Part shown: piece by piece, positions 1-64,000 of the stretch
How positions within the stretch are numbered: the stretch's first letter is position 1
Layout of the letters: every line of letters starts with the position of its first letter
Source: an uncultured Prevotellaceae bacterium
GTDB lineage: Bacteria > Bacteroidota > Bacteroidia > Bacteroidales > Muribaculaceae
Length of the DNA: 64,000 bases
Direction: 5' to 3'
Assembly: GCA_947167995.1 (NCBI GenBank)
Contig: CAMVKS010000004.1
Span: 5,604 to 69,603 of the forward strand
Position numbers and translations under genes: made by a program
Notes under the pieces: generated by a model
Seen by the model: only the letters and a program-made list of their open reading frames with translations
The model's database searches: none
What the model was told of the DNA's origin: nothing

Positions 1-211
1 GCAAAACTCTCGACTGGTGACACCTGCAAAGTACCGCACGACGTTGATGCGCACGACTATTCTGCGTCGTTCAGTTAACCGATTATTTGACAACATCTAT
101 GCTCCTCTGTCTATAACGGGGCAATTTGTCGTTGAGCGACTTACCCACCCCTTACGTGAACCAAGAACTGTTAACTATTATGTAATAACACTTTGTCGAC
201 TATTGTGTTAG

Positions 212-327
212 CCTACGGAGTCCAAGGTGTTTAATTTTTCAGCTCCATTACTCCAAGACTCCGTAGAATATATCTCCGTAGAGAGTTGTAGGTGATTAGA
301 CGTTGAAACGGAACACCACTCAAAGTC
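212..327 (-). repeat. Solo copy of the ~114-bp palindromic 'ychF-tail' repeat, inverted relative to the arrays at 25.6 and 31.1 kb
   Basis: Reverse complement reads GACTTTGAGTGGTGTTCCGTTTCAACGTCTAATCACCTACAACTCTCTACGGAGATATATTCTACGGAGTCTTGGAGTAATGGAGCTGAAAAATTAAACACCTTGGACTCCGTAGG, which aligns along its length with the array unit. Confidence 0.95.
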
Positions 328-456
328 ACAATCTTTTATTAATCACTCTTTCCTTTTTTTAGCCGTGTGATAATCATGGCAATTTAGTTGTGTGGATATT
401 GTCCACGCGACTTGACACAATAATATAATATAATATAACACAATAGATAATAAATC

Positions 457-852
457 ATGGCAAATTTCAATAAATTACCTATGGGCCAAGCCCTATTGAA
501 CAATAATAATCTGACAGTTAAATCCATCTTTTTCGGCCTGAAAAAACAATTGGTTTATGTCCCAACAGGCTCCCCTGTCAAGGTAATCAAAAAAAATTAT
601 AATTCCGACGCCATCGCTCCGTTGCGGCGTATTATCGAGAACGACTCCAAAGGTCTCGCATCGGCGGTCAAGGCTTTCAAGTCACAGACAAAGCCACTGG
701 GCAATCTTGAACTCGACATTTGTGTGTCTGAGGATAAGAATTTTGTGGCATTGCAGCTACTTCAGTTTGGTGAAGAGTATGCCTATCATCCCATTACTGA
801 AGTTGCATTCTATGAAGGAGATCAAGCGCATCTTGTGAGTACAATCCTGTAA
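457..852 (+). CDS. Hypothetical protein (131 aa)
   Basis: ATG start after an AT-rich leader, plausible composition, co-oriented 21 nt upstream of the antiporter gene; no family recognised. Confidence 0.7.
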   Translation: MANFNKLPMGQALLNNNNLTVKSIFFGLKKQLVYVPTGSPVKVIKKNYNSDAIAPLRRIIENDSKGLASAVKAFKSQTKPLGNLELDICVSEDKNFVALQLLQFGEEYAYHPITEVAFYEGDQAHLVSTIL

Positions 853-873
853 TAACAATTCATATTAATCTTT

Positions 874-2199
874 GTGATGTTGACAATAGCGATTGTAGCG
901 GTATTTGTAGCAGGATATGCGTGTATCGCGCTGGAGAATGTGATTAAGGTGAACAAGGCTGCAGTGGCGATGTTTATGTTTGTCGCTTGCTGGGTGCTGG
1001 TTATGGCTTCGCCAAAACTCTATTTTCCTGAAGCCGAAAATGCTATAACTGCAGCGGCTCAGGCATTAGAGGACAACTTGGGCGAGACTTCAACCACACT
1101 GTTCTTCCTGATGGGTGCCATGACAATAGTTGAGGTTGTCGATCAAAATGGAGGTTTCAACTTTGTTCGTGACACATTGAGGACAACGAGCAAGCGACGT
1201 CTGTTGTGGCGCATAGCATTCTTGACTTTCTTCTTGAGTGCCGTCCTTGACAACCTCACTACGAGCATCGTGCTCATCATGGTGCTTCGCAAGCTTGTTA
1301 CCAACCGTCAGGTGCGTCTTGTCTATGATGCCATCATTGTCATAGCGGCCAATTCTGGTGGCGCATTCTCTCCCATTGGTGATGTGACGACCATTATGCT
1401 GTGGAATGGTGGTATGATAACTGCTGCCAATGCGGTTGTCCATCTACTGCTGCCATCGCTCTTGTCAATGGTGATACCAGCTCTTCTCCTGCAGTTCACA
1501 CTAAAGGGAGAGTTGCTGCCGGCAGGATTCAATAATGATAATCCTAATCCCAGTGAGAACGAGCTAACCTTATGGGAACGAAAGACAGTGTTTGTTTTGG
1601 GAATAGGTGGACTAATGTTTGTTCCGGTATTCAGATATTTGACCAACTTGCCGCCTTTTGTAGGCATCTTGTTTGTGCTGGCATTGCTATGGATCACGAC
1701 CGAGGTTTTCTATGCACATCTCAAGGTAGACGAGGCGGCATCTCACCGAGTAGCGCGACTGCTGTCGCACATCGACATGGCAACCATTCTGTTTTTTCTC
1801 GGCATTTTGATGGCTGTGAGTGCTCTCAAGGAGATAGGAGTGCTCACAGCATTGGGGCAATGGCTTGACATGACCAGTGGCGGCAATCACTATGTGGTTA
1901 CGGGTCTCATTGGTGTCATTTCAAGTGTTGTTGACAATGTGCCTCTTGTGGCGGGATGCATGGGTATGTATCCAGTCACTCCTGCGGGCGACATGGCGGT
2001 AGATGGCATCTTCTGGCAGTTACTGGCCTATTGCGCTGGCACAGGCGGTTCCATTCTCATCATTGGCTCGGCGGCTGGTGTTGTTGTCATGGGGTTGGAG
2101 AAGGTCTCGTTTGGCTGGTATGCCAAGCGCATTACACCCATAGCCATTGTTGGTTATCTTTCAGGAATGCTTGGTTACTGGCTCTTGCATCTCATTTAA
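874..2199 (+). CDS. nhaD: Na+/H+ antiporter, NhaD (ion transporter superfamily)
   Basis: Polytopic membrane protein with LSAVLDNLTT, GGAFSPIGDVTT, SSVVDNVPLVA and GGSILIIGSAAGV motifs. Confidence 0.88.
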   Translation: MMLTIAIVAVFVAGYACIALENVIKVNKAAVAMFMFVACWVLVMASPKLYFPEAENAITAAAQALEDNLGETSTTLFFLMGAMTIVEVVDQNGGFNFVRDTLRTTSKRRLLWRIAFLTFFLSAVLDNLTTSIVLIMVLRKLVTNRQVRLVYDAIIVIAANSGGAFSPIGDVTTIMLWNGGMITAANAVVHLLLPSLLSMVIPALLLQFTLKGELLPAGFNNDNPNPSENELTLWERKTVFVLGIGGLMFVPVFRYLTNLPPFVGILFVLALLWITTEVFYAHLKVDEAASHRVARLLSHIDMATILFFLGILMAVSALKEIGVLTALGQWLDMTSGGNHYVVTGLIGVISSVVDNVPLVAGCMGMYPVTPAGDMAVDGIFWQLLAYCAGTGGSILIIGSAAGVVVMGLEKVSFGWYAKRITPIAIVGYLSGMLGYWLLHLI

Positions 2200-2271
2200 G
2201 CGAAACAAATGCTAATTAGAACCTTCTCTACTGATATTCTTTTCTACATCCACATTTAAGTTTTTAATCAT

Positions 2272-3246
2272 ATGGATTATTTGTTTCTAATTATAGGCTT
2301 AGGGCTATTGCTGCTGTCGGCCGACTTTCTGGTCGATTCGTCGGTAGCGATTGCACAACGAGCAAAGATCTCTAATTTTATAATCGGACTGACCATAGTG
2401 GGCATGGGCACGTCCTCACCAGAATTGTTTGTGGGCATCTTGTCGGCACTTCATGGCAATGGCGACGTTGCCATGGGCAATGTCGTGGGCAGCAACATTG
2501 CCAATATTTTGCTCATTCTGGGAGTGTCGGCGGTTATTCTGCCTTTTTCTATTGAAAGTATGACACAACGCCGTGATATTCCTTTCGGAATTTTCGCCTC
2601 GATTTTGCTGTTGCTGCTCTCAAGCGACAAGTTAATACCAGGCATGTTGGAGAATACTGTCTCGCGCATCGATGGAGTAGTTTTCCTGATTTTGTTTGTC
2701 GCCTATATGGCATGTGTGATTTTGGGAAAGAAAAAGAGTAGCAACCAGGCACAACTTGAGGTCGACGAGGCAACCAAGAGCAAGTTCACTGGCAAGAATA
2801 GGCTCATGCTATGGGCGATAGTGGTAGCATCGCTGGCAGGACTGATTTATGGTGGAAACCTGTTTCTGGATTCTGCTAAAAACTTGGCAAGGTCTTGGGG
2901 CATGAGTGAGGCTGTGATTGCCATTACCATTGTGGCGGTAGGCACGTCGTTGCCCGAGCTCATCACATCCATTGTGGCTGCATGCAAGAACAATCCTCAG
3001 CTGGCCTTGGGCAATGTGCTGGGCAGCAACGTGTTCAATATCCTGTTTGTGTTGGGGCTTTCGGCAACTATCAAGCCCATTACAATTGTCGACATCAACA
3101 TTGTCGACTATCTGGTGGCATTAGGGGCCAGTGTGATGACCTATCTCGTGGTGTTTACCTTCGGAAAACATAGGTTTGACCGTATCGAGGGCATTATTTT
3201 CTTGCTATGCTATGTTGGTTACACTGCCCATCTGCTATTGAGATAA
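2272..3246 (+). CDS. Calcium/sodium antiporter (CaCA, YrbG-like)
   Basis: Two alpha-repeats: GMGTSSPE...GNVVGSNIAN and AVGTSLPE...GNVLGSNVFN. Confidence 0.92.
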   Translation: MDYLFLIIGLGLLLLSADFLVDSSVAIAQRAKISNFIIGLTIVGMGTSSPELFVGILSALHGNGDVAMGNVVGSNIANILLILGVSAVILPFSIESMTQRRDIPFGIFASILLLLLSSDKLIPGMLENTVSRIDGVVFLILFVAYMACVILGKKKSSNQAQLEVDEATKSKFTGKNRLMLWAIVVASLAGLIYGGNLFLDSAKNLARSWGMSEAVIAITIVAVGTSLPELITSIVAACKNNPQLALGNVLGSNVFNILFVLGLSATIKPITIVDINIVDYLVALGASVMTYLVVFTFGKHRFDRIEGIIFLLCYVGYTAHLLLR

Positions 3247-3513
3247 ATTGATTGCGACTTTATTGCTATTCTCTATAATAAAGTATTTTTAAGTTTTTCT
3301 GAGACGGGGATGCTGGTGCGCTGGTGTCCTCGTCATTTTGTTTGATGGGTTCTATGGTTTTTAAGTTTAGGCATAGTTGAGGTTGTCGCACTTCAGAGCC
3401 AGCCTGCTCACCACCGGCCATTTGCTTCAAGACAAGGCAAAACATTAACGATAACTCGTGAAAGTGTCTCTTTATGGTAGCAGTTAATGATTAAACTTCA
3501 AAAAAACAGTATT

Positions 3514-3553
3514 AAAAAAGATGCGCCGCACGTGATTGTGTAGCGCATCCTTT
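3514..3553 (-). terminator. Probable intrinsic terminator of the M16 protease gene
   Basis: GATGCGC/GCGCATC stem (3520-3526/3543-3549) with an A6 tract on + (U tract on -). Confidence 0.55.
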
Positions 3554-3563
3554 CTTTATGCAC

Positions 3564-3615
3564 AAGAGGAGAGAGTGGAGAGAATTATGAATTGTGCATT
3601 ATAAATTGTACATTA
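3564..3615. repeat. Purine tract plus heptamer tandem (family B, copy 1)
   Basis: AAGAGGAGAGAGTGGAGAG followed by AATTATG AATTGTG CATTATA AATTGTA CATTA. Confidence 0.7.
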
Positions 3616-6438
3616 CTGTTCGGGGGTCATGATCACCTCAATGCGGTTGTTGGTGTTGAGGATAGAGTTCTTCACAAAGTTGCTCACGTCGGCAGCAGTA
3701 ATGCCATTCAAAACGTCTTTGTAACCGTTGAAGCCATCATAGTTGTAGCGGTAGTACTCCCTCAAGATACCAAGCCAGTTGCCATTGCTCTTGGCATTGG
3801 TGTCGTAGTCCTTGAGCATCTTCTCCTTGATTCTCTGCATAGCGTCGGCCTCGATGTTGCCATTGGCAATCTCAGCGAGCGACTCACGCATGATACCAAG
3901 CACAAGGTCTTTCTTGTCGGGGGTCATAGCAATCGAAGCCACAACTTGTGCATGTGGATTGTCGCCCACCATCGACAACATGGCATAGCCGTTGGGAGAA
4001 TAGGCAGCACCTTCATCCTCGCGAACTTTCTTGAGCAAGATAGCCTCAAGCACTTGTCCTGCGATATCGGCCTTTATCTCATTCTCCATAGTGTAAGGAA
4101 CATTGTCGGCGTGCCACATCATTACGGCAATAGCAATAGGAGTTTCCATTGCTTTAGAGAACTCATTCACCACATTTCCTTTGGCAAATGTAGTAACATC
4201 GTTGAAGTTCTCACCCTGGCCGGCCTTGCCAGGCAGCGATGCAATATATTGCTCGATGAATGGCTTGATAGTTGCCTCGTCGAAGCTACCAACGATGTAG
4301 AATGTGAATTCACCTGCATTGGCAGTGCGCTCCTTGGCAATCTGGAGGATGCGGTCATAGTTCACATCCTTGATGTTTTCGGCCTCGAATGGACGATTTC
4401 TCCAGTTGTGGTCATAGATAGTGTAAGACACACTGTCGCCGAAGGCTGCAGTAGGCACTATGCTCTTGTTCTTGAGCTGGGTCTCGGTTGAGCTCAACAT
4501 GCTGTTTACTGCCTTCTCATCCTTGCTGATGCTTGTGAAATAGAGGTAGCCCAGTTGGAACATTGTCTCGAGGTCTTTCTTGGTAGAGCTTCCCGAGAGG
4601 TACTCATAAGAGGTGCCCAATGCTAAGCCCATGCTCACATTCTTACCGGCAAGAGCCTTCTGGAGCTCGTTGTTGCTGAAGTTCCCAAGACCACTGGCAT
4701 CAATCACATCGTCAAACATCTCGCAGTTGGCCCAGTCGGCAGGACCATAAAGCGAGCTACCACCCTTCGACTCGGCCCAGAAGCTAATCTCGTCGTCCTT
4801 GAAATCGGTGGGTTTCAGAATCACTGTTGCACCATTGCTCAGAGTGAGAGTCTTGAAGCCAAGCTGCGCGTTCGATTCCTCTTTCACAATCGAGCCAGCC
4901 TTGGGCATCTCGGTCATCAGTGGCTCATTCTTTACATTGTCGACATAGGCCTCGAGGTTTGCACTTTGGGCGGCATCGATAGCACCCTTCACTTCCTGCT
5001 CGGTAACCATTGTTATGTTCTCGGGGTTGAAATTGATAACAACAAGGTTAGAATCGTTGGCTGGCATGAGTTCGGTCATGAATTCATTGACATCGCTAAC
5101 AGAAACCTGCTGAACCAGAGCATTCATCAATTGATATCTCCATTCAATTGATGGATAAGGCTCTCCTTCAAGATAGTTGGCACAATACTGGCGACCGAAG
5201 TTGTCATTGTTGATTTGGTTGCGGTTGTTGTAGCGACGCTCAAGGCTGCTTGTATACTCGTCACGTGAACGAAGGTACTCGGTGGCGGTGAAACCATGCT
5301 TAGCAGCGCGCAGAGCCTCCTGGGTAACAGTTTGAATGGCCTCGGTGGTCTTGCCTTCCTTGGGAGCGACAAAGAGCTGGAAGCAGTCTTTTGTCTTAGC
5401 GAAGATATAGTTGCCATAGCCCGAACCAGCCGACAAGAATGGGCAATCGGGCTCTTGCGACATCTCTTCAAGACGATTGTCAAGCATGTCGCAAGCCATC
5501 TGTATTACATAGTCAACGAGCAAGTAATAAACATCACTCTTCATCTCGGTGGGGAAGGGATCGGTCTTGTACATAATCTGTACGACGTTCATCTGTTGCT
5601 CACGGTCCTTGTCGATAACAAAGATGGGCTCGTCGTTGTCGGGTACTTCGACATCAACAACCTGGGCTGCATCGGCTGCAGGAGCAGGGATTGTACCGAA
5701 CATCTCCTTAATCTTAGCCTCGGTGCGGTCTACATCGATGTCACCAACAACCACGATAGCCTGGTTGTCGGGGCGATACCACTTGTGATAGTAGTTGCGA
5801 AGCTCCTCATACTTGAAGTTGTCGATCACGCTCATCAAGCCGATGGGCATGCGCTGGCCGTACTTCGAACCAGGATAGAGCTTCTCGAGGTTGCGCTCGA
5901 ACATGCGCTGCGATGCGCTTGAACGCACGCGCCACTCCTCGTGGATAACGCCGCGCTCCTTGTCGATTTCAGCATCTTCAAGCAAGAGGCCGTTAGACCA
6001 GTCCTTGAGGATGAGCAAGCAAGAGTCGATAGCGCTCTCACGCGTGCTGGGCACATCGTTGATGTTGTAAACTGTCTGGTCCACGCTGGTGTAGGCATTC
6101 AAGTCGCGGCCAAACTCAACACCGAGCGAACGGGTGTAGTCAATCACACCGTTGCCAGGATAATTCACCGAGCCGTTGAAGGCCATGTGCTCAAGGAAGT
6201 GAGCAAGACCACGCTGACTCTCCTCCTCCTGAAGCGAACCCACTCGCTGAGCAATATAGAAGTTCACGCGGTGCTCAGGCCAGTTGTTCTGCTTGATGTA
6301 GTAAGTCAGACCATTGGGCAGCTTGCCGGTGCGAACGGTGGGGTCGTTCTGGATAGGCATAATCTGCGCCATTGAGCCAAATGCTATAAGCATCATGGCT
6401 ACTGCAAAGATTTTTCTTAGTTTCATATTGGAAAACAT
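3613..6438 (-). CDS. M16 family zinc protease (PqqL-like), secreted
   Basis: Inverted zinc motif HFLEH, ERGVIHEEWR, two M16 halves, signal peptide ending AFGSMA|Q. Confidence 0.95.
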   Translation of the reverse strand: MFSNMKLRKIFAVAMMLIAFGSMAQIMPIQNDPTVRTGKLPNGLTYYIKQNNWPEHRVNFYIAQRVGSLQEEESQRGLAHFLEHMAFNGSVNYPGNGVIDYTRSLGVEFGRDLNAYTSVDQTVYNINDVPSTRESAIDSCLLILKDWSNGLLLEDAEIDKERGVIHEEWRVRSSASQRMFERNLEKLYPGSKYGQRMPIGLMSVIDNFKYEELRNYYHKWYRPDNQAIVVVGDIDVDRTEAKIKEMFGTIPAPAADAAQVVDVEVPDNDEPIFVIDKDREQQMNVVQIMYKTDPFPTEMKSDVYYLLVDYVIQMACDMLDNRLEEMSQEPDCPFLSAGSGYGNYIFAKTKDCFQLFVAPKEGKTTEAIQTVTQEALRAAKHGFTATEYLRSRDEYTSSLERRYNNRNQINNDNFGRQYCANYLEGEPYPSIEWRYQLMNALVQQVSVSDVNEFMTELMPANDSNLVVINFNPENITMVTEQEVKGAIDAAQSANLEAYVDNVKNEPLMTEMPKAGSIVKEESNAQLGFKTLTLSNGATVILKPTDFKDDEISFWAESKGGSSLYGPADWANCEMFDDVIDASGLGNFSNNELQKALAGKNVSMGLALGTSYEYLSGSSTKKDLETMFQLGYLYFTSISKDEKAVNSMLSSTETQLKNKSIVPTAAFGDSVSYTIYDHNWRNRPFEAENIKDVNYDRILQIAKERTANAGEFTFYIVGSFDEATIKPFIEQYIASLPGKAGQGENFNDVTTFAKGNVVNEFSKAMETPIAIAVMMWHADNVPYTMENEIKADIAGQVLEAILLKKVREDEGAAYSPNGYAMLSMVGDNPHAQVVASIAMTPDKKDLVLGIMRESLAEIANGNIEADAMQRIKEKMLKDYDTNAKSNGNWLGILREYYRYNYDGFNGYKDVLNGITAADVSNFVKNSILNTNNRIEVIMTPEQ

Positions 6439-6687
6439 TAATTAATGATATAAAAATTGAATTCTATTGTCAATCAAGATTTTTTAAACCTACAAAATTA
6501 GCTAATAATTGATAAAAAATGTGGTTTTATATTATTATTATTTGTTAATTTGATGAATTTACTTGATTTTCCACAACATTTCGCTCATCGAGCAGACGCT
6601 TCATCAACTCAATGTCGCTCTTCACCTCGCCTTGCATGAGGTAATGGTCGCGGCGTGAAACGACCTCGTTGTAGCGACGCCTGTGGC

Positions 6688-7302
6688 CTAATCTTCATTT
6701 ATCACCTGGTTAATCTGCTCGATGAGCTGATTGTTGGTGCGCTGCATCTTGCGGAAGATGAGCCATGCCACAAAAATGCCTATCAGAGCCCCTATGGCGA
6801 TTCCTGCCACCATGATTCCCACCACAATGTTGTGGTCGGGAAGATTGCAGCCATCATCAAGACGCATTACAATCTCGATGATGAACCACACGAGCCAGAT
6901 TGTCACAAAAATCATTCCGGCGATGAACCATGAGGTGCGCTGCTTTTTCATCTTTGTCAAGCGCTGGCTTGTGGCAACGAGGTCGCCACCAAGCAACTGG
7001 CTCTTGGGGATGCGGTTGATGATGAAATCGCCTGTCGTGTCGATGATGAGTCCCGCGGCAAGAAATGCGAAGAGCCACCACGATAATCCCTCGCTGGCAT
7101 GAAATGTTGCCATGATGATGAGCAAAATTGGAACCAAGATAATCTCGCCCAATACGAAATTCTTAATCCACGACAGCTTGCTGCCCATGGAATTTCGCAC
7201 AAGCTGTTCATTGATAATCTGCTGCTTATCGAGGCGGCTTTTAAAAATGTTCATCTGCTCTCGCATCTGCTCAAGCTCATTCATGTTGTTATCTTTCTCC
7301 AT
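6688..7302 (-). CDS. Four-TM membrane protein, candidate anti-sigma factor
   Basis: Four hydrophobic segments; starts 18 nt after the ECF sigma stop codon in the same orientation. Confidence 0.75.
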   Translation of the reverse strand: MEKDNNMNELEQMREQMNIFKSRLDKQQIINEQLVRNSMGSKLSWIKNFVLGEIILVPILLIIMATFHASEGLSWWLFAFLAAGLIIDTTGDFIINRIPKSQLLGGDLVATSQRLTKMKKQRTSWFIAGMIFVTIWLVWFIIEIVMRLDDGCNLPDHNIVVGIMVAGIAIGALIGIFVAWLIFRKMQRTNNQLIEQINQVINED

Positions 7303-7320
7303 AACTTATGTCTCTCTTAA

Positions 7321-7803
7321 TTAGTTGTCATTCATGTTTTTTAATTGCTCTCTTATGCGCACCAGGCGCACTCCCACGGCCTTGGTGCTGATGCCCACGA
7401 TTGCCGCGATGTCGTCGTAGCTCATGTTCTCGAGCCACAGCAGCACGATGGCGCGGTCGAAGGGCTGTAGCCGGCTGATGCGCTGGTGTAGAAGCTTCAC
7501 CTGACGGTTCTCAACGCTATTATCGTCGCGGAAGTCGGTGTCAAAAGTCAAGGGAACAGTGTCAACACGCTTTTTCTTCTTGCGGTCGCTGTTGATACAG
7601 GTGTTAAGGGCTATGCGCCACACCCATGTGCCAGTGCCACTCCGTCCCTCAAACTTGTCGAGACCATTCCACAAGTTTATAAGGGTCTCTTGGAAAAGGT
7701 CTTCTACCTCGTCCTGATCCTTTGAGAACATGTAGCACACCGAGTAGATAGTGCTCTTGTGCTCGTTCAAGAGTTTCCTAAAATTGGCCTCTGTTTTTTC
7801 CAT
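7321..7803 (-). CDS. ECF-type RNA polymerase sigma-70 factor
   Basis: Region 2 (EDLFQETLINLW...TWVWRIALNTCI) and region 4 HTH (DRAIVLLWLENMSYDDIAAIVGISTKAVGVRLVR). Confidence 0.95.
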   Translation of the reverse strand: MEKTEANFRKLLNEHKSTIYSVCYMFSKDQDEVEDLFQETLINLWNGLDKFEGRSGTGTWVWRIALNTCINSDRKKKKRVDTVPLTFDTDFRDDNSVENRQVKLLHQRISRLQPFDRAIVLLWLENMSYDDIAAIVGISTKAVGVRLVRIREQLKNMNDN

Positions 7804-7965
7804 TTATTTGTTTCTTTTACCCGTTAGACGCTATAATGCCCCCAAAACTACATAAAAAAACCGTTTCTTTATAATTTTTTTCAATAAAAGCTCTTCTCTA
7901 CTCCTTATTCTCGACCCGCAAGAGACGTTTTTTCTATGTTTTTTGGTAAAGTTCCAAAATGTTTA

Positions 7966-7973
7966 TACCTTTG
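7966..7973 (+). promoter_or_regulatory. Bacteroidota primary-sigma -7 box
   Basis: TACCTTTG (TAnnTTTG) 35 nt upstream of the L,D-transpeptidase pair. Confidence 0.65.
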
Positions 7974-8007
7974 TGACAACTAATGATTACCACAAAATAA
8001 TGTTTTT

Positions 8008-8634
8008 ATGAGAAAAGTTCTTTTACTGGCAATCTTTGTTGTGGCTGCCATTGTAGCCCATGCCCAGATAGTGGATGCTGAGCATGCGACAAAGCCGAGC
8101 GACCAGACAGTGTTTTACCAGACCCCCGAAATCGATAAAAAAAACACATTCATAGTCATTTCCAAAACCGAACTCAGGCTATATGTTTATGGCGTCATAA
8201 ACAATGACACCTTGCTCATGGCCAAGTTCCCTGCCTGCTTGAGCAAGAACAAGGGGCAGAAGCAACGCCGTGGCGACATGAAGACACCCGAGTGCACTCC
8301 AGCAAAGCCTTTCTACATCGACGCCATCAAGGACGCTTCGGCTTGGTATCACGACTTCAAGGACGGCAGGGGAAGCATCAAGGCCTACGGTGCTTGGTTC
8401 CTGCGCCTTGTCACTCCTGGTCACAAAGGTATTGGCATCCACGGCAGCACCAACAACGAGAGCTCAGTCCCTGGACGTGCCAGCGAGGGATGCATACGTC
8501 TGCGCGACCCCGACATCATCCTGCTCAAGGAGCGTTATGCCTACATCAACATGCCCGTAATCATCAAGAACGAAACTCAAGGTCCTTGGGATTGGGAGCT
8601 CAAAGCTCACGCCCGGGCAGTGCCAGTAAAATAA
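8008..8634 (+). CDS. L,D-transpeptidase (YkuD family), secreted
   Basis: GIGIHGS...ASEGCIRL catalytic motif; signal peptide ending IVAHA|Q. Confidence 0.92.
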   Translation: MRKVLLLAIFVVAAIVAHAQIVDAEHATKPSDQTVFYQTPEIDKKNTFIVISKTELRLYVYGVINNDTLLMAKFPACLSKNKGQKQRRGDMKTPECTPAKPFYIDAIKDASAWYHDFKDGRGSIKAYGAWFLRLVTPGHKGIGIHGSTNNESSVPGRASEGCIRLRDPDIILLKERYAYINMPVIIKNETQGPWDWELKAHARAVPVK

Positions 8635-8642
8635 TATAAATT

Positions 8643-9275
8643 ATGAAAAAATTTTTAGCTTCGGTTCTTGCTGTGGCTGTATTGCTGAGCGCGGCAGGAT
8701 GCGGTGGTGGCAAAGAGAAGAAAGACTCCTCGCAAGACTCGATAAAAAAGTCTGTAGCCGAGCAGTATAAAGACATCTACAAGGGCGAGTATGACAAGAG
8801 CAAGACGTTCATTGTAGTGTCGAAGAAAGACCTCCTGCTCACCGTCTATGCCCCGGTTGGCGGCGACACCGTGCCTGTAGCGCAGTTCCCCGTGTGCCTG
8901 AGCCTGAACAAGGGGCAAAAGGAGAAACCCGGCGACATGCGCACTCCCGAGAGCGAACCTGGAGAACCCTTCGTCATCGATGCCATCAAGCCTGCCAAGG
9001 ACTGGACACATGACTTCGGCGACGGCCGTGGGGCAATCCTCGCCTACGGCGACTGGTTCCTGCGCCTTGTCACCCCAGGCCATCATGGCATTGGCATCCA
9101 CGGCAGCACCAACAACGAGAACTCCGTCCCCGGACGTGCCAGCGAGGGGTGCATACGTCTGCGCGACCCCGACATCATCACCCTCAAGGAGCAATACGCC
9201 CGAGTGGGAATGCCAGTAATAATCAAGCAGGAAGAACAGGGACTCAAGTCGTTTGAAATAAAGAAAACAAAATAA
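8643..9275 (+). CDS. L,D-transpeptidase (YkuD family), lipoprotein paralog
   Basis: Same GIGIHGS...ASEGCIRL motif; lipobox-like LSAAGC. Confidence 0.92.
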   Translation: MKKFLASVLAVAVLLSAAGCGGGKEKKDSSQDSIKKSVAEQYKDIYKGEYDKSKTFIVVSKKDLLLTVYAPVGGDTVPVAQFPVCLSLNKGQKEKPGDMRTPESEPGEPFVIDAIKPAKDWTHDFGDGRGAILAYGDWFLRLVTPGHHGIGIHGSTNNENSVPGRASEGCIRLRDPDIITLKEQYARVGMPVIIKQEEQGLKSFEIKKTK

Positions 9276-9311
9276 ATTTTGACCAGTTTAGAGCCTTGAT
9301 AGATAATAATT

Positions 9312-9345
9312 TAAGGAGGAAATCCACAACAAGATTTCCTCCTTA
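9312..9345. terminator. Bidirectional terminator-like hairpin between convergent genes
   Basis: TAAGGAGGAAATC / GATTTCCTCCTTA perfect stem, 8-nt loop. Confidence 0.75.
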
Positions 9346-9366
9346 TAAATTTTCAAGGGGCATTTG

Positions 9367-10053
9367 TCATTTCTTGATTAGCTCGTAGGCTATATAAGAG
9401 CTGTATTGCTTGAGGAGACAGCAGCCGGCAAGGGCATAGTCGCATGCACGCAGGGGGCTGCGCAGCCTTGTTGGTAGTTTGTGTACTGGCATCATCATGA
9501 TGCCGTGGGTGCTGCCCAGGTCAAAGAGGTGTGATGTCATTTTCAGCACATCGTCTTTGGATAAATCGGTGCCACCATGCCATGTTTGGTGCTTGTGGTG
9601 GATGAGCCGGCGCCGCTTCTGTGACGGGATGTCGAAGATGAAACGGCCACCAGGCTTGAGGATGCGGTGTGCCTCGGTGATTATGTCCTGGATGAGAGAT
9701 GGATCAAGGTGCATCATCAAGTGAAAACAGTAGATGGTGTGGAACATGTTGTCGTCGAATCCAGTTTCGGCCGCCGATGCTTGACGGAACATGACCTGCG
9801 GATGCCGCTGCTGAGCGTGTTTCATCATGGCTGCGCTGGCATCGAGGGCATGGGTGGCGTAGCCAGTGAGCCTGCCCGTGCCGCACGCTATTTCCAGACG
9901 CTTGCCGCCAGGGATTGGCTTTATGAGCTTGTTGAGCAAGCGCCGCTCCTGGTAGTCGATGAATTGTCCGTAGCTGCCCCCGAAGCGGCTGTTGTCGTAG
10001 TCATCGGCAATGTTGTCGTAGTAATCAACAACTGTGTTATTTTTGTTTGCCAT
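9367..10053 (-). CDS. Class I SAM-dependent methyltransferase
   Basis: Motif I LEIACGTG; FHTIYC...HRILKPGGRF. Confidence 0.9.
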   Translation of the reverse strand: MANKNNTVVDYYDNIADDYDNSRFGGSYGQFIDYQERRLLNKLIKPIPGGKRLEIACGTGRLTGYATHALDASAAMMKHAQQRHPQVMFRQASAAETGFDDNMFHTIYCFHLMMHLDPSLIQDIITEAHRILKPGGRFIFDIPSQKRRRLIHHKHQTWHGGTDLSKDDVLKMTSHLFDLGSTHGIMMMPVHKLPTRLRSPLRACDYALAGCCLLKQYSSYIAYELIKK

Positions 10054-10250
10054 CTTAGTCGTTGGTGTTTAATCAAGAAATGTAGTTACATTAATGCTGA
10101 AAACCTCTTGTTGCAAGAGTTAATGGATTGGTGCTCTGCTGTTTGACTTTTCTTTTAAAGTACAAAATTAGTGTTTTTGTTGGTTGCGGGCAAATTTTAC
10201 ACTGAAAAAGTTTATTGGCAATAAGTATTCTGTTTTCATTTCATTTTTTA

Positions 10251-10258
10251 TACCTTTG
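10251..10258 (+). promoter_or_regulatory. Bacteroidota -7 box
   Basis: TACCTTTG 30 nt upstream of the MBOAT start. Confidence 0.65.
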
Positions 10259-10287
10259 TAAATTATTTTTCTACTACATCCCGCACA

Positions 10288-11727
10288 ATGTCGTTTAATT
10301 CTATAGAATTTATCATTTTCTTGCCATTGGTATTTTTGCTTTACTGGTTTGTGCTTAGGAGCACCAAAAAGCAGAACATGCTGATTGTGGTGGCAAGTTA
10401 TGTGTTTTATGGATGGTGGGACTGGAGGTTCTTGGTCTTGATAGCCATCACCACGCTTTGCAGCTATGCGAGCGGCTTGCTGATAGCGCGATGTGAGGGC
10501 AGGCGCCGATGTCAAAAAGCGGTGAGTGCCGCCAACATTGTCCTGAACCTCTCGATATTGGCCGTTTTCAAGTATTACAACTTCTTCATAACCAGTCTTA
10601 ATGATGTGTTTGCCATGTTTGGCCTGACGCTCGACTGGCCCACGGCAAGCATCATTCTCCCGGTGGGAATAAGTTTCTACACCTTCCAGGCATTGAGCTA
10701 CTCAATTGATGTCTATCGCAAAAAGATAGAGCCGGTGCGCGACATGGTGGCCTTCTTTGCTTTCATCAGCTTCTTTCCACAGCTTGTGGCGGGCCCCATT
10801 GAGCGAGCCACCAACTTGCTGCCACAGTTCTTAAAGCCGCGCACCTTCGACTACAGCAAGGCGGTAGATGGCTGCCGCCAGATGCTGTGGGGCTTTTTCA
10901 AGAAGCTAATCATAGCCGACTCAATAGCCGGGGTTGTAGATGGCGTGTGGAACAATTATGCCGACCATTTTGCGTTCAACTTGGTTGTTTGCAGTGTTTT
11001 GTTCTCATTTCAGATTTATTGTGACTTTTCGGGTTATAGCGACATAGCTATAGGTTGTGCGCGATTATTTGGCATAAATTTATCGAGGAACTTCGACATC
11101 CCCTACCTTTCGCGCAGCCTGCCAGAGTTTTGGCGCCGCTGGCACATCTCATTGATGTCGTGGTTTCGCGATTATGTTTATTTTCCTATGGGTGGTAGCC
11201 GGCGTGGCTTGGGCAGGACCATCTTCAATCTCTATGTGGTGTTCTTCATTAGTGGTCTGTGGCACGGCGCCGAATGGTCGTTTGTGCTTTGGGGACTCTT
11301 TCATGCCACATTTTGCGCGCTCTATCGCTTCTTGCCATTAAAGAGCAAGTTTGAGCACAGTGTGGGCTACAATCGCTTGCTGCCTTCGCTCAATGAAGTT
11401 GTTATGATAGTGTTCACATTCTTCCTGGTGACGTGGGGCTGGATTTTGTTCCGTGCTCCCGACATCAGCACGGCATGTAGCTTCATCAGCCACATGTGCA
11501 GCAGCTCAATATTTCACTTCGACTACGTCATTGGCAAGTGGCAGCTATTGTTGTGCTTGATGCTCATGGTTGTGGAGTGGATACAGCGCGACAAGCAGCA
11601 TGTGCTTCAACTTTCGGGTAAGATTTTCGCCAAGCGGTGGGTGAGGTGGACACTCTATGTGCTGATTGTCCTCTACACCTTGCTGTGGCAAGAAACGAGT
11701 CAGGTTTTCTTGTATTTCCAATTCTGA
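10288..11727 (+). CDS. MBOAT family O-acyltransferase (AlgI/DltB-like)
   Basis: LPVGISFYTFQ, FFPQLVAGPIER, DFSGYSDIA, EFWRRWHISL, GLWHGA. Confidence 0.95.
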   Translation: MSFNSIEFIIFLPLVFLLYWFVLRSTKKQNMLIVVASYVFYGWWDWRFLVLIAITTLCSYASGLLIARCEGRRRCQKAVSAANIVLNLSILAVFKYYNFFITSLNDVFAMFGLTLDWPTASIILPVGISFYTFQALSYSIDVYRKKIEPVRDMVAFFAFISFFPQLVAGPIERATNLLPQFLKPRTFDYSKAVDGCRQMLWGFFKKLIIADSIAGVVDGVWNNYADHFAFNLVVCSVLFSFQIYCDFSGYSDIAIGCARLFGINLSRNFDIPYLSRSLPEFWRRWHISLMSWFRDYVYFPMGGSRRGLGRTIFNLYVVFFISGLWHGAEWSFVLWGLFHATFCALYRFLPLKSKFEHSVGYNRLLPSLNEVVMIVFTFFLVTWGWILFRAPDISTACSFISHMCSSSIFHFDYVIGKWQLLLCLMLMVVEWIQRDKQHVLQLSGKIFAKRWVRWTLYVLIVLYTLLWQETSQVFLYFQF

Positions 11728-11744
11728 AATAAAAAGGTAGTGCT

Positions 11745-12671
11745 ATGAAGCGTTTTTTAAAATACTCTGCATTGTTTCTTGCCATCGTTGGCGTGCTGCT
11801 GGGGTGCTGCGAAATTGTGGTGCGCAACACTCCCAACTCCTATACCTTGAAGAACGACTGGATGACGCAGCATGGCAGCCGCGTGCGAACCCTTATTACA
11901 GGAAATTCTCACGCCTATTATGGCATAAAGCCCAGTGTGATGGGCGATAGCATTTTCAATATTGCCAATGTGACGCAAAATCATGAATATGACTATTTCC
12001 TGCTCACAAAATTTGAATCGCAGCTCACCAATGTCAAGAACTTGGTAGTCATTGTGGATGAAACCAACATTTTTGATCTACCCCTAGAGGACGGCAAGGA
12101 ATGGTTCAGGGGCATTTACTACAAGATTTATTACGGCTACGACAAGCATAGCAACTTCTCAAAATATAATTTTGAGATTTCAAACTTCTCACGTTTCACC
12201 CTTAAGTGTCAGCGTATAGTGGAAAATTTCTTCACCGGAGCCACTTCCCGCGACTGCGACAGTTTGGGATGGGGCTGCATCTTTACAGCACCCGATCATT
12301 TCGACACTGCGGCGATGCTCGAGGAGGCAAAGTTCACAGTCGAGGCTCACGGCTGCAAGGATTGGTCGCTGGTGGATTACAACGTGCGGTATCTTAACAA
12401 AATAGGCGAGTGGTGCAAGCGTCGCAATGTAAACATTATTGTCATCACCCCGCCCATGTGGGAGAAATATGTTGGCATGATTAATCCTAAGCAGATTGCT
12501 ATCATGCATGACGTAATAAATAGATTTGTGAGCAAGTATGATGCGAAATACGGAGATTACATGCTCGACAGCCGTTTTGCGGGCCGTGATTTTCGCGATA
12601 GCGATCATCTGTCGGACTTGGGGGCCGAGAAGTTCTCGCGCATTCTCAAGCAAGATTTCCCTGAGTTGTAG
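11745..12671 (+). CDS. SGNH-like periplasmic partner of the MBOAT (AlgJ/DltD-like)
   Basis: N-terminal TM anchor, ITGNSH and DSDH motifs, directly downstream of the MBOAT gene. Confidence 0.7.
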   Translation: MKRFLKYSALFLAIVGVLLGCCEIVVRNTPNSYTLKNDWMTQHGSRVRTLITGNSHAYYGIKPSVMGDSIFNIANVTQNHEYDYFLLTKFESQLTNVKNLVVIVDETNIFDLPLEDGKEWFRGIYYKIYYGYDKHSNFSKYNFEISNFSRFTLKCQRIVENFFTGATSRDCDSLGWGCIFTAPDHFDTAAMLEEAKFTVEAHGCKDWSLVDYNVRYLNKIGEWCKRRNVNIIVITPPMWEKYVGMINPKQIAIMHDVINRFVSKYDAKYGDYMLDSRFAGRDFRDSDHLSDLGAEKFSRILKQDFPEL

Positions 12672-12773
12672 TGGATGCAATCAAAACCAATCTTGAGCTT
12701 ATTTGGGTTTCAACCCAAATCGGTCATTAGGCCGACGAATGTTTTTTTAGGTCTGTTTATGTCATATCAGCTT

Positions 12774-12781
12774 TATTTTTG
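12774..12781 (+). promoter_or_regulatory. Orphan -7 box pointing at the eno terminator
   Basis: TATTTTTG with no convincing downstream CDS before the hairpin at 12901-12936. Confidence 0.35.
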
Positions 12782-12900
12782 CATCTTGCTGCAGATATTG
12801 TCTCGCCATAGCCCGCTATGCCTTCAACAACATCTTTACAACTTGCTAAAAATAAAACCTGATCTAACATAAATCCTAATGCCCGATTCGGGTTTAACAC

Positions 12901-12936
12901 AAAGGAGAGAGTCCTGGGCGGACTCCCTCCTTTTTT
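12901..12936. terminator. Terminator hairpin downstream of eno
   Basis: AAAGGAGAGAGTCC / GGACTCCCTCCTTT stem (one mismatch) with a T6 tract on +. Confidence 0.75.
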
Positions 12937-12958
12937 GATTTCATTGTGCTGTGCCGGC

Positions 12959-14275
<1,317 letters not shown>

Positions 14276-14314
14276 TTATTTGAGTGTTTTATAATGAATG
14301 TTTTTATTTTTTTG

Positions 14315-14322
14315 CAAAAATA
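14315..14322 (-). promoter_or_regulatory. Bacteroidota -7 box for eno
   Basis: TATTTTTG on the - strand 49 nt upstream of the ATG. Confidence 0.65.
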
Positions 14323-14495
14323 CAGCAAAACTTTCTAAAGTCAAAATGAGAAGCAAATTAATGGAGTAAAACCCCAAGACAAACGATTGCTTAAATCAAT
14401 GCACATATTGATGGAGACAGGCTCATAGCACACCGCAATTGCAGCAGGCTTTTCATATCTCAAGTCTGTGATGTCTGATACCTGATGTCTACTCA

Positions 14496-17400
14496 TCACG
14501 GATTAACTACCGACGGATAGGCACGGTAATAACTATTGACACCGTCGCTGGCTATGAGCACCAGAGTGAAATAGCCTGGAGCAAGGGGTGCCAGTTCAAC
14601 CGTCTGCATTCCCTGGGTGTAGCCCGGGGTGATGCCAGCGACGGCAGGGTTGTCGACATAGCCCTGAAATCCGCTGCTCAGGGTTTGACCGGTGCTGTTT
14701 TTTACAGCTCTCAGCACCTGAGGAGAGTCGTTAAGAGACATAGTGTTCTTAATGTATCCTACAGTCACACCCCTAAAGGTGTAGGCTGTAGAAATGTCAA
14801 CGCCAGTGAGTATGTAGTCATATATCAATGTTATGTCATAGGCCGTCACAGTTCCATCTTGATTAACATCAAAGTTTCCATCGTAGTCGCTGGCGAGATC
14901 TCCCAGAAAGTAGGAATATATCAAGGTGATATCGGCGGCATTGGTCATATTATCGTCATTGACATCAACCCCATTTTTGAGATAAGAACCGCCCTTGATG
15001 CTTTTTGCACTGCCCCACACCGATGCCGAACCATAGAGCCCTAAGGCCTCAACAGGCACAAACAACGAAACCGACGACACATTCTCGAAGAAACTGTTGT
15101 CGACTTGCGGAGCGGTAGTGTTGCAAAGCCACATTTCGGAGAGCGAAGAACAACCCTTGAAAACTTTAGCTCCAAAGTTTTCTACTTCAGAGGTAAAAAA
15201 CACTTTGCCAAGCAAAGAGCAATTCTCAAAAGCCTCGTCTCCCAAGCTTCGCAGAGTATTGCTGAACACAACTCCCCTGAGCGAAGAGCAACCCTTGAAC
15301 GCGCGGTCGCCAATGTGCATGACCCTACCATGACACAGCGGGAATTGCAGCAACTGCGAGCAATTGACAAAGGCCTCGGCACCAATCTCGCCGAGTAGCT
15401 CACCACCAGTGAAGGTAGTGAGCGAAGAGCAACCGGCAAATGCCCGAACACCAATCTCAAATACCGTTTTAGCCTTCCCCACTGTGGTCAATGCCGCACA
15501 GCCTTTGAAGGCTTCAGCGCCGATGAATGAGAGTTTGTTGTTGAAATTTACAACTTTCAAGTTGTTGTTCCAAGCAGCAGCCTGAGGCATAATAGTATCG
15601 ACCATGCTTGGCAGTGTGAACGACTGTGCCGCTTTATAACGTGGATAGAAGTATAGTATAGTCTCTTTATTGTTATATAAGACACCATCGTTTATTTTTA
15701 AGAACGGGTTTTGACTGCTCACTGTAAACCCTTGCAGTGCTGCGAGCGAAGATAGCGGGTTGATGTTGCCTGCCATGCCTATAGCCGACAGGCTATCGCA
15801 TGAAATATTCAAGTTTTTCACCAATTGTGTCACATGACTCGTCGACGTGGAACTCATCTCTGTGACGTAATAGTTACAGCCACTAAGCTCAATGCTATTG
15901 GGGATGGTGAGAGTGCCACTACTGTTGACGGCTGCAGGCAGCACATCGACAAGTGTCACCTGATGGCGTCTGTTCCAATCATAGGCAAAGTTTCCTAATA
16001 TTTCCACATCGTTGCGCTCTTCGATGCTCTTGAAACCCTGCCATGCCGCCAGCGACTGATAAGCTCCTGCGGCTGCGGTGGGCACCTGCAGTTTCGTTGC
16101 CGACTTGAAACTTGCAGTCAAACCGCTTGTGCTATCGTTGCTGGGATTTGAATTACGGTAGTTGATGGTCTCGATGCTGGCATCTTCAAAACAATTATCA
16201 CCAAAGACAACCACAGTCTCAGGTATCGCCAGCCGTTTCAAATACATCACGCCTTTCATGGCATTCTCTCCCAACTCTTGGGTGCCACAAGGAATATAGA
16301 AGTTGGCATCGGGCTTGGCAATGGGATATATCACAAGCTTGCTCATCTTGTCAAGTATGCCCTCTTGGTACCCATCACTGATTTGGCGTTCAAACAGCAC
16401 GCCTTCGACCGATGCGTAAATGCCGTTCAACGCATCAACAGCAATTTCCTGCAACGATGAGCTTCCTTCAAACGCATCAAAGTCGACAATAGTAACCGAG
16501 CGAGGCAGCATGATTGAGACAAGACTTGGACAATTGCCAAAAGTGGCCTCGCCTATTGTCGACACACCATGCAGCAAGTCAACCTGGCTCAGACTCGTGC
16601 AACCATAAAATGCCATCCGAGGTAAATCACGCAAGGTCGATGGCAACTGAACCGTCGCCAACGAACTGCAACCAGCAAATGCTTTCTCGCCCATATCAGA
16701 AATGCCTTCAACCAGAACGACGTTGTTCAGCTGTTTACATTGTGCAAAACATTCCACGCCAAGCCTGTTGAGCTTCAAGGCTTTGCTGGTGTCGAGCCGC
16801 TTCAGCCACGTAGCCTTGAAGGCCATGTCGCCAATGGAAGTGACATAATACCTGTCGCTGTTGTAGCCTGTAACAGAATTTCTCACCACTACCTCATTGC
16901 CCTGAATGCTCTTGCCCGTCAACGACACCGAATTGGACGAGGTTTTAAGGTACTGATAACCATTGCTGTCGATAAAAGTGTAAGGCAATTCCTCAATGGA
17001 ATATTTCTTCCAGCCATTGGCATTCTCATAAAGAGCGGCAGTGGCTCCAGCGGTTCCCGATGATGGAACTTTGATAGTGACCTTCGACGCATCGAGCGAG
17101 AAAGGATCGCCCTGGAGCAACAACGGTGTCTCTTTCATCACTGTAATGCTGTTCAAGTTTCCACAACCTTCAAATATAGTGATTCCCAAGTGCTGCATGT
17201 TGCCTGGAAGCATTATTCTGGTCAACGACGAGCATCGAGCAAATGCATTTGTGCCCAGGCTTGTAAGACCTCCACGGCCTTCCAGTTCATCGCTCGACAC
17301 CCACTCAACTTTTTCAAGAGCCGAGCAACCCATGAAAGCACCAGTGCCAACCTCGAGTGGCGTGTCGTTGTCGAAATACACGTCACCGAGCGAGGTGCAA

Positions 17401-17798
17401 CCATTAAAGGCATAATCTCCCACTGCAGTGACCGCAGGCGTGATTGTTATTGTTGTCAATGAGCTACAGCCCATGAATGCTCGCTTGCCCAGGCTCACGA
17501 TGTTGTCACCGAGTGTTACCGAGGTGAGGCCGGCACTGTTGCGGAAGGCGTTGTCGCCCACCGCAGTGACGTCATAGACCGTGGTGCCGTTGGCCACATG
17601 CGACGGTATCACCACATGGCCGCTATAGCTGTTGTAAGTGTCGCTCGCACAAGTCACCTCGACTGTCCCAGTGGTGTTATTGATATTGTAGTAGATGCCA
17701 TTGCTGCTGAAATCGTAGGCATGGCATGTGGCATATCCCGTGGCCGCCAGCAAGGCGAGCATCAGCAGGACACGCTGCCACAACTTTATATTTTTCAT
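14496..17798 (-). CDS. BspA-type leucine-rich-repeat surface protein with an internal dockerin and a C-terminal Ig-like segment
   Basis: Many 'IG..AF.GCSSL..V.L' repeats; duplicated DVNxDxxxxAxDITxIY motif near the C-terminus; start moved to MKNIKLW (signal peptide). Confidence 0.9.
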   Translation of the reverse strand: MKNIKLWQRVLLMLALLAATGYATCHAYDFSSNGIYYNINNTTGTVEVTCASDTYNSYSGHVVIPSHVANGTTVYDVTAVGDNAFRNSAGLTSVTLGDNIVSLGKRAFMGCSSLTTITITPAVTAVGDYAFNGCTSLGDVYFDNDTPLEVGTGAFMGCSALEKVEWVSSDELEGRGGLTSLGTNAFARCSSLTRIMLPGNMQHLGITIFEGCGNLNSITVMKETPLLLQGDPFSLDASKVTIKVPSSGTAGATAALYENANGWKKYSIEELPYTFIDSNGYQYLKTSSNSVSLTGKSIQGNEVVVRNSVTGYNSDRYYVTSIGDMAFKATWLKRLDTSKALKLNRLGVECFAQCKQLNNVVLVEGISDMGEKAFAGCSSLATVQLPSTLRDLPRMAFYGCTSLSQVDLLHGVSTIGEATFGNCPSLVSIMLPRSVTIVDFDAFEGSSSLQEIAVDALNGIYASVEGVLFERQISDGYQEGILDKMSKLVIYPIAKPDANFYIPCGTQELGENAMKGVMYLKRLAIPETVVVFGDNCFEDASIETINYRNSNPSNDSTSGLTASFKSATKLQVPTAAAGAYQSLAAWQGFKSIEERNDVEILGNFAYDWNRRHQVTLVDVLPAAVNSSGTLTIPNSIELSGCNYYVTEMSSTSTSHVTQLVKNLNISCDSLSAIGMAGNINPLSSLAALQGFTVSSQNPFLKINDGVLYNNKETILYFYPRYKAAQSFTLPSMVDTIMPQAAAWNNNLKVVNFNNKLSFIGAEAFKGCAALTTVGKAKTVFEIGVRAFAGCSSLTTFTGGELLGEIGAEAFVNCSQLLQFPLCHGRVMHIGDRAFKGCSSLRGVVFSNTLRSLGDEAFENCSLLGKVFFTSEVENFGAKVFKGCSSLSEMWLCNTTAPQVDNSFFENVSSVSLFVPVEALGLYGSASVWGSAKSIKGGSYLKNGVDVNDDNMTNAADITLIYSYFLGDLASDYDGNFDVNQDGTVTAYDITLIYDYILTGVDISTAYTFRGVTVGYIKNTMSLNDSPQVLRAVKNSTGQTLSSGFQGYVDNPAVAGITPGYTQGMQTVELAPLAPGYFTLVLIASDGVNSYYRAYPSVVNP

Positions 17799-17903
17799 TG
17801 ACTTAGCTGGTATTATATATAATTTTATTTTTATATATAACGCAGAAAACACCTTATAAATTATTTAAGACCAAGTTTTTTTGAGCAAAAGCACGTTATT
17901 TCT

Positions 17904-17911
17904 TACCTTTG
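17904..17911 (+). promoter_or_regulatory. Bacteroidota -7 box for the NUDIX gene
   Basis: TACCTTTG 21 nt upstream of the ATG. Confidence 0.6.
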
Positions 17912-17931
17912 TGGAATAAAACAGAAAACTC

Positions 17932-18318
17932 ATGAATAAAAGCATAGAAGTGGTGGCTGCCATAATTGTCGACGAAGAAGGGCGAATTCTTGCCACCAAA
18001 CGCGGATATGGCGACATGAAAGGGGGATGGGAATTCCCTGGAGGAAAAATTGAAGCACATGAGACTGCCCAGCAGGCACTCAAGCGTGAGATTGACGAGG
18101 AACTCGACATGACAATCGAAGTGGGCGAAAAGCTTTGCACAGTGGAGTGGGACTACACTAAATTCCACCTCACAATGCATTGCTACTGGTGCCACATCGT
18201 TAAAGGGCATCCCACTCTGCTTGAGCACGAGGCGGCACGATGGCTCGACCAGGGAAACCTGTGGAGCGTAGACTGGCTGCCAGCCGACATCGAGGTGGTG
18301 AAACATATCATAACATGA
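17932..18318 (+). CDS. NUDIX hydrolase, MutT-like
   Basis: Nudix box GGKIEAHETAQQALKREIDEEL. Confidence 0.93.
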   Translation: MNKSIEVVAAIIVDEEGRILATKRGYGDMKGGWEFPGGKIEAHETAQQALKREIDEELDMTIEVGEKLCTVEWDYTKFHLTMHCYWCHIVKGHPTLLEHEAARWLDQGNLWSVDWLPADIEVVKHIIT

Positions 18319-18531
18319 GAAACATGAAAACAAGTTTAACACAACTCGGCATCAAGACTTCAACAACTTGAACCAATTATAAATTTACAATTTATTTTTG
18401 GAAGTTTCAATATTTTTTAATAATTTTGGAGGCAAATAATTGACATCTATCACAAATCATAGGTAATAAAGAGAAAATGAGATCATCCAATTTATAATTA
18501 ACTTTTTGTCTAACTAAAAAACAAAGCATTT

Positions 18532-19431
18532 ATGAAAAAAGTTTTATTTGCTTTAGCATTATGCGTGTCTTTTAGTGGGATGGCACAACTCTTGAATGTG
18601 ACTTCGATAGAGAAAATCAACATTCCAGAATCTAATGCCAACAAAGTTGCAGCAATCAGTCCTCAAGGTGACTACATCCTGGTGACTACCGACTACAACT
18701 GTGGTCTCACTAAATTTGACTTGGCAACGGGCGCCTCGCAGGTCATCACCCAGGCGCAAGGAGCCGGTTTTGATGCACAGATCTCAAGCGATGGAAAAAC
18801 TGTTGTCTATCGTGAGAGGTCTACCAAGAACCACTTGCAGATGACCGCCGTCAAATGCAGGAACCTCGAAACGGGTGCCGAGCAGCAGCTCGTAAAACCC
18901 ACTCACAACTTGCAGGCTGTCGCTATCGACGGCAACACTGCCATTGCCATCGACAAGGGCAAGATGTCGAAGAAAGCTATTGCCGAGGGCAAAGCACAGG
19001 TCAGCGTACCGGTACTCTCGACACAGAACTTCTACATGTACATCACCCAGAATGGCAAGACCCGCATGCTCGCACCCAAGGGCAGCGGCTACCGCTACAT
19101 CTGGGCTTCTCTCTCGCCCGATGCCAGCAAGGTGCTCTTCTGCTGCAGTGGCAACGGTGCCTATGTGTGCAACCTTGACGGCAGTGGCCTCATCAGCCTT
19201 GGCAACTACCGCGCTCCCAAGTGGATGGGCAATGACATGGTAGTGGCTATGGACTGCAAGGACAACGGCGAGGTATTCACCTCGAGCGAGGTTGTCGTTC
19301 TTGACCTCAGCGGCGACAAGCAGGTGCTCACTGGCGACGACGTGATTGCCATGTACCCCCTTCCTGCCGATGGCAAGATTGCGTTCTCTACTCCCACCGG
19401 CGAGGCCTATATTATTAACTTTACTAAATAA
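18532..19431 (+). CDS. Secreted beta-propeller (TolB/WD40-like) protein
   Basis: Signal peptide ending SGMA|Q; repeated ISPQGD, ISSDGK, LSPDAS blade motifs. Confidence 0.75.
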   Translation: MKKVLFALALCVSFSGMAQLLNVTSIEKINIPESNANKVAAISPQGDYILVTTDYNCGLTKFDLATGASQVITQAQGAGFDAQISSDGKTVVYRERSTKNHLQMTAVKCRNLETGAEQQLVKPTHNLQAVAIDGNTAIAIDKGKMSKKAIAEGKAQVSVPVLSTQNFYMYITQNGKTRMLAPKGSGYRYIWASLSPDASKVLFCCSGNGAYVCNLDGSGLISLGNYRAPKWMGNDMVVAMDCKDNGEVFTSSEVVVLDLSGDKQVLTGDDVIAMYPLPADGKIAFSTPTGEAYIINFTK

Positions 19432-19446
19432 AGGAGGAACCATATT

Positions 19447-22400
19447 ATGAAGAAATATATACTTTTACTGGCAGCAGCCGTAGTAGCTGGTTTCTCGCTT
19501 CAGGCAAAGACTACCGATGAGTTCCGCATTTATCTGAATCCCGGTCATGGCAGCTATGGTGCCAACGACCGTCCAATGCCAACGATAGGACATCCCCACA
19601 CTGGCCAGCTCAATGCCGAGGGCACTACATGGATGGACACCGACACCCTGGGCTTCTATGAAGGACGTGGCACGCTGCCACGAGCTTTTGGAATTAAGGA
19701 TTATCTTAAATCGGTGGGGGTAAAAAGCGAGAACATCGTAATGAGCCGTGAGGCAAACGGACCATGGCCTTACACCACACCAAATAGCGACTATGACCCC
19801 AATCACATCTACAACAAAAACCTTGCCGACATCTGCGAGGAGGTAGAAGAGGGCAACTTCGACATGTTCATCTCGTCGCACTCCAATGCTGCTACCGACG
19901 GCACAAGCACCAATTATCCGCTGATTCTCTATCGCGGCTACGACACTGGCACCACTGGTCCTGCTGGTTACAACGGACCAGGTGTTGCCGGCAGCGACGA
20001 CATGGCACGCACCGTGTGGCCATTCCACCACATGGGCGAGATTGATCCACAGAGCCACTACAGCGCAACAAGCATGAACGTGCGTGGCGACATCAGCTTC
20101 TATGGCAGCTACAGCACTGCCACACGCAACAATGGCAAGCAGTACAGCGGCTACCTGGGCGTGCTCAAGCATGGCGTTCCAGGCTATCTGAACGAGGGCT
20201 TCTTCCACACCTATCAGCCAGCACGTCACCGCGCTCTGAACTTCGACTACGACCGTCTTGAGGGTATCCGCGAGGCTCGCGGTGTTGCCACCTACTGGGG
20301 TTTCAACCTCACAGGCAAGGGCGAGATTGCCGGTACCGTGAAGGACTTGCACGAGAAAATCGTTGACAACCTCTACAAGTATGCCTACGGCACCGACGAC
20401 CAGTGGCTGCCCATCAATGGCGCACAAGTAGTTCTCAAGAAGAACGGCACCGAGGTTGCTACCTACACCGTCGACAACGAGTGGAACGGATTCTTTGCTT
20501 TCTTCGACCTCGAACCAGGCAACTATACTCTTGAGGCTACCGCCCAGGGCTATAAGCTGCTCGATGAACCCATCGCAGCTACCGTTACCGCCAACAACAC
20601 CTGCTTCTCTTTCATCAAACTTGAGAACGAAAACTACGTTCCCGAGGAGGAAGTTTATGAGAACTATCCCGACCCAGCACAGCCCGCTTATCTCAAGCTT
20701 CCTGGCGAGATTGTCTTTGCTCAGGACGAGGGTACTACCTACGACGGCATACTGGGCAATGTGGCGCAAGCATTGCAGTATGGCGACTCAACTATCGTTC
20801 TCTCGCACGAGGGCAAGCTTGCTCACCTCTACCTTGTTGACAACAACACCAAGCAGGTAGTCAAGGAGCTCAGCACCGAGGGCATCTTCAGCATGGACCA
20901 GCCCAACTTCTACAACCAGATTGGTGCTATCGCTCTGAGTGCCGACCACAAGCTCGTGGGTGTGAGCGCAGTGCGCACCAGCTTCAACAACGACTACACC
21001 GATGGCTACCCACGCGGAACAATGTATGCTTACTACTGGAACGACTTTGACGCAACTCCTACCGAGTGGTTCACGAGTCAGTACTCTTCTAACTTCTACA
21101 GGGCCGACGCCGGATTAGGTCTCGCAGTGAGTGGCCCCGTCAAGGAGGCTGTGGTTTGCGTTCCTATTGCTACTAATAGTACCTCTACACGTGGCGTGCG
21201 GCCTGCATTCTTCGTTATTTCCGAAGGCAATGTAGTAAGCACCAGCCGTGCCAACGCCAATAACACTATCACTCTGGTAGAACTTGGTGACCCATTGGCT
21301 ACCGAAGGCAACTTCGGCAATTATGACGTTGCCAACTATGGTACAATCAAGGTGGCAGTATCGCCATTCAACGACCATGCTTTCATCATTGGTGGCTCAA
21401 AATCTGGCAAGCTCTATGAGTTCCCAGTTACTACCGACGGTGGCATTCCCGATTGCAACGTGTTTAATGCCGATACCGAGCTGCTTGGCAACGGCATGCA
21501 AATCTTCAAGTATGCAGGTCACAAGCTCTTGGTTGCTCCTTACGGAACCAAGAACGACGTGAAGGGCATCAAGGTTTATGACATCACCGATGGCCTGGCA
21601 AATGCTAAGCTCGTGAACACAGTCAATACTGACATCAACACAGATAAGGCTATCACTGCCAACACCGCCGACTTCGCATGGGCCGGTGCTAAGGTCATTG
21701 GTGAGGACATCCACGCTTATCTCGCTGGAAGCGACGCCAACATCGTGAAATTTGCTACCGACGGCGTTGAGCAACCAGTGGTTAAGGGTATCTACGCCTA
21801 CGACCTGAACTACAACCTCGAAGGCGACAACTACACCTTCACTTTCAAGGCTAACGACAATGCCAATGAGGGTTACATCACCTTCCGCGATGTCGACACC
21901 AACGAGGTTCTTGCTACATTCCCACTTTCTAACGTTGTGACTGGTGCCAACGAAATCACCATTCCAGTAGCTGACCTTCCCTCTGTTCCCGATGGTGAGC
22001 AAGGTTGCATCAAGATGCATTGGGAAATCACTCTCGTGGGCGACCCAATCGCACGCATCAACAAGCTTAACAATCCCGATGACTTCACATTTAGCCGCAT
22101 TGGTAATGCTGTTGACGACAATCCCGAGAGTCCTTACTTCGGACGCTTCTACCTCGTTAACCGCATCGGCTCAAGCAACACCAGCAATGCTATCTATGCC
22201 TACACTCCCGAATGGCAACAGATTGGTGGCCCAATCAGCGGTGAGTACACCCTTGGCAACCCATTCCGTCTGGATATCGACCAGAATGGTACTGTTTACC
22301 TTGCCAACTGGGCCGACGGTGCTCGCTCGGGTGTGTTCAAGCTCAATCCCGAGACATTGAGCGGCGACCTTGAGCCATTCTTTATTGGCTCTCACGCCAG

Positions 22401-23283
22401 TGATGGTACTATCACCAACGACGCTGGTCAGATGATGTGTACTTCCACTCCTTCGGTATTCGTTACAGGCACAGGTGCCAACACTCACATGTATTGCCAC
22501 CTTGAGGATGCCAACAACGACATCTCTCAATACAACATTGGTAACGAGGATGGCACAATCATGGAGAACTGGACCGAAGCACCAACCCGCATGTGGGGCA
22601 TTGGCGCTAAGCTCATCAGTACTCATGCAGCAGTGATTGGCGAGACTGAGGATGGTGGTATCTGGGTAGTTCAGAACCGCAGCGCCGGCAACAACAACTC
22701 AAGTGTACCTTCTATCATCTATGTAAACCCAGAGGGACAAATTGTTTATAATAGTGGTGACGTCGACAACCCAATCCACGAGCACCTCACTGGTACTCAA
22801 TACTGCGCAGGTGCTATCAGCGCCGACGGTACCGAGCTTGTTGTTAACCAACCCGACGGAACTCTCAAGTTCTTTGAGATTCAATATGGCAGCGATGGCG
22901 TTCCCGCTTTGAACTACAAGTATGAATACAAGCACGGTGTAGGCAACCTGGTTACTCAAATCAACTATGACTACGCTGGTAACCTGTTCGTTTCGGCCGG
23001 CAAGCTGGCTATCCTGTCAATGCCTACCGAGAACAACACCCACACTACTCCTGCCAAGAGCGAATATATCGTGATGACTGGCGAGGAGCAGCAAGTTATT
23101 CCAGGCGACGTGAACGGCGACGGTGATGTGAACTCAGTGGACATCACTATCCTCTACAACTACCTCCTCAATGGTGACACCGAGGGCATGGTCAACGGCG
23201 ACCAGAGTGGCGACGGTGAAATCACCTCGGTAGATATTACAACTGTTTACAACGTAATCCTCGGCAGTAAGAAAAGAAAATAA
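19447..23283 (+). CDS. Large secreted N-acetylmuramoyl-L-alanine amidase (Amidase_3-like) with C-terminal dockerin
   Basis: YLNPGHG, FYEG, ISSHSNA and LNEGFFH metal/catalytic motifs; carboxypeptidase-regulatory-like Ig segment; terminal GDVNGDGDVNSVDITILYNYLL...GDQSGDGEITSVDITTVYNVIL. Confidence 0.85.
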   Translation: MKKYILLLAAAVVAGFSLQAKTTDEFRIYLNPGHGSYGANDRPMPTIGHPHTGQLNAEGTTWMDTDTLGFYEGRGTLPRAFGIKDYLKSVGVKSENIVMSREANGPWPYTTPNSDYDPNHIYNKNLADICEEVEEGNFDMFISSHSNAATDGTSTNYPLILYRGYDTGTTGPAGYNGPGVAGSDDMARTVWPFHHMGEIDPQSHYSATSMNVRGDISFYGSYSTATRNNGKQYSGYLGVLKHGVPGYLNEGFFHTYQPARHRALNFDYDRLEGIREARGVATYWGFNLTGKGEIAGTVKDLHEKIVDNLYKYAYGTDDQWLPINGAQVVLKKNGTEVATYTVDNEWNGFFAFFDLEPGNYTLEATAQGYKLLDEPIAATVTANNTCFSFIKLENENYVPEEEVYENYPDPAQPAYLKLPGEIVFAQDEGTTYDGILGNVAQALQYGDSTIVLSHEGKLAHLYLVDNNTKQVVKELSTEGIFSMDQPNFYNQIGAIALSADHKLVGVSAVRTSFNNDYTDGYPRGTMYAYYWNDFDATPTEWFTSQYSSNFYRADAGLGLAVSGPVKEAVVCVPIATNSTSTRGVRPAFFVISEGNVVSTSRANANNTITLVELGDPLATEGNFGNYDVANYGTIKVAVSPFNDHAFIIGGSKSGKLYEFPVTTDGGIPDCNVFNADTELLGNGMQIFKYAGHKLLVAPYGTKNDVKGIKVYDITDGLANAKLVNTVNTDINTDKAITANTADFAWAGAKVIGEDIHAYLAGSDANIVKFATDGVEQPVVKGIYAYDLNYNLEGDNYTFTFKANDNANEGYITFRDVDTNEVLATFPLSNVVTGANEITIPVADLPSVPDGEQGCIKMHWEITLVGDPIARINKLNNPDDFTFSRIGNAVDDNPESPYFGRFYLVNRIGSSNTSNAIYAYTPEWQQIGGPISGEYTLGNPFRLDIDQNGTVYLANWADGARSGVFKLNPETLSGDLEPFFIGSHASDGTITNDAGQMMCTSTPSVFVTGTGANTHMYCHLEDANNDISQYNIGNEDGTIMENWTEAPTRMWGIGAKLISTHAAVIGETEDGGIWVVQNRSAGNNNSSVPSIIYVNPEGQIVYNSGDVDNPIHEHLTGTQYCAGAISADGTELVVNQPDGTLKFFEIQYGSDGVPALNYKYEYKHGVGNLVTQINYDYAGNLFVSAGKLAILSMPTENNTHTTPAKSEYIVMTGEEQQVIPGDVNGDGDVNSVDITILYNYLLNGDTEGMVNGDQSGDGEITSVDITTVYNVILGSKKRK

Positions 23284-23305
23284 CTATCGAAAACTGCTGA
23301 ATAAG

Positions 23306-23341
23306 AAAAAGATGCTGTGCAAATGCGCAGCATCTTTTTTT
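23306..23341. terminator. Bidirectional intrinsic terminator
   Basis: AAAAAGATGCTGTGCA / TGCGCAGCATCTTTTT with A and T tracts on both sides. Confidence 0.85.
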
Positions 23342-23425
23342 AGTAGAAGCCTTAAAGTGTTAATTCTTGATGTCCAGCAAAATGCTTTAGGAACAAGGCG
23401 TGCATCCACCCCAAGTGAACCCATC

Positions 23426-23472
23426 AGCCGCAACGCGGCTTCATTTAACACTTACTACCTATAACTTAATAT
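23426..23472. repeat. Small AGCCGC/GCGGCT hairpin plus TTAACAC-type heptamers (family A)
   Basis: TTAACAC TTACTAC CTATAAC TTAATAT at 23445-23472. Confidence 0.65.
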
Positions 23473-24008
23473 TCAATGCCCATCAACTTCAATGCACGGT
23501 CAAAGAGCAGCCTGTGCATCTTTCCCAAGCCTTCGCCTTCAGGTTGCGCGTTATGACCATGACTTGATACCGATCGGCCGTCGGCAAGTCTTGCGCTGAA
23601 CCACCACGCATACCCGTCAAGGGGCTGTATCGCTGGCTCATAGCTCACGCCGTAGTCCAGCATGTTCTCGGCCTCGATTATAGCCAAAGCCTCCTTGAGA
23701 AGCTGCTCACCATCTTCGAGGACATATTCTGTCTCTTCACTGGTTGTGCCCTTGGCCACGAGCACCACCTTGTCACCCTTTCGCTCCAGGCGCACCTCGG
23801 CCACGGGTTCTATCCTCATCGCCTGATAGTGATACTCCACCATGTCGAGGGCACACTTTTCGACATTGCTGGTAGCCCTTTGTGGCTTAGTTCTCTCTCT
23901 CCGAGGCGTGGTGCGGCGTTTTCTTGCCTTTGCCTCAACAGCAATTGTGCCGCCAAGCAAAGCCAGCACAATCACCACCAAAATAAATCTATAATGCTTC
24001 ATAATCAA
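23466..24008 (-). CDS. Secreted hypothetical protein
   Basis: Signal peptide, Arg-rich linker, -7 box TATATTTG at 24042-24049; no family recognised. Confidence 0.75.
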   Translation of the reverse strand: MIMKHYRFILVVIVLALLGGTIAVEAKARKRRTTPRRERTKPQRATSNVEKCALDMVEYHYQAMRIEPVAEVRLERKGDKVVLVAKGTTSEETEYVLEDGEQLLKEALAIIEAENMLDYGVSYEPAIQPLDGYAWWFSARLADGRSVSSHGHNAQPEGEGLGKMHRLLFDRALKLMGIEY

Positions 24009-24192
24009 TTAGGTTTTAGCGGGTGAAAAAAATCACAGTTGCAAATATAACACCTTTTCTTTTAAAAAACAAAACACTTTTAAAAACCATTTTTTGTGAT
24101 GACTGAGCTTGGAAAAACTTTTTTCACCATCAAAAGGAAACATTCTCCCCCTCTTTGCGTTTATATATACAGGAAATAAAGAATTATTTGAC

Positions 24193-25665
24193 ATGAAACA
24201 CTTTCTACTCACTGCTTGGTGCTTGCTGATGTTGATGGTGGCGCCAAGTGTAAACGCGACAACTATGCACAGTAACGACAACTATAAAATCATGGTCATC
24301 AGCGACCCGCACTTGCTGTCACCTTCACTATACGACGATGGCAATGCGGCGCGGCAGCTCGACAAGAGCGATATGAAGATGGTGATTCAAAGCGATTACA
24401 TCATGCACTCGCTGATCGACGAAATCATAAAGGCTAAACCGCAACTGCTGCTCATCACAGGCGACCTCACTTTCAACGGTGAGAGGGCAAGTCATGAGCG
24501 GCTGGTCGAGCATTTGCAGCGACTTGAGCAGGCTGGGGTGCGCACCTTCGTTATCCCAGGCAACCACGACGTGATGTGCCCTTACAGTAAGCAATACAAG
24601 GGTGATGAGTCTAAGGCTGTTGCCAATGTCACTAGCGAGGATTTTGCCGCGATTTACGCTAATTATGGCTACGGCAACGACTCAAATCGTGACCCTAACT
24701 CTCTGAGTTACATTTGTGAGCCAGTTCCTGGACTGATGCTACTAGGCATCGACAGCAACATTTATGCAGCGAGTCGTGATGAAGAAGTTGTGTATCACAC
24801 CGACGGCACCGTTAAACCCGAGACTATAGAGTGGGTAAAGCAGCAGCTCGCTCAAGCCAAGCAGTCTGGTAAGCGAGTGATAGCTATGATGCACCACCAT
24901 CTGGTGGAGCACATCGATGGTGAAGCACTATTGTTGCCTAACTACATAGCATCTAACCACGACGAGGTGGCACAAGTGCTGCGTGATGGTGGAGTGAAAG
25001 TCGTTTTCACCGGTCATCTTCACATCACAGACGCAGCCACCGAGGATGGAATTACCGATGTTTCGACTGGTTCGGCGTCGACCTATCCCATTGCCATGCG
25101 TACGGCGACTTTTGACTCATCGCACGCCTCATTGAGTATCGATACTCGCATCTTTGACAGCCCCAGTAACTGTGTTCTCAGTCAGGGCCGTGCCAAGATT
25201 GAAAACAGTGCGCCAGCTTTGGCAGGCATCATCTCACGACGACTGTGGGACAAAATCAGCCCACGACTGGAACAGATGAAAGAATTGTTTGCCGAGGAAG
25301 GTGTCGATGTTTCGAAGGTGCCCAACAATGCTGTCGAGCTGTCGGCTTTGCTATTGAGACATCTGCAACAGCCTCTCACTCAAAGCCTCTTGATGGTAGA
25401 GTGCGGAGGTGAGGACCCCAACCAGGCCGCCGCTATCATCGAAGCTGTGAAACAAGGACTGCACGGCATGGTGGCCGACATCTTCCCCGACAATGCCGAC
25501 GAGATAACCGATTTCTTGATTGAGAACGCTATGCCACGAGTGGAACCAATGCTGCGCAGCGCGCTGGAAGACATCAACCAGGTGGGCACTCCACAGCAAT
25601 CCCACACCCACGACCATAGTCTAAGGATTAGACTTGTCGACCAACACCTCTCTACGGAGCTATAA
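24193..25665 (+). CDS. Secreted calcineurin-like metallophosphoesterase
   Basis: SDPH, TGDLT, PGNHD, HH and GHLH motifs; start moved to MKHFLL (signal peptide); last codons lie inside the repeat array. Confidence 0.9.
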   Translation: MKHFLLTAWCLLMLMVAPSVNATTMHSNDNYKIMVISDPHLLSPSLYDDGNAARQLDKSDMKMVIQSDYIMHSLIDEIIKAKPQLLLITGDLTFNGERASHERLVEHLQRLEQAGVRTFVIPGNHDVMCPYSKQYKGDESKAVANVTSEDFAAIYANYGYGNDSNRDPNSLSYICEPVPGLMLLGIDSNIYAASRDEEVVYHTDGTVKPETIEWVKQQLAQAKQSGKRVIAMMHHHLVEHIDGEALLLPNYIASNHDEVAQVLRDGGVKVVFTGHLHITDAATEDGITDVSTGSASTYPIAMRTATFDSSHASLSIDTRIFDSPSNCVLSQGRAKIENSAPALAGIISRRLWDKISPRLEQMKELFAEEGVDVSKVPNNAVELSALLLRHLQQPLTQSLLMVECGGEDPNQAAAIIEAVKQGLHGMVADIFPDNADEITDFLIENAMPRVEPMLRSALEDINQVGTPQQSHTHDHSLRIRLVDQHLSTEL

Positions 25666-26221
25666 TCTACGGAGTCTTGGAGTAATGGAGTTGAAAAATA
25701 AAACTCCTTGGACTCCGTAGACTTTGAGTGGTGTTCAGCTTCAACATCTAATCACCTACAACTCTCTACGGAACTATATTCTACGGAGTCTTGGAGTAAT
25801 GGAGTTGACAATAAAAACTCCTTGGACTCCGTAGACTTTGAGTGGTGTTCAGCTTCAACATCTAATCACCTACAACTCTCTACGGAACTATATTCTACGG
25901 AGTCTTGGAGTAATGGAGTTGAAAAATAAAACTCCTTGGACTCCGTAGACTTTGAGTGGTGTTCAGCTTCAACATCTAATCACCTACAACTCTCTACGGA
26001 ACTATATTCTACGGAGTCTTGGAGTAATGGAGTTGACAATAAAAACTCCTTGGACTCCGTAGACTTTGAGTGGTGTTCAGCTTCAACATCTAATCACCTA
26101 CAACTCTCTACGGAACTATATTCTACGGAGTCTTGGAGTAATGGAGTTGACAATAAAAACTCCTTGGACTCCATGACTCCGTAGACTTTGAGAGGTGAAC
26201 TCAGTAGACTTCAAATCACCT
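25644..26221 (+). repeat. Tandem array of a 114-bp palindromic unit (4 full units plus partial ends)
   Basis: TTGGACTCC recurs at 25708, 25822, 25936, 26050, 26164 (period 114); internal units differ only at GAAAAATAAAA vs GACAATAAAAA. Confidence 0.98.
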
Positions 26222-28018
26222 TAGAATAAGCTCGTAAAGCAGGGTTATATCGGCGGCCGTGAAGTATCCGTCGCCATCGACATCTATATAATAGATTTCA
26301 CCATCACTGAGAAAGTAGTCGTACATGGCAGTGAGATCGGCAGCAGTCAATACTCCATCCTTGTTGATATCGGCTCCACTACCCCACTTGCTGTCCAGCC
26401 AAGAAACCTTTTTAGATATCAAATCAAGATACTGCTGAGGCTTCTCGGGACCATGACTGCTGGCATATAAGGGCCAGCGCAGATAGTCATGAAACTCGGC
26501 TTGTGAAATCATCTCTCTCCACCGCCATGCATGCCTGATGACCTGGTCGAGAATGTGATTGTCGCAGAACTCACGCCACACAAGCCTCACCTCGTGCTGG
26601 AATCGTGGAAACTTGATTATCTCTTTTATCCACAAGAACGGATAATGCGTGCCGTAGTCATAGATGAAATGGTCGCCAGTGGTTTTGTCTTGAAAATAGC
26701 TATTGTCAAAGTCCCATACAGGGCCAAATTTCAGGGGTTCGTCGCCCAAGTCCTTATACAGATACAGGCTGCCCGAGAACGACTCCACATTCTCCAATAT
26801 CTCGTGAATGACATAGAAACGTGCCAGGGTGTGGATGTCGAGCAGACTTTCCCAGCCGCGGTCGCTCTTGTTTGACACATAGACGCAGCTGTCGGCACGA
26901 AACAGCAGGTTGTGGATGTAAGAGCGCTGAACAGACGATAACTGCTCGGGCGATTGAGCTATAAAAGTAAACAGAGGATTGGCTGGGTCATTGTTCTGGT
27001 GTTGCTCTATCACCTTCACGCCGTCATTGGCAAGCTCAAGCAGCCAGCCACCTGTCACATTCTCGGGGATGGTCTCCATGTCGGCTTGCTCCATGATGTC
27101 GACACGGCCACTCTCCACACGTATTTTCTCGCACAGGAAGTACAGTCCCTGATACTCCCCGTTGAGAACCAGCTCCACCGGCACCTCGGTTGGGGTGTAG
27201 GGCATGTTGAGCAGCCGGCTCAGGGTGAATCCTGTGGTGTTGCGCAGATAGCCGCTATAATCCTCGTTGTGTGCCAAGAGCACAAAATGCCGGCTCTTCT
27301 CAAGGCCTAAGGGAGACTGTTTAGATGCAAATTTCAGTCTATAGGGCTTTTTGTCGGAATGCAACCAAGTCCAGTGTCCACGACCTTTCACCTCAATGTC
27401 GAGAGGCTCATCCTCGCTGCCAAGCGATGAAAACCCGTCGTCAATCCACAACGTGCCGCCGATGTAATATTCTTTACTCGAGATTGTTGCCGAGTTCTGT
27501 GTGTTGAGATACACCACTGGCAGAGTGCCCGAAACGGTCACCGTGTAGCTGAAGTCGGGGCGCCAATAACCATCGCTCAGCTGTGCGTCGTTCAATGGGT
27601 AGTAAATCCATTTATCCGACTTGTTCCAGTCGATAAACATTTTCGATTTGAGACTTGTGCGTCTCAACTGTTCATCACATGCCTCGCTCAAGCTATCGAG
27701 AAACATGCTCAAGCGTGTGTAATAAGTGCCCGACGGCACATCGGCATCCACAAAGGTGAAATAACTCAATCCGTAAAGAGGGCTATCGATAGTGGCTTTC
27801 CACCAACCGCCCTTCACATCCTGAGTCATGTCGTAAACTCTGGTAAATTCATTGGTCACATTGCCCACAACCATCTTCACATGCGAGTACTTGACCTTGC
27901 TGTTGTCGAAATAATAGTCACCCTGTGCGACATCAAGCGCGAGCATGTCAAGGGTGCCCACACTCATCAGTGCAAGCATCAGCACAAGACCTACCTTTAT
28001 GTTCACAGGATGTTTCAT
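26216..28018 (-). CDS. CotH-family secreted kinase with C-terminal dockerin (copy 1)
   Basis: KGRGHWTW...KKPYRLKF, LYFLCEKI, GPVWDFDNS; terminal DINKDGVLTAADL / DVDGDGYFTAADITLLY. Confidence 0.9.
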   Translation of the reverse strand: MKHPVNIKVGLVLMLALMSVGTLDMLALDVAQGDYYFDNSKVKYSHVKMVVGNVTNEFTRVYDMTQDVKGGWWKATIDSPLYGLSYFTFVDADVPSGTYYTRLSMFLDSLSEACDEQLRRTSLKSKMFIDWNKSDKWIYYPLNDAQLSDGYWRPDFSYTVTVSGTLPVVYLNTQNSATISSKEYYIGGTLWIDDGFSSLGSEDEPLDIEVKGRGHWTWLHSDKKPYRLKFASKQSPLGLEKSRHFVLLAHNEDYSGYLRNTTGFTLSRLLNMPYTPTEVPVELVLNGEYQGLYFLCEKIRVESGRVDIMEQADMETIPENVTGGWLLELANDGVKVIEQHQNNDPANPLFTFIAQSPEQLSSVQRSYIHNLLFRADSCVYVSNKSDRGWESLLDIHTLARFYVIHEILENVESFSGSLYLYKDLGDEPLKFGPVWDFDNSYFQDKTTGDHFIYDYGTHYPFLWIKEIIKFPRFQHEVRLVWREFCDNHILDQVIRHAWRWREMISQAEFHDYLRWPLYASSHGPEKPQQYLDLISKKVSWLDSKWGSGADINKDGVLTAADLTAMYDYFLSDGEIYYIDVDGDGYFTAADITLLYELILR

Positions 28019-28025
28019 CGCCTTG

Positions 28026-28033
28026 CAAAGATA
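28026..28033 (-). promoter_or_regulatory. Bacteroidota -7 box for CotH copy 1
   Basis: TATCTTTG on the - strand, 8 nt from the annotated ATG. Confidence 0.55.
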
Positions 28034-28265
28034 GTGTTCCCCCTTTTATTATAAACTCATAGATAATCAAATTATTGCCACTTCCTCTATTTTGGAGAGG
28101 TCTCTCAAGACTCCAAGACACCTAAACTCCATAGAAGTTTTATTCAAGGCGCAGAGCATTGTAATTACATGGCAATTTGTGTGAAACTTCTTCCTGCAGG
28201 GGGGTGTTTTGATTAGTTTAAGTTGGTGAGCTTACTCAAAATTTGAAAACCTGCGAGATTTTGTG

Positions 28266-28273
28266 TACTTTTG
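28266..28273 (+). promoter_or_regulatory. Bacteroidota -7 box for the C69 dipeptidase
   Basis: TACTTTTG 28 nt upstream of the ATG. Confidence 0.6.
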
Positions 28274-28300
28274 CAGTGCTTTTAAAAGAAAAATGCTACT

Positions 28301-29929
28301 ATGAAACTAAATTTCTTTGCGACAATAGCACTGTCAATGGCTTTGCTGCCTGCTGTGGCTCAAGTGGATGAGACAACTCCTGAAGGGCGCGCACGCCTTT
28401 CGTGCACCAGCATCATGGTGGGCAAGAACGCCAGCACCGACGGCTCGGTGATAACCTCCCACACCTGCGACTCATGGTACCGCACATGGATGACCATGAC
28501 ACCGGCACGCGACTATGAGAGCGGCGCGATGACCGCCATCTACGAGGGCCGCATGCACACACAAAGCGCCAGCGACAGCACCAAGCTCTATGTTAAGGGC
28601 ATGATTCCACAGGTGCGACACACGTTCCGCTTTCTCGACACCTCCTATCCCTGCTTGAACGAGAAACAGGTGGCGATGGGCGAGACCACCATTGGCGGCC
28701 GTGACACCTTGCGCAACAAGAATGGCATGTTCTATATCGAGGAGCTGCAGCGCATAGCTCTGGAACGATGCTCTACCGCAAGAGAAGCCATTGCCTTGAT
28801 GGGCAGTCTGGCCGAGCAGTACGGCTACTGCGACAGCGGCGAATGTCTCACCGTAGCCGACCCCAACGAGGTGTGGATCTTTGAGATATTTGGCGCAGGT
28901 CCCAAGAAAGTGGGAGCCGTGTGGGCTGCCGTGCGCATCCCCGACGACGAGATTGCCGTCTCGGCCAACATTTCGCGCATCGGCACCCTCGACCTCAACG
29001 ACAAGGATCATTACATGGCCTCGGCCAACGTCAAGGAAGTCGCCCGCCAGCTCAAGCTGTGGGACGGAAAAGAGGAGTTCAACTTCTTCAAAGCCTATAG
29101 CGGCGAGAACTACTTCCATGAGAAGAAAAACTACAGCGTGCGTGAGCACTATATCATGAGTGTGCTGGCGCCATCGCTCAACCTGAGCGACACAGTGGCA
29201 TGGCTGCCGCTGAGCGTGAAACCCGATGCAAAGGTGAGTCCCGAGCAGGTGATGCAGTTGCTGGGAAGCTACTACGAGGGTTCCGACAAGAACCTGAGCG
29301 GACGTCACATGATTCCCAACCCTAAACGACGCGACAAGGACGGCAACCTCGTGGAGAATGAGCCCGATAGCATAGTATCGCCATTCAGCAACCCATGGAT
29401 GCGCCCCGACGAGATAAACATGTACTACGCCATGGGCGACTCGGCGATGAAGAACATACGCACCGTGAGCGTGCCCTGGTGTGCCTACAGTACTGTCATC
29501 CAGTGTCGCTCATGGTTGCCCAACGAGATAGGCGGCGTGGCTTGGGTGGCCCTCGACAATCCTGGCGAGAGTCCACGATTCCCAATCTTCGCAGGCACTA
29601 CCGAGCTCCCCAAGATGTTGCAGGTGTGTGGCCAGCACAGCGACCGCGACGATGCCGCCCTGTGGCACTACCGCAAGGCCAACCGTCTCGCCACCGTGCG
29701 CTGGGGCAAATTCCGCTCTATAATAGAGCCGCAACGCGACTACTTCACCGAGAAGGGCATGAGAGAACTGCACTATGTTGAACAGACCTGGCAGAGACTC
29801 AACGCCACCACCCCCGACAAGGCACAATCAATGCTCAACGGATATGTCGCCGACTTCTTCGGAGCCACTATCTTGCGCTGGGACGAAATCGCACGCGACC
29901 TGTGGCGACAAAACTGGACTGGATTTTAA
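28301..29929 (+). CDS. Peptidase C69 family dipeptidase, secreted
   Basis: SCTSIMVGKNASTDGS N-terminal nucleophile motif, LNEKQVAMGETT; signal peptide ending LPAVA|Q. Confidence 0.9.
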   Translation: MKLNFFATIALSMALLPAVAQVDETTPEGRARLSCTSIMVGKNASTDGSVITSHTCDSWYRTWMTMTPARDYESGAMTAIYEGRMHTQSASDSTKLYVKGMIPQVRHTFRFLDTSYPCLNEKQVAMGETTIGGRDTLRNKNGMFYIEELQRIALERCSTAREAIALMGSLAEQYGYCDSGECLTVADPNEVWIFEIFGAGPKKVGAVWAAVRIPDDEIAVSANISRIGTLDLNDKDHYMASANVKEVARQLKLWDGKEEFNFFKAYSGENYFHEKKNYSVREHYIMSVLAPSLNLSDTVAWLPLSVKPDAKVSPEQVMQLLGSYYEGSDKNLSGRHMIPNPKRRDKDGNLVENEPDSIVSPFSNPWMRPDEINMYYAMGDSAMKNIRTVSVPWCAYSTVIQCRSWLPNEIGGVAWVALDNPGESPRFPIFAGTTELPKMLQVCGQHSDRDDAALWHYRKANRLATVRWGKFRSIIEPQRDYFTEKGMRELHYVEQTWQRLNATTPDKAQSMLNGYVADFFGATILRWDEIARDLWRQNWTGF

Positions 29930-29964
29930 TATATAGCTCATAGTTGATCGTCGCAAGCACAAAC

Positions 29965-30000
29965 TTAAACACTTAACATTTACTACTTAACACTTAATAA
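29965..30000 (+). repeat. TTAACAC-type heptamer tract immediately upstream of ychF (family A)
   Basis: TTAAACAC TTAACAT TTACTAC TTAACAC TTAATAA, then TT-ATG. Confidence 0.75.
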
Positions 30001-30002
30001 TT

Positions 30003-31103
30003 ATGGCACTTCAATGTGGTATCGTGGGACTTCCCAACGTGGGCAAGTCAACATTGTTCAACTGCTTGTCGAATGCTAAGGCACAATCGGCAAATTTTCC
30101 CTTCTGTACAATAGAGCCCAACGTGGGCGTAATCACCGTTCCCGACGAGCGACTTAACAAGCTTGCCGAGCTGGTTAATCCTGCCAGGGTGGTACCCACG
30201 ACAGTGGAAATTGTCGATATTGCCGGCCTGGTGAAAGGAGCAAGCCGAGGTGAGGGCCTGGGCAACAAGTTCCTTGCCAACATACGCGAGACCGATGCCA
30301 TCTTGCACGTGCTTCGTTGCTTTGACGACGACAACATCACCCACGTGGATGGTACTGTCGACCCCGTGCGCGACAAGGAAGTGATCGACACCGAGCTCCA
30401 GCTGCGCGACCTCGAGACCATTGAGAGCCGCATAGGCAAGGTGGCTAAGATGGCAGCTGCCGGAGAGCGCGATGCCAAGATGCAGCACGAGGTACTCAAG
30501 CGATATCAGGAAGTGCTGAGCCAGGGCAAGAGCGCACGCAGCGTCACCCTCGAGACTAAAGACGAGCAGAAATTTGCCCACGACTTGTTCCTGTTGACCA
30601 ACAAGCCAGTGCTCTACGTGTGCAACGTCGACGATGCCAGTGCCGTAACTGGCAACAAATATGTGGATGCAGTGCGTGAAGCCGTCAAGGAAGAGAATGC
30701 CGAGATTCTCGTTGTGGCAGCGCAGACCGAGAGCGACATCGCCGAGCTCGAGACCTATGAGGAGCGACAGATGTTCCTCGAGGAAATAGGACTGAAGGAG
30801 AGCGGTGTGAACCGATTGATCAAGGCTGCCTACAAGCTGCTCGACCTTGAGACGTTCCTCACCGCTGGACCCAAAGAGGTGCGCGCCTGGACTTTCCGCA
30901 AGGGCAGCAAGGCACCACAGTGCGCCGGCGTGATTCACACCGACTTCGAGCGTGGCTTCATTCGTGCCGAAATCATAAAATATGAGGACTACATCCACTA
31001 TGGCAGCGAGGCGGCAGTGAAAGAGGCTGGCAAAATGCACATCGAGGGCAAAGACTACGTGTTCCAGGACGGCGACATCGTGGTGTTCCGCTTCAACGTC
31101 TAA
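30003..31103 (+). CDS. ychF: Redox-regulated ribosome-binding ATPase YchF
   Basis: GIVGLPNVGKSTLFN, NFPFCTIEPN, DIAGLV, GLGNKFL, C-terminal TGS domain ending DGDIVVFRFNV. Confidence 0.99.
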   Translation: MALQCGIVGLPNVGKSTLFNCLSNAKAQSANFPFCTIEPNVGVITVPDERLNKLAELVNPARVVPTTVEIVDIAGLVKGASRGEGLGNKFLANIRETDAILHVLRCFDDDNITHVDGTVDPVRDKEVIDTELQLRDLETIESRIGKVAKMAAAGERDAKMQHEVLKRYQEVLSQGKSARSVTLETKDEQKFAHDLFLLTNKPVLYVCNVDDASAVTGNKYVDAVREAVKEENAEILVVAAQTESDIAELETYEERQMFLEEIGLKESGVNRLIKAAYKLLDLETFLTAGPKEVRAWTFRKGSKAPQCAGVIHTDFERGFIRAEIIKYEDYIHYGSEAAVKEAGKMHIEGKDYVFQDGDIVVFRFNV

Positions 31104-31347
31104 TCACCTGCACATCTCTACGGAGATAAACTCTACGGAGTCTTGGAGTAATGGAGTTGAAAAATAAAAACTCCTTGGACTCCGTAGGCTTTGAATGGTA
31201 TTCCGCTTCAACGTCTAATTACCTACACCTCTCTACGGAGATTTATTCTACGGAGTCTTGGAGTAATGGAGTTGAAAAACAAAAACTCCTTGGACTCCAT
31301 GACTCCGTAGACTTTAAGCAGTGAACTCCGTAGACTTTAAATCACCT
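31080..31347 (+). repeat. Two-unit array of the same repeat, starting inside the ychF 3' end
   Basis: ychF tail at 31080 and a second tail ATGGTATTCCGCTTCAACGTCTAA at 31195; same CTACGGAGTC/GACTCCGTAG hairpins; ends at the CotH-2 stop codon. Confidence 0.97.
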
Positions 31348-33117
31348 TAGAATAAGGTTGTAAAGGGCGGTGATATCGGCGGCAGTAATTTCTCCGTCGC
31401 TGGTTATATCGCTTGTACTTAGGAAAGTATCATTACCATTAAGTAAATAATCGTAGAGGGTGGTGATGTCGGCAGCAGTGACGATTCCGTCGCAGTTCAC
31501 ATCGCCATTTGCTACGCTCCACTGCTCGTTGAGCCAGTTGTATTTGCTTTGAAAATAGCTCTTGAAGAGGTCACGGTCATAGTAAAGTTCGGCATTACCA
31601 TAATCGGGCCACCTTAATGCATCAAAAATTGCCGCTTGGTAAATCTTATTAATAAAACTGTCAATAAAGCTATCTGTCATCTCCTTGTAATGTAGCGAGA
31701 CATATCGCCGCCAATGTTTCTTAACTATCTGCTGGAAATGCGGAAATTTTGCAATCTCGCCAATCCATGTCTGCGTGGTCATAGGCTCCTCGTAAATAAA
31801 CTTGTCGGTGATGCCACGACAGAAAGCGTTGCCGAAATCCCACACTGGCCCGAACAAAATCTTCGAGCTTTCTCCTTTTTCCTTATGCCAGAAGCAGCTG
31901 CCATGGAACGACTCGGTGTCGTCGAGCAACTCCTGTACGATATAGAAGCAAGCCAATGTATCGGGGTCGATATATGTCTCCCAACTGTTGTCGGTCTTGT
32001 CGGTGACATAGATTGCTGAATCTACAATATTTATTAAGTCTAGGAGATATTCTCGCTGGGGGTAGCTCAGGTGTTCGGGTGACTTGTAGGTCAAGTTAAT
32101 CGCCTGTCCGTTGCTCTCAACGGTTTGAATCTGCTCCTCTTCATAGTAATTGTCAATCTCAACCAGCCAGCCACCAGTAATCTTGAGACTGTCGGTCTCA
32201 TAATCGGCCTGCTCCGTCACATTTACGCGGTTGGGTTCTACACGCACCGTTTCGGTTAGCATATAAAGCCCAATATAGTCGCCATTGAGCACCACCTCTA
32301 CTGGTCGCTGCGACGGTGTCCACGCAAGCCCCAACTGCCTGCTCAACTCATATCCCACAGCGTGACGCAGAAAACCCAGATAGTCATCGGCATTGGCAAT
32401 CAATGCCCAATGCTTATTGCGTTTCATGCCCAGCAGTGCTGTTTTCTTGTCGAGCTTGATGCGGTAAGGCTTCTTGTCGTAGTATTCCCATGTATAGTTT
32501 CCGCGCCCTCTAATCTGCATCAGATTTGGAGCATCGGCAGCCCCCACATTGTCAATGCCCTCGATGCCCATGTTGTCAATATAATAATAGGCATAAATGT
32601 ATTCATCTTTTGATGTTATGGGCATAGAATCCTCGGTGTTGATGAACATCACAGGCAAAGTCCCAGAGTAGGATATTGGCTGACCGAGCATCAACCAGAT
32701 TCCCGATGTCCAATTATTTCCACCAGTTGGTGTGAACACCCACCCTACCGGGATAGGGATGTTGAAAGTCGTGGTGTGCTTTCCGTTTAGCGAGATGATT
32801 CTGGTAATCATGCTCGAAGGATCCTCGTTATAAAACCCATCGGGTAACGAAGTCTCGACAAAGCAATAGCAGTGCATTCCTGTCACAGTCTCGGGGATTG
32901 TGATACTCCAAAGACTGTCCTCCTCATTTGTCATTGTCACCACATAGATCTCGGAATTAGAATAGTTGCCATAGACAAACTTCACAACGGAGTAATTTGT
33001 CAGCGAATTGTTGAAATAAAACTTACCTTTGGGAATGTTGAGCGCACTAACAGTAAAACCAGCCAATGCCACCAATAACACACAGAAGAATATAATCAGT
33101 TTTTTCATCACAATCAT
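31342..33117 (-). CDS. CotH-family secreted kinase with C-terminal dockerin (copy 2)
   Basis: RGRGNYTW...KKPYRIKL, LYMLTETV, GPVWDFGNA; terminal GDVNCDGIVTAADITTLY / DITSDGEITAADITALY. Confidence 0.9.
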   Translation of the reverse strand: MIVMKKLIIFFCVLLVALAGFTVSALNIPKGKFYFNNSLTNYSVVKFVYGNYSNSEIYVVTMTNEEDSLWSITIPETVTGMHCYCFVETSLPDGFYNEDPSSMITRIISLNGKHTTTFNIPIPVGWVFTPTGGNNWTSGIWLMLGQPISYSGTLPVMFINTEDSMPITSKDEYIYAYYYIDNMGIEGIDNVGAADAPNLMQIRGRGNYTWEYYDKKPYRIKLDKKTALLGMKRNKHWALIANADDYLGFLRHAVGYELSRQLGLAWTPSQRPVEVVLNGDYIGLYMLTETVRVEPNRVNVTEQADYETDSLKITGGWLVEIDNYYEEEQIQTVESNGQAINLTYKSPEHLSYPQREYLLDLINIVDSAIYVTDKTDNSWETYIDPDTLACFYIVQELLDDTESFHGSCFWHKEKGESSKILFGPVWDFGNAFCRGITDKFIYEEPMTTQTWIGEIAKFPHFQQIVKKHWRRYVSLHYKEMTDSFIDSFINKIYQAAIFDALRWPDYGNAELYYDRDLFKSYFQSKYNWLNEQWSVANGDVNCDGIVTAADITTLYDYLLNGNDTFLSTSDITSDGEITAADITALYNLILR

Positions 33118-33132
33118 ATATATGTTAGTATT

Positions 33133-34230
33133 TTATTTCAGCACTTGTTTATATACATCAAGCGTCTGCTTGGCGATTCTATCCCAGTTGTAGTCGCTCA
33201 GGTCGTAATGTTGTAATTGAAAATCCTTGTTAAGAGCATCTTTGATGCCCTCGGCGAGGGCATCGCTGTCGGCCACTTCCACATAGTTGTCCTTGGGGAG
33301 TTCAATGAGGTGTGTGGCAGGAATGTCGCTCACCACAAGTGGCAACTGATAGCTCATCGCCTCGAGTAACACCAAGGGGAACCCCTCGTTCACCGACGAG
33401 AGCACATAGAGGCGCGCGTGGCTATAGAGCTGTCGCAGGTCCTCGCCCTGGGTGAACCCGGTGAAGATAACTTTATCGTTCCAGTCGAGCTGCTTGAGCA
33501 TCTTGAAATAGCTTGTGTCGTGGTCGCTGGCACCGGCAATGACCAAATGCTTCACTTCGTCGAGCTTGTTGACAGCCTCGACAAGATACTCAAAGCCTTT
33601 CTCGGGCGTGAGCCTTCCCACCGAGAGGATGAAGTCGCGCGGTTCAATCTCGAGTCGTCGCAGCAGTCCCGTGCTTCGACCTATTTTTGTCTTGTTGATG
33701 CCATTGGGGATAAATACCGACTTCGCCAGCACTTTCTCTCCGAGTTTCTCGCGCTGGAAACTGTTGACAAAGATTATCTTGCTTGCGCAGTTGAGCGAGA
33801 TCTTCTCCGAAATCTTCAGGATGGCGCGGCTCACCCTTCCCCACTTCTTGTGCTCGTAGTTGGGGCTGTGATAGGTGAGGATGATGGGGATGCGAAAGAG
33901 CTTGATGAGCGGAGCAAACATGCCTGGCCCAATGTTGTGGATGTGCACGGCGTCGGGCCGGTGGAAGATGATGTGGATAGTGGCAAGGAAGGTGTGAATC
34001 ACCGCCTCCAGTCCCTTGATGCGGGTTGAAGGCAGGTCGACATACTCGGTGTTCTTGAACTTGCGTGCCGAGACCTCGGTGAGGTAGGGCCGGCGTCGGT
34101 AGATGCGCAGGCGGTAGTTCTTGTGCATGCGAGTGTAGATGTTCTCACAGTGCATCTCCACACCACCCTGCACGCCTGGAAATCCTCTAACCCCTATTAC
34201 CGAAATTACCTTCATTGCATCAAGCGACAA
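33133..34230 (-). CDS. Glycosyltransferase family 4
   Basis: GVRGFPGVQGGVE N-terminus, VGRLTPEKG, EGFPLVLLEAM. Confidence 0.93.
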   Translation of the reverse strand: MSLDAMKVISVIGVRGFPGVQGGVEMHCENIYTRMHKNYRLRIYRRRPYLTEVSARKFKNTEYVDLPSTRIKGLEAVIHTFLATIHIIFHRPDAVHIHNIGPGMFAPLIKLFRIPIILTYHSPNYEHKKWGRVSRAILKISEKISLNCASKIIFVNSFQREKLGEKVLAKSVFIPNGINKTKIGRSTGLLRRLEIEPRDFILSVGRLTPEKGFEYLVEAVNKLDEVKHLVIAGASDHDTSYFKMLKQLDWNDKVIFTGFTQGEDLRQLYSHARLYVLSSVNEGFPLVLLEAMSYQLPLVVSDIPATHLIELPKDNYVEVADSDALAEGIKDALNKDFQLQHYDLSDYNWDRIAKQTLDVYKQVLK

Positions 34231-34236
34231 GTAAAA

Positions 34237-35244
34237 TTAATCCCAACAGATGTCCTTGCCCTGGCGGATGCGCCACTTGTTCTTGATGATCCACTTGATG
34301 GGAATCCACGGGCGACGAACCATGTCGTGACGCTCGGTGACGATGAACGCGCAGTTGCGGTCACAGGCCTGCACCTTCTTGAGAGCCTCCCGGGCCTTGT
34401 CGCTGTTCATGATTTCCTCGAAGCTCTGCTCCTTGATGTTGCCCATTATCCACTCCTCGCTCGAGCCGTTGCAGGGCGACACATTACCCCAGGGGTCGAT
34501 GAAGAAGAAGTCGGTGAGCGCACCGCAGGCAGGTCGGTAGCCTGCCTCGTCGCCACGCAGGCGGCGGTGTATGGAACGGTTGAAGAATGCTCGGCCATAG
34601 TCCTTGAGGCGGTCTTTGAGGTGGCGGCGCTTGCTCGTGAGCAAGGCTTTGACAAAGAGTTCGTGCTGCTTGAGAGCGTCTTCGCTCACGATCTCGTTGT
34701 CGTCCTTGTGGAAGTACCACGAGTTGTGCACTGCCGAGTTGCCCAGCTCCACATCGAGTGCCACGCACAGCTCATAGAGCCACACGAGGTCCTTGTAGTT
34801 GTCGGGCGAAATCACCACCGAGAAGCCAATGTTCTTGCACTTGGTCTTCTTGAGCTCGAGCATGGTGCGCAGTGCGTGGTCGAAGCCGTTGACCAGCCCG
34901 CGCTTGGTGTCGTTGATTTTAGGAAGTCCCTCTACGCTCACGCGTATCAAGATGTTGGGGTATTTGTTGGCAAGCTCGACAATCTTCTCGGTATTGTATC
35001 CGTTAGTGCTCAGCTCCAGCAGAGCCGACTTGGGATACAAAATCTCGAAAATCTTGTCGATGTCCTTGCGGATGGTGGCTTCACCACCCGTTATGTTGAT
35101 GCGCAGTCCATCGGGCAACTTCTCGTAGTAGGAGGCGTCAATCTCCTCCTCGGGCTTGGTGGGGAACTTCCAAATGTTGCACATGTTACACTTGGCGTTG
35201 CACCTGAAAGTTGTGATGAGACTGCCTTGAACGGTATTTTTCAT
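34237..35244 (-). CDS. Radical SAM protein with Twitch/SPASM-like C-terminal domain
   Basis: CNAKCNMC (CxxxCxxC), ITGGE, CGA...IDPWGNVSPC...GNI. Confidence 0.93.
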   Translation of the reverse strand: MKNTVQGSLITTFRCNAKCNMCNIWKFPTKPEEEIDASYYEKLPDGLRINITGGEATIRKDIDKIFEILYPKSALLELSTNGYNTEKIVELANKYPNILIRVSVEGLPKINDTKRGLVNGFDHALRTMLELKKTKCKNIGFSVVISPDNYKDLVWLYELCVALDVELGNSAVHNSWYFHKDDNEIVSEDALKQHELFVKALLTSKRRHLKDRLKDYGRAFFNRSIHRRLRGDEAGYRPACGALTDFFFIDPWGNVSPCNGSSEEWIMGNIKEQSFEEIMNSDKAREALKKVQACDRNCAFIVTERHDMVRRPWIPIKWIIKNKWRIRQGKDICWD

Positions 35245-35390
35245 CTAAAAAATGTAGCGCTATTATGTTGGATATATCCTAACTATATAAATAACTCATT
35301 GAAAAATAAATTATTGCCTTGGGGGCAACAATTATTTATCAACAAGTGCCTCGTTGCCCCACCACACGGTGGGAGGACAAAAAGAGCGTG

Positions 35391-35398
35391 CAAAGTTA
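35391..35398 (-). promoter_or_regulatory. Internal -7 box upstream of the radical SAM gene
   Basis: TAACTTTG on the - strand ~147 nt upstream of the ATG. Confidence 0.5.
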
Positions 35399-35456
35399 CA
35401 AGAAAAAACGCTACACGCCAAACAATAGTCTCAGAAAAAGATTAATAACTACAAAA

Positions 35457-36656
35457 TCAGGCTCCGTAGATTTCCATCACCTGCTCAAGATGCTTATTTA
35501 GAGAGAATCGCACGCCTGCAGCCTCCTTTATGGAGCTGTAATGCCATTGTGTAGAGAAAGCCTGATTGATGGCTGAGGCAAGATCATCTCGGTTTCCCGA
35601 AGCAAAGGTGATGCCGTTACCTTCATCGAGAAGCTCGGGGATGCCGCCAATGCGTGCTCCCACCACAGGCGTGCCGGCACAGAGCGATTCAATCACCCCG
35701 AGAGGATTGTTGTCATAACATTCACTTGGCATGACCGAAAACTGTGCTTTACTGAGAAGCTCGGCAACTTGCTTAGAATCCAATCGTCCACAAAACTCAA
35801 TGTTACTGTTTTCGCTGTATTGCTGCTTGAGTGTGGCCATCAGTGGCCCATCGCCGGCAACCTTGAGGTTGCAGGGCAACTTGGACGCAACATTGAGCAG
35901 AGTTTCCACACCTTTCTCGGGCGAGAGCCTGCCCACATAAACATAGTAATCTTCGCGCCCGGCTCCCACCGAGTCATAAAGCCTTAGCTTCTCGGGGTCG
36001 ATGTGGTTGCACACCACATGAAGTTTCTCGGGGTCGAAGTCGTCTTTCTTCATCTTGCTTGCCATGAAGTTACTGGGGCAGATGAAGGCATCGGTATAGC
36101 TTTCGAGCACGCTGCGGTTCCATTTCCTCGCTTCGAGCCATGCCAGTGCGCTGGCAACCAAGCTGCCTTTCATGCATCGGTTCTTGAGCACATGGGCCTT
36201 GCCGTGCCCAATGCATTTTTCGCAAGGCTTCCCATTCAGCAAGCAAGCATAGGAAGGGCACACAAGTTTGTAGTCGTGAAGCGTCCACACCACTCTACAA
36301 CCGTGGCACTTGGCAATCTTGGCCAGCACAGGCGACAGATAGGAATGGATGTTGTGCAGATGCACGATGTCGGGCTTGAAGTCATCGAGAATCCTGTTGA
36401 AGGATGTCTTGATGTCGCCCCACCCCATCAGCCGCTTGGCTGCCCTGACCTTGTTGCCTATCGAGCCGGCAAAGTCCACTTGCGAGGCATAGTAGCCGTT
36501 CCACCCCGACTCCACATTCTCGGGATGCTGCATGGCAAATACTGCCACCTCATGGCCTTGCTCCCGGAGCAATTGCTCGAGATTCATCGCCACCACGCAG
36601 TCGCCACCGCGGGGATAGTAAAACTTGTTTGCTATGAGAATGCGCTTCTTTTCCAT
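35457..36656 (-). CDS. Glycosyltransferase family 4
   Basis: NKFYYPRGG, VGRLSPEKGV, DNNPLGVIESL. Confidence 0.93.
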   Translation of the reverse strand: MEKKRILIANKFYYPRGGDCVVAMNLEQLLREQGHEVAVFAMQHPENVESGWNGYYASQVDFAGSIGNKVRAAKRLMGWGDIKTSFNRILDDFKPDIVHLHNIHSYLSPVLAKIAKCHGCRVVWTLHDYKLVCPSYACLLNGKPCEKCIGHGKAHVLKNRCMKGSLVASALAWLEARKWNRSVLESYTDAFICPSNFMASKMKKDDFDPEKLHVVCNHIDPEKLRLYDSVGAGREDYYVYVGRLSPEKGVETLLNVASKLPCNLKVAGDGPLMATLKQQYSENSNIEFCGRLDSKQVAELLSKAQFSVMPSECYDNNPLGVIESLCAGTPVVGARIGGIPELLDEGNGITFASGNRDDLASAINQAFSTQWHYSSIKEAAGVRFSLNKHLEQVMEIYGA

Positions 36657-36671
36657 AATGAGAATGCAGAA

Positions 36672-37781
36672 TTATTGTTTTTTGTTATACTTCTCGTGAA
36701 TATCAACCATAATCTTGGCACAACCCACGTTGGTCATTTCATCGCGGTGCATGACACATGCCTTGTGATAGGACTCATAGTTTGTCGCCACTTCAACCAG
36801 GTCGTTCTCATCCCAGTTGTCACGAGCAATTCCCATGTGGTTGTCGTTGATGTATTTCATGCGGTCGGGCTCGGTGTTGGAAATCACGGGAGTGCCGCTC
36901 ACGATGGCCTCGGCTATGGTGAGCAGGTTCAAATCGCGGAAGGTGTTAATCAACAACCCTTTGGCATGCCGCAGATGTACTGCCATTTCTTTATGTGATT
37001 GCCTGCCCAGAAAATGGACATTCTCACCCACGCCCAATTTCTCGACCAGATTTTTGAGAGAGTCCTCGGCATCGCCGTAACCAATGATGAGTAGCCTGTA
37101 ATGCTCAAAATGCGGCACCTTAATGAACTTGGCAAACTGTTCTATCGAGGCTTTCACATTCTTGCGCTCTACCAGCTGCGAGACAATGATAAAACAGTCC
37201 TCGCTCACCTCATCGGGGAACAGTTCATGTGCATTGGCGCCATTACACACAATCTCCCGCGCCACGTTCTTGCAATACTGCGATATAAAATCTCGCGCCT
37301 CTTCGCTGCGCGCCACAATCATGGTGTTGCGCAGCAATAGCGGAACGATGACATTGTGCCAGGTCTTTGAAACAAGCTCATGAAGAGTCTTCTGATGAAA
37401 GCTCATCTCCTGCCACACATAGAGTTTCTCTTTACAGATGCCTGCCGAGAGCACCGATGGCATGGAGAACACCTCGCCCGAGATAACCATATCATAGGTG
37501 TCGATATTCTCCTTCAAGAACTTTCTCAGGCCTTTAGGATAGGGCAGGCGATCGGGCTTGAAGATGCTTGGCATCCATGATTTCAGATAAACGATGTCAA
37601 AGGGCAGATTCTCCTCTTCGGTTGGTCTGTAGTCATCGAGCGCAACAACAGTGACCTTGTGACCATTCTCAATAAACCCCATGGCAAAATTATATATCAA
37701 AGAGTCTTCGATAGACTTGCGTCTCTTTATCGTTCTTTCTTCAACAGTATATAAGATGAGATTTATGAGTAGAATGTTCAT
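36672..37781 (-). CDS. Glycosyltransferase family 4 (divergent)
   Basis: VSQLVERKN, LTIAEAIVSGTPVI; start moved to MNILLIN because a -7 box (37832-37839) lies inside the longer ORF. Confidence 0.82.
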   Translation of the reverse strand: MNILLINLILYTVEERTIKRRKSIEDSLIYNFAMGFIENGHKVTVVALDDYRPTEEENLPFDIVYLKSWMPSIFKPDRLPYPKGLRKFLKENIDTYDMVISGEVFSMPSVLSAGICKEKLYVWQEMSFHQKTLHELVSKTWHNVIVPLLLRNTMIVARSEEARDFISQYCKNVAREIVCNGANAHELFPDEVSEDCFIIVSQLVERKNVKASIEQFAKFIKVPHFEHYRLLIIGYGDAEDSLKNLVEKLGVGENVHFLGRQSHKEMAVHLRHAKGLLINTFRDLNLLTIAEAIVSGTPVISNTEPDRMKYINDNHMGIARDNWDENDLVEVATNYESYHKACVMHRDEMTNVGCAKIMVDIHEKYNKKQ

Positions 37782-37947
37782 GAAAAAGCCAAACACGTTA
37801 GTCAAAATTATATATGAAAGCTCGGAAAACGCAAAATTACACATTTTTTCCTTTCACTGAAAGAGAAGGGAATATTTTATTAATCTTTTAGGTCCAAAAA
37901 AAGTCAAAAAAGAAATATTTTATTACTTTTGCAAAAAATAAAATGTC

Positions 37948-39564
37948 ATGAAAATAATGAGATTCACATTGTTTGTACTGGTGTCGCTGCTCATGCCTGC
38001 AGCAGCGAGCGCACGCACCGTTGAGATCAAAATAAGTCAATGCGGCAAGCCCTTGTCCGACAACATCAACAATGTCATAAAAACACTCGGCCGCAACGAC
38101 GACCTGATAATAAATATCGACAAGCCCGGGAAGTATGAACTTGACGGGACCATAGAATCGACTTGCAACACAACAATCAAAGGTATCAGTCCCTCATCAA
38201 CCCAGCTGATATTAAAAGAAGGCTTCCGTAACGGGCGCACAAAATTCACCGACGATACTTTCATTAAAGTATTCGGAACCGAGTACCACAAGGTTAAGGT
38301 CGAAATCAAGAATGTGGCCTTCGCGCTTGCCGACCACCGAGGTGTGCTGTGGGAGGACGCCGCCAAGCACATGGTCAAGATTTATCACGCAGGTAGCGTC
38401 AATGTCGACAATGTGGAGATGCGCGCATGGAATGCTGCAATCACCTGCCTGGACCTGCGCAACTGCTCTAACGTGGTTGTTCAAAACAGTACTTTCGAGA
38501 ACTACAACAACTGCCTCTTGGGTGGCTGCCTGTGGTCACGTGGCAACCAGGAGAACATCGTTGTGCGGAACAACAAGTTCTGGAAGTATGGCAACGACGA
38601 GTCGCTTGCCATCTGGGGCGGTAATGGCGACAGGGATATGGTCATGAAGAACGTCACGGTCGAAGGCAACGAATTCTTCTATGAGAACAAAAAGAAGAGC
38701 AAGAAAGCCTTTGACATCGATGTGATCATAAACTTCGGACACGACAAGTATGTGAACCGCAAGTGCGACATCGACAACATTGTGTTCAAGGACAACACCA
38801 TAACAAACAGCGCGCCCATTAAACGCAGCGTCACTTTCATCTTTGCTGAACGTGCGGTTTTGGGAAGCATCGATGTCGAGAACAACACCATCCACAACAC
38901 CTCGAAATGCTCGACTGCCAATGGTTATACCACCGACTTCACCATCACCACCAGCGGCAGTAGCCGAGGCAACATAACACTGAGCAACAATTTCATCGAC
39001 AATAAAGCCCAGATTTTGTGCGATGGCACTAACAGCGGCTACACCTTCCTGGTAGTGAAAAACGGCAACACCACCCTCACGGGCAACACCATTCAGAGCG
39101 ATTACCCCATCGCCCTGGTGTGGACTCAAGGCGGCAATGTCAATCTCAACCTGTTCAACAACACTGCATCAACCCTTTTCGGAACAGCCCTGCTCAAGAA
39201 TCCCACGGCTATAGAGAAAGTTGTCATCAACGCGAGAAACAATGAGTTCACTGGCAACACTCAAATCTATTGCAACAACCTTGAACAGCTGGAACTTAAT
39301 TTCACCAACAACACATTCAACAGCACCGACTACCACTTCTTTATTCTGGAAGGAGCAAAAAAGACGTCGGTAGTCTTTGAAGAAAACACCATCAATGCCT
39401 ACAAGGGAAGCGGAATCATGTTTGCCAACTATTCGGGAAAGCCCTACAGGTTTGACCGCGTGCAGGTCTCAAACAATATATTCAATGGTTTGACAAGAAA
39501 GGCAATAGACGATTCTTTCAAGAGTGCAAACAGGAAAACCATTCAGAACAATATCTACCGTTAG
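37948..39564 (+). CDS. Secreted right-handed parallel beta-helix protein (pectin-lyase-like fold)
   Basis: Signal peptide; Asn-rich repeats such as NVVVQNSTFEN, NIVVRNNKF, NVTVEGNEF, NITLSNNFI. Confidence 0.75.
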   Translation: MKIMRFTLFVLVSLLMPAAASARTVEIKISQCGKPLSDNINNVIKTLGRNDDLIINIDKPGKYELDGTIESTCNTTIKGISPSSTQLILKEGFRNGRTKFTDDTFIKVFGTEYHKVKVEIKNVAFALADHRGVLWEDAAKHMVKIYHAGSVNVDNVEMRAWNAAITCLDLRNCSNVVVQNSTFENYNNCLLGGCLWSRGNQENIVVRNNKFWKYGNDESLAIWGGNGDRDMVMKNVTVEGNEFFYENKKKSKKAFDIDVIINFGHDKYVNRKCDIDNIVFKDNTITNSAPIKRSVTFIFAERAVLGSIDVENNTIHNTSKCSTANGYTTDFTITTSGSSRGNITLSNNFIDNKAQILCDGTNSGYTFLVVKNGNTTLTGNTIQSDYPIALVWTQGGNVNLNLFNNTASTLFGTALLKNPTAIEKVVINARNNEFTGNTQIYCNNLEQLELNFTNNTFNSTDYHFFILEGAKKTSVVFEENTINAYKGSGIMFANYSGKPYRFDRVQVSNNIFNGLTRKAIDDSFKSANRKTIQNNIYR

Positions 39565-39587
39565 ATAACGGTAGAAAGAGCGCAAAC

Positions 39588-39616
39588 TTAACACTTAAAC
39601 TCACTCTACTTAACAC
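39588..39616 (+). repeat. TTAACAC-type tract upstream of the GT2 gene (family A)
   Basis: TTAACAC TTAAAC TCACTCTAC TTAACAC. Confidence 0.55.
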
Positions 39617-39625
39617 TCACCAACT

Positions 39626-40573
39626 GTGGATTCAGTTTTAGTCTCGATAATAATTCCCGTCTATAACACCGAGAAGACCCTGCCACGGTGTGTTGACAGT
39701 GCTTTGGCGCAGACCTATGGTCGTTGCGAGATTGTGATAGTGGACGACGGCTCGCCCGACGGCGCCGGCGACATTGCCGATGATTATTCTCGCCGCTATG
39801 ATAACATCAAGGTCATTCACAAGAAGAATGCCGGCCTTGCCGAGGCACGACGCAGCGGTGTGAAAGAGGCTAAAGGCGATTACATCATCCACCTCGACAG
39901 TGACGACGAGCTGCTGCCCGATGCAGTGGAATATCTCCTGTCGAAATGCCAGGAAAACAATCTTGACCTTGCCTACGGCAATTACATCAGGATTGACGAG
40001 AAAGGCGACAAGAACGAGGTATCGTTTCCTGAAGATGAGATGATTCTCACGGCACAAGGCTTTCTGGATTATATTATTTACCTACATGGCATCTGTGCCA
40101 ACTGGGGCTGCCTGACAAAGCGAGAAGTATGGCTTAACGACAGCATCTATCCTCCAAGCGACATTAAATTGCCTGGTGAAGATGTGCTTATCAATATCAA
40201 AATCTCAAATCACATTCACCGGGCCGGACTTTTCAATCACCCCGTATGTCTTTATTATTACAACTCCAATTCTTTGTCAAACACAGGCGTGCTGTCTAAA
40301 CAAGATAAATGGAAAGAGTATTTCTCTATTATCGACAGGGAGTTCAAGACAAGGGGCTTGTTTGAAAAACATGAGTCGACGTTGCTGATTATGAAAATTG
40401 ACCGCATGGCTTTTAACATTAGCAATCTCGATGTTAACGATGCCTGGGTAAAAGCACTGCTGGAAGACAAGCGATTTAAACTGCCCGCCAAAACACGACT
40501 GCTGCAGGCTTTGATCAAGCACCCACGGCTGTGGAGGCTGCTGCTCAAAACCAAGCGGAGAATTTTTAACTAA
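39626..40573 (+). CDS. Glycosyltransferase family 2
   Basis: SIIIPVYN, IVDDGSPD, NAGLAEARRSG, HLDSDD; GTG start. Confidence 0.93.
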   Translation: MDSVLVSIIIPVYNTEKTLPRCVDSALAQTYGRCEIVIVDDGSPDGAGDIADDYSRRYDNIKVIHKKNAGLAEARRSGVKEAKGDYIIHLDSDDELLPDAVEYLLSKCQENNLDLAYGNYIRIDEKGDKNEVSFPEDEMILTAQGFLDYIIYLHGICANWGCLTKREVWLNDSIYPPSDIKLPGEDVLINIKISNHIHRAGLFNHPVCLYYYNSNSLSNTGVLSKQDKWKEYFSIIDREFKTRGLFEKHESTLLIMKIDRMAFNISNLDVNDAWVKALLEDKRFKLPAKTRLLQALIKHPRLWRLLLKTKRRIFN

Positions 40574-40583
40574 CGTGCAGCTC

Positions 40584-41639
40584 TCAATGAGAATAGCGCA
40601 GAAATCTCAATCGTTTTCGTTTTTCGAGTCTCAGGATGACAATAGCAATCAGTAAAGACAGAGCAAGCGTGATTAAAAACGACAAGAGTTTATAGGCCGT
40701 CGTATCATATTCCACATAATATCTCATCACGCCATAGAGGCAGAAAGCAACCGAGATGTGGCTGCAGTAGACAATGGTGGAACAGGCCCGAAGGGGCTTT
40801 GTGTTGAAACCCAGTTTGAGTTTCTCGTTCTGTCCTATCAGCATAAACAGGCACAGGCACAATGGTGGCAACATTATATAACAATCATCCGAAACAATTA
40901 CTCCAAAACTTTTCACCCAGAAGTATTCGCAATACAACAATACAAACAAAACAAATGCTACAATGAGTAAAAGCTTATTAGAAACATAAAATGAGCGCTG
41001 AGCAAGTATCTTTCCCATTGCAATAAAAAGTATTCCGGCTGGGAAGCTGTTATGAGGCATAGTAAACACCATTTCATAAGACTTCAAAGCTCGCCCGAGC
41101 AACGGAACTTTAGCTGCCAGTGAGTTGTAGTTTGAACTCATGCAACAAAATAGATATAGCAGAATGCCTGTTATGATTATCCAAACATCATTAACCTTTT
41201 TCTCTGCTAATGCCCACACTATAGAAATTCCAATAATCAATGCCATCAAATACCAGGAAGCAGGAAAAGTTTGATAGAACAGGAAATTCTGGACTATGTC
41301 AACAATGGTGCCTGCACCCAGATTTATGTACCACTTATTATTATACACAGTGATGGGAAGCAGTACTACAAACCAAAAAAGATAGAGTTTCAGAATCCGC
41401 TTCACATAGCTGGCGAGACTTTGTTTACGCTCGTGGACCGTAGCGCAAGAATTCTGCTTGATAAAAAACAAATAGGAAGAAATAATGAAGAAGGTGGGAA
41501 CACCCAAGCGTAAAATAGGACGGCCTAAAAAATCTACAGAATATAACGTGTGAACGCCAACAACAAGAACCGCAAGAACAAACTTAAGTAAGTCGATGAG
41601 GCGGCTATTATATTTAATATATTGATTGCTTAAAATCAT
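40584..41639 (-). CDS. Acyltransferase family 3 (membrane O-acyltransferase)
   Basis: IDLLKFVLAVLVVGVH, VPTFFIISSY, SWYL; about ten TM segments. Confidence 0.82.
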   Translation of the reverse strand: MILSNQYIKYNSRLIDLLKFVLAVLVVGVHTLYSVDFLGRPILRLGVPTFFIISSYLFFIKQNSCATVHERKQSLASYVKRILKLYLFWFVVLLPITVYNNKWYINLGAGTIVDIVQNFLFYQTFPASWYLMALIIGISIVWALAEKKVNDVWIIITGILLYLFCCMSSNYNSLAAKVPLLGRALKSYEMVFTMPHNSFPAGILFIAMGKILAQRSFYVSNKLLLIVAFVLFVLLYCEYFWVKSFGVIVSDDCYIMLPPLCLCLFMLIGQNEKLKLGFNTKPLRACSTIVYCSHISVAFCLYGVMRYYVEYDTTAYKLLSFLITLALSLLIAIVILRLEKRKRLRFLRYSH

Positions 41640-42532
41640 TTAAGAAGAGTTTTGGCATCACATATAAAGATATTTGTCATAATGCGTGCCCCGAGGTCAT
41701 TGAGATGGTCGGAGTCGTTGAAATATCTATTCCGATTGTTGAAGAAGAAAGGGTCGCAACCATAATCGTAGAGTGTTACATGGTGCCTCTGGGCAAAAAC
41801 TTTCATCCACCTTTGGAATTTTGCCGTAACCTCGAGCGACGGAGCTATATAGACCATGAGCTTGATGTTGTTCTTCTCGCAGGTCTCGATAATCTGCTCA
41901 AAACACTTGACCTGGATTTCATTGGTCTCAAAATTGGTAAAATTGACGATTGCCGTGTCGGCAAGGTTTCCGTGTTGCGACACATAGCCATCGCAATCAT
42001 GAACAGGCAAAGCACGGGCTTTTGCCATCCAAACGGGAGTGGAATTCAAGCGGTACAGGTTGCTGTGGAGCTTTGCTTGTAGTTGCCAAGAACCATATTC
42101 CGACACATAATTGGTGAGCGGAGCATTTAGCCCGTAAAAGTGCTTGACATCATCGATGCTGTTGTCAAGCCATTCGCTGGTGACCATCGCCGCACAGGCG
42201 TCGAGCAAAACCACCTGTGGCTTGCACCGCTCAAGAAACGACTGCATGACAATCAAGGCATAATTCATGCCGTGACCATCTATTCCGGCGTTATAGGCAG
42301 TGAGGCCAGTACTATCGGTAATCATCTTGGGCTGATAGGTGTGCCTGGCCCGCGAAGAGCCTAAAATCAGCACATCGGCTTTTTTCTTGAACAAGGCTTG
42401 GTGAGCATCGGTCTGCAACATACCCACCTGTGGCGTACTCATGAGTATCGAGTCGCCAACAAAGCCCGCCACAATGTCACAAGCAACGACAATTGCGAGA
42501 ACTATGAGAATGTTTACAATAACCTTTTTCAT
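41636..42532 (-). CDS. SGNH-like partner of the MBOAT (AlgJ/DltD-like)
   Basis: TM anchor, LGSSRA and DSDHLN motifs, directly downstream of the MBOAT gene. Confidence 0.7.
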   Translation of the reverse strand: MKKVIVNILIVLAIVVACDIVAGFVGDSILMSTPQVGMLQTDAHQALFKKKADVLILGSSRARHTYQPKMITDSTGLTAYNAGIDGHGMNYALIVMQSFLERCKPQVVLLDACAAMVTSEWLDNSIDDVKHFYGLNAPLTNYVSEYGSWQLQAKLHSNLYRLNSTPVWMAKARALPVHDCDGYVSQHGNLADTAIVNFTNFETNEIQVKCFEQIIETCEKNNIKLMVYIAPSLEVTAKFQRWMKVFAQRHHVTLYDYGCDPFFFNNRNRYFNDSDHLNDLGARIMTNIFICDAKTLLK

Positions 42533-42538
42533 GACTCA

Positions 42539-43984
42539 CTAAAATTGGACATAAATGAAACTGTTACTCTCAAGAGCACCAGTGAGAACGATGAAAACTA
42601 TTGTCGCTGCAATGCACACAAGCCTCATTGTTCTATGTGAGGAGTGCATGAAAAGAGCCTTGCCACCATACTCATCGCGATGCTCCTTGTAAATCATGAT
42701 AAGAATCGAGAGCAGGCCAAAGGTGAACAACGGCACAGTGGCCTCAAGGTAAGGCATCCCCCAATCACTGGAGAGCCATTTTTTCCATGCTACAACAATG
42801 TGGGCCATTGAATTGGCCCTGAAATACATCGCTCCCACGCAGCACACCACAAAGTTGATGACAATCCTTAGGCTCTTGAACCACGTGGAATGCTTGAGCA
42901 AGCCGTGCCTACTTTCAAGCCTCTCACGAGGCACTTTCATGATGCGTGACACTATCACCCACAGCCCATGGTGGGCGCCAAAGATAATATAAGTCCAGCT
43001 TGCTCCATGCCAAGCGCCACATGCGATGAATGTCACCATCACGTTGAAATAGGAGCGCAAACTGCTGCAGCGGCTACCTCCCATGGGAATGTAGATATAA
43101 TCCCTGAGCCAGAACGATAGCGACATGTGCCACCTGCGCCAGAAGTCACCTCCGTTAACGGCAAATAGTGGCTGCTTGAAGTTCTCGGTAACAGTGAGGC
43201 CCAATAGTCGCCCCACTCCAATCGCCATGTGGCTATATCCGGCAAAGTCGGTGTACATCTGTATCAAATACAACACCGAAGCCAGTGCTATTGACGTCGC
43301 ATTGTGATGCGAGATGTTGTTGAAAACGGCATCGGTATAAGGGGCAATGCGGTCGGCAATGCATGCCTTCATAAAGAAGCCCCACAAGATGCGTAGCGAG
43401 CCGTCGCTGATGTTGCCTGGCAGCAGTTTCCTTAATTGCCCAAGCTGCGGCAAGAATGTTGTTGCACGATCGATGGGTCCCGACATCAAAGTGGGAAAAA
43501 ACGCCACAAATGCTGTGAACTTAACGACATCGTGCTCGGCCTGGATTTTCTCATTGGCAACATCAACAATATAGCTGATGAGTTTGAATGTGAAATAGCT
43601 GATGCCTAATGGTGCTATAATATTGAGAGTTCCTGTATTTACAGCAAAGCCCATGCCCGTGAGCAATGCCGTGAATTCGGCGATAAAAAAGTTCAGATAC
43701 TTAAAATAAATCAGAACACCCACTCCGGCACCCACTCCGGCCACCTTGAGCCATCGCGCAATGGTAGCAGACTGTGTCAGCTTCTTTTCTATGCCTATGG
43801 CAAGCACATAGAACAACCCTATTATCACGATAAAAAATGCAAGCAATCTAATGCTCACATAACCATAGAAGACAAGCGATGCAATCGCCAGCCATGCGTT
43901 TTGCCAGCGACAGTTTCTTATCATGTAATAGACAAGAATCACCACTGCAAAGAATATCCAGAACCCTATAGAGTTTATCAGCAT
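42539..43984 (-). CDS. MBOAT family O-acyltransferase (AlgI/DltB-like)
   Basis: PLGISYFTF, FFPTLMSGPIDR, DFAGYS, DFWRRWHMSL, GAWHGA. Confidence 0.93.
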   Translation of the reverse strand: MLINSIGFWIFFAVVILVYYMIRNCRWQNAWLAIASLVFYGYVSIRLLAFFIVIIGLFYVLAIGIEKKLTQSATIARWLKVAGVGAGVGVLIYFKYLNFFIAEFTALLTGMGFAVNTGTLNIIAPLGISYFTFKLISYIVDVANEKIQAEHDVVKFTAFVAFFPTLMSGPIDRATTFLPQLGQLRKLLPGNISDGSLRILWGFFMKACIADRIAPYTDAVFNNISHHNATSIALASVLYLIQMYTDFAGYSHMAIGVGRLLGLTVTENFKQPLFAVNGGDFWRRWHMSLSFWLRDYIYIPMGGSRCSSLRSYFNVMVTFIACGAWHGASWTYIIFGAHHGLWVIVSRIMKVPRERLESRHGLLKHSTWFKSLRIVINFVVCCVGAMYFRANSMAHIVVAWKKWLSSDWGMPYLEATVPLFTFGLLSILIMIYKEHRDEYGGKALFMHSSHRTMRLVCIAATIVFIVLTGALESNSFIYVQF

Positions 43985-43988
43985 GGCA

Positions 43989-45311
43989 TTAAGATTGTTG
44001 AATAACTGTTATCGATTGCTGTTCACGCTCATCATCACTCTTTTTCCACGACAGAAAATGGAAAGTCAACATGACATAGCAGAAGTTAGGATTCTGCCAA
44101 AAATCGGCATAGAACAAGAGAATCACCACCGCAAGGAAAAAGAACACTTGCATATTGAGATTGCGCGAGGGATAAAGAGACGGCTTGACCATGAAAAAAC
44201 TCATGAAAAACACAATATACCAGATGGTGCCAATAATTCCCAATTGCAAGACCGAACTCATGATTTGTGGGCTCGTGCCTTGCAGCACCCACTCATATTC
44301 ATGATGGAAATCAGACGCTTCAATAACGGTTCCATGCCTGTAAAGACTTAGCCCAAATCCCATCAGGTCATGCCCCGGCAGTTCGTTGAAAATAAGGGGC
44401 ACAATCGCCAACTTGGCAAAACGTGGAATGTCGAATTGCTCATCGAAGTTCTTGTCGGCATACTCGGTAGCTCCCTGCATGTCGTCGATGTCGGCATCAA
44501 GATAATTACTGAAAAAGTCGGAGCTGAGCTCCAACGTGCCTTCGCCATTTACTGTAGAGAAATAAAACGTTCCACCTATGCCCACCAGCACCACAACAAG
44601 TGGAATCAAGAAAGTGAGTCGTATCAGATACTTGCGGTCGATGGGCAGCAAGAGAATAAAATAGGCAATGATAAGTGCAAAGCTGATTTTTGTCTCGTTA
44701 AGGAAAGTGGGGAAAAGCAGGAAAACCAACGTCCAGTTCTTGTATAGCGACACCAAGACATTGTTACTGTCGATGCGCTTGTTCAACAGATAGAACGAGG
44801 CATAGTAGATGGTAAAGCTCAATGTTCCAGAGTACCATCCACCCATCGTGCCACCCACAAGGTCACCAGCACCATACTTGAAGAACTGGAAAAGCACAGC
44901 AGGTACCTGCAGCCACAAGAAAATGTAAAGTTGCTTGTCGAACGACTTGACAAAAAGATCATGACGATACTCTGTCGCCCAGAAATAGCGCAGAATGGGC
45001 GGCATCAGCAACACGGGGAAGAAATAGCGCATGCCATTAAGCCACACAACAAGGCTATCGTTGTTTACAATAAACCCGCTGACAAAAGCTATAACGAGAA
45101 ACGAACCAATCAGGAGGAAGTCTACCGACTTCTGCACTGTGCAAAAAGCAAGGAATAGCAATATCACATCAACCGTGAGTAGTGAGATGGTTGTCAAGGG
45201 GCTTATCGTGTTGTTTCCCCAGAACAGGTCGCTCACGAAGCCTGTGCACGTTGCAAGCCAGAAGCCAATGAAAAAGAGGCGCTGCATCAAGAATCGTTTC
45301 TCAAATCTCAT
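43989..45311 (-). CDS. Polytopic membrane protein, probable Wzy polymerase/ligase
   Basis: About 11 TM segments with one long loop; lies directly after wzc. Confidence 0.55.
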   Translation of the reverse strand: MRFEKRFLMQRLFFIGFWLATCTGFVSDLFWGNNTISPLTTISLLTVDVILLFLAFCTVQKSVDFLLIGSFLVIAFVSGFIVNNDSLVVWLNGMRYFFPVLLMPPILRYFWATEYRHDLFVKSFDKQLYIFLWLQVPAVLFQFFKYGAGDLVGGTMGGWYSGTLSFTIYYASFYLLNKRIDSNNVLVSLYKNWTLVFLLFPTFLNETKISFALIIAYFILLLPIDRKYLIRLTFLIPLVVVLVGIGGTFYFSTVNGEGTLELSSDFFSNYLDADIDDMQGATEYADKNFDEQFDIPRFAKLAIVPLIFNELPGHDLMGFGLSLYRHGTVIEASDFHHEYEWVLQGTSPQIMSSVLQLGIIGTIWYIVFFMSFFMVKPSLYPSRNLNMQVFFFLAVVILLFYADFWQNPNFCYVMLTFHFLSWKKSDDEREQQSITVIQQS

Positions 45312-45392
45312 AACAGTTGGCAGTTTGTATAGATAATAAAGAAAATATAGAGTTTTTAGCGCTTCTAAAATGAATTAAGAACTAAAAACAAC

Positions 45393-47729
45393 TTATTTCT
45401 CTTTTCCATAGCCGTAGCCGTAGCCAGCCGACAGGCGTGGGTTGCTGTCGTTGAGCACCATAGCGGTGTTATGGAACTGCTTGCGCGCCACAACCTCGTT
45501 GAAATACTTGACAAGGTTGCGCTTGGTGTAGTTGGCGCGTGTTACAAAGAGTGTGGCGTCACCAAACTTGGCCAGTGAGAACGTGTCGCTCACCATGGCT
45601 ATGGGAGCCGAGTCGATGATAATGATATCGAAACGCTCACGCAGCTGGTCAATGAATTGTGAAGTGCGCTCACCCAGCAACAACTCCGAGGGGTTGGGAG
45701 GAATGGGGCCAGCCACTACCACATGAAGATTCTCCACCTCGGGGATAGCCTGTGTGATATCGTCAATCTTTATGTCAGAGTTTGACAGGAAATTAGTCAC
45801 ACCAGGAACCTCATTGAGTTTGAGCATATTTGCCAACTGTGGACTGCGTATATCCATTCCCACGAGGGCAACCTTCTTGCCCAACAAAGCAAACGAAGCA
45901 GCAAGATTGATGCTGATAAACGACTTGCCCTCTCCACTGATGGACGATGACACGAGCACCACCTTGTCGTCTTTTTTGGTCATCAGGAACTGGACGTTGT
46001 TGCGCAGCAAGCGGAAGAGCTCGACAATCGAAGAAGTCTTTCCAGGCTTGACAACCAGCGAGTCGCGGTGGCGGTTGTGGCAAATCTCGCCCAGCACTGG
46101 CGACTTGGTGAGGCTCTGGAGCTCGTCCTGTGTAGAGAACTTGGTGGTGAACAGGTTCTTCAGATAAAGGATGATGACGGGAAGCATCAAGCCCGCAAGC
46201 AGCGCAATCAAGAGAACCAATGGTATGTTGGGAGACACAGCCTTACTCTGAGCATAAGCATGGTCAACGATTTTACCCTTGGGAGTAGTAGCTGCCAGCA
46301 CAAGGGCATTTTCCTCGCGTTTCTGAAGCAGGAAGGTGTAGAGAGTGTTCTGAATGCCTTGCTCACGGTAGAGAGAGCGCATTTCCCGCTCCTGAGTGGG
46401 CACTTGACTCATCTCGCCCTGCGACTCGTTGCTCACCTGGGTGGCTTTGTCAATTTGTATCTTCAGTGCATTGAGAGAATTGTTCACGCCCTTGCGAATG
46501 GTCTCGCGCATGGCATCGAGCTGGCGGTCAATCTCCCTGATGGCGTCGTTATCGTCTTTGGCGCTCTTGGAGAGCTCGGCACGGCGCATGGCAAGTTGAT
46601 TGAAGGCCCTTATTGAACCCGAGGCCGCTGTGGAGTCGGCTTCAAAAGGAATATAGGAGTGACGGTTGCGAGGGTCGCTGATGAACTCGTTGATGAGGCT
46701 CACAATGCGATATTGCGCCTCCAGTTGCACAATTTTGTTATCGGCCTGCTCCTGACGAGCGATGCTGGTCTTGGTCTGTATTCCCACGTCGGCCATGTTG
46801 TGTGCACGCTTGTAGGCTTCTATCTCGGCCTCACTGCCAGTGAGGTCGTTATAGATGAGACCCAGCCTGTCGTTGATGAACTTGGCGGTGTTGATTGCCT
46901 GCTCGTCTTTCTCCTTTTGCCCCCGCTCGTTGTAGAGCTTGATCATGGTGTTGAGCATGTCTTTACCGCGCTTGATATTGGTCACCTCAATGTCCATGTA
47001 TATGGCATTACTCTTCTTGTTGAGCACCTTGACAGTCATGTCTCTCATCACATCCTCGGTGCGCAGCTGGTTACCGGTGACGTTGGCGCTGATGGTGAGT
47101 TCCTTGCCAGGCTTGTAGTACTTGGTAGACCTCACCTGATAGATACCATAGGGGGTGCGCACATTAGTGGGCAGTGCCTGGCCTTCGACCGATGCCAACG
47201 TTTTAAACCTTCCTTTCTTTACCTGAATGTCGGCTTTGCCGTCGGGGTTGATGTGTATCTTGAAAGTCATCCCCACCGACAGCGTGTCAAACACTTCGTC
47301 GGGTGCATCTATCTCCACGGGAGAATTGTTGTAGAGGTCTTCACGATTGAGCATGTTTTTGCGCAAGGTGTAAAGCCTGTTGAGCTTGAGTTCCCTGACC
47401 ATCTTGTTGCAGATGTCCTGCGAGCCCATCACCACGACCTCATCATCGACACTCGCGCCTCCACCACCTATCGAGAGGCTCTTGAGCAGCGACGCCCCAG
47501 CACTGCCGGCGTCATCGTCCTGATCGACGAGCACTGTCGAAACCACTAAATATCGTGGCAACTTATACTTGAGGTAAGCCACCGACAGACCAATGCATGC
47601 TATCAACGACAAAACAAACAGCCACCAGAACCGCTTGTACTTGTTGACGACACTACCAAAGTCGATGATTTTCTCGCCATTTGATGATGTGGTTGTGATA
47701 TTGTTATTCTCGTAGGATTTGCTACTCAT
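45393..47729 (-). CDS. wzc: Polysaccharide co-polymerase tyrosine kinase
   Basis: Two TMs flanking a periplasmic coiled coil, Walker A SSISGEGKS, DIIIIDSAP, terminal GYGYGYG. Confidence 0.93.
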   Translation of the reverse strand: MSSKSYENNNITTTSSNGEKIIDFGSVVNKYKRFWWLFVLSLIACIGLSVAYLKYKLPRYLVVSTVLVDQDDDAGSAGASLLKSLSIGGGGASVDDEVVVMGSQDICNKMVRELKLNRLYTLRKNMLNREDLYNNSPVEIDAPDEVFDTLSVGMTFKIHINPDGKADIQVKKGRFKTLASVEGQALPTNVRTPYGIYQVRSTKYYKPGKELTISANVTGNQLRTEDVMRDMTVKVLNKKSNAIYMDIEVTNIKRGKDMLNTMIKLYNERGQKEKDEQAINTAKFINDRLGLIYNDLTGSEAEIEAYKRAHNMADVGIQTKTSIARQEQADNKIVQLEAQYRIVSLINEFISDPRNRHSYIPFEADSTAASGSIRAFNQLAMRRAELSKSAKDDNDAIREIDRQLDAMRETIRKGVNNSLNALKIQIDKATQVSNESQGEMSQVPTQEREMRSLYREQGIQNTLYTFLLQKREENALVLAATTPKGKIVDHAYAQSKAVSPNIPLVLLIALLAGLMLPVIILYLKNLFTTKFSTQDELQSLTKSPVLGEICHNRHRDSLVVKPGKTSSIVELFRLLRNNVQFLMTKKDDKVVLVSSSISGEGKSFISINLAASFALLGKKVALVGMDIRSPQLANMLKLNEVPGVTNFLSNSDIKIDDITQAIPEVENLHVVVAGPIPPNPSELLLGERTSQFIDQLRERFDIIIIDSAPIAMVSDTFSLAKFGDATLFVTRANYTKRNLVKYFNEVVARKQFHNTAMVLNDSNPRLSAGYGYGYGKEK

Positions 47730-47770
47730 GTCGATTCTTTATAAAAAATATTAAGGCTCTTTTGCCATTG

Positions 47771-48580
47771 TCATTTCACCGTAAGGGCAATAACCAACGA
47801 AGCAATTACCGATGCTGCACTCACCACCGTGGAAATGACTGTGAGCTTGTAGGCGTTGTTTTGATTGTATTTAGAATTGTCGATGCGGATTTGGTTAGGC
47901 TCCACATATACCACATCGTTCTGCTGGAGGTAGAAGTAGGGCGAAGCAAAAACACTGCTGCTGGAAAGGTCTAAGCGATTGTAAGTCTTCTTGCCGTCTT
48001 CCTCGCGGATGACAAGGATATTGCTGCGCTCGCCATACTCGGTGAGGTCGCCAGCAGCACTTATTGCGTCGAGCAGAGTGAAACGCTGGCCGCTCACATG
48101 AACACGATGAGGTTCTTTAACCTCGCCCAGCACGTTGACATAAAAGCCCAGGAGCTCTACTCTCACAAAGGGGTCTTTTACCGTTTGGCTCACACGAGTG
48201 GCAATCATCTGCTCTATCTCACGAGTTGTCTTTCCTGCCACGTTTATCTTTCCTATCACTGGCATTACAATGTCGCCATCCTTGTTGACGATATAGGACT
48301 GCAGGCGAGGGCTGCTCTGTGTCACCACCTCGTCACGACGTGCCACATTGGTCTGAAGCTGATTGAACATTGCCGTGGCCTCGGGGACCGACGAAGACAC
48401 TACTATCGAGAGCTCGTCTTCGGGAACGATTTTGATTTCAAAATCACCGCCTTGAGGCATCACGCCGCTCGTGCTGTCGCCCAGGTTACGGAAGTAGGAA
48501 AGCGTGTTCTCGGTCGCTGTCTTGCATCCGGTCAAGAGAAGCAAAGTCAATGCAAGTATGGTTAAGTTTTTAATGTTCAT
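47771..48580 (-). CDS. wza: Polysaccharide export outer-membrane lipoprotein
   Basis: Lipobox LTGC, IVPEDELSI, GEVKEP, TLLDAISAAGDL, YFYLQQNDVVYV. Confidence 0.9.
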   Translation of the reverse strand: MNIKNLTILALTLLLLTGCKTATENTLSYFRNLGDSTSGVMPQGGDFEIKIVPEDELSIVVSSSVPEATAMFNQLQTNVARRDEVVTQSSPRLQSYIVNKDGDIVMPVIGKINVAGKTTREIEQMIATRVSQTVKDPFVRVELLGFYVNVLGEVKEPHRVHVSGQRFTLLDAISAAGDLTEYGERSNILVIREEDGKKTYNRLDLSSSSVFASPYFYLQQNDVVYVEPNQIRIDNSKYNQNNAYKLTVISTVVSAASVIASLVIALTVK

Positions 48581-48616
48581 GTTTAGTATTATATATATTA
48601 TTATATATTTTAACGT

Positions 48617-50068
48617 TTAGTTATGGGTTATATTGTTCTTACCTCCCATTTTTCGTTGTATTTTGCCTGCCATCTCCACTCTCACCTCTTGCGGTATCGA
48701 CATTATGGTGGCGGCACAGGCAGCAATCATGTAGATTGCAAGAAGCCACCAGGCTTCAATATAACAGAATACACACCACCCTATCAAAATCAACGCTATT
48801 GCCAGCAGGCTGCTGCTATAGAAGTGCAGTCGGAAATATCGCTTCATGTCGTTGAGACGATAAAGGAGCAGCACTAAATAAGTGACGATAGAAGTGGCTA
48901 TGGCTCCATACACACCCATATTCCTGACTAAAAAATAGTTGCACAGCACATTCACTATCGCGGCAAGGATTATGGCGGGAAGTGTGCGCGAAGTTTCCTT
49001 GGCACACTGGTAGCCCATATCAAAGAACGCCGACAGAGCGAATATAACCGACGACACTCCCATGGGATAAAGATAGTTGACACTCTCCTGATAGTTGGCA
49101 TCAACAATGACGGGATATAAAATCTTAAGCGTGAAAGTGTAGGCAGTGAGCAGGATGGCAAGGATTCCAATGTAGGAGTTAAACATCTTGGAGAAGAACT
49201 TATCACGGTCGGGGCTGTTATACTGCAGGATTGCCGTCTCTTGCCACGCTTGATAAAAGATAGTGGAAAGTGTCAGGATTATGCCGTTGAAACGGAATGC
49301 CACGGCATAGACACCGTTGGCATCAAGCCCAACAAAGTGGTTGATAAACCAGCGGTCGCTGCTGCCAGTGAGCCACCAGCACAGCGAGCCAGGCAGCAGT
49401 GGCAATGAATACTTGAGGATGTCGCGCCCCACCTGCCCAATCTTGATATCAAGCTTGAAGTAAGTTGCAATGATGTGAAGTCTCAACTCAAGGTAGACAA
49501 GAGCGGCAACTCGCGCCAAAATGTTGGCAAGAAAGATGCCCTTGATTCCCAAACCGCAAAATGCCACCAGAATAATGCTGAACAATCCTATTGCAAAGGA
49601 CGAGATTATTCCTGCCACCACAAAGTCCTTGTTGTTGCCAAGTCCTCGTGCCACCTGAGTAATGACTTCGTAAAACGACATTACAATGAGCAGCAAGAAA
49701 CAATACCACACATAGCCAATGCTCGTGAACACCGCAAGCATTGCCGTAACAACAAGCGTGATGCACAGGCTGGTGAGCAGTGTACGATAGATAAAGGTAA
49801 TAATTCTCGTGCGGTTACTGCTGTCATGTGTCTCAAGCAGAAACCTGAACACTCCATCGCGCAGCTGCAGGGTGGTAAACGGCAATATCAGGAAAATCAC
49901 CGTAAGACACAGGTCGTAGTAGCCGAAGTCACTTTTCTCCGACACGAAGAACGTGTAGAGCGGAACCATCGCAAATGTGATGATCTTTGATCCAAGATTT
50001 CCGATGGCATAGATGCCCAAATCGTTCAAGAACTTTGACGATCGCTTTTGTGTTCTTTCTTCAGCCAA
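48617..50068 (-). CDS. wzx: Oligosaccharide flippase
   Basis: 12+ TM polysaccharide-biosynthesis transporter pattern (DFGYYDL, SSDRWFI...GLDANGVYAVA); TTG start. Confidence 0.82.
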   Translation of the reverse strand: MAEERTQKRSSKFLNDLGIYAIGNLGSKIITFAMVPLYTFFVSEKSDFGYYDLCLTVIFLILPFTTLQLRDGVFRFLLETHDSSNRTRIITFIYRTLLTSLCITLVVTAMLAVFTSIGYVWYCFLLLIVMSFYEVITQVARGLGNNKDFVVAGIISSFAIGLFSIILVAFCGLGIKGIFLANILARVAALVYLELRLHIIATYFKLDIKIGQVGRDILKYSLPLLPGSLCWWLTGSSDRWFINHFVGLDANGVYAVAFRFNGIILTLSTIFYQAWQETAILQYNSPDRDKFFSKMFNSYIGILAILLTAYTFTLKILYPVIVDANYQESVNYLYPMGVSSVIFALSAFFDMGYQCAKETSRTLPAIILAAIVNVLCNYFLVRNMGVYGAIATSIVTYLVLLLYRLNDMKRYFRLHFYSSSLLAIALILIGWCVFCYIEAWWLLAIYMIAACAATIMSIPQEVRVEMAGKIQRKMGGKNNITHN

Positions 50069-50094
50069 TTTCCCCCTCTTTTTATAAAGCGGTG

Positions 50095-50102
50095 CAAAGA
50101 TA
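50095..50102 (-). promoter_or_regulatory. Bacteroidota -7 box for the polysaccharide operon
   Basis: TATCTTTG on the - strand 27 nt upstream of the wzx start. Confidence 0.65.
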
Positions 50103-50136
50103 CACAGTTTTTTTCATTTTCACAGTCGTAAACGTG

Positions 50137-50185
50137 AAAAAAGGACACATGAGAATGTTGAATGCCTTTAGATTCAACATTCTCA
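50137..50185 (-). terminator. Terminator of the M28/glutaminyl cyclase gene
   Basis: Perfect 14-bp stem TGAGAATGTTGAAT / ATTCAACATTCTCA (50150-50163/50172-50185) with an A6 tract on +. Confidence 0.75.
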
Positions 50186-50212
50186 CACATCCTCCATTTT
50201 GAGATTCAGGAC

Positions 50213-51193
50213 TTAATAGCTGTACACAACATTGGCAACGGTCTGCCCCACTGCTTTGAGCACATCCTTGTCAATCCAGTGCATTGTATCGTCGGTAGTG
50301 TGCCAACCGGCAAAAAAGCCCGTCTCACCTTCACTGCGCAAGTCAATAATATCTATACACTTGATTCCCATTCGGTTAATCACAATATGGTCATCGGTCA
50401 CTGCGCCGCCAATGTCGCTGCTGAAGTAGGAGCCGAATCCACTATCTTGAGCCACACTCCACACCTCGTTGACAACACTGGCAGCATACTGCATAGACAT
50501 CACTTCCTTGCTGAATTGAGCACCATGAGCACCAACCATGTCGAGCAGGATACCAAATTGTGCCGAGTAGCCTGCCACATGCGGATTCTTGGCCCAATAT
50601 TGAGTTCCCAAAGCCCATGAGTCCTCGTTGTCGTCTTCTCCCCAGTCCTCGGCGTCAACAAGCAAGATGTCAACCCCTGCACTGGGCCTCTTGGCATTCA
50701 TCTGCCTGGCCAGCTCAAGCAGCACAGCCACTCCGCTGGCTGCATCGTTGGCTCCCATCACAGGCTCTTTGTGCTTGGCGGGGTCGGGGTCATTGTCGGC
50801 CCAGGGACGGCAGTCCCAGTGAGCCAGCAGCAATATTCTACTTGAGGCTTCGGGATTGAAAATACCCACAAAATTCTTGATATTCAGTTTTTTGTTGTCA
50901 AAAGTAGTGACCACTCCCTCTTGCACTATGGTGCTGTCGCACCACATCTTCAGTCTCTGCTCCAGCCAGGCTGCACAGTTGCTGTGAGCTGGCGTGCCTG
51001 GTACTCGTGGACCAAATTCGCACTGAGCCATTACCAAGTTAAGGGCCGAAAGACCATCAAAGGTCACCACCTGCTTCACAGTGGCCTCGTCTTTGGCTTC
51101 GGTACTCGAACTTGTAGACTGCTGCGGCTTGCAACTGGCGCAACCAACCATCACACCAGCTATCAAGAGCAATAAAAATTTAGAAAAACTCAT
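50213..51193 (-). CDS. M28-family lipoprotein, probable glutaminyl cyclase
   Basis: Lipoprotein signal; LAHWD, GANDAASG, DAED, LLDMVG, DDH, WHT zinc-site motifs. Confidence 0.82.
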   Translation of the reverse strand: MSFSKFLLLLIAGVMVGCASCKPQQSTSSSTEAKDEATVKQVVTFDGLSALNLVMAQCEFGPRVPGTPAHSNCAAWLEQRLKMWCDSTIVQEGVVTTFDNKKLNIKNFVGIFNPEASSRILLLAHWDCRPWADNDPDPAKHKEPVMGANDAASGVAVLLELARQMNAKRPSAGVDILLVDAEDWGEDDNEDSWALGTQYWAKNPHVAGYSAQFGILLDMVGAHGAQFSKEVMSMQYAASVVNEVWSVAQDSGFGSYFSSDIGGAVTDDHIVINRMGIKCIDIIDLRSEGETGFFAGWHTTDDTMHWIDKDVLKAVGQTVANVVYSY

Positions 51194-51213
51194 ATCAACA
51201 ATTATCTTAACTC

Positions 51214-52806
51214 TTACAACTTAAGGTCTTCTTCATTCTTGGGCTTGGGAGGATAGTCGACTGTATAGTGCAACCCTCTTGACTCCTTGCGTTCCTTGGC
51301 CTGACGCATGATGAGGTAGCCCACGTTGATGATGTTGCGAAGCTCGCAAATGCGGCGGCTCACCGTGCTCTCCTTAAAGAGTTTCTCGGTCTCCTGATAG
51401 AGGATATCGAGACGGTTCCAGGCACGGTTCAGGCGCAGATTGCTGCGCACGATGCCCACATAGGCACTCATTATCTCACCCACTTCTTTCTCGCTCTGGC
51501 TGATGAGCACCATCTCCTCGGGGTGTTGCGTGCCCTTGTCGTTCCAGGCGGGAATGTCGGTGCGGTAGTCGTAGTGGTTGCGGCAAGCCATAGCATGCTT
51601 GGCGGCAGCCTCGGCATAGACCACAGCCTCGATTAGAGAGTTGCTTGCCAAGCGGTTGCCACCGTGCAGACCAGTGCATGAGCACTCACCCACGGCATAG
51701 AGTCGCTCTATCGACGAGCAAGCATTAAGATCGACCTTGATGCCGCCACACAAGTAGTGGGCCGCTGGAGCCACGGGAATGTAATCCTTGGTGATGTCGA
51801 TTCCTAACTCAAGGCAGTGCTTATAGATGTTGGGGAAATGATGCTTGGTCTCCTCGGGGTCTTTATGTGTCACATCAAGGAAAACATGATCCTCACCGCG
51901 CTGCTTCATCTCGCTGTCGATGGCACGTGCCACCACGTCGCGAGGGGCAAGCGAGAGGCGCGGGTCATACTTGTGCATAAACTCCTCGCCGGCAAGGTTG
52001 CGAAGCACACCACCATAGCCGCGCATAGCCTCGGTTATGAGGAATGCAGGGCGGTCGCCGGGGTGATAGAGGGCGGTTGGGTGGAACTGGATGAACTCCA
52101 TGTCCTGCACTGTTCCCTTGGCACGATAGACCATGGCAATGCCGTCGCCCGTGGCGATGAGCGGATTGGTAGTGGTGTGATATACAGCTCCCACACCGCC
52201 TGTTGCCATGAGCGTGAGGCGCGAAAGGAAGGTGTCGACCTTTCCTGTGCCCTGATTAAGGACGTAGGCACCATAGCACTGAATGTCGGGGGTGCGACGT
52301 GTCACAATCCTTCCAAGGTGGTGCTGTGTGAGAATCTCGATAGCGAAATGATTGTCAAAGATATCGATGTTCTCATGGGCCTTTATTGCCTCGATCAGCG
52401 AGGATTGGATCTCGTGACCAGTGTTATCGGCATGGTGAAGTATGCGAAACTCGCTGTGTCCGCCCTCGCGGTGCAGATCAAAATCTCCTTTCTCGTCTTT
52501 GTCGAAATCCACACCCCAATTGATGAGAGCATTAATCTGCTCAGGGGCTTGGGTCACAACCTGTTCCACAGCCTTGGGGTCGCTGAGCCAGTCGCCAGCC
52601 ACCATGGTGTCGTGGATGTGTTTCTCAAAATTATCCACTTTGAGGTTGGTGACACTCGCCACACCACCTTGAGCCAGGTCGGTATTTGCCTCGTCAAGAG
52701 AGCTTTTGCACACTAATGCGACTTTTCCTGTCTCGGCAACTTTCAGGGCGAAACTCATGCCTGCGACACCCGACCCAATTACCAAATAGTCATATTTATA
52801 AGTCAT
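51214..52806 (-). CDS. nadB: L-aspartate oxidase
   Basis: VIGSGVAG, LAQGGVA, REGGHS, FIQFHPT, ITEAMRG, LAPRDVVAR, HYLCGG, GLHGGNRLASNSL. Confidence 0.98.
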   Translation of the reverse strand: MTYKYDYLVIGSGVAGMSFALKVAETGKVALVCKSSLDEANTDLAQGGVASVTNLKVDNFEKHIHDTMVAGDWLSDPKAVEQVVTQAPEQINALINWGVDFDKDEKGDFDLHREGGHSEFRILHHADNTGHEIQSSLIEAIKAHENIDIFDNHFAIEILTQHHLGRIVTRRTPDIQCYGAYVLNQGTGKVDTFLSRLTLMATGGVGAVYHTTTNPLIATGDGIAMVYRAKGTVQDMEFIQFHPTALYHPGDRPAFLITEAMRGYGGVLRNLAGEEFMHKYDPRLSLAPRDVVARAIDSEMKQRGEDHVFLDVTHKDPEETKHHFPNIYKHCLELGIDITKDYIPVAPAAHYLCGGIKVDLNACSSIERLYAVGECSCTGLHGGNRLASNSLIEAVVYAEAAAKHAMACRNHYDYRTDIPAWNDKGTQHPEEMVLISQSEKEVGEIMSAYVGIVRSNLRLNRAWNRLDILYQETEKLFKESTVSRRICELRNIINVGYLIMRQAKERKESRGLHYTVDYPPKPKNEEDLKL

Positions 52807-52811
52807 GCGTT

Positions 52812-52846
52812 TTGTTAAGTGTTAAATAGTAAGTTATAAATGTTAA
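52812..52846 (-). repeat. Five TTAACAC-type heptamers upstream of nadB (family A)
   Basis: - strand reads TTAACAT TTATAAC TTACTAT TTAACAC TTAACAA, then AACGC-ATG. Confidence 0.8.
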
Positions 52847-52962
52847 GCAAAGCCGCTGATGCGGATGGCTTCGGATATAATTTCAAACACCGAAGGTGCA
52901 ACTTTGTGAAATTATTATTGCTTTATGCTAAGTCTTGAAAAGTTGTAAATTATGAGTCATGA

Positions 52963-55542
52963 TCAAGGATTGGACCTGTTTTCAAAAGCCCGCTCTACGC
53001 GGCTTGCAGGTGATTCGGTACTCTTCTCTTCTGGCTTTTCGGCACCAGTGTTGTTGCTACCTGTATTACCATTGAGCCCATTGATGTCCTCGCTGGCAAT
53101 CTCTTGCATCGACTTGGTGGTTCCATCGGCCGAATTAGTGTAAGGCAGACTGTCGGAATATGGCTCATAGGGGTCATGCTGGATGGAGTCGACATTAGTG
53201 CTGGGACCAACGGTGTTGCTGCAAGCCATGATTACACGATCCAGCTCGGGTTTAGGTGTAAATTTTTTGCGATATTTAGCAAAGTCTTTGTCACCCATCA
53301 CCTTCTTCAAGAACAAACCCACAATGGGCAGTGCCGCCCGGCTACCCTGACCCTGTGCCGTTCGGAAATGAATCTGGCGATACTGACCACCAACCCATGC
53401 ACCACACACCAAGTTGGGAGTAATGGCAACAAACCAAGCGTCGGCATAGTTGTTGCTCGTGCCAGTTTTTCCGCCAATACCCACTCCGCTCACATATTGA
53501 TTCAGTGCTTGCCCCGTTCCTCCTGCATCGCTGCACACAGCCTCGAGCATGCGCCGCATGCTGTAGGCCTGTGACTCGTCTAAGGACCCTGATTGCGAAG
53601 GGTCTTTTATGTCTCTCTTGCTTTCAAATATAGGCTTTTCTTCACCCTTTTTTATAATCTTAGTCACAAGTACTGGAGTCTTGGGCTGACCTTCGTTGAC
53701 CACTGTTCCATAGCTGTTTACCAGTTCGAGCAGGTTCACATCGCTCGCTCCCAAGCACAGCGACGGCGTCTCTTTGAGATCTGATTTAATGCCCATGGCA
53801 TGTGCTGTCTGTGCCACGCTCTTGACACCCACTCTTTCATCATTGCCCACTTTCACGGCAATGATATTGTTGCTTCGAGCAAAGGCGGCACGCATTGTCA
53901 TGTTCTCATAAGAGAATCGCCCACTTGCATTCTTGGGTTCCCACAGCTTGGACTCACCCGTCTTTGCATCGTTATCCATTAGCGGAGTGGTCAGTGGCGA
54001 ATCCTCAAACTGCTGACACACCTGTAACCCTTTCTTGAGGGCTGCGCTATAAACAAAGAGCTTGAACGTGCTGCCTGGCTGGTGAGCGGCTCTCACGTTG
54101 TCATATTGCCAAGTGTCGTAATCCACATCACCCACCCAGGCTTTCACCTCGCCAGTGTGGGGTTCCATGGCGATGAAGCCACAGTGCATCATGTGAAGCA
54201 TGTATTTTATTGAGTCAACCGAGCTAATCGTCATTTCACGATAGTGCTTCTTGTTGTAATCAAAGAGCTTGACACGATGCTTCTGGTTCATGTGGTATTC
54301 TACCGAGTCGATATTCTCATCAAATTTCACCATGAGTTGCCTGTACACTACGCTGCGCTCAATCTTGTCGGTAAGGAAACCAGGTATCTCGGCTCCCTTT
54401 TCATCCACCCAGCAAGGCTTGTCGCCCCACTCGCGGTCGAAGTTCTGCTGAACAACACTCATATGCTGCCACACCGCTTGTTCGGCATAATGCTGCATGC
54501 GTGAATCAATCGTTGTGTGTATCTCCAAGCCATCGCGGTAAAAGTCCACATCGTTATCCTCGCACCACTCGCGCATTTCCTTGACAATGGCATTGAGGAA
54601 ATAGGGGCACTCGTCGTTTTGATCGGTTTCGGGGGTGTATTTCAAACCAAGCCTGCGCTTCGACATCCGGTCATATTGCTTTTGGGTGATGTCGCCATGA
54701 ACCAACGCATTGTTGAGAACGGTGTTGCGACGCTCCAAGCAACGCTTTGCGTTCTTGAGGGGGTTATAAAGCGATGTGCCCTTGAGAATACCAACAAGCA
54801 TGGCACTCTGCTCGGTCTTGAGCTTGGCCGGAGTGGTGTTGAAATAGGTTTTGGCGGCTGTCTTGATGCCATAGGCCTGATTACCAAAATCCACAGTGTT
54901 GGCATACATTTCGAGAATTCTCTCTTTATCGTAGAAGGCCTCGATTTCGCTTGCTAAAATCCATTCCTTGACCTTCATAATCACCATCTTAACACCAGGA
55001 ATATAGCACAAGAGTCCTCCGGTATATTCGCGAGTGCGCATCTTGAACATGTTCTTCACAAGTTGCTGGGTGATAGTCGACGCACCGCGCGCGCGGCGAT
55101 GAACGACAAAGTCCTTGGCTGCTCCCGCCATGCCGTGGAAGTCTATTCCCCAGTGCCTGTAGAAGCGCTCATCCTCGGTATCGATAAGCAGCTTGAAGAA
55201 CATGCTGTCAACCTCCTCATATTTCACCGGCGTGCGGTTTTCCTTAAAGAGCTTGCCAATGAGCTTGCCGTCGCTGCTGTAGACATAGGAGGCATTATAA
55301 GGGCGTGGCTCCATAATCTCAAAAATCGTAGGCGACTTGCCAAAGAGCCACAGGAAATTCAAGTTCACTGCCACAAGAAAGAGAATGATCGTGACAAAAA
55401 GTGTGCACATGGCATAAAAGGCCTTGGTGTACCAGGGCTTGCCTGCATATAACCGCTTGTACCAAGCATTGAAGCGCTTGTAGCGCTCTCTCAAAGCATG
55501 GTAGGCGTCACCTATTTTTTGACCGATTTTCTTTAATGACAT
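52963..55542 (-). CDS. Class A penicillin-binding protein (PBP1A-type transglycosylase/transpeptidase)
   Basis: TEDERFYRHWG, GASTITQQLVKN; STFK, SNN and KTG transpeptidase motifs. Confidence 0.96.
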   Translation of the reverse strand: MSLKKIGQKIGDAYHALRERYKRFNAWYKRLYAGKPWYTKAFYAMCTLFVTIILFLVAVNLNFLWLFGKSPTIFEIMEPRPYNASYVYSSDGKLIGKLFKENRTPVKYEEVDSMFFKLLIDTEDERFYRHWGIDFHGMAGAAKDFVVHRRARGASTITQQLVKNMFKMRTREYTGGLLCYIPGVKMVIMKVKEWILASEIEAFYDKERILEMYANTVDFGNQAYGIKTAAKTYFNTTPAKLKTEQSAMLVGILKGTSLYNPLKNAKRCLERRNTVLNNALVHGDITQKQYDRMSKRRLGLKYTPETDQNDECPYFLNAIVKEMREWCEDNDVDFYRDGLEIHTTIDSRMQHYAEQAVWQHMSVVQQNFDREWGDKPCWVDEKGAEIPGFLTDKIERSVVYRQLMVKFDENIDSVEYHMNQKHRVKLFDYNKKHYREMTISSVDSIKYMLHMMHCGFIAMEPHTGEVKAWVGDVDYDTWQYDNVRAAHQPGSTFKLFVYSAALKKGLQVCQQFEDSPLTTPLMDNDAKTGESKLWEPKNASGRFSYENMTMRAAFARSNNIIAVKVGNDERVGVKSVAQTAHAMGIKSDLKETPSLCLGASDVNLLELVNSYGTVVNEGQPKTPVLVTKIIKKGEEKPIFESKRDIKDPSQSGSLDESQAYSMRRMLEAVCSDAGGTGQALNQYVSGVGIGGKTGTSNNYADAWFVAITPNLVCGAWVGGQYRQIHFRTAQGQGSRAALPIVGLFLKKVMGDKDFAKYRKKFTPKPELDRVIMACSNTVGPSTNVDSIQHDPYEPYSDSLPYTNSADGTTKSMQEIASEDINGLNGNTGSNNTGAEKPEEKSTESPASRVERAFENRSNP

Positions 55543-55568
55543 TGTTGATTTATTTTGATACTAAAGTG

Positions 55569-55576
55569 CAAAATTA
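55569..55576 (-). promoter_or_regulatory. Bacteroidota -7 box for the PBP gene
   Basis: TAATTTTG on the - strand 27 nt upstream of the ATG. Confidence 0.6.
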
Positions 55577-55657
55577 ATAATTTGCTTAAAACTATAGCTC
55601 AAAAAACACTTAAAAAAGACTACAGCACCATAATTTTGTGCAACTTCGGCAAGAATC

Positions 55658-55753
55658 TCAAGGCATCACGCCTGTTCCATCGCAGTCACTGCAGCCCTTG
55701 CACGAATGGCACATTCCATCTTTTTCACTCTTGATGCACACTGTTTCGCCCAT
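55658..55753 (-). CDS. Small Cys-rich ORF not in the track: MGETVCIKSEKDGMCHSCKGCSDCDGTGVMP (31 aa)
   Basis: Manually translated; ATG to TGA, starts 13 nt after the protease stop in the same orientation; five Cys including CxxCxxCxxC. Confidence 0.5.
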   Translation of the reverse strand: MGETVCIKSEKDGMCHSCKGCSDCDGTGVMP

Positions 55754-55766
55754 ATCTGATACTCTC

Positions 55767-56369
55767 TTATTTAGGCATGAACCGCTTGATATAGCTGGTT
55801 TTGAACGCCCAGCACGTGTTCAACTCCATCTGTCGGGGAAGGGGAGCTAAATTCTTGGCATCCACATCGGTGCGACCCATGGTAATCATGCCATAAACCT
55901 TGCCGTCGCCGTCGAAGACGGGACAGCCGCTGCAACCGTGTGTGATGTGGTCTACAGCAGCAATGCGCACATGACCCGCCAAGTCTCGCTCTTTGATGAC
56001 AAGTCCCTGTGTCGCCACTTGTTGCAAGCCACCTGGCTTGAGCTGCCAGCACAAGATGTGGAGATGATCGTTGGCGAGAGGCTCGCTGTCGGCAAGCGAG
56101 AGTGGGCTTTTCAAGCCTGGCACCGGATAGAAGGCGACGTCATAGCCCGTGCGGTCGTCGGCAGGAAGCACCTTGGGAATCCATTTACCAAAGTCAAGTT
56201 CATGGAAGTCATTGCCATTGCGCACAAAATTTATTGCCGACGAGTCAATGACATGGCCCGCGGTAACTAAATAGTTGTCTATGCAGAATGCCGTGCCGGC
56301 AAATGAGCGAACGCTGCCTATCTGCCTGAAAACAGGCATTACATAAAGGTTGAATGAATTATCGTCCAT
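55767..56369 (-). CDS. Trypsin-like serine peptidase domain protein without signal peptide
   Basis: TAGH, YDVA and GCSG catalytic triad motifs; start moved to MDDNSF. Confidence 0.82.
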   Translation of the reverse strand: MDDNSFNLYVMPVFRQIGSVRSFAGTAFCIDNYLVTAGHVIDSSAINFVRNGNDFHELDFGKWIPKVLPADDRTGYDVAFYPVPGLKSPLSLADSEPLANDHLHILCWQLKPGGLQQVATQGLVIKERDLAGHVRIAAVDHITHGCSGCPVFDGDGKVYGMITMGRTDVDAKNLAPLPRQMELNTCWAFKTSYIKRFMPK

Positions 56370-56422
56370 TGAATTTGCAATTTCTGGTCTAACACTGCAA
56401 ATTGTGTGCCAAAAGCCGCGGG

Positions 56423-56480
56423 GCTGAATGCTGAATGCACAATGCACAATTCTCTCCCCTCTCTCCTCTCTCCCCTCTTC
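56423..56480. repeat. Heptamer tandem plus pyrimidine tract (family B, copy 2, inverted)
   Basis: GCTGAAT GCTGAAT GCACAAT GCACAAT then TCTCTCCCCTCTCTCCTCTCTCCCCTCTTC. Confidence 0.7.
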
Positions 56481-56487
56481 ACAAGAA

Positions 56488-57708
56488 TCACCTCAGGCGG
56501 CGACGCATGATGGTGCTGGTGACGAGCGAGGTCACAAAGCCTATGGCGGCAACAAGAAGCAGAACTACCACTACATCGGTCCACACCACCTGAACGGGAT
56601 AGGCACTCACGATAACCTGCGACGGGTCGGCACTGAGCTTGAGCCAGCCAAAGGTCTGCTGACCAAGGCACAAAGCAATTCCAAGAACAACACCCATCAC
56701 GGCACCAGACATGGCGATGAGCCAGCCTTCGGCAACAAAAATGCGGGTTATCTGTTGATTAGTCGCTCCCAACTTCTGGAATGTGGCTATGCTCTCGTCT
56801 TTCTCGATTATCAATAGCGACAGAGTGCTTATCACGTTGAATGTGGCTATAATCATGATGAACGACAGCAGCAAGAATGTAACCCACTTCTCCACGTTGA
56901 CCATGCGGAACGACTCGTCCTGCTGCATGAGTCGATTCTTTACCTGAAAATTCTTCCCCAAGGCTTTCTCAAGAGATTTCATTACCGCCTCTTCACGGGC
57001 GCCTGGCTTCAACCTCAACTCAATCTGACTTGCTTCTTGCTCATAGTCAAACAGGTTGCGGGCAAAGTCAAGTGGAACGATTACAAGGTCCTTGTCATAA
57101 GTGTCCTGCTGAACCTGAAAAATCGACGAAACAAGAAGCGAATTTTTTTAATGATACGGCGACCACCGAGATCTACACTCTTTCCCTACACGACGAGGAG
57201 CAAAAAACTGAAGCATGCGCAAACTGCCGGCCTGAAGGCGCAGATTCACCGCAGGACCCACTCCCACGACGGCAAAGCTCGACACATCGTCTTGAAGGGC
57301 ATAATGACCATCGATTATGGTGTTGTTGATGCTATTGAGCTCATGATAGTTGGCGGGGACGCCCTTGAGCCTTACTGGCATCTGATAGTCGGCATAAACC
57401 GCGAGGGCCTGGTCTTCAACAACGGGCATTGCCATCATCACGCCCTCCACCTTGGTTGCGACAGCTATCACACTGTCGGCATTGCTTATTGTTTTACCCG
57501 CCGATGGACCTATTGCCACTTGCGGGTCGAGCTGGGCGAGTCGGTCCTGAATCACTCCTCTGAAGCCGTTGAACACACTCAGCACACACACGAGCGCAGC
57601 TGTAGTCACCACCACACCGCATATCGAGATGATTGAGATGATGTTGACCGCATTGTGAGCCTTTTTCGACTTCAGGTAGCGGAGCGCTATTTTTATTGGC
57701 AACGACAC
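56488..57708 (-). CDS. LolC/E (FtsX-like) ABC transporter permease; one gene, apparently split only by an adapter artefact
   Basis: ORFs 57148..57708 and 56488..57018 are in the same frame (offset 690 nt); the intervening frame reads SLLVSSIFQVQQDTYDKDLVIVPLDFARNLFDY; the only stop comes from the adapter. Confidence 0.88.
57150..57195 (+). other. Illumina TruSeq universal (P5) adapter sequence: assembly contamination
   Basis: AATGATACGGCGACCACCGAGATCTACACTCTTTCCCTACACGACG, 46 nt matching the adapter 5' end, preceded by T7 (the poly-A run that follows adapter read-through). Confidence 0.99.
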
Positions 57709-57744
57709 GGGAGGAATTGTTGAGTAAGAAGTATTAACTCTTCA

Positions 57745-58080
57745 CTACTTCTTTAGCAGCTCATCGATGTGCTCGATGTAGTCGAGCGAGTCGTCAACGT
57801 AGAACACCAAGTCGGGGGTCTTGCGCAGCTGGTTGCGCACGCGCTGGGCAAGGGTGTAGCGTATGGTTTTAACGTTCTTGTTCACGCCGTCCACAATCTC
57901 CTGGGCACGCTCACTGGGGAACACGCTCAGGTGCACGCGGGCGATGCTCAGGTCGGGCGACACGCGCACGTTGCTCACCGAGACTATCACACCGCGCATC
58001 TTGGCGGTGTCCTCGCGGAATATCTCGCTCAAATCCTTCTGGATTAGTCGTTGTATCTTCTGTATTCTTGTTGATTCCAT
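57745..58080 (-). CDS. rbfA: Ribosome-binding factor A
   Basis: RIQKIQRLIQKDLSEIF, VRVSPDLSIARV, LRKTPDLVFYVDDSL; start moved to MESTR. Confidence 0.96.
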   Translation of the reverse strand: MESTRIQKIQRLIQKDLSEIFREDTAKMRGVIVSVSNVRVSPDLSIARVHLSVFPSERAQEIVDGVNKNVKTIRYTLAQRVRNQLRKTPDLVFYVDDSLDYIEHIDELLKK

Positions 58081-58101
58081 AAACTCTTCTTTTTTATAGT
58101 G

Positions 58102-58180
58102 CAAAGATAATACTTTTTATCGACATGTGTAGCAAAATGGCGCATGTTGTTTGATGTGTTTAGTATTTTCTGTATCTTTG
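58102..58180. promoter_or_regulatory. Divergent pair of -7 boxes
   Basis: TATCTTTG on - at 58102-58109 (rbfA) and on + at 58173-58180. Confidence 0.6.
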
Positions 58181-58200
58181 CGGTAGAAAAACAGTTTTTA

Positions 58201-58722
58201 ATGCAAGTCTCTCATCAATATTATTATCGCAAAGGCTTGGCCACCACGAAGGGGCTGATTTACATCTTCCTCTCGGTGCTGCTGGTAGCCTTCGCCGTGT
58301 TTGCCTTTATTCATTGGGACCTGTCGTTCATGTTCACGGCATGGCAAGGCTACGTGTTAATTATCCCCTACTTCCTTATAACTTTAGGCATAATTGTTTC
58401 GGTGTTTGAAAACTTCAAGAAAGTGAGCAAGACTAATCGTGGCATTCCGGCATTTGCAGTTGGTGAAGATTATTTTGTCCTCTACGACAACAACGGGATA
58501 GCCAATGCGATTCCTTTTGAGAATTGCGAACTTGTGAGATTCAAAAGCACAATCAAGTTTCGTGGGGCTCCACCCACTCTCAAGCTCATCATTAAGTACC
58601 ATGAAAAAAACGAACCTGATATCACGTCAAGCTTCGAAGTAGAACTGAGCGAACTTGACCACTCTCAAAACGAGATTGATAAACAACTGAAAAAGATTTA
58701 TAACAAATACAAGAAAACATGA
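58201..58722 (+). CDS. Two-TM hypothetical membrane protein
   Basis: ATG after the -7 box; two hydrophobic helices then a soluble domain; stop overlaps the next start (ATGA). Confidence 0.75.
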   Translation: MQVSHQYYYRKGLATTKGLIYIFLSVLLVAFAVFAFIHWDLSFMFTAWQGYVLIIPYFLITLGIIVSVFENFKKVSKTNRGIPAFAVGEDYFVLYDNNGIANAIPFENCELVRFKSTIKFRGAPPTLKLIIKYHEKNEPDITSSFEVELSELDHSQNEIDKQLKKIYNKYKKT

Positions 58723-59432
58723 AAATATCTAAGGTAATTATTTGGGCTGTGGCGACTCTTTTGGCTATGGGAGCCACCTGCACTGCGTGCAAGCAAATAT
58801 CTAAAGACAAAGATTCTGGCTCTCAACAGTCAAGCAAAGTATCCGAGAAAGATGCAGCGCTTCAAGCTTCTTGCAAAGGAAGCATTGACCATAATACTTG
58901 GAATCCTGATGCAACCACTACCGTGGAGTTCAATGCATTTCCCAAAAATCTTGATGAGTGGAAACAGATGCAAGAGGTGCTTGGCAATGAGCCTCAAGGT
59001 GCCGCAGCATTGCAGGTGATGGCGTTTGAGCTCTATCGCAACAACCGCGCCAACGGCGAAGAGGCTCTACGACTGAACAACACCGCAACCAACTACAACA
59101 GCACAATAGAGCGGCTGCGTGAGATTATGGGCAACGACAAGTATTATGCCCGCCCTTATATCGCATGGGCGATGCTCGATGGCGCGACGCCCGAAAACGG
59201 TTATAAAGTTGACCCACCTTACTCCATCAAAATGAAGGTTGACCCAAACAAGAAGTACCAAGAGAGTCAGATGTTACACGGCACAGTGATATATCTGCTC
59301 ATCGACAGCAAGGGTTGGGACACCAACTGGCGTGGTGTAGAGGTAGTAAAGCCCGAGGGTGGCAATTACTATGTGGTGTGCAACTGCCCGGCTATGTACA
59401 CCCAGTGTAAAGAGGCTAAAACAAGCAACTGA
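58719..59432 (+). CDS. Hypothetical lipoprotein (reminiscent of DUF6935, unverified)
   Basis: Lipoprotein-type signal ending ...TAC; GATPENGY..PY.I segment; family recalled from memory, not searched. Confidence 0.7.
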   Translation: MKISKVIIWAVATLLAMGATCTACKQISKDKDSGSQQSSKVSEKDAALQASCKGSIDHNTWNPDATTTVEFNAFPKNLDEWKQMQEVLGNEPQGAAALQVMAFELYRNNRANGEEALRLNNTATNYNSTIERLREIMGNDKYYARPYIAWAMLDGATPENGYKVDPPYSIKMKVDPNKKYQESQMLHGTVIYLLIDSKGWDTNWRGVEVVKPEGGNYYVVCNCPAMYTQCKEAKTSN

Positions 59433-59475
59433 AAAAGCGTATTACAACTACTAAGAAAGAGCACAACAAGCAATA

Positions 59476-59516
59476 AAAAATGAGACAAAGGGATTGGTTC
59501 TCTTTGTCTCATTTTT
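59476..59516. terminator. Bidirectional intrinsic terminator
   Basis: AAAAATGAGACAAAG / CTTTGTCTCATTTTT perfect stem between convergent genes. Confidence 0.85.
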
Positions 59517-59531
59517 CTTTTCCTTGTAACG

Positions 59532-60188
59532 TTATTCTGTCACTTCAGGTGCACTTTCTTGAATCTTGAAGGTGATAGGCATGGTGTACCACACTCTCTG
59601 AGGCTCCCCATAAGCGTTACGCCCAGGAGAGAACTTGGGTAGAGACTTGCACACTCGCACTGCCTCAGCATCAAGTTCTTTGTCCACACCACGAACAACC
59701 TTAACCTCACCGACACTGCCATCTTTTTCAACAATGAACTGCACAATCACCTTGCCTTCAATTTTATTCTTGGCAGCCTCTTCGGGATACACAACATGTT
59801 CACTCAAAAATCTCAATAGAGCCGCATTACCCCCAGGGAAACTGGGCATGTGGCCTGAGCTGCCAAAAACTTCGTTTTGACGCGTTGTGTCACACACTTG
59901 ACTCTGAATACCATTAGACGAAGCCAACGAGGTATTTCTTGATGTGCTGCCAGCCATTGTCGTGAGGCTTGTGAGTCCAATGCCGGCAATCAGCACAGCT
60001 TTACCCAAAGAATGCCTGCGGGCAATCTCTTTCTCGAGGTATTCCACCTCACTCTCACATGCAGGACAAGTGCCAGCGCAGTCACCCTTGTGGGTGCATG
60101 GAGCAGGAACATAATCAATGCCATTGGCACGAGCAACGTCAAGCCTGATTTGCTTGAGAGTGTTGCATACTGATTTACCGTGTTTCAT
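59532..60188 (-). CDS. TonB C-terminal domain protein with a Cys-rich N-terminus
   Basis: TonB_C (PSFPGG...YPEEA...IEGKVIVQFIVEKDGSV...AEAVRV); Cys at 8, 31, 37, 41, 44. Confidence 0.88.
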   Translation of the reverse strand: MKHGKSVCNTLKQIRLDVARANGIDYVPAPCTHKGDCAGTCPACESEVEYLEKEIARRHSLGKAVLIAGIGLTSLTTMAGSTSRNTSLASSNGIQSQVCDTTRQNEVFGSSGHMPSFPGGNAALLRFLSEHVVYPEEAAKNKIEGKVIVQFIVEKDGSVGEVKVVRGVDKELDAEAVRVCKSLPKFSPGRNAYGEPQRVWYTMPITFKIQESAPEVTE

Positions 60189-60436
60189 AACGCAAAGTTT
60201 TTAAGGGTTGGTACTCGGTTGCCTTTCACAATTTATTCTATAACGCAATAAATCATTGAATTATTACCCTTTTTCAGCAAAATTGCAACAAATAATCAAA
60301 CAGCAGCGACAGCATTACGGCAATGATAACTTCAAGGAAATTGTTGTGAGAACATCACATAGAATTCTTGAGTAAAGGAGATATGATAGACCTGGTGAAT
60401 GGGCTATGCCGCGTATGGCATAACTGTTTAATTCAC

Positions 60437-61087
60437 TCATTGCACTTTAAAAGTTACAGGAATAGTGTACCATACGTCAACTAGCTCGCCCGTGTCATTA
60501 CTACCAGGAGAGAACGGTGGATAACCTTTGTCGTTTAAAGACTTTATCATTTTAATAGCTTCTTCATCCATGTCTTGGCCAAGACTTCTAGCTACTTTTA
60601 TTTCGCCAATATATCCGTCTTTCTTCACCACAAATTGCAAGATGACTTTACCATGTGAGCAGGTTTCTGGTGGATAACGAAGATGACTATTAATGTAATT
60701 AAAAAGTGCTGAATCGCCATCTATGTATGATGGCATGTGAGCTGCCGATTTAAAAACGCCAGAATTATCATTGGCTTTGGTCGTTTCTACTGGCTTGATG
60801 TGATAAGTTGTTGTTTTTGTATTATTTTTAAAATCTTCAACAACTGTTTTATCGTGATAAGTTGTCGTTCTTGTATTGTTTCTTAAATCAACAACAATCG
60901 TTTTATTTTGATCCATATATACACTACCGTGACCACCACATCCTTGCATGAACCAGCCACTTGGCCGATTAAATATATGACCTAGAACAGAATCGCTTAA
61001 AACATAGTTTGGCACCGTGTCTTGTGCAAAGACCGATACAATTGCCACAAAGGCTGTCACAATTGATATTATAGTTTTCTTTACCAT
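60437..61087 (-). CDS. TonB C-terminal domain protein with signal peptide
   Basis: LRYPP...GKVILQFVVKKDG...DEEAIKMI...VWYTIPVTF; start moved to MVKKT (-7 box at 61115-61122). Confidence 0.85.
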   Translation of the reverse strand: MVKKTIISIVTAFVAIVSVFAQDTVPNYVLSDSVLGHIFNRPSGWFMQGCGGHGSVYMDQNKTIVVDLRNNTRTTTYHDKTVVEDFKNNTKTTTYHIKPVETTKANDNSGVFKSAAHMPSYIDGDSALFNYINSHLRYPPETCSHGKVILQFVVKKDGYIGEIKVARSLGQDMDEEAIKMIKSLNDKGYPPFSPGSNDTGELVDVWYTIPVTFKVQ

Positions 61088-61373
61088 GTCAATAAAGGTT
61101 TGATTAGTCAATTGCAAAGATATTAAATTATTGAATATCACAATAATCTATAAACAATATTTATTCTGATTTAACCTCGTTTATGCAAATTGGCCAAAGA
61201 GCCACCTAAATGACAAAAATTATTCATTTTTATTTAAACTTAAAATGGGAAAGACAAATAGTGAAGACAAATAGTGAAGGTTATTTTTCGAACTTTTTTT
61301 GTATAAATACTTATGGGATTAATATATTATATGTATTTTTGCACAAAATTTTATATGTGAAATAATTTGCAAA

Positions 61374-62336
61374 ATGAAATATAATATTAAGTTAACGACA
61401 GATTATCTTGCTAAACTGACAGGCTGTGAAATAAGGAAACTTACTAACACCAAAAGAGATGATGATAAGCTTCCGTTAGCAATTGCTTCTTCCTATACTC
61501 TCTGCGATGTAGAGTTTATGGGTACTATAGTTATCGTTGCCAAACCGACAGAACTAGAGAACGTCACTCCAATGCAGCTTGCAAAACATCAGGCAAAGAT
61601 GATGGAAATATTCCACCATCCTGTTGTCTTTGCCTTAGAGTCTGTAGCATCCTATAATATATCTCGGCTTACCCATGCAAAGGTAAATTTTATTGTACCA
61701 GGGAAACTTATTTTCATTCCAAGCCTGTTGATTGTTTTAAGAGAAATGAAAAACATCACCAAAGTAATGCCACAGAAGATGCCTCCAGTAGCTCAAATGC
61801 TTGTGCTCTATCATATTGAAACGAGAACAATTGATGGGCTTAACACTTCTGAGATAGCAGAGCTTACAGGTTTGGCATATCCAACCATCAATGTTGCTCT
61901 TCGATGGCTTAAGTCCAATAACATCATAGCCCTTGTTGGCAGCAAGCAAAAATATGTTCAAATAGCACTGAGTAAGATTGAACTTTGGAACAAAACCCTT
62001 TCTTTGATGTCGTCGCCCATCGAACGCATTATCTTCACCGACACAAAACCGGCAGGAAGTTTTATGGCTGGCGAGACTGCAATGGGGCATTATACAATGC
62101 TATCAGAACCTGTTAGTCCAATCATAGCAATTGATAAAACGATGGCGAAGGAAAATGCTACCTTGATGAACAAACAATATGGTGACATAAAGGTGGAGAT
62201 CTGGAAATATTCTCCGGCGTTGCTGTCCAATGATGGATGGGTAGATAGGCTTTCGCTCTATCTATGCATGAAAGATAGCGAAGACGAAAGAATACAACTC
62301 GAATGTGACACCTTAATTGAAGAAATGAAATGGTAA
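61374..62336 (+). CDS. Winged-HTH protein, probable antitoxin/regulator of a type IV (AbiE-like) toxin-antitoxin pair
   Basis: HTH segment TSEIAELTGLAYPTINVALRWL; VDRLSLYL...DERIQ C-terminus; stop overlaps the start of the nucleotidyltransferase-like gene; -7 box at 61334-61341. Confidence 0.65.
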   Translation: MKYNIKLTTDYLAKLTGCEIRKLTNTKRDDDKLPLAIASSYTLCDVEFMGTIVIVAKPTELENVTPMQLAKHQAKMMEIFHHPVVFALESVASYNISRLTHAKVNFIVPGKLIFIPSLLIVLREMKNITKVMPQKMPPVAQMLVLYHIETRTIDGLNTSEIAELTGLAYPTINVALRWLKSNNIIALVGSKQKYVQIALSKIELWNKTLSLMSSPIERIIFTDTKPAGSFMAGETAMGHYTMLSEPVSPIIAIDKTMAKENATLMNKQYGDIKVEIWKYSPALLSNDGWVDRLSLYLCMKDSEDERIQLECDTLIEEMKW

Positions 62337-63111
62337 CGGGAATTGAACGATGAAAGCAATACTTCAAGAATTATAAAGACAACTATGTGCTCATAGGTGG
62401 TGCTGCGTGCAATCTGCTTGAAGAAGAACTTGACATGAATCCTCGTTCAACGAAGGGTCTTGACCTTATACTTGTGGTTGAAGCCCTCACTCCTGACTTC
62501 GGAATGCGTTTGTGGGATTTCATCAAATTCGCCAATTATTCTGGCCGAAGCAAAGGAGAGAACGAACTCAAACATGAATATTATCGTTTCACAAATCCTG
62601 AGGATAAGACATATCCGATAAGACATATCCTAAGCAGATAGAACTTTTTGCGCGGAATACAGGAATCTTAAATCTGCCATCCGATGCTCGTATAGAGCCA
62701 ATAAGTATAGGAGAAGACCTCTCCAGCCTGTCTGCCATCTTAATGGACGATGACTACTATGCATTCACTATAGAGCATAGCAGAAACATCGAAGATATCC
62801 ATATTGCAAGTCCCGAAGCTCTCATTTGTCTGAAAGCGAAGGCATACACAGAGATGCTAGACAGGAGAGCAGAAGGCGAGCATGTCGACAGCCGCGATAT
62901 TGAAAAACATAAGAAAGATGTCTTCAGACTGATTGCCATGCTGCCACAGAACTCGCGCTTCACACTATCCGAGAAATTGAAAAATGACATGAGAGACTTC
63001 TGTCAAAGAATAGGGGAACTGCCCGACAGCGTTTTCTTTAAAAAGGCAGGACTAAAAGGCTTGGATGCACAACGCCTTCTTGACCTCTTCAACATGGCTT
63101 TTCTGAATTGA
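62330..63111 (+). pseudogene. Disrupted nucleotidyltransferase-fold (AbiEii/AbiGii-like) gene
   Basis: ATG at 62330, in-frame TGA at codon 8 (62351-62353), YVLIGGAAC...RSTKGLDL motif, and a 14-bp tandem duplication (62603-62630) that shifts the frame. Confidence 0.82.
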
Positions 63112-63757
63112 GATTTGAGACCTTTTTATAAAGTATTGTTAGTCCGTCGCGCAGGGGCAGGATCACGGTTTCTACTCTTGGGTCGCGGGCGACGAGGTCG
63201 TTGAAGTCGAGGATGCCTTGCGTCTGGTCGTCCATCTTCTTGCCGTGGAGGTCGGTGACCTTGCCGTCCCACAAGGTGTTGTCGGCGATGATGAAACCGC
63301 CGGGCTTCACGTGGTCGATGACGAGGTTAAAATAATCGACATACTGCCGCTTGTTGGCATCGATAAACACCAAGTCAAATTCTCCGCCAAGTTGAGGCAC
63401 TATCTCATTGCAGTCGCCAATGTGCAACGTGATGCGGTCGCCCACTGGCGATTGCGCGAAGTGTGCACGCAGGAAATCCTCCAGTTCATCCTCTATCTCG
63501 ATGCTGTGAATGATGGCATCATCGTCGAGCAGTCCCTCGGCAAGGCATTGCGCCGAGTAGCCCGAGTAGGTGCCCAGCTCGAGCACCCGCTTGGGGCGTA
63601 TCATGCGCACGAGCATTTTCAACAATCTGCCCTGCAGGTGTCCCGAACACATGCGCGAGTAGAGCAACTCGATGTGCGTGTCACGGTCGAGTTGATGCAG
63701 ATGCTCAGGCTCGGCATCAATGTGGGCAAGTATGTAATCTTCAAGTTCTTGAGTCAT
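63089..63757 (-). CDS. O-methyltransferase (Methyltransf_3, caffeoyl-CoA OMT/TrmR-like)
   Basis: VLELGTYSGYS, FDLVFIDANK, GGFIIADNTLW, PLRDGL. Confidence 0.93.
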   Translation of the reverse strand: MTQELEDYILAHIDAEPEHLHQLDRDTHIELLYSRMCSGHLQGRLLKMLVRMIRPKRVLELGTYSGYSAQCLAEGLLDDDAIIHSIEIEDELEDFLRAHFAQSPVGDRITLHIGDCNEIVPQLGGEFDLVFIDANKRQYVDYFNLVIDHVKPGGFIIADNTLWDGKVTDLHGKKMDDQTQGILDFNDLVARDPRVETVILPLRDGLTILYKKVSNLNSEKPC

Positions 63758-63767
63758 AGTTTGTCAG

Positions 63768-63830
63768 GATAGAGGGGAGAGAAGGGAGGAGAGAGAATTC
63801 TGCATTATGCATTATGAATTGTGCATTGAA
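63768..63830. repeat. Purine tract plus heptamer tandem (family B, copy 3)
   Basis: AGAGGGGAGAGAAGGGAGGAGAGAG then AATTCTG CATTATG CATTATG AATTGTG CATTGAA. Confidence 0.72.
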
Positions 63831-64000
63831 TCGAGTGCTTCAACGGCAAGGCGGTAGCTGTCGAGGCCAAAGCCGGCAATCAGGCCCTTGCAGGCAGGAG
63901 CAATAGCCGAATGATGGCGCTCGGGCTCACGGTCGTAGACGTTGCTCAGGTGCACCTCTACGGCAGGCGCCGGCACAGCGCGCAAGGCATCGGCAATGGC
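63812..64000 (-). CDS. aroQ: Type II 3-dehydroquinate dehydratase, 3' part (truncated by the window edge)
   Basis: Manual translation AIADALRAVPAPAVEVHLSNVYDREPERHHSAIAPACKGLIAGFGLDSYRLAVEAL contains the EVHLSN...RE..RHHS signature. Confidence 0.93.
   Translation of the reverse strand, partial: AIADALRAVPAPAVEVHLSNVYDREPERHHSAIAPACKGLIAGFGLDSYRLAVEALDSMHNS

Follow-up and report, generated by a model that had tools for sequence, protein, structure and literature searches.

Cohesin-dockerin complexes are the textbook machinery of plant fibre degradation in Gram-positive bacteria. Why, then, does a Gram-negative rumen bacterium attach dockerins to secreted proteins of different kinds? Dockerin-rich rumen Bacteroidetes and Muribaculaceae have been reported before, together with peptidase C10-dockerin proteins and an association with GH13; few or no cohesins were found, and cellulosome-like fibre degradation or a 'non-amylosomal' mode was proposed (Bensoussan 2017, PMC6487960; Lin et al. 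2023, PMC9863278; a camel rumen study, PMC6071333). Here we analysed a window of 64,000 nucleotides from contig C4 of a 2.9 Mb MAG of a rumen Muribaculaceae. A first-pass annotation, made from the letters alone, had noticed a dockerin tag on four secreted proteins and took it for a general tag of non-cellulolytic cargo that addresses a single receptor. Our data indicate that the window proteins probably belong, as clients, to a cohesin-dockerin assembly system which extends over the genome of a host with type IX secretion (T9SS), with docking predicted.

Results

Dockerin proteins of the window

The genes and modules are listed in Table 1. ORF calling was crude (stop to stop, first Met), and the dockerin module positions were converted from contig C4 coordinates. 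All four modules exceeded the gathering score of PF00404 (Dockerin_1, 22.9 bits), and the reported duplicated motif DxNxDGxxTAADITxLYxxIL was recovered in each of them as the segment D-x-N-x-D-G-x-(V/I)-T-A-A-D-I-T-x-(L/V)-Y-x-x-(I/L)-L. Each module can be divided into two tandem segments of some 22 residues, in both of which a Ca-binding loop (D/N at positions 1, 3 and 5, D at 12) is followed by a helix.

Table 1. Genes and dockerin modules of the analysed region (positions in the window).
Feature	Position	Strand	Evidence
BspA-type LRR surface protein, type I signal peptide	14496..17852	-	LRR_5 in six stretches, E=6e-96
Internal dockerin (class A) at aa 963-1015 of the LRR protein	14808..14966	-	PF00404 38.2 bits
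Secreted 299-aa protein, without dockerin	18532..19431	+	no family match
1278-aa secreted protein, weakly Amidase_3-like N-terminal part, C-terminal dockerin	19447..23283	+	domain searches
Dockerin (class A) at aa 1219-1271 of the 1278-aa protein	23101..23259	+	PF00404 41.9 bits
CotH-family protein 1, 600 aa, type I signal peptide, C-terminal dockerin	26216..28018	-	CotH E=6e-28
Dockerin (class A) at aa 550-596 of CotH protein 1	26231..26371	-	PF00404 29.5 bits
CotH-family protein 2, 591 aa, type I signal peptide, C-terminal dockerin	31342..33117	-	CotH E=2e-29
Dockerin (class A) at aa 538-590 of CotH protein 2	31348..31506	-	PF00404 37.0 bits

The cargo labels of the annotation stood for the LRR protein and for the two CotH proteins, which were assigned to their family by sequence (PF08757, 98.6 and 103.9 bits versus a cut-off of 23.8). 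The amidase label is weak: Amidase_3 (PF01520) matched the 1278-aa protein below threshold (E=0.0028, 18.1 bits versus 27), and a PDB sequence search gave no match. In this protein the Amidase_3-like part is followed by a CarboxypepD_reg/prealbumin-like domain, a long family-less middle and a dockerin with the recognition pair SV in both repeats. The gene of the 299-aa protein ends 15 nt upstream on the same strand, and the two are probably co-transcribed. The LRR protein ORF has 1118 aa from a GTG; its true start is likely the ATG at 17798, which would leave 1100 aa. The best 120 public homologues of CotH protein 2 all combine CotH with a dockerin, many with an extra CBM26. A Muribaculaceae enolase is also encoded in the window.

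As the annotation had stated, neither cohesin nor glycoside hydrolase was in view: Pfam domains of either kind were absent from the seven large ORFs scanned (14496-33117), and genome-wide cohesin searches located no cohesin on the window contig. The cut-off of the T9SS type A sorting domain TIGR04183 was reached by none of the four proteins, again in agreement. Three of them have no room for a T9SS tail because the dockerin is the extreme C-terminus; the 102-aa tail which follows the dockerin of the LRR protein (14499-14807) matched no family and no T9SS model. At the genome-wide density of dockerin genes, 0.67 would be expected in these 18.6 kb; four are present (Poisson P=0.005). Equally dense clusters were seen on three further contigs.

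Genome-wide census and cargo

The HMM census and the structure prediction suggested by the annotation were carried out. PF00404 matched 114 times genome-wide, and about 106 ORFs carry a dockerin, an estimated 4% of the genes. The module is at the extreme C-terminus in 77 of these, about 13-15 dockerins are N-terminal, directly after the signal peptide, and others are internal. Nearly all dockerin ORFs have a type I signal peptide and no clear lipoprotein signals, so that the clients are unlikely to be exported as lipoproteins; seven client N-termini with cysteine were picked up by a loose pattern. Firmicute contamination of the MAG was ruled out: the dockerin ORFs are spread over more than 60 contigs, some dockerins share a polypeptide with a T9SS tail, the enolase of the window is of Muribaculaceae type, and 11 further Muribaculaceae MAG species have orthologous loci.

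An AF2 model of the dockerin of CotH protein 2 (pLDDT 95.4, helices 14-26 and 45-56) had only dockerins among its top 33 PDB matches (TM 0.66-0.89, the top-ranked mostly type I), and its predicted fold is the F-hand helix pair. A profile built from 97 genome dockerins matched type I dockerins of C. thermocellum (E=5e-14). Over 102 modules D2, N4, D6, D13, D33, N35, D37 and D44 are conserved to 89-100%, with N, D and T at position 35 jointly accounting for 94%. Two classes can be distinguished. Class A (n=89) is uniform and occurs on cargo and adaptors; class B (about 12) is divergent and almost confined to structural proteins with cohesins or a T9SS C-terminal domain (CTD). The putative recognition pair varies (AA 42, SA 13, TV 11, VA 7).

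The main cargo is BspA-LRR (16), CotH (8-13) and peptidases C10, S8 and M6 (together 16). Such a dominance of adhesins, CotH proteins and peptidases supports the proposed general tag on non-cellulolytic secreted cargo. Carbohydrate-related dockerin proteins comprise 2 alpha-amylases, 7 CBM26, 1 GHL10 and 1 Cthe_2159. Together with CBM26 on many CotH-dockerin homologues and the GH13 tied to these MAGs in the literature, they could be taken for the real clients of an ordinary polysaccharide-degrading complex, an amylosome or cellulosome, to which all other cargo is incidental. This is decidedly improbable: roughly 90% of the clients lack a CAZyme domain and only about 10% are starch-related, LRR adhesins, CotH proteins and peptidases prevail, no CBM was found on the scaffoldins described below, and the ORFs scanned in the window region have no glycoside hydrolase.

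Divergent cohesins, scaffoldins and T9SS tails

The absence of cohesins, true for the window, did not extend to the genome. A custom profile identified 28 cohesin modules in 16 ORFs of the whole genome, among them a six-cohesin scaffoldin on contig C3. PF00963 had four matches above and three below cut-off, and 12 of 26 modules had Pfam Cohesin as their best family (E<1). When the profile was run against PDB sequences, the best matches were cohesins (6kgc, E=3e-4). An AF2 model (pLDDT 97.5) has the nine strands of a beta-sandwich (jelly-roll), and every one of the 36 best PDB matches to it is a cohesin (TM up to 0.77). These are genuine cohesins, though divergent in sequence. Public annotation mostly misses them, as about 65 of 70 scaffoldin orthologues are labelled PF00404 only. 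A dockerin is also present in 14 of the 16 cohesin proteins; CBM or SLH domains were not found on the cohesin proteins of the genome.

The cohesins fall into four clades, with the CTD-proximal ones in a clade of their own. Given two dockerin classes, four cohesin clades and a variable recognition pair, a single receptor is unlikely; dockerin classes may rather pair with particular cohesin clades. The annotation had also considered that a canonical scaffoldin with mainly CAZyme-dockerins might explain the modules. The scaffoldin is there, the preponderance of CAZyme clients is not. Compared with a cellulosome, the system shares a scaffoldin with several cohesins; clients that are mainly plant-cell-wall CAZymes are lacking, as is a CBM on the scaffoldin, and in place of SLH/sortase anchoring the anchors have T9SS type A tails.

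Contigs C3 and C85 have dockerin-cohesin-tail proteins, and contigs C21 and C43 dockerin proteins, with TIGR04183 scores at or above the cut-off of 23 (23.1-34.5 bits). A paralogue of the 1278-aa window protein on contig C21 combines a dockerin with a T9SS type A tail (34.4 bits). About 56 short C-terminal tails look T9SS-like, mostly by our own iterated HMM; with curated models the number in the genome is only 12. The T9SS dependence of the tails found by HMM is a prediction from sequence. Pfam PF18962 detects few tails of this lineage, TIGR04183 somewhat more. Family searches returned nothing for the tails which follow the cohesins in the C8 and C45 proteins, for the first 320 aa of the C3 anchor or for either of the two CTD proteins encoded in the scaffoldin cluster. 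SprA is present in the genome. It is equally present in all 121 Muribaculaceae genomes sampled, and T9SS was rejected as a lineage-specific correlate.

Conservation in relatives

Related loci were searched with a single scaffoldin protein as query. The gene order CTD protein, CTD protein, X-Doc-Coh-CTD, Coh(2-6)-Doc is kept in 11 ruminant MAG species, the scaffoldins of which have 2-6 cohesins. Among the 121 Muribaculaceae genomes 26 have dockerin and cohesin, 8 cohesin only, 20 dockerin only and 67 neither, i.e. the two modules co-occur with an odds ratio of 10.9 (Fisher P=1.5e-7, uncorrected for phylogeny).

These data bear on the question whether the dockerins have cohesin partners at all. 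They might be orphans, that is Ca-binding stabilisers or binders of glycan, LPS or another surface protein, with the cohesins as a small separate system. Such an explanation is close to the published 'non-amylosomal' reading, and the dockerins of rumen Muribaculaceae C941 were described as being without cohesins (Lin et al. 2023, PMC9863278). It gains from genome G001, in which, at 85% completeness, at least 33 dockerins are present and the custom profile detected no cohesin, from the 20 of 46 dockerin-positive family genomes without a cohesin match, and from the ratio of 106 dockerins to 28 cohesins; all three also count against an assembly system. We nevertheless regard orphan dockerins as improbable. 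Cohesins exist and evade standard models, the co-occurrence is strong, anchor and scaffoldin genes are conserved neighbours, and most cohesin proteins contain a dockerin themselves. Even the dockerin-rich congeners G046 and G074, with only three cohesin proteins left, keep these with C-terminal tails, one of which was scored as CTD by our own HMM, the other two being sorting-like by eye only.

Exchange of dockerin and T9SS tail

Relatives and paralogues carry a T9SS-type tail instead of the dockerin on the same cargo families. CotH loci (Pfam) were compared by inspection of their C-termini: in dockerin-free relatives a T9SS-like tail follows in 5 of 9 homologues by our own HMM and in 6 of 9 by eye. 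A genome-wide search with a CotH HMM brought up no dockerin-free CotH ORF; because this HMM was built from full-length proteins including the dockerin, its hit list is otherwise without meaning. Within the genome either tag occurs on peptidases C10 and M6, CBM26 and PAP2 proteins. Most likely, judging from these sequences, the dockerin has replaced the T9SS C-terminal domain in many cargo families of this lineage.

Could the dockerin itself then be the export signal, a new substitute for the CTD that is read by the secretion machine, with cohesin binding as a secondary property? It occupies the CTD position in homologous cargo, it is mostly at the extreme C-terminus, and another outer-membrane-crossing signal is absent. 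On the other hand, C-terminal placement of dockerins is also the rule in Gram-positive cellulosomes, the N-terminal and internal dockerins do not fit, several proteins have a dockerin and a curated T9SS CTD together, and the helical F-hand pair is unlike the beta-sandwich of CTDs. The probability of this explanation is low.

Discussion

Most likely the dockerin serves as a surface-assembly tag that docks, by predicted binding, onto cohesins which are either T9SS-anchored or part of adaptors. Each client combines its cargo (adhesin, CotH or amidase-like) with a type I signal peptide and a Ca-binding, duplicated type-I-like dockerin, which would plug into the divergent cohesins encoded elsewhere in the genome. 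Two kinds of cohesin carriers are envisaged. Proteins with a T9SS sorting domain, with the layouts X-dockerin-cohesin-CTD and LRR-cohesin-dockerin-cohesin-CTD, would be exported and fixed to the outer surface by their tails; soluble adaptor scaffoldins would contribute 1-6 cohesins and a dockerin of their own. The outcome would be a mixed surface complex in which adhesins, proteases and CotH proteins are joined by a few starch-active proteins.

Against such an assembly counts that no known outer-membrane-crossing signal was found on dockerin-only proteins or on the multi-cohesin scaffoldin. The surface location proposed for most components is therefore putative. Possibly, although we consider it unlikely, Sec-only dockerin clients and scaffoldins fold in the periplasm, dock on the cohesin of a CTD anchor and cross via the SprA translocon as a folded, non-covalent complex. 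If so, the cohesin-dockerin pair would be an export coupler as well as a surface-display connector, and type IX secretion would have its first described piggy-back route. Because only Sec signal peptides are present, one might also propose that dockerin proteins and scaffoldins without CTD remain in the periplasm or in vesicle lumens. This is hardly credible: in other systems BspA-type LRR adhesins, CBM26 modules and secreted proteases are located at the surface or outside the cell, and the fusions of cohesins with T9SS tails point outward.

A close counterpart of the proposed surface assembly is the cellulosome of R. flavefaciens, in which a sca gene cluster encodes the scaffoldins ScaA and ScaB, the adaptor ScaC and the cell-anchored ScaE. 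There, too, more than 100 dockerin proteins per genome include LRR proteins and proteases, multi-cohesin scaffoldins have a dockerin of their own, adaptor proteins exist, several dockerin groups face several cohesin clades, and scaffoldin and anchor genes are clustered. In contrast, here the host is a Gram-negative Bacteroidota and clients must cross an outer membrane, the predicted anchoring is by a T9SS sorting domain instead of sortase, plant-cell-wall enzymes are essentially absent, the scaffoldins have no CBM, and the cohesins are too divergent for routine detection. The systems of Ruminococcus albus and R. bromii (amylosome) resemble the present one in a high dockerin to cohesin ratio, in single cohesins on cell-bound proteins (here in the congeners G046 and G074) and in amylase and CBM26 clients; yet starch-active clients are a small minority here, and cell envelope and anchoring route differ.

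In T9SS display of Porphyromonas and Tannerella the CTD is removed and the protein is linked to anionic LPS. The cargo families are the same (C10 peptidases, BspA-type LRR proteins, adhesins), SprA is present, and in our genome T9SS sorting tails are found on the cohesin-bearing anchors, but most cargo has swapped the covalently anchoring CTD for a non-covalent dockerin. Because of this replacement display would be indirect, via cohesins, and modular.

What is new compared with the earlier rumen reports is the identification of hidden cohesins, scaffoldins and T9SS-tailed anchors. Surveys which count 'dockerins without cohesins' in Bacteroidota overlook divergent cohesins, and dockerin counts in rumen metagenomes should not be taken as cellulosome potential. 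The modules could serve as orthogonal surface-display connectors in Bacteroidota. The findings raise a testable question, by which route a diderm cell brings folded proteins to its surface when they are attached non-covalently. An abundant, uncultured Gram-negative rumen lineage has cohesin-dockerin connectors at the scale of a cellulosome; these appear to display adhesins, proteases and CotH proteins instead of cellulases, probably on T9SS-anchored sockets.

Four secreted proteins of the window carry a dockerin

In the stretch 14496-33117 of the window four long ORFs, each with an N-terminal type I signal peptide, carry one Pfam Dockerin_1 module apiece, all four above the curated cut-off. 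The same Pfam scan detected no dockerin, cohesin or glycoside hydrolase on the remaining genes of this stretch, which code for a secreted protein of 299 aa with unassigned function, a metallophosphoesterase, a C69 peptidase and YchF. The dockerin of CotH protein 2 was modelled from an alignment of 97 dockerins of the genome. Two helices were predicted (pLDDT 95.4), and the top 33 PDB matches were all dockerins (TM 0.66-0.89), most of the top-ranked ones being type I. The dockerin sequence profile matched C. thermocellum dockerins with E=5e-14. Thus, Pfam scores, model and profile match demonstrate that the first-pass annotation, which had noticed dockerin tags on four secreted proteins and proposed a structure prediction, was correct in this respect. 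Its designation of the 1278-aa protein as an amidase is weak: the Amidase_3 score was 18 bits at a cut-off of 27, and a search for PDB sequence relatives found none.

In each window dockerin the recognition pair is identical in both halves, either AA/AA or SV/SV; such symmetry accompanies a dual binding mode in the type I dockerins of clostridia. Tandem arrays of a 114/115-bp unit were located immediately 3' of the two CotH-dockerin genes, one array per gene; the second starts within the final codons of ychF. At E<=1e-10, CotH protein 2 matched 3728 public proteins. The best 120 of these 3728 all combined CotH with a dockerin, the majority in a 700-aa form with an added starch-binding CBM26. 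The CotH-dockerin family is very abundant in ruminant metagenomes and, to our knowledge, unstudied.

Dockerin and cohesin features. C numbers denote contigs of the source genome, a rumen Muribaculaceae MAG. Class B, divergent dockerins; X, part before these modules; CTD, T9SS C-terminal sorting domain.
Feature	Position	Strand	Length	Description
BspA-type LRR protein	window 14496-17852	-	1118 aa	LRR_5 E=6e-96; dockerin aa 963-1015, then 102-aa unassigned tail
Weakly amidase-like protein	window 19447-23283	+	1278 aa	dockerin aa 1219-1271
CotH protein 1	window 26216-28018	-	600 aa	dockerin C-terminal
CotH protein 2	window 31342-33117	-	591 aa	dockerin C-terminal
First tandem array	window 25640-26172			4.7 copies, 96% identity
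Second tandem array	window 31081-31298			1.9 copies, 92% identity
Scaffoldin	C3		916 aa	signal peptide, six cohesins, dockerin
Two Ig-containing proteins	C2 and C17			three cohesins, two Ig-like domains, dockerin
Several small proteins	C8, C45, C1			one or two cohesins, dockerin
Proteins with cargo and tail	C3; C85; C1; C8; C45		573; 663 and 671; 761; 1684; 1079 aa	cargo, then dockerin, cohesin, C-terminal tail
One protein lacking a dockerin	C28			cohesin, tail
Near-duplicate cassette	C2:1461-12250; C17:43853-50606			three-cohesin/two-Ig/dockerin protein, S8 subtilase
Two large proteins	C8:48257-53308; C45:14672-17908			class B dockerin, cohesin, 75-aa tail
Second scaffoldin-type operon	C1:114300-119928 (L157 3301-8932)			LRR-Coh-Doc-Coh-CTD, Coh-Doc-Coh-Doc, X-Coh-Doc, Coh-Doc
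Second C-terminal motif, examples	C15:31980-35009; C20:32170-37284			see text

Dockerins are attached to diverse, mostly non-CAZyme cargo

The source assembly comprises 2.93 Mb in 121 contigs (96% complete, 0.6% contaminated). Public records assign its enolase, its CotH proteins and the orthologues of its scaffoldin to Muribaculaceae, and related MAGs come from the foreguts of cattle, buffalo, goat and red deer. The genome-wide HMM census proposed earlier was carried out. PF00404 gave 114 matches, and our own iterated profile identified 106 dockerin ORFs, i.e. about 4% of the proteome (a rough estimate on 2,400 genes), which is the scale of the ruminococcal cellulosome. The dockerin is situated within 15 residues of the C-terminus in 77 of the 106 and right behind the signal peptide in about 13-15; the remainder is internal. 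The uniform class A accounts for 89 modules, including all four of the window (consensus GDVNGDGEVTAADITALYNYLLNNDTTYIVNGDVNGDGNITAADITAVYNILLG). About 12 divergent dockerins, class B, are almost exclusively found on cohesin- or tail-bearing structural proteins.

All 106 ORFs, which were defined mechanically, were scanned against Pfam for cargo. We found LRR_5 of the BspA type (16), CotH (8 by Pfam, 13 by BLAST cluster), peptidases C10 (7), S8 (5) and M6 (4), FGE-sulfatase and DUF285 (4 each), CBM26 (7), alpha-amylase (2), and one each of GHL10, NAGPA and PAP2. Non-CAZyme cargo predominates by far, and the part related to starch is small.

Cohesins and scaffoldins are present elsewhere in the genome

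PF00963 had seven matches in the source genome, only four of them over the cut-off. The matching proteins consist of regular repeats of about 130 residues each, and a profile built from these repeats detected 28 modules in 16 ORFs. Searched against PDB sequences, the profile matched cohesins best (6kgc with E=3e-4, then 2xdh and 5n5p); among Pfam families, Cohesin ranked first in 12 of 26 modules. An AF2 model of one module had nine strands (pLDDT 97.5), and its top 36 PDB matches were all cohesins with a TM of up to 0.77. Sequence matches and predicted fold together identify the modules as divergent cohesins. The earlier statement that cohesins are lacking therefore holds for 14496-33117, but not for the genome. 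A single receptor, as had been suggested from the recognition pair, is likewise not upheld genome-wide because there are four cohesin clades, one made up of the tail-proximal cohesins, and two dockerin classes.

Of 70 orthologues of the six-cohesin scaffoldin in public records, about 65 have PF00404 as their sole domain annotation and go by the name 'hypothetical' or 'dockerin type I repeat-containing protein'. An orthologue is encoded by RUG378, a MAG that its original paper does not list among those with multiple cohesins.

In the C2/C17 cassette the neighbour of the Ig-containing cohesin protein is a large S8 subtilase, which bears both a class B dockerin and a T9SS-like tail; a C10 peptidase-dockerin gene adjoins the C2 copy. 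The 75-aa tail of the two large C8 and C45 proteins (..IVIVSPxDGxAQLxLPNGMxKTVxVxxGRNxYPxPxxGxxIVxMGN..) could not be matched to any family; it may represent a further sorting signal.

Some cohesin proteins end in type IX sorting tails

TIGR04183, the curated T9SS type A sorting model, has a cut-off of 23 bits. The post-cohesin tail of the C3 anchor (573 aa) scored 23.1-23.4 bits, and the two corresponding tails on C85 reached 25.8 and 23.1 bits; with 19.3 bits, the C1 protein was slightly under the cut-off. In a C21 paralogue of the 1278-aa window protein the dockerin precedes a clear T9SS tail (34.4 bits). Curated T9SS tails number 12 in the source genome, five of them on dockerin proteins. 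SprA is present there and in each of the 121 genomes sampled from the Muribaculaceae. An iterated HMM of our own, which may have drifted, retrieved about 56 to 61 additional short tails at the C-terminus (...YYNLxG...GIYIxNGKKVxxK), most of which curated models did not recognize; these tails may depend on the T9SS. A second conserved C-terminal motif, ..VRYYNxxGVESxxPFxGVNIVVxxYSDGSxxTxKVxK, occurs in about 20 ORFs of the source genome. Many large secreted proteins terminate in this motif, as does one cohesin protein in the congeners; curated T9SS models did not recognize it.

Dockerin and tail were found on the same kinds of protein. In dockerin-free Muribaculaceae a T9SS-like tail ends five of nine CotH homologues by our HMM, six of nine by eye. 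Within the source genome the ratio of dockerin to tail was 7 vs 2 for peptidase C10, 4 vs 1 for M6, 7 vs 3 for CBM26 and 1 vs 1 for PAP2.

Dockerins and cohesins co-occur

In 11 ruminant MAG species the gene immediately upstream of the scaffoldin, which has two to six cohesins plus a dockerin, is of the X-dockerin-cohesin-CTD type and is itself preceded by two more tail-bearing genes. The second operon, on C1, consists of four consecutive same-strand cohesin genes; three have class B dockerins and the last, Coh-Doc, class A. Among 121 genomes of the family 26 have both modules, 8 only cohesin, 20 only dockerin and 67 neither (odds ratio 10.9, Fisher P=1.5e-7, uncorrected for phylogeny). A large dockerin expansion is limited to the genus of the window and one other. 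In the congener G016, a 99% complete genome, dockerin, cohesin and CotH are all absent; its sister genomes have from at least 36 to more than 100 dockerins, counts in relatives being lower bounds, since no more than 48 candidates per genome were scored. Within a single genus the complete system has been acquired or lost as a whole. Two dockerin-rich congeners retain only three cohesin proteins, all with tails, one scored as CTD by our HMM and two sorting-signal-like by eye only. This points to a cohesin bound to the cell as the conserved partner.

Comparison with known systems and a possible mechanism

Dockerins of Bacteroidetes origin, including C10 peptidase-dockerin proteins, were reported from rumen metagenomes (PMC6487960), as were Bacteroidetes bins rich in dockerins (PMC6071333). 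The rumen 'Muribaculaceae C941' was described with many dockerins and GH13 'but without cohesin' and interpreted as non-amylosomal (PMC9863278). True Bacteroidota are not mentioned in a survey from 2024 of the genomes of bacteria that display cellulosomes (PMC11557425). For Bacteroidota, the literature searched did not describe scaffoldins with several cohesins or cohesin anchors with a T9SS tail, which in itself does not prove their absence. Closest in logic is the R. flavefaciens cellulosome, yet cell envelope, anchoring, cargo and substrate targeting all differ.

We propose that the window proteins would be exported by Sec and that the two dockerin loops would bind calcium. The dockerins could then insert into cohesins, either those of T9SS-anchored proteins or those of adaptor scaffoldins; the scaffoldins would themselves dock onto the anchors. 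Which module pairs with which we infer from architecture only. Dockerin-only proteins and the scaffoldin of the source genome carry no lipoprotein or T9SS signal; thus, their passage through the outer membrane is unexplained by known machinery. The boldest interpretation, that they hitch-hike across it on cohesin-CTD carriers, is conceivable, though we consider it improbable. The proposal of the first-pass annotation that the dockerin acts as a general surface-assembly tag for non-cellulolytic cargo finds support at the genomic level.

Follow-up and report, generated by a model that had tools for sequence, protein, structure and literature searches.

MITEs and other foldback repeats, such as the Correia elements and the palindromic elements of Rickettsia, are small non-coding palindromic repeats with inverted ends. 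REP/BIME elements and REPINs, which are associated with the RAYT enzyme, are short extragenic palindromes located 3' of genes and often clustered (PMC3116915, PMC3337134, PMC3733652), and the REP proper is a palindrome of 20–40 bp, one end of which bears a GTAG (or CGTC) tag that is left unpaired (PMC3733652). The site-specific ssDNA nuclease Ssn (GIY-YIG) was shown to cut its NTS/SRM repeat in single-stranded form (PMC11893778).

We analysed a window of 64,000 nucleotides from an uncultured Muribaculaceae genome that contains a hairpin array. The array was called REP/BIME-like in a preliminary description, and this held in part: it belongs to a dispersed family of extragenic palindromes, which lie 3' of genes, are often clustered and frame one dedicated enzyme gene that is far outnumbered by gene-less copies, as in REP/REPIN–RAYT systems. 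In contrast to those systems, the enzyme is a Cas4-like PD-(D/E)XK nuclease of the GxxExxY/PDDEXK_3 family and not an HUH Y1 transposase of the RAYT/IS200 type, each hairpin arm is made up of 5-nt units, three in number, set in phase and separated by free spacers, the GTAG is paired, and the copy number is low (about 10 loci in the source genome), with head-to-tail arrays that drag flanking sequence along. As in MITEs and foldback repeats, the ends are inverted and the 3' ends of genes are remodelled, here by supplying stop codons to the phosphoesterase and CotH genes; unlike them, the family lacks both a transposase partner and a consistent target-site duplication, and tandem head-to-tail arrays are common. 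A head-to-tail repeat of strain-variable number (three versus five units, or one to three at the ychF spacer) is also typical of bacterial minisatellites (VNTRs), but the unit described here holds a dispersed, sequence-conserved hairpin and was, moreover, copied to unlinked sites. With Ssn–NTS/SRM (PMC11893778) the locus shares a small nuclease gene that stands alone and has, on one side or on both, a hairpin repeat scattered through the genome, whereas the nuclease fold and repeat architecture differ, many repeat-bearing genomes lack the nuclease gene, and the GxxExxY protein is known from its sequence and a structural model.

Array 1 occupies positions 25640–26221 and consists of five hairpins with a period of 114 nt between convergent genes. 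The tandem array first described is real, since Tandem Repeats Finder reported 25640–26172 with a period of 114, 4.7 copies and 96% matches, and the array also occurs in a conspecific assembly. The hairpin arm motif was found eight times in the window and not at all in 100 shuffles. Four almost identical units had been described; the sequence shows four short hairpins of 54 nt on the + strand (25667–25720, 25781–25834, 25895–25948 and 26009–26062), which are 8-nt deletion forms and of which the second and fourth are identical, and a fifth, full hairpin of 62 nt with three paired GGAGT/ACTCC units at 26123–26184 (+). No variable spacers separate the hairpins, and the flanking genes are convergent, both as originally stated. 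The upstream gene encodes a metallophosphoesterase (24193–25665, +; Pfam Metallophos), with its start at 24193 taken from the translation and signal peptide, and its last codons and stop codon sit within the first element copy. The downstream gene, CotH1 (26216–28018, −), encodes a CotH kinase with a dockerin and has its stop codon within the AATCACC motif at the right end of the array. The arrays give neighbouring genes their stop codons and 3' ends, and short-read assemblies break there, which is an issue for annotation.

Each hairpin carries three GGAGT units in an 8-nt phase in one arm and three ACTCC units in the other, and is closed at the stem foot by base-pairing of CTAC with GTAG. The stems are as first reported, with an outer CTACGGAGTC/GACTCCGTAG and an inner GGAGTT/AACTCC pairing, and the feet are invariant (CTACGGAGT/ACTCCGTAG). 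The full 3' arm (AACTCC-TTGG-ACTCC-ATG-ACTCCGTAG) is found in array 1 only in the last unit, which has an extra enclosing outer stem, TCTACGGAG/CTCCGTAGA, and folds with a dG between −45 and −54 kcal/mol and a z between −6 and −9; folding of both strands gave very stable structures on each. A copy of the outer-left repeat (Lo, CTCTACGGAG), identified by sequence, alignment and the outer stem of the fold and first seen at 25650–25659 (+), precedes every hairpin, and ACTTTGAG or AATATAG follows on the 3' side. Positions 26185–26219 (+) hold the tail (ACTTTGAGAGGTG), the outer-right repeat (AACTCAGTAGAC) and the AATCACC motif. Among 57 distinct hairpins, GGAG started at offsets 4, 12 and 20–22 on both arms and the units were paired in 93–99% of cases, while the 3-nt spacers were paired in 45%, compared with 43% for shuffled partners. 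These results indicate that the units are conserved, and not a continuous stem.

The last 24 nt of ychF, stop codon included (GTGGTGTTCAGCTTCAACATCTAA; hereafter the E-tag), are present as a copy in every unit as well, which accounts for the period of 114 nt. Alignment with the native ychF end located the first copy in array 1 at 25728–25751 and copies 2–4 at 25842–25865, 25956–25979 and 26070–26093 (all +), one in each inter-hairpin segment. The ychF gene itself, encoding a ribosome-binding ATPase (30003–31103, +; Pfam YchF-GTPase_C), has a C-terminus that is conserved in relatives and is also native in relatives without the hairpin element. It ends in array 2 (31081–31341, +), for which Tandem Repeats Finder and alignment gave two units in the following order: native ychF end, Lo, short hairpin (31133–31187), tail, E' (31195–31218), Lo, full hairpin (31248–31310), tail and outer-right repeat. 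The convergent neighbour is CotH2 (31342–33117, −), a second CotH kinase and dockerin gene assigned with Pfam. The CotH1 and CotH2 proteins are 37% identical, whereas the last ~58 nt of the genes are ~87% identical, and about 87–90% when the spacer is included; a recent simple segmental duplication of a CotH gene with its spacer was rejected on this discrepancy.

A solo unit at 213–326 (−) comprises exactly one 114-nt period, in the order tail, E-tag, Lo and short hairpin, and extends from the foot of one hairpin to that of the next. It was present with the same flanks in all four independent ruminant samples examined. No second hairpin was found beside it, and a decayed hairpin adjoining it, as expected for insertion into a resident hairpin, was not supported, the alignment being no better than with shuffles. 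The E-tag is present in units at three loci (array 1, array 2 and the solo unit), and it shows, on sequence comparison, that the ychF locus was the source of hairpin units copied to the two others. The junction of the duplication is a GTGGTG microhomology. In another genome of the genus (G127), one array unit is marked out by its 40-nt spacer and was found again at a second locus. The E-tag offers a natural sequence marker for unit copying between loci.

The family is not confined to the window; such confinement had been named in the preliminary description as a possible refutation. Complete hairpins were found in 11 of the 121 species of the genus, always 3' of genes and often in tandem arrays, and the family occurs in rumen Bacteroidales. 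All of the 35 hairpin clusters examined lay downstream of at least one gene, with flanking orientations of ++ (10), +− (9) and −− (5), no clear −+ and none in a clear divergent spacer. An empty site for array 1 or the solo unit was found in none of seven relatives (species representatives), because the phosphoesterase/CotH1 pair was not syntenic in any of the seven and the flanks of the solo unit were not conserved. Exact-protein look-ups gave no match for CotH1, the phosphoesterase or the citrate transporter, and for the peptidase C69 a single contig that ends before array 1. A metagenome scan with the tail/E-tag junction pattern returned a single match, a chance one from a GC-rich organism that is unrelated.

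Our analysis revealed that the gene framed by the hairpins encodes a 129-aa GxxExxY protein (PF13366, PDDEXK_3) of the PD-(D/E)XK superfamily, which matched Pfam PDDEXK_3 at 4e-37 and NCBIfam GxxExxY (TIGR04256) at 1e-38; a tyrosine recombinase, suggested earlier as a candidate, was not supported as the associated gene. Homologous ORFs were tightly bracketed by hairpins in four MAGs (L050, L103/G057, L109 and L133), loci that carry an ascertainment bias as they came from a hairpin-based search. An unbiased protein search of the genus found the cognate gene in 3 of 121 species (G057, G020 and G078), framed by hairpins in every case, and in G020 and G078 the gene sits inside the hairpin loop with gene-less hairpins in tandem alongside. 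The only recurrent neighbours of the hairpin clusters were GxxExxY and dockerin proteins. Gene-less hairpins outnumber genes (11 versus 3 of 121 species). The cognate gene occurs in one (G057) of the 11 species representatives that have hairpins, and G127 carries 25 hairpins but lacks this gene; thus, hairpins persist and form arrays without the gene. The same applies to the source genome, which is 96% complete: as stated earlier for the window, and now for the whole genome, the cognate gene is absent, the best paralogue being 37% identical. Five other GxxExxY genes are present in it, each with its own phased-unit arms.

The hairpin-framed nuclease looks active, judging from its invariant residues (E26, D66 and E76-x-K78) and from an AF2 model (pLDDT 92.9) whose best PDB match was Cas4 SSO0001. 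A fold search with the protein returned Cas4, lambda exonuclease and RecE, and a sequence search of the PDB gave no match. Among prokaryotes, the PF13366/GxxExxY protein family is very large. The function of PF13366 is listed as unknown (PMC3424549). Searches of the literature for “GxxExxY” or “PF13366” yielded incidental mentions and no paper tying the family to repeats, and no paper joined Muribaculaceae with REP elements. Our results point to a repeat-plus-nuclease partnership for which we found no description in print. A 129-aa protein and a 62-nt hairpin make a small system in which to ask whether a minimal Cas4-like nuclease recognizes phased repeats, in the way that Ssn recognizes NTS repeats, and a nuclease this small with specificity for both site and structure could serve as a tool.

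Several other explanations of the array were considered. The source genome is a draft MAG assembled from short reads into 121 contigs, which break at other copies (e.g. C35 and C118), and, as units 2 and 4 of array 1 are identical, more than one path through the repeat can be drawn; a lone hairpin might thus have been mis-assembled into an array. This is extremely improbable, since an independent SPAdes assembly from another sample (L187) has the same array with unit-specific SNPs (three units versus five in the source genome, both from short reads), at least five independent assemblies have multi-unit arrays at the ychF spacer, tail-to-E-tag junction k-mers occur in Logan contigs of several samples, although these contigs collapse array 1, and, given the distinct unit variants, no path with fewer than five units takes in all of the observed junctions. 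Array 1 is not an assembly artefact in kind, and its exact unit number rests on short-read assemblies. The hairpins might instead be bidirectional transcription stops or 3'-end stabilizers for convergent genes, amplified by replication slippage, with the adjoining GxxExxY gene being incidental. The position of each cluster 3' of a gene, the very stable folds on both strands and a similar action reported for REPs (PMC3733652) agree with this, as do metatranscriptome contigs that run from the phosphoesterase into the first hairpin, one of which spans the whole spacer (at low depth, and with DNA carry-over possible). However, the hairpins have no U-tract and a terminator scan found no site in 25400–26500 on either strand, and an intrinsic (rho-independent) terminator was rejected on these observations. 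No Rfam family was matched: Rfam 15 gave nothing at gathering score in the window, and the sole match with E<=1 was to a chance miRNA model (19.8 bits versus 93). Furthermore, an RNA role alone leaves unexplained the conserved phased units with non-complementary spacers, the patchy presence of the family, the tight framing of one nuclease subfamily and the ychF-tagged units copied to other loci, and we regard it as unlikely.

Explanations based on known mobile elements were considered as well. A conventional MITE, that is, a non-autonomous transposon with terminal inverted repeats and a transposase elsewhere, would form arrays by repeated insertion. The inverted ends TCTACGGAG ... CTCCGTAGA of the nested element and the dispersed, patchy distribution would fit this, as would AACACCT/AATCACCT, near-identical direct repeats that lie on either side of arrays 1 and 2 and could be target-site duplications; however, the AATCACCT motif lies inside every unit and is therefore not scorable as a target duplication, the solo unit has no direct-repeat duplication and its ends are in another phase, and no transposase gene is recurrently adjacent to hairpins, which makes a MITE very unlikely. 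Mobilization of a REP/BIME by a RAYT (HUH Y1 transposase) is largely refuted, and we give it hardly any weight. Its appeal lies in an extragenic palindrome that has GTAG at one of its ends, BIME-like clustering, a location mostly between unidirectional or convergent ORFs, as reported for REPs and as observed in the 35 clusters, and a 154-aa Y1_Tnp protein encoded by the source genome. In contrast to the REP definition (PMC3733652), the hairpin measures 54–62 nt and its GTAG is paired with CTAC within the stem instead of forming an unpaired tag. No RAYT/IS200-family TnpA flanked by the unit, as had been proposed, was found: the three PF01797 genes of the genome (on C14, C44 and C20) are all more than 5 kb away from any unit, the RAYT on C14 is flanked by unrelated GC-rich inverted repeats confined to its own locus, and none of the 35 clusters in other genomes adjoins a Y1 gene. 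The attC-like integron site suggested earlier can practically be dismissed. Imperfect 54–62 nt palindromes with internal bulges do recall attC, and some genomes have a small ORF placed, cassette-like, between two hairpins, but the best match to the integron integrase TIGR02249 scored 78.7 bits against a cut-off of 265, the matches being generic Xer-like recombinases; R/L boxes (GTTRRRY) are absent from the feet, no ORFs separate the hairpins of the arrays, and only a single kind of “cassette” gene was ever seen.

We consider it probable, with moderate confidence, that the array consists of stacked gene-less (“orphan”) modules of a GxxExxY nuclease–hairpin element, and that recombination at the hairpins has amplified and copied these modules. 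The hairpin would be the cis element that frames the GxxExxY gene in full copies, and the source genome may either have lost this gene or never received one. A tandem duplication at ychF, from GTGGTG in the last codons of the gene to GTGGTG in the element tail, would explain the 24 nt of ychF that every unit holds as a passive tag. Units with this tag would later have been copied to the phosphoesterase–CotH1 spacer and amplified there to three to five, depending on the strain, and one tagged unit would have been copied as a single clean period, in inverted orientation, to a site 31 kb away. The hairpins would act as hot spots for breaks or recombination. From sequence and the structural model, we infer that the nuclease may bind or cut the hairpins and that cutting may drive the rearrangements; where present, it probably recognizes the phased units and cleaves the hairpin foot or a site close to it. 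Units could then be duplicated, deleted or copied when the breaks are repaired through template switching and unequal or ectopic recombination, and the same repair could lead to gain or loss of the gene between hairpins. A likely by-product for the host is a stable RNA hairpin in the 3' ends of both convergent transcripts. Against the orphan-module reading, all of the rearrangements are explicable by RecA recombination, slippage or template switching without a dedicated enzyme, and the source genome and most hairpin-bearing species lack the cognate gene. A bolder proposal, which we regard as doubtful but conceivable, is that the GxxExxY gene and the phased-unit hairpins form an undescribed self-propagating element, in which the Cas4-like nuclease would read the GGAGT units, cut the hairpin foot (GTAG|) and release or template whole units that are re-inserted head-to-tail, giving arrays that drag flanking DNA, or at new sites. 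If so, the ychF-tagged solo unit would be a natural record of a copy-out event.

Variation at the ychF locus among conspecific assemblies also bears on these proposals. The YchF protein was 100% identical and the flanking DNA ~98–98.6% identical, and the ychF–CotH2 spacer held one, two or three units. In five of ten assemblies, a GxxExxY gene was present at this spacer between hairpins; the conspecific strains with the gene framed at this site are L175, L177, L178, L179, L184 and L187, and in L187 the 129-aa protein is encoded at 8559–8948. Thus, at one defined site within a species, strains that are ~98% identical differ in the nuclease gene and in hairpin number; if the self-propagating element exists, such presence and absence of the gene would reflect its movement in real time.

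The hairpin array (array 1) lies between convergent genes for a metallophosphoesterase (24193-25665, + strand) and a CotH kinase with a dockerin (CotH1; 26216-28018, - strand). Tandem Repeats Finder placed it at 25640-26172 (period 114, 4.7 copies, 96% matches) and identified a second array (array 2) at 31081-31298 (period 115, 1.9 copies), which starts within the genuine end of ychF (30003-31103, + strand; Pfam YchF-GTPase_C) in the spacer between ychF and a second CotH gene, CotH2. A solo unit of one 114-nt period occupies 213-326 on the - strand. The 27-nt arm CTACGGAGTCTTGGAGTAATGGAGTTG occurred eight times in the window (five in array 1, two in array 2 and one on the minus strand at 240-266), versus none in 100 shuffles. 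The stems and GGAGT/ACTCC sub-repeats reported in the preliminary description were borne out by the sequence of array 1. Its four internal hairpins have a 3' arm shortened by 8 nt through a deletion between GACTCC direct repeats, and the full 3' arm, AACTCC-TTGG-ACTCC-ATG-ACTCCGTAG, is found only in the last unit of each array. An additional stem, TCTACGGAG/CTCCGTAGA, closes around this full terminal unit, which folds at dG -45 to -54 kcal/mol (z -6 to -9), in contrast to only z -2.8 for an internal unit. The element borders carry an AATCACC(T) motif that contains the stop codons of CotH1, CotH2 and ychF, and the last six codons and stop of the phosphoesterase gene are supplied by the hairpin element.

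An exact YchF protein look-up retrieved ten conspecific assemblies whose flanking DNA is ~98-98.6% identical to this genome, and they differ in the ychF-CotH2 spacer. With H for the hairpin, Lo for the outer-left repeat and E for the last 24 nt of ychF, native or copied, the spacer reads E-Lo-H-tail in L181 and L182; E-Lo-H-tail-E'-Lo-H-tail in L176, L180 and this genome; E-Lo-H-[129-aa PDDEXK_3 gene]-H-tail-E''-Lo-H-tail in L179 and L184; and E-Lo-H-tail-E'-Lo-H-[gene]-H-tail-E''-Lo-H-tail in L175, L177, L178 and L187. Array 1 has three units in L187 versus five in this genome, the exact count being provisional in these short-read assemblies. An assembly artefact is very unlikely, since independent assemblies carry arrays with differing unit numbers and unit-specific SNPs.

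The 60-nt inter-hairpin segments revealed the origin of the 114-nt period. They carry GTGGTGTTC(A/C)GCTTCAAC(A/G)TCTAA, the copy of the ychF end, including the stop codon. The YchF C-terminus ...VVFRFNV* is native in all relatives examined, including those with no downstream hairpin (G014, G006, G001, G020 and G005), and the closest species, G015 (YchF 99% identical), has a single, unduplicated full nested element between ychF and CotH2. The element tail is TTTGAGTGGTGAACTCC, ychF reads ATCGTGGTGTTCCGC and the array unit junction reads TTTGA(G/A)TGGT(G/A)TTC(C/A)GC, which places the crossover in the shared GTGGTG. Judging from these sequences, the repeat unit E-Lo-H-tail is the product of a microhomology-mediated tandem duplication, and E is a passive tag. 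Since array 1 and the solo copy carry E, their units trace back to the ychF locus. There are four E copies in array 1, and its first unit, which abuts the phosphoesterase gene, has none. The derived CCTACAAC is common to array 1 and the solo copy, and TTCAGC is common to array 1 and an E copy of conspecific strains.

The solo copy spans exactly one period, from just past one hairpin foot (GTAG/ACTTTGAG) to the next (...CCGTAG), and no decayed hairpin was found beside it. Its flanks (190-212 and 327-335) contain a 6-nt inverted repeat, with ATTGTG directly abutting one junction and CACAAT standing 5 nt away from the second; no direct target duplication was found at this single case. A second case of copying was detected in G127, another species of the genus, where an array unit with a distinctive 40-nt spacer (L092) recurs at C18:8430-8561 as 1.15 periods with different flanks.

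The two window arrays also share sequence beyond the hairpins. The CotH1 and CotH2 proteins are 37% identical, while the two spacers and the last ~58 nt of each CotH gene are 87-90% identical in DNA, which rules out a plain segmental duplication. The pattern resembles that of an ectopic exchange in which two element copies already in place, 5 kb apart, recombined over a tract that would extend into the dockerin-coding 3' ends. Hairpin elements are repeatedly found directly 3' of dockerin-bearing genes (window 26216-26274 and 31342-31400; L092 ~595-800; C45:13790-13870 of this genome), and six neighbour proteins cluster via the dockerin domain. CotH2 is dimorphic within the species, ending in ...LYNLILR* or a G015-like ...LYDILFR* (587-588 versus 591 aa; L175/L181/L182 compared with this genome/L176/L179), so the region is a recombination hot spot beyond the repeats. 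In G014:C24 (L047 ~2570-2660), a glycosyltransferase gene directly follows ychF, and CotH2 and the hairpin element are absent; thus, compared with G014, CotH2 together with the element represents an insertion or a deletion. In two other species, the ychF-CotH spacers of G006:C152 (L048 ~3320-3440) and G001:C38 (L049 ~3960-4070) hold another phased repeat with TCTAGAA units, e.g. TTTCTAGAAAATCTAGAACTTTTAGAAAATCTAGAAC. Our comparison suggests that phased-unit repeats have repeatedly settled in this spacer.

The hairpin family was not confined to the window, in keeping with the dispersed element envisaged in the preliminary description; further copies were found in other species and in the draft genome (2.9 Mb, 121 contigs), on C35, C45 (two), C68, C96 (two) and C118, two of them at contig ends. 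When one genome per GTDB species was scanned, CTACGGAGTNNNGGAGN{3,5}GGAGT matched more than 113 stretches among the matches listed, most in rumen Bacteroidales or Muribaculaceae MAGs. Complete hairpins occurred in 11 of the 121 species of the genus (25 in G127, 13 in this genome and 5 in G010, nested matches included in the 13), versus 0-1 with a reversed-pattern control. Across 57 distinct hairpins, GGAG offsets on both arms were 4, 12(13) and 20-22, and feet and units paired in 93-99%. The 3-nt spacers paired in 45%, versus 43% with shuffled partners, indicating that phased units, not a continuous helix, are conserved. Loops are free, with a GC-rich mini-hairpin in some. Each of the 35 hairpin clusters follows the 3' end of one or more genes (++ 10, +- 9, -- 5); none was located in a clearly divergent spacer. 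Head-to-tail arrays recur with other periods and array-specific spacers (L092, ~115 nt; L077, ~81 nt; also L142, L146, L109 and G078). The two C96 copies (599-656 and 2537-2594) are identical variant hairpins (CTACGGAGTTATGGAGTAATGGAGTA...) within a duplicated ~2-kb segment, and each is followed by an opposite-strand T-run, giving these copies a terminator-like appearance.

When the neighbours of the hairpins were clustered, one family stood out: an ORF of ~128 aa with hairpins close on both sides in each of four MAGs (L050, L103, L109 and L133), assigned to PDDEXK_3 (PF13366, 4e-37) and GxxExxY (TIGR04256, 1e-38). It filled 7 slots in 4 loci against a rough expectation of 0.14 (~5 GxxExxY genes per ~2500 genes, 70 neighbour slots), a comparison biased because the loci were found via hairpins. 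The exact-YchF look-ups and a protein search of the 121 species are less biased samples, and both agree with these loci: in the search, the cognate subfamily (at least 74% identity) occurred in G057, G020 and G078, hairpin-framed in all three. At the orthologous site, G057 has ychF-H-gene-H-CotH. In both G020 and G078 the loop contains the gene (5' arm-gene-3' arm), and adjoining tandem gene-less hairpins or half-arms retain gene-proximal sequences in their loops. The cognate gene is absent from this genome, whose best paralogue shares 37% identity with it. A stretch of 16-24 nt from the gene-proximal spacer persists with the solo hairpins on C35 and C68. The five other GxxExxY paralogues of this genome (C102:5091-5426 = C59:15617-15952, C61:8391-8687, C20:37828-38142 and C10:41007-41315; two at contig ends) each lie between their own, different phased-unit repeats, with tandem CATAAGAA units at C102/C59, GACATAMA units at C20 and AAATT-rich units at C61.

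G23, E26, Y29, D66, E76 and K78, which make up the GxxExxY motif plus the D...ExK catalytic core, do not vary when the cognate subfamily is aligned with the paralogues of this genome. A search of the PDB by sequence gave no match to the nuclease. With its AlphaFold2 model (pLDDT 92.9), the top Foldseek match in the PDB was 4ic1 SSO0001 (E 3e-4, TM 0.51-0.57), a Sulfolobus Cas4, then lambda exonuclease, the Cas4-family protein ACE1 and RecE. PF13366 was listed as of unknown function in a 2012 superfamily survey (PMC3424549).

Our analysis demonstrated the anatomy and family of the hairpins, their gene association, gain and loss within the species, copy-number variation and tag-proven copying. 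The hairpins may be hot spots for breaks or recombination; in genomes that have the nuclease, it would read the phased units and cut near the hairpin foot. Single H-to-H recombination events are enough to connect all haplotypes of the ychF spacer, as deletions from the longest form or the reverse, and RecA recombination, slippage or template switching alone could lie behind the rearrangements. Because the rearrangements are explicable without the nuclease and the cognate gene is absent from most hairpin-bearing species, we propose only tentatively, and with some doubt, that the nuclease drives them, and consider a fully selfish, mobile repeat-nuclease element improbable.

The preliminary description had proposed a substrate of single-strand recombination resembling either REP/BIME or attC. 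RAYT was not supported as the partner, as none of the three Y1_Tnp matches in the genome lies within 5 kb of a unit, and the integron reading found no IntI match above the cut-off in the genome. REP/RAYT (PMC3116915, PMC3733652) and Ssn/NTS (PMC11893778) resemble the hairpin element, since each pairs a small enzyme gene with a framing repeat that is also dispersed over the genome; however, both differ from it in enzyme fold and repeat architecture, and therefore it is a member of neither. The genome does encode a 154-aa RAYT/IS200-like Y1 transposase (C14:59400-60349; L001 1200-2139) between inverted GC-rich REP-like hairpins (GGGGCGAAATGACTA..., CCACGCACCCCT...), which was ruled out as the partner because these framing repeats are unrelated. 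They occur at their own locus only, plus partly at C61:13511-13555, and a tandem repeat of the CACCCATCT type lies beyond the locus, where the contig ends.

Rfam gave no match for the hairpins, and no U-tract of a terminator was found after the hairpin at array 1. Three metatranscriptome contigs, in which DNA carry-over is possible, give a thin indication that hairpin regions are transcribed: X28 covers 25547-25745 at 100% identity, the 668-nt X24 runs from the end of the phosphoesterase gene to that of CotH1 over a collapsed array, and X25, a loose end, links the 3' end of a GxxExxY gene with a hairpin. Elsewhere in the window, an AT-rich stretch at 60800-60906 (GC 0.36) holds two copies of a 54-bp tandem repeat (GTGATAAGTTGTCGTTCTTGTATT...AACAACAAC...).

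Follow-up and report, generated by a model that had tools for sequence, protein, structure and literature searches.

Probable transfer of a hairpin array from the ychF locus, with a dockerin tail, between two CotH genes of an uncultured Muribaculaceae bacterium

Two diverged CotH-dockerin genes were found to end in almost the same junction with a repeat array in a stretch of 64 000 nucleotides (here called the window; all plain coordinates refer to it) from the draft genome of an uncultured Prevotellaceae bacterium (Muribaculaceae in GTDB). The reading favoured here, to which we assign a probability of roughly 70%, is that an array of hairpin units carrying a copy of the ychF tail formed in the gene slot downstream of ychF and that ectopic recombination then pasted this array, together with a dockerin tail, onto a second CotH gene. 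CotH1 (26216..28018, minus strand, 600 aa) encodes a CotH kinase-like protein of clade A that carries a dockerin at its C-terminus, and CotH2 occupies the slot next to ychF; Pfam CotH (PF08757; 98.6 and 103.9 bits) and Dockerin_1 (PF00404; 29.5 and 37 bits) were matched above cut-off in both genes. The junctions, 26158–26230 and 31284–31356, were aligned without gaps and with five mismatches in 73 nt (93% identity), and both run into the coding end CTT ATT CTA AGG TGA (LILR-stop, minus strand). Identity between CotH1 and CotH2 is 37% for the proteins and 50% for the codon-aligned DNA, and reaches 80% in DNA over the last 15 codons; the observation of near-identical junctions in diverged genes, made in the initial annotation, was therefore confirmed. 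When the 73 C-terminal dockerin tails of the genome were compared over the last 48 nt, those of CotH1 and CotH2 were mutual best matches (81%, the next-best match of either being 46–52%), which places them in the top 0.2% of all tail pairs, and they were the only two to end in LILR. The octamer-bearing form GGACTCCATGACTCC occurs in the window solely at 26166–26185 and 31292–31311, in the two terminal units.

The repeat is a composite in which a nested hairpin core of ~65 nt is fused to a copy of the last 21–24 nt of ychF (30003..31103, plus strand, Pfam). The source of this segment is the last eight codons of the gene (31080–31103, VVFRFNV-stop), and GTGGTGTTCCGCTTCAAYGTNTAA ends ychF also in relatives that have no hairpin element downstream. 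Motif mapping located the same tail in a solo copy and in all units of the two arrays. Each unit of 114/115 nt is delimited by two GTGGTG hexamers, one within the ychF tail and one immediately past the hairpin, and so includes the last codons of ychF; since this hexamer is common in the genome, the microhomology alone is weak evidence. Array 1 (25640..26215, unstranded; TRF 25640–26172, period 114, 4.7 copies; motif map) consists of four internal 114-nt units that are 96–100% alike, each with a hairpin shortened by 8 nt and a ychF-tail copy (25731–25751, 25845–25865, 25959–25979 and 26073–26093), followed by a terminal canonical unit with its hairpin at 26122–26185. At its left edge no clear homology or microhomology was found. 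The last codons and stop of the preceding metallophosphoesterase gene (24109..25665, plus strand, Pfam match) lie inside the first unit; in the fully syntenic genome G057 the orthologous gene ends earlier and is separated from CotH-A by a plain spacer of 75 nt, and the gene call in a sister strain is 490 aa. Array 2 (31104..31341, unstranded; TRF 31081–31298, motif map and fold) consists of an internal unit, with an 8-nt-deleted hairpin (31132–31188) and a second ychF-tail copy (31198–31218), and then the terminal canonical nested hairpin that includes 31292–31311. The solo full 114-nt unit (210..327, minus strand; blastn and nhmmer matches at C4:5811–5930), ~31 kb from ychF, holds a ychF-tail copy (296–316) and an 8-nt-deleted hairpin (212–267).

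The core is a nested hairpin of REP-like form; at ychF it lies in the 3′ spacer that separates this gene from a convergent CotH-dockerin gene. For 31225–31347 a fold of −53.6 kcal/mol (z = −8.5) was predicted, with inner stems of 11+6+6 bp and an outer stem of 9–10 bp. The 18-nt inverted arms (TCTACGGAGTCTTGGAGT / ACTCCAAGACTCCGTAGA) are perfect in canonical copies and are composed of 8-nt GGAGT modules, and GTAG and CTAC pair with one another (TCTACGGAG / CTCCGTAGA) within the predicted stem. By nhmmer, the core was found at ~10 loci in the genome, a count to be read with the draft state of the assembly in mind (121 contigs, in which repeats are possibly under-assembled). Each copy lies directly 3′ of a gene, and these genes include pgk, a GT2, T9SS-tailed genes and dockerin genes. 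Arm matches were obtained in 14 of 61 genus genomes, and the family is present in some relatives, where it again lies immediately 3′ of a gene. The octamer is present in the stand-alone copies, whose normal form includes ACTCCATG; the earlier description of ACTCCATG as an extra of the terminal units is correct for its distribution in the window and needs reversing as to its origin, since the sequence is canonical and the internal units have lost 8 nt. The window gave no Rfam match at the gathering threshold (the sole match with E < 1 was a chance miRNA match), and a consensus scan called no Rho-independent terminator at the hairpins. The everyday role of the hairpin is probably that of a putative 3′-end RNA structure, either a terminator or a stabiliser.

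The two CotH genes are old paralogs that fall in different, well supported clades, and each gene has relatives of its own in other species. The suggestion that the array was copied 5 kb away with a CotH gene, or with just its dockerin tail, is supported for the array and the extreme tail and unsupported for the whole gene. CotH1 has orthologs in five species (62–66% identity, clade support 100/100), which end in LLGN, LLGSSE, LLDY, LLGL or LLGIGNNSDH; in none of the five was a hairpin downstream of the gene or an R-stop tail found. These endings point to the ychF locus as the source from which the LILR-stop tail and the array of CotH1 came by ectopic recombination. The converted tail (26216..26260, minus strand) matches CotH2 and not the CotH1 orthologs; it comprises at least the last four codons and the stop, and probably extends over ~13–15 codons. 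The features of ectopic gene conversion are seen here together: a short tract of high identity in diverged genes, derived with respect to the orthologs, and a donor marked by copies of the ychF tail.

The slot that contains CotH2 was found to vary among sister strains. It is bounded on the far side by a GT4 glycosyltransferase gene (33133..34230, minus strand), a conserved flank in which sister-strain identity resumes at 33134; the flanks on sister contigs, which are independent assemblies, are 97.7–99.98% identical, and between them lie B-type or C-type CotH bodies with different dockerin modules, some C-type bodies being joined to a dockerin identical to that of the B-type allele. The CotH2 body (31540..33117, minus strand, clade C) is ~70% identical to clade-C genes and ~37% identical to the clade-B genes that fill the slot in four related species and some sister strains. 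Its dockerin module (31342..31513, minus strand) is B-type in sequence and indel pattern and has 78% DNA identity to the sister-strain slot dockerin. A crossover zone at the boundary of body and dockerin (31514..31539, minus strand; AACTGGCTCAACGAGCAGTGGAGCGT, encoding WLNEQWS) was delimited by aligning this genome three ways with L168/L172 and L156: the sister alleles are 100% identical to CotH2 up to WLNEQWS and 100% identical to the B-type allele beyond it. The earlier picture of cassettes is borne out to the extent that CotH bodies and dockerin modules are swapped between near-identical flanks; a transposon-like mechanism and a genome-wide link to dockerins found no support. The sister strains have one or two hairpin units at ychF, and two or three hairpin cores at CotH1 compared with five in this genome. 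In L162, L163 and G015, ychF is followed by one canonical hairpin, GAGTGGTGAATTCCGTAGAC and a CotH gene ending in ILFR-stop. These single-element alleles show that the GTGGTG microhomology predates any duplication, and the single-element state, still extant in sister strains and a related species, is ancestral.

In the favoured history the GTGGTG microhomology would have given rise to the array, through slippage or unequal exchange. An ectopic, gene-conversion-type recombination would then have pasted array units onto the 3′ end of CotH1, along with the terminal hairpin and the final 4–15 codons of the slot dockerin, in place of the native end and spacer of this old paralog. Homology anchors for such exchanges could have been provided by the hairpin region and by conserved motifs of the dockerin, and the hairpin, from its position, may itself promote recombination. 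A history that runs partly in reverse deserves consideration, although we regard it as unlikely: array units would have passed from ychF to CotH1 first, and the LILR-stop tail and terminal hairpin would have arisen at CotH1 and been copied later to CotH2. All sampled strains have the LILR-stop ending at CotH1, but only this genome and L157 have it at the slot, the remaining slot alleles ending in ILFR-stop, so that back-conversion from CotH1 to CotH2 is possible. The whole CotH2 dockerin, however, differs from the sister-strain dockerin beyond the last 45 nt, which means that back-conversion requires an additional event, and G015 and L162 show that the ychF slot ancestrally had an R-stop end joined to the element.

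A more doubtful explanation sees the repeat as a non-autonomous, REPIN-like element that a tyrosine (Y1/RAYT-like) transposase moves, the junctions being by-products of transposase-mediated copying with flanking DNA. As in REP, BIME and REPIN sequences, the units are short palindromes ending in GTAG, lie mostly just downstream of genes, are patchy among strains and species and occur in tandem clusters into which flanking DNA is incorporated; for REPs, tandem reiteration of clusters along with stretches of flanking DNA has been described, and small families are allowed (PMC3733652). The genome also contains five Y1_Tnp matches. However, three of the Y1_Tnp genes score above the Pfam cut-off, and neither CTACGGAG nor CTCCGTAG was found within 3 kb of any of them; no RAYT flanked by the repeat was recovered by this search. 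The terminal GTAG of a REP is by definition not base-paired (PMC3733652), whereas here it is paired inside the stem; the arms of 8-nt GGAGT modules and the presence of only ~10 loci per genome are further differences. A survey recorded GTAG repeats from Proteobacteria, Cyanobacteria, Chloroflexi and the PVC group and not from Bacteroidetes (PMC3733652). Since the copies carry tails of different host genes, homology-driven copying fits better than a REPIN-like element.

In one form of the insertion model that goes back to the initial annotation, a miniature transposon inserted between abutting stop codons of ychF and CotH with an 8-bp target duplication of AATCACCT, and array and whole CotH gene were then duplicated 5 kb away. 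The octamer was indeed found at 31102–31109, 31340–31347 and 26214–26221, perfect at both ends of array 2, and the 18-nt perfect inverted arms and dispersed family would suit such an element. AATCACCT recurs, however, once in each internal unit of array 1 (25750, 25864, 25978 and 26092) and in the inverted solo unit (290–297), with AATTACCT at 31217 in array 2, which makes the octamer a periodic component of the unit rather than just a flank. In single-element alleles the right-hand copy is imperfect (AACTACCT or TACTACCT), and a copy at C118 shows that TTTAAATC belongs to the element itself. The predicted empty site, with the two stops abutting, was absent from 133 genus genomes and a metagenome contig collection; two matches to AACGTCTAATCACCTTAGAAT with three mismatches were unrelated loci. 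Target duplication is unsupported in this material. Where relatives lack the hairpin behind ychF, an unrelated spacer of ~110 nt stands there instead, and unrelated spacers are likewise found in relatives at the hairpin locus C68. Together with the separate ancestry of the two CotH genes, these findings largely refute the insertion model, which we consider very improbable. Slippage alone does not account for the perfect octamer that flanks array 2 at either end. Neisseria Correia elements, enterobacterial ERIC and Rickettsia RPE are MITEs that overlap gene ends. Like these, the present element is small, non-coding and bounded by inverted repeats (its 18-nt arms), can supply or overlap last codons and forms RNA hairpins; unlike them, it was found with no target-site duplication, empty site or parent insertion sequence with matching ends, and its copies carry pieces of previous host genes, which is not expected of precise transposition.

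Equally hard to sustain is an independent insertion of the element behind each CotH gene by targeting of dockerin-gene 3′ ends, since array 1 units hold the ychF tail and so came from the ychF locus, and since the junction homology continues beyond the family boundary into coding sequence. In favour of targeting, dockerin genes make up three of the ~12 gene ends that abut the element (~4% expected, P ~0.01), among them a third gene, C45:13810–14676, with the element 20 nt past its stop. The enrichment is not significant when the CotH pair is counted once (P ~0.07). The genome has ~105 dockerin matches in 2.9 Mb; of ~100 dockerin genes the element adjoins the stop codon in three and lies 155 nt downstream in a fourth, about 96% being without it, and the genome-wide association of repeat and dockerin that had been expected was not borne out.

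Gene conversion between pilE and pilS in Neisseria involves a conserved 3′ Sma/Cla repeat. The CotH loci resemble this system in having a conserved non-coding repeat 3′ of each paralog and a non-reciprocal transfer of coding segments between nearby copies. They differ in comprising two or three copies with no archive of silent cassettes, and the exchange is a population polymorphism rather than programmed high-frequency variation; to our knowledge no dedicated initiation signal exists for it. In carrying a type I dockerin after the CotH domain, the two proteins recall those of cellulosome-type systems, and publications on anaerobic fungi and clostridial cellulosomes name both domains, whereas the host here is a Bacteroidales (Muribaculaceae-like) gut bacterium. 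In sister genes a T9SS C-terminal domain takes the place of the dockerin.

Gene tails were found to travel with the hairpin in three or four independent cases, among them the ychF tail, the LILR tail and a T9SS tail on contig C96; a KD-stop tail common to a GT2 gene and a PDDEXK_3 gene is possibly another. It is conceivable, if speculative, that the GGAGT hairpin is a recombination hot spot, for example a fragile palindrome repaired from other copies, that repeatedly overwrites neighbouring 3′ ends and helps to swap sorting tags (dockerin/T9SS) and whole CotH cassettes, diversifying surface proteins. The locus provides a clean and datable example of an extragenic hairpin repeat that captured part of a housekeeping gene, of homology-driven repeat copying that rewrites the C-terminus of a nearby secreted protein, and of dockerin-tagged CotH proteins rebuilt from modules within one gut Bacteroidales species. 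If the hairpin is passive, this would represent ordinary but well resolved repeat dynamics and gene conversion; if it actively promotes exchange, it would offer a simple, transposase-free route to the diversification of surface proteins.

Two stretches, 26158–26230 and 31284–31356, align without gaps and lead into identical minus-strand coding ends (CTT ATT CTA AGG TGA, LILR-stop) of two genes with Pfam CotH and Dockerin_1 domains, CotH1 (26216–28018, minus strand, 600 aa) and CotH2 (31342–33117, minus strand, 591 aa). Only five of the 73 nt differ, compared with 50% identity over the whole codon-aligned DNA (37% for the proteins, 80% over the last 15 codons). Among the 73 C-terminal dockerin tails of the whole genome, the last 48 nt of CotH1 and CotH2 are reciprocal best matches (81%; next best 46–52%) and the LILR end is confined to this pair. 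The shared junction is real and well beyond chance. The initial annotation had described it as CotH-dockerin genes joining a repeat in the manner of cassettes; the observation was confirmed and the interpretation was upheld in part only.

The repeat forms array 1 behind CotH1 (Tandem Repeats Finder: 25640–26172, period 114, 4.7 copies, 96% matches) and array 2 between ychF and CotH2 (31081–31298, period 115, 1.9 copies). Each unit is bipartite, with a hairpin and a ychF-derived segment. The hairpin reads TCTACGGAGTCTTGGAGT AATGGAGT, loop, then ACTCC TTGG ACTCCA(A/T)GACTCCGTAGA; its arms consist of three GGAGT modules of 8 nt each and are nested within a further TCTACGGAG/CTCCGTAGA pair, and the predicted fold of 31225–31347 has −53.6 kcal/mol (z = −8.5). 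Searches with blastn and an nhmmer profile located the hairpin at ∼10 loci of the 2.9-Mb draft genome: a solo inverted unit at 210–327, the two arrays, and contigs C35, C45 (two copies), C68, C96 (two copies) and C118. All of these copies lie directly 3′ of a gene, the neighbours including pgk, a GT2 gene, T9SS-tailed genes and dockerin genes. The arm sequence is present in 14 of 61 genomes of the genus, there too as stand-alone intergenic hairpins. Since the stand-alone copies contain the octamer (ACTCCATG or ACTCCAAG), which gives a perfect 18-bp stem, the terminal array units represent the normal form and the internal units an 8-nt deletion derivative; the octamer is therefore not, as was first supposed, an extra limited to terminal units. 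The 8-nt loss would have fallen between two GACTCC direct repeats.

A role of the hairpin as an RNA 3′-end structure is plausible. A terminator scan called none of the hairpins; in the relative G001 a canonical terminator stands at the corresponding site behind the C68-locus gene. Rfam returned no usable match at gathering and E-value thresholds, and no family in it fits the hairpin. Consensus-structure analysis of 20 family copies recovered the outer stem alone with almost no covariation, the MAFFT alignment used ignoring shifted 8-nt modules. In G015 (L002, G015:C20, ∼1930–1995) the ychF-locus element has its inner hairpin in the opposite orientation to that in our genome, between flanks of unchanged orientation, an outcome to be expected if the 18-nt inverted arms had recombined. 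Outside the window, an IS-like element with ends CCTGTTTTCGTCAATGGGACACC... and CCTGTTTTCGTCACATTTTTTAGAC... interrupts seven contigs (own contigs named: C29, C33, C35, C40, C58, C75, C84, C118). Its paired flanks carry 35–65 nt of identical sequence on either side, unusually long and variable duplications, each of which contains a hairpin; among these hairpins is the GGAGT copy behind pgk.

The hairpin shares three traits with GTAG-type REP/REPIN sequences: it lies downstream of genes, is patchily distributed and forms tandem clusters with flanking DNA, a form of clustering described for REPs (PMC3733652). It differs from them in that its GTAG is base-paired in the predicted fold and in that, of the three Y1_Tnp genes that exceed the Pfam cut-off, none is close to a copy, and from a MITE in showing no target-site duplication. 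We class it among REP-like extragenic palindromes, as a new sequence type.

The ychF-derived segment of the unit, GTGGTGTTC(A/C)GCTTCAAC(A/G)TCTAATCACCT, corresponds to the final eight codons of the gene (VVFRFNV-stop) together with the beginning of the ychF 3′ spacer; copies are found at 25731, 25845, 25959, 26073 and 31198 and, inverted, at 296–316. The same ychF end is kept in relatives that have no downstream hairpin (G020, G008, G017, G005, G003, G019, G002 and G014), so that ychF was the donor and the repeat the recipient. A ychF scan of genome contigs gave distant named relatives only, the best of them, including a Sodaliphilus sp. MAG, 86–88% identical. In independent assemblies with an identical YchF protein and flanks 97.7–99.98% identical in DNA, a single-element state persists (sister-strain loci L162 and L163), in the order ychF-TAATCACCT..., one canonical hairpin, ...GTAGACATTGAGTGGTGAATTCCGTAGACTTTAAACTACCT and a CotH gene ending in LYDILFR-stop. 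G015, a different species, has this layout with the inner hairpin flipped. The single-element state contains GTGGTG twice, in the ychF tail (ATCGTGGTGTTCCGC) and just past the hairpin (GAGTGGTGAATTCC), and the array unit boundaries coincide exactly with these sites, so slippage or unequal exchange at this microhomology would account for both the 114/115-nt period and the ychF-tail capture. We infer on this basis that the hairpin repeat took up the ychF tail and then grew by slippage, although GTGGTG is a common hexamer. Unit number is polymorphic, with one or two units at ychF among strains and two or three hairpin cores at CotH1 in sister strains versus five in our genome. Within the ychF array of L156 (8357–8746; also L160 and L165) a 129-aa PDDEXK_3 gene is flanked by two hairpin units. 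The terminal codons of this gene (AAAGATTGA), with the bases after them, correspond to the 3′ end of a GT2 gene, the one adjoining the hairpin on contig C35.

Six genomes were searched for CotH proteins, and a maximum-likelihood tree of 26 sequences resolved three groups. CotH1 falls in clade A (support 100/100), with orthologs 62–66% identical in five species. All five orthologs have ordinary dockerin tails (LLGN, LLGSSE, LLDY, LLGL and LLGIGNNSDH) and lack a downstream hairpin; a plain 75-nt spacer separates CotH-A from the metallophosphoesterase gene in G057. An R-stop end abutting the element occurs at the ychF slot, the space between ychF (30003–31103) and the GT4 gene (33133–34230), in G015 and in sister strains. 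Taken with the ychF-tail copies in array 1, these comparisons indicate that the last codons of CotH1 and its entire 3′ spacer were replaced by ychF-locus sequence. The replaced stretch would comprise at least CTT ATT CTA AGG TGA (four codons and the stop) and probably ∼13–15 codons, and the event would be an ectopic one of gene-conversion type, in which the array with a few dockerin codons was copied onto an old paralog 5 kb away; this much of the initial annotation, the copying of array and dockerin tail to the second CotH locus, is borne out. The event also extended the metallophosphoesterase reading frame into the first array-1 unit. Transfer from the ychF locus to CotH1 is certain for the array units and likely for the terminal junction. 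A later back-copy of the terminal junction from CotH1 onto the slot is a possible alternative for the latter, as LILR-stop is found at CotH1 in all sampled strains and at the slot only in our genome and L157.

Duplication of the whole CotH gene, another early suggestion, does not fit the tree: CotH2 lies in a third clade, C (100/99), and the ychF-adjacent genes of G001, G006, G015 and G057 fall in group B next to clade A, so that CotH1 and CotH2 are old paralogs rather than recent duplicates. Synteny between the window and G057 is complete (dockerin protein, metallophosphoesterase, CotH-A, C69 peptidase, ychF, CotH-B, GT4), which makes the two-CotH-gene layout old.

The genome-wide fraction does not support a general association of the repeat with dockerin genes. 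The 2.9-Mb Bacteroidales genome has ∼105 Dockerin_1 matches that pass the Pfam cut-off (in the window, 19447–23283, 26216–28018 and 31342–33117), and the element is at the stop codon of only CotH1, CotH2 and C45:13810–14676, and 155 nt downstream of C96:916–2379. The binomial probability for dockerin genes at three of 12 abutting gene ends is ∼0.01, or ∼0.07 with the CotH pair counted as one event. Insertion with an 8-bp target duplication is not supported, as AATCACCT belongs to every repeat unit, its right-hand copy in single-element alleles is AACTACCT or TACTACCT, and neither 133 genomes of the genus nor the collection of metagenome contigs contains the predicted empty site. Judged from the C118 copy, the family element ends in TTTAAATC and does not include ACCT, the final bases of AATCACCT on the CotH side. 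Two empty-site matches with three mismatches (G004 and G058) were unrelated loci. The hairpin-free relatives G001 and G006 have a ychF spacer of ∼110 nt with another repeat (TCTAGA, 9-nt period), and G014 has no CotH gene at ychF. For the stand-alone C68 copy no boundary, and hence neither empty site nor target duplication, could be defined: relatives keep the coding flank only, with unrelated hairpins or repeats in the spacer. Spacers behind CotH genes in the genus often contain short tandem repeats of 7–9 nt period (TCTAGAnnn ×5, TTCAGAYT, GATGAGR; L003/L004 ychF spacer, L120, L131–L136), and those at the same spacer position are unrelated between species.

Sister-strain contigs were retrieved by exact YchF and GT4 proteins. 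Strains of one species hold different genes in the slot, with flanks 97.7–99% identical to the window on both sides and identity resuming exactly at 33134. The alleles are a 587-aa clade-B gene ending in ILFR-stop (L156, L162, L163, L167, L170 and L171), CotH2 (our genome and L157), and a CotH2 body at 94–96.5% identity, in part frameshifted (L168, L169, L172 and L173). Two of the last kind (L168:5613–7301 and L172:1562–3328) consist of separate ORFs, one of 148 aa and one of 410–435 aa, which suggests a frameshift; the gene in this slot may be dispensable or phase-variable. The CotH2 body shares ∼70% identity with clade C and ∼37% with clade B. Its dockerin agrees with clade B in indel pattern and has clade-B dockerins as nearest relatives. 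In the region shown by a three-way alignment, L168 and L172 are identical to CotH2 up to AACTGGCTCAACGAGCAGTGGAGCGT (WLNEQWS; 31514–31539) and from there to the L156 clade-B allele, across the dockerin and, in L172, where the contig is long enough, into the hairpin; the dockerin of our genome is only 78% identical to this region. On the 5′ side, L167 and L168 (type I and type II alleles) have the GT4 gene, the spacer and ATGATGAAAAAAC in common and diverge right after ATGATGAAAAAAC. This switch and the 5′ divergence make the slot modular, with at least two exchangeable modules, CotH body and dockerin, and joints at the start codon, the body/dockerin boundary and the hairpin region. The cassette idea thus survives as a swapping of modules, through homologous exchange between diverged alleles rather than gene duplication, and the CotH junction is best classed as a product of gene conversion and modular recombination.

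On contig C96 (475–2676), behind a dockerin-ended gene (916–2379), come a non-coding remnant of a T9SS C-terminal domain and then the hairpin; the 265-nt block 2412–2676 is 95% identical to the tail and hairpin of the upstream paralog (475–738), the body of which is 75–78% identical. The arrangement resembles what would be left after a dockerin tag had taken the place of a T9SS tag. CotH paralogs ∼50% identical to CotH1 in L129 (G001:C137) and L130 (G057:C4) carry a T9SS-type C-terminal domain (...KVTTYSDGSRKSEKIVR) in place of a dockerin, so that two sorting tags alternate within the CotH family.

Three or four separate gene tails moving with the hairpin hint at the hairpin as the driver of these exchanges, a hypothesis that we consider unlikely. 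Well supported is a history of ychF-tail capture, slippage expansion and copying to CotH1, at a slot where CotH bodies and dockerins are exchanged within the species.

What the first reader, a model, noticed from the sequence alone, without database searches (positions are those of the whole stretch)
31080..31103. Every repeat unit carries a copy of the last 8 codons of ychF
Seen: ychF ends GTGGTGTTCCGCTTCAACGTCTAA (VVFRFNV-stop). The same 24-mer recurs at 31195 (22/24), at 25728, 25842, 25956 and 26070 (22/24) and inverted at 296-319 (23/24), always followed by T(C/T)ACCT and the hairpin. Established: the FxFNV terminus is a conserved YchF feature, so the gene is the donor; integrative elements typically duplicate the 3' end of conserved target genes. 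Inference: the unit is an att-like 'ychF tail + palindrome' module born at ychF and then amplified and dispersed. It could be the scar or landing pad of an undescribed site-specific recombination system. CotH read-through transcripts would also carry antisense copies of the ychF tail.
Basis: partly seen in the sequence, partly recalled or inferred. Interest (0 to 1): 0.85.

Follow-up and report, generated by a model that had tools for sequence, protein, structure and literature searches.

The report
ychF tail trapped in hairpin repeats
The last 8 codons of ychF were swept into a 114-bp hairpin repeat by a local tandem duplication and then copied with it to two nearby sites; the hairpin matches the ends of a small, strain-variable nuclease-gene cassette, and there is no sign of an integrase attachment site.

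Summary
The 24-mer GTGGTGTTCCGCTTCAACGTCTAA occurs 7 times in the window, against 0 expected. Each time T(C/T)ACCT and the hairpin follow.

It is not universal. The first unit of the 25.6-kb array has no tail. Six related hairpins elsewhere in the genome also lack it.

ychF is the donor. VVFRFNV-stop is present in all 30 genus ychF loci I read. A sister species and two conspecific strains carry a single unit.

Every copied tail is joined to the hairpin's right flank at the same point, RCTTTGA|(G/A)TGGT(G/A). The hexamer GTGGTG already lies in both ychF and that flank in single-unit genomes. This is the signature of one microhomology-mediated tandem duplication.

No tyrosine or serine recombinase and no Y1 transposase lies on the 79-kb contig. 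The integrase/att reading is not supported.

Conspecific strains do vary here. They carry 1-4 hairpins at ychF and 2-5 at the second locus. Five contigs hold a 129-aa GxxExxY (PD-(D/E)XK) gene between two hairpins.

Best reading: the hairpin is the gene-less form of a GxxExxY cassette, and the ychF tail is a passenger that marks where the copies came from. How the copies were made is not resolved.

The parts
30003..31103 (+). ychF (366 aa), the donor gene. Its last 24 nt (31080-31103) are the original tail.
   Evidence: Pfam MMR_HSR1 plus YchF-GTPase_C, profile positions 1-84/84 on residues 282-365. The C-terminus VVFRFNV* is present in all 30 genus loci read.
31104..31194 (+). Locus A, unit 1: spacer with the outer box CTCTACGGAG, an inner hairpin with a shortened right arm, and the right flank GGCTTTGA up to the duplication junction.
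   Evidence: Fold -15.6 kcal/mol, z = -4.7.
31195..31218 (+). Duplicated ychF tail (ATGGTATTCCGCTTCAACGTCTAA), joined to the hairpin flank at the (G/A)TGGT(G/A) microhomology.
31219..31341 (+). Locus A, terminal unit: spacer, full nested palindrome (outer stem CTCTACGGAG/CTCCGTAGAC) and right terminus, abutting the CotH stop codon.
   Evidence: Fold -27.6 kcal/mol, z = -6.6, 0 of 200 shuffles as stable. Alignment.
31342..33117 (-). Convergent CotH-dockerin gene. The allele is replaced between strains, and the variable segment starts at the hairpin array.
   Evidence: Pfam CotH plus Dockerin_1. L052 matches the window at 98.6% up to the array and at 99.1% from the GT4 gene onward, but not across CotH.
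25640..25727 (+). Locus B, first unit, without a tail. It begins at the element's left end, ACACCTCTCTACGGAG. The upstream metallophosphoesterase ORF reads 10 codons into it.
25728..26215 (+). Locus B: four tail-bearing units (tails at 25728, 25842, 25956 and 26070). The last has the full palindrome and right terminus and abuts the stop codon of the second CotH gene.
   Evidence: Copy number differs between strains: 2, 3 or 5 hairpins.
26216..28018 (-). Second CotH-dockerin paralogue, only 37% identical in protein to the first. The roughly 90%-identical repeat is therefore much younger than the gene duplication.
210..327 (-). Locus C: a solo inverted unit, exactly one array period. It reads GACTTTGA, tail, spacer, short-arm hairpin, GGCT, and begins directly after the stop codon of a 138-aa hypothetical gene.
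   Evidence: Present and unchanged in 10 of 10 conspecific contigs.

Best explanation
The repeat is built on an intergenic palindrome. It has an inner hairpin whose arms carry phased GGAGT/ACTCC boxes, plus an outer CTCTACGGAG/CTCCGTAGAC stem. This palindrome sat as a single copy between convergent ychF and CotH.

Its right flank reads ...CCGTAGACTTTGA-GTGGTG-AACTCCGTAG, and ychF ends ...ATC-GTGGTG-TTCCGCTTCAACGTCTAA. A slippage or template-switch event between the two GTGGTG hexamers duplicated the 114-115 bp between them. Each new unit therefore starts with the last 8 codons of ychF. The tail is a non-coding passenger.

The array then expanded and contracted by unequal recombination or slippage. 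Array-derived pieces were copied to two other sites within 31 kb. Locus B received a whole array, delimited by the palindrome's own ends. Locus C received one circularly permuted period.

The palindrome appears to be the gene-less form of a GxxExxY (PD-(D/E)XK, PF13366/TIGR04256) minigene cassette, and the gene-bearing form sits at this same ychF site in other strains.

Shown: the donor, the common junction, the single-unit ancestral state, the strain polymorphism, the cassette gene between hairpins, and the absence of a linked recombinase.

Inferred: that the nuclease, rather than host recombination, makes the breaks that drive duplication and copying.
For: - Junction. All 7 non-genic tails in the window, and all those in strains L052-L057 and L121, are preceded by the same hairpin flank RCTTTGA.
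- Pre-existing microhomology. GTGGTG is already in both partners in single-unit genomes: L058/L059 and the JGI contigs L124/L125. The sister species G015 has GTGGT in both (GTGGTA in ychF, GAGTGGTT in the flank).
- Donor. The ychF C-terminus is present in all 30 genus loci read.
- Confinement. Tail-bearing units occur only in the window. The junction pattern is absent from other GTDB species and from the JGI metagenomes.
- Locus C carries the array junction GACTTTGA|GTGGTG and the 8-nt shortened right arm typical of internal units. It was therefore copied from an array, not from ychF itself.
- The two CotH paralogues are 37% identical while the repeats are about 90% identical. This rules out an old segmental duplication.
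- Cassette link. A GxxExxY gene lies between two full hairpins at the ychF site in L052/54/55/56/61. Its 77% homologue in G020 has a similar left arm and a 4-unit 62-bp tandem array of ACTCC boxes.
- Genome copies C35 and C68 retain the cassette's 3' segment TTCTACTGTxTxGAAT next to the hairpin.
- All five PF13366 genes of this genome are bracketed by their own private repeats.
- No recombinase lies on the contig.
Against: - No cognate GxxExxY gene is present in this genome's assembly. Any nuclease-driven step would be historical or act in trans.
- The family has only about 14 hairpin copies at about 8 loci here, far fewer than typical REP or MITE families.
- How the units reached loci B and C is not shown. 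Ectopic gene conversion between pre-existing hairpins could explain B without any element-encoded activity.
- The 15 nt shared inside the two CotH 3' ends may be either part of a conversion tract or simple conservation.
- Array copy numbers come from short-read assemblies.
Confidence: 0.6

Rival explanations
1. Ordinary host processes only. The hairpin is just a bidirectional terminator between convergent genes. The tail entered by one microhomology tandem duplication. Units spread to loci B and C by ectopic homologous recombination or gene conversion between pre-existing hairpin copies. The GxxExxY gene is an incidental neighbour.
For: - The junction evidence is the same as for the best explanation.
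- Hairpins sit directly after stop codons of convergent or upstream genes at loci A, B, C, C45 and L123.
- Copy-number variation is typical of unequal crossing-over.
- The CotH allele swap has a crossover in the array.
- The cassette gene is absent from this genome.
Against: - Locus C is a single permuted period with no second hairpin to anchor a conversion tract, so at least one illegitimate join is needed.
- Locus B's copied segment begins and ends at the palindrome's own termini.
- The gene-plus-hairpin layout recurs with a 77% homologue at an unrelated locus in G020.
- C35 and C68 retain cassette 3' sequence.
Confidence: 0.28
2. One reading: the 'ychF tail plus palindrome' module is an att-like site (attL/attR scar or landing pad) of a site-specific recombinase that integrates cargo at the 3' end of ychF.
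For: - Variable cargo exists at the ychF 3' end in conspecific strains.
- A tail copy lies to the right of that cargo.
- The ychF-downstream neighbourhood varies across the genus.
Against: - No Phage_integrase, Resolvase or Y1_Tnp lies on the 79-kb contig. None was found in the Pfam scans of window ORFs between 0.5 and 44 kb.
- The cargo is 0.45 kb and encodes only a PD-(D/E)XK minigene. It is bounded by 62-nt hairpin direct repeats, not by tails.
- Most tail copies are 114 bp apart with nothing between them.
- Hairpin copies at 5 other loci have no tail.
Confidence: 0.05
3. The tail copies are functional. For example, read-through transcripts of the CotH genes would carry antisense ychF 3' ends and regulate ychF, or the tail plus spacer is a protein-binding site.
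For: - Tail copies are well conserved: 1-2 changes in 24 nt.
- They lie on transcripts that could be read through from the convergent genes.
Against: - Their conservation matches that of the rest of the young unit (89-100%), so no extra constraint is visible.
- The changes include non-synonymous-type substitutions (R to S, V to I), as expected for neutral DNA.
- The tail is dispensable in other hairpin copies and in single-unit strains.
- No Rfam family matches the window.
Confidence: 0.05
4. Assembly artefact: a chimeric or mis-collapsed repeat in a metagenome-assembled genome.
For: The genome has 121 contigs. A 114-bp period is close to short-read length, so copy number could be mis-estimated.
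Against: The same junctions at all three loci are found in independent assemblies from ENA, NCBI and Logan samples.
Confidence: 0.02

Closest known systems
REP/BIME elements as join-points of tandem duplications, and REP/REPIN-RAYT systems (from my own knowledge of the E. coli, Salmonella and Pseudomonas literature; not re-read here)
   Same: An extragenic imperfect palindrome lies between convergent genes, ends in GTAG-like motifs and forms arrays. It acts as a hot spot for duplication and recombination. Gene-less copies are dispersed around the genome.
   Different: The copy number is very low (about 8 loci). None of the three Y1_Tnp genes of this genome has the hairpin nearby. The arms are made of phased GGAGT boxes. 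The associated gene is a PD-(D/E)XK minigene rather than a HUH transposase.
GxxExxY / PDDEXK_3 hairpin-bounded minigene cassettes, as described in this scan's own earlier notes (e1-1211929, e1-820697, e1-882974, e1-1483451). My two literature searches found no paper that describes them as an element.
   Same: A roughly 125-aa TIGR04256 gene is flanked by inverted arms built of phased short boxes. Gene-less hairpin copies lie elsewhere, and the gene shows presence/absence polymorphism between housekeeping genes.
   Different: Here the gene sits between two complete hairpins in direct orientation, inside a tandem array. The array units have captured 24 nt of the neighbouring gene. That capture lets the descent of copies at other loci be traced.
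Integrative elements that duplicate the 3' end of their target gene (tRNA, tmRNA or protein-gene att sites)
   Same: The 3' end of a conserved gene is duplicated, and there is strain-variable DNA next to it.
   Different: No integrase is present. The duplicates are 114 bp apart. The duplication junction is a microhomology join with the hairpin flank, not a crossover core. The cargo is bounded by hairpins, not by the duplicated tail.
Integron gene cassettes with attC sites
   Same: There is a series of short units that each end in an imperfect palindrome. One unit carries a single promoter-less small ORF, and some units are ORF-less.
   Different: No IntI-type integrase or attI is present. The hairpins are identical to one another rather than cassette-specific. 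The units are only 114 bp, and the arrays occur at three loci.
Flank transduction by mobile elements (for example 3' transduction by retroelements, or flank capture by one-ended or rolling-circle transposition)
   Same: Donor-locus flanking DNA is carried to new sites and serves as a marker of the source copy.
   Different: The mechanism here is unknown and no transposase has been identified. The captured flank became internal to the element through a tandem duplication first.

Membership tests
Integrase-type integrative element (attL/attR at a gene's 3' end) | A tyrosine or serine recombinase gene linked to the site | tested here: not met
   PF00589, PF00239 and PF01797 searches of the whole genome give no hit on contig C4. 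Pfam scans of window ORFs between 0.5 and 44 kb show none. Strain contigs with cargo show only a PDDEXK_3 gene.
Integrase-type integrative element (attL/attR at a gene's 3' end) | The duplicated target-gene end flanks the cargo on both sides | tested here: not met
   Most duplicates are 114 bp apart with only a hairpin between them. The 0.45-kb cargo in L052/L056 is bounded by 62-nt hairpin repeats.
REP/REPIN-RAYT | A RAYT (Y1 HUH) gene flanked by the cognate palindromes | tested here: not met
   There are three Y1_Tnp hits (C14, C44, C20). None has CTACGGAG or GGAGT-box hairpins within 1.5 kb.
REP/REPIN-RAYT | Many dispersed extragenic copies, tens to hundreds | tested here: not met
   Only about 14 hairpins at about 8 loci.
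MITE | Terminal inverted repeats plus a target-site duplication at insertions | tested here: inconclusive
   The element is an extended palindrome. No consistent target-site duplication is seen. No empty site was available for locus C, because the orthologues are only 36-39% identical.
Integron cassette array | An IntI integrase and an attI site next to the array | tested here: not met
   No tyrosine recombinase lies on the contig.
GxxExxY/PDDEXK_3 hairpin cassette (a class described only in this scan's notes) | A TIGR04256/PF13366 gene of about 125 aa with intact GxxExxY and D...ExK motifs | tested here: met
   In the conspecific strains, not in this genome. TIGR04256 scores 129 bits against a cut-off of 35. 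The motifs GLLESIY and DIIID...LELK are visible in the translation.
GxxExxY/PDDEXK_3 hairpin cassette (a class described only in this scan's notes) | The gene is bracketed by inverted arms of phased short boxes, and the same arms occur gene-less elsewhere | tested here: met
   The gene lies between ACTCC-box and GGAGT-box arms in L052/L056. Gene-less copies are in the window and on C35, C68, C45 and C96. The homologue in G020 has similar arms.
GxxExxY/PDDEXK_3 hairpin cassette (a class described only in this scan's notes) | The nuclease acts on its own hairpins | not testable with these tools
   This needs biochemistry.
Microhomology-mediated tandem duplication | The same short sequence is present at both ends of the duplicated segment in the unduplicated ancestor, with one copy at the junction | tested here: met
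   GTGGTG lies in ychF and in the hairpin flank of single-unit genomes L058, L059, L124 and L125, and GTGGT in both in G015. The junction reads RCTTTGA-(G/A)TGGT(G/A)-TTC in all copies.

The most novel reading that the evidence does not exclude
The ychF tail acts as a natural barcode. It would show that gene-less hairpin units of a GxxExxY nuclease cassette are copied from one master locus, the ychF-CotH spacer where the gene-bearing form still segregates in the species, to new chromosomal sites.

In this reading, breaks fall at a fixed point 3-4 nt past the hairpin base (GTAG ACT(T)^). That point is shared by the boundary of the gene insertion in strains L052 and L056 and by the end of the solo unit at locus C. 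The small PD-(D/E)XK protein would be the structure-specific nuclease of an undescribed class of minimal mobile element. Its repair by-products would be tandem arrays that can capture neighbouring gene ends.
Probability: 0.22. Interest if true: 0.75.

Novelty: new variant of a known kind. Interest (0 to 1): 0.48.

Why it matters
The tail in itself is a neutral passenger, but it is a useful one. Its origin is unambiguous, so it proves that the units at 25.6 kb and 0.3 kb descend from the ychF locus, and that pieces of a hairpin array can be copied to new sites within a species' lifetime.

Together with the strain-variable GxxExxY gene at the same site, this gives a concrete and datable test case for whether this very large nuclease family of unknown function mobilises or destabilises its flanking palindromes.

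It also carries two practical warnings:
- Duplicated ends of conserved genes are not by themselves evidence of integrase att sites.
- Such elements can rewrite the C-termini of neighbouring genes. Here a metallophosphoesterase gained 10 codons.

Tried and rejected
- Old segmental duplication of 'array plus CotH' to explain locus B: rejected. The two CotH paralogues are 37% identical and the repeats about 90%.
- Linked integrase, resolvase or Y1 transposase: none on the contig, and no hairpins near the three Y1 genes.
- Known RNA family: no Rfam hit in the whole window at gathering thresholds.
- Empty-site comparison for locus C in sister species: the orthologues are only 36-39% identical, so it could not be used.
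- Orthologous locus B in sister species: the metallophosphoesterase is present, but its downstream neighbours are not syntenic. These loci only showed that the native stop was overrun in this species.
- More strains for locus B: only 5 contigs were found, and all carry at least one tail.
- Search for tail junctions at new loci in the GTDB species representatives and the JGI metagenomes: none found.
- Mosaic origin of the locus C hairpin from a C45-like copy (shared ACACCTTG in the loop): too few differences to support it, so dropped.
- A shared GTCGAC box upstream of three copies: noted but not pursued, and it may be chance.

Full report
**1. Observation**

The ychF ORF (30003-31103, + strand) ends GTGGTGTTCCGCTTCAACGTCTAA. 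Allowing 3 mismatches, the same 24-mer occurs 7 times in the window: 31080, 31195, 25728, 25842, 25956 and 26070 on the + strand, and 296-319 on the - strand. No match occurred in 100 shuffles.

Tandem Repeats Finder reports a 114-bp array of 4.7 copies at 25640-26172 and a 115-bp array of 1.9 copies at 31081-31298. The hairpin left arm CTACGGAGTCTTGGAGTAATGGAGTTGA occurs 8 times. This is one more than the tails, because the first unit of the 25.6-kb array begins at ACACCTCTCTACGGAG and has no tail. T(C/T)ACCT, a 29-nt spacer and the hairpin follow each tail.

**2. Anatomy of the element**

The terminal unit of each array folds as a nested palindrome of about 100 nt.
- The outer stem is CTCTACGGAG / CTCCGTAGAC.
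- The inner hairpin arms carry phased boxes: CTACGGAGTC-TTGGAGTA-ATGGAGTT, a loop, then AACTCC-TTGGACTCC-ATGACTCCGTAG.
- As DNA it folds at -27.6 kcal/mol, z = -6.6.

Internal units have a right arm shortened by one 8-nt box. In them the outer right box is replaced by the ychF tail. No Rfam family matches anywhere in the window.

**3. Genome-wide and phylogenetic distribution**

In the window's own assembly (121 contigs), full units with tails occur only inside the window. Six further hairpin relatives have no tail: C35:30166, C45:13718, C45:20467, C68:5248, C96:632 and C96:2570.

Among 60 relatives, only the closest species (G015; YchF 99% amino-acid, about 87% nucleotide identity) matches the tail part, and that match is simply its own ychF end. 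There ychF is followed by one spacer, one full hairpin and the convergent CotH-dockerin gene. Two JGI metagenome contigs show the same single-unit layout.

YchF ends in VVFRFNV-stop in all 30 genus loci I read, of 41 genomes with a ychF hit. The tail also lies inside the YchF-GTPase_C domain match. ychF is therefore the donor.

The tail-junction pattern is absent from all other GTDB species representatives and from the JGI metagenome collection.

**4. How the tail got into the unit**

In single-unit genomes the hairpin's right flank reads CCGTAGAC(A/T)TTGA-GTGGTG-AA(C/T)TCCGTAG, and ychF reads ATC-GTGGTG-TTCCGC. G015 has GTGGT in both partners. In every duplicated copy, at all three window loci and in all strain contigs, the junction reads CCGTAG(A/G)CTTTGA-(G/A)TGGT(G/A)-TTC(C/A)G(C/T)TTCAAC.

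At each junction the left side comes from the hairpin flank, the right side comes from ychF, and one copy of the shared hexamer sits between them. This is the classical signature of a microhomology-mediated tandem duplication, by slippage or template switching. Palindromes are known to promote such events (my own knowledge). The identical join everywhere argues for one founding event followed by copying, not for repeated site-specific recombination.

**5. Dispersal**

*Locus B (25640-26215).* It is homologous to the ychF array from the palindrome's left end to its right terminus, including about 15 nt of the CotH 3' end. However, the two CotH genes are only 37% identical in protein. The roughly 90%-identical repeat was therefore imported recently and was not inherited from the old gene duplication. 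In sister species the upstream metallophosphoesterase ends ...DHxLxIxL-stop. Here it reads on for 10 codons (VDQHLSTEL-stop) into the element.

*Locus C (210-327, - strand).* It is one permuted period: GACTTTGA, tail, spacer, short-arm hairpin, GGCT. It carries the array junction and the internal-unit arm deletion, so it derives from an array and not from ychF directly. It is identical in layout in 10 of 10 conspecific contigs.

How these copies were made is not resolved. Locus B could be an ectopic conversion between hairpins. Locus C needs at least one illegitimate join.

**6. Strain polymorphism and cargo**

Looking up the exact YchF protein returned 10 conspecific contigs. The ychF-CotH spacer differs among them.

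| Contigs | State of the ychF-CotH spacer |
|---|---|
| L058, L059 | One unit |
| L053 (and this window) | Two units |
| L057 | Two units with a different tail subtype (TTCAGC...GTTTAA) |
| L056 (complete), L061 (truncated) | One unit, then a 129-aa gene, a hairpin, a tail unit and a hairpin |
| L052 (complete), L054 and L055 (truncated) | Two units, then the same gene, a hairpin, a tail unit and a hairpin |

- The gene is a GxxExxY / PDDEXK_3 protein. TIGR04256 scores 129 bits, and the motifs GLLESIY and DIIID...LELK are intact.
- It lies between two complete hairpins. Its insertion boundary is at GTAGACTT^, 4 nt past the hairpin base.
- One sample holds both the gene-less and the gene-bearing forms.
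- Locus B has 2, 3 or 5 hairpins in different strains.
- The CotH allele itself is replaced between strains. The divergent block starts at the array and ends at the GT4 gene.

**7. Link to GxxExxY cassettes**

- The cassette gene is absent from this genome.
- Copies C35 and C68 keep the segment TTCTACTGTxTxGAAT. In gene-bearing strains this segment lies between the gene's stop codon and the hairpin. C35 even keeps GATAA-AAAGATTGA, which resembles the gene's last codons, fused to the end of a glycosyltransferase gene.
- A 77% homologue in species G020 sits after a different gene that looks like trxB. It has a similar left arm (TTCTACGGAGCTTGAGGAGTAAAGGA) upstream and a four-unit 62-bp tandem array of ACTCC boxes downstream.
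- All five PF13366 genes of this genome are each bracketed by their own private repeat family. One has a deletion derivative of the gene between the repeats.
- Earlier notes of this scan describe the same gene-between-inverted-arms layout in other phyla. I treat those notes as leads. The points above are my own checks.
- Two literature searches found 3 papers that mention GxxExxY and 1 that mentions PDDEXK_3. Judged by title and abstract only, since I did not read them, none is about such an element.

**8. The att/integrase hypothesis**

Whole-genome searches for Phage_integrase, Resolvase and Y1_Tnp give no hit on the 79-kb contig. The three Y1 genes elsewhere have no such hairpins nearby. 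Pfam scans of the long ORFs tested between 0.5 and 44 kb of the window show transporters, peptidases, dockerin proteins, glycosyltransferases and a radical-SAM enzyme, but no recombinase or transposase.

The other criterion, an invariant neighbourhood, is not met, because variable cargo does exist. The origin and dispersal are right. The proposed mechanism is not.

**9. Verdict**

The ychF tail is a passenger sequence, captured once by a GTGGTG-mediated tandem duplication at a palindrome downstream of ychF. That palindrome is most likely the gene-less form of a strain-variable GxxExxY nuclease cassette. The tail's value is as a lineage marker showing that array units moved to two further loci.

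| Claim | Confidence |
|---|---|
| Passenger / microhomology core | about 0.8 |
| Cassette link | about 0.65 |
| Whole statement | 0.6 |
| Nuclease-driven copying (speculative) | about 0.2-0.3 |

Noticed in passing
Genome contigs C59:15599-15940, C102:5073-5414, C20:37813-38154, C61:8364-8684, C10:41001-41339 (outside the window): All five PF13366 (GxxExxY) genes of this genome are each bracketed by their own private family of tandem or inverted intergenic repeats. On C20, a deletion derivative of the gene (5' and 3' ends fused) sits between further repeat copies. C59 and C102 are identical copies at contig ends.
   Followed up: partly
window 25620-25665 (3' end of ORF 24109-25665): The metallophosphoesterase gene has lost the stop position used in sister species (...DHxLxIxL-stop). 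It reads 10 extra codons (VDQHLSTEL-stop) into the first repeat unit, so the element rewrote a neighbouring gene's C-terminus.
   Followed up: partly
window 31342-33117 versus L052:9979-11742: The CotH-dockerin gene next to ychF is an allelic replacement between conspecific strains. There is only about 78% identity over the last 400 nt and no match beyond that, while the flanks are 98.6% and 99.1% identical. The divergent block is bounded by the hairpin array and the GT4 gene.
   Followed up: partly
Genus loci L024, L025, L030, L040, L042, L043, L046, L047 (ychF downstream): In at least eight other species of the genus, the ychF stop codon is followed directly by different palindromes made of phased short repeats (TTTAGG.../...CCTAAC, TCTAGAA..., TTAGAAATTAGAG..., TAAGGTC...). 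The ychF 3' end seems to be a recurrent home for such box-hairpins.
   Followed up: no
Genome contig C35:30139-30233: A hairpin copy is preceded by GATAAAGATTGA-TTCTACTGTATCGAAT. This resembles the last codons and 3' flank of the strain-variable GxxExxY gene, yet here it forms the end of a GT2-like glycosyltransferase ORF. It is possibly a remnant of a decayed cassette fused in frame.
   Followed up: partly
L093 (G020:C2, about 55.1-55.9 kb): A 77% homologue of the cassette gene lies downstream of a gene that looks like trxB. Four tandem 62-bp units containing ACTCC boxes follow it. This is another case of array formation next to a GxxExxY gene.
   Followed up: partly
window 191-200, 25628-25637; C45 about 13700: A GTCGAC box lies 10-14 nt upstream of CTACGGAG at three hairpin loci (ACTTTGTCGAC, ACTTGTCGAC, CCGTCGACTAT). 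It could be part of a longer element end, a target preference, or chance.
   Followed up: no
window 14496-33117: Four secreted proteins within 19 kb carry a dockerin type I domain: a BspA-LRR protein, a 1278-aa protein with CarboxypepD_reg/SpaA-like domains, and the two CotH proteins. They sit in a rumen Bacteroidales genome next to a glycosyltransferase and radical-SAM/SPASM cluster.
   Followed up: no
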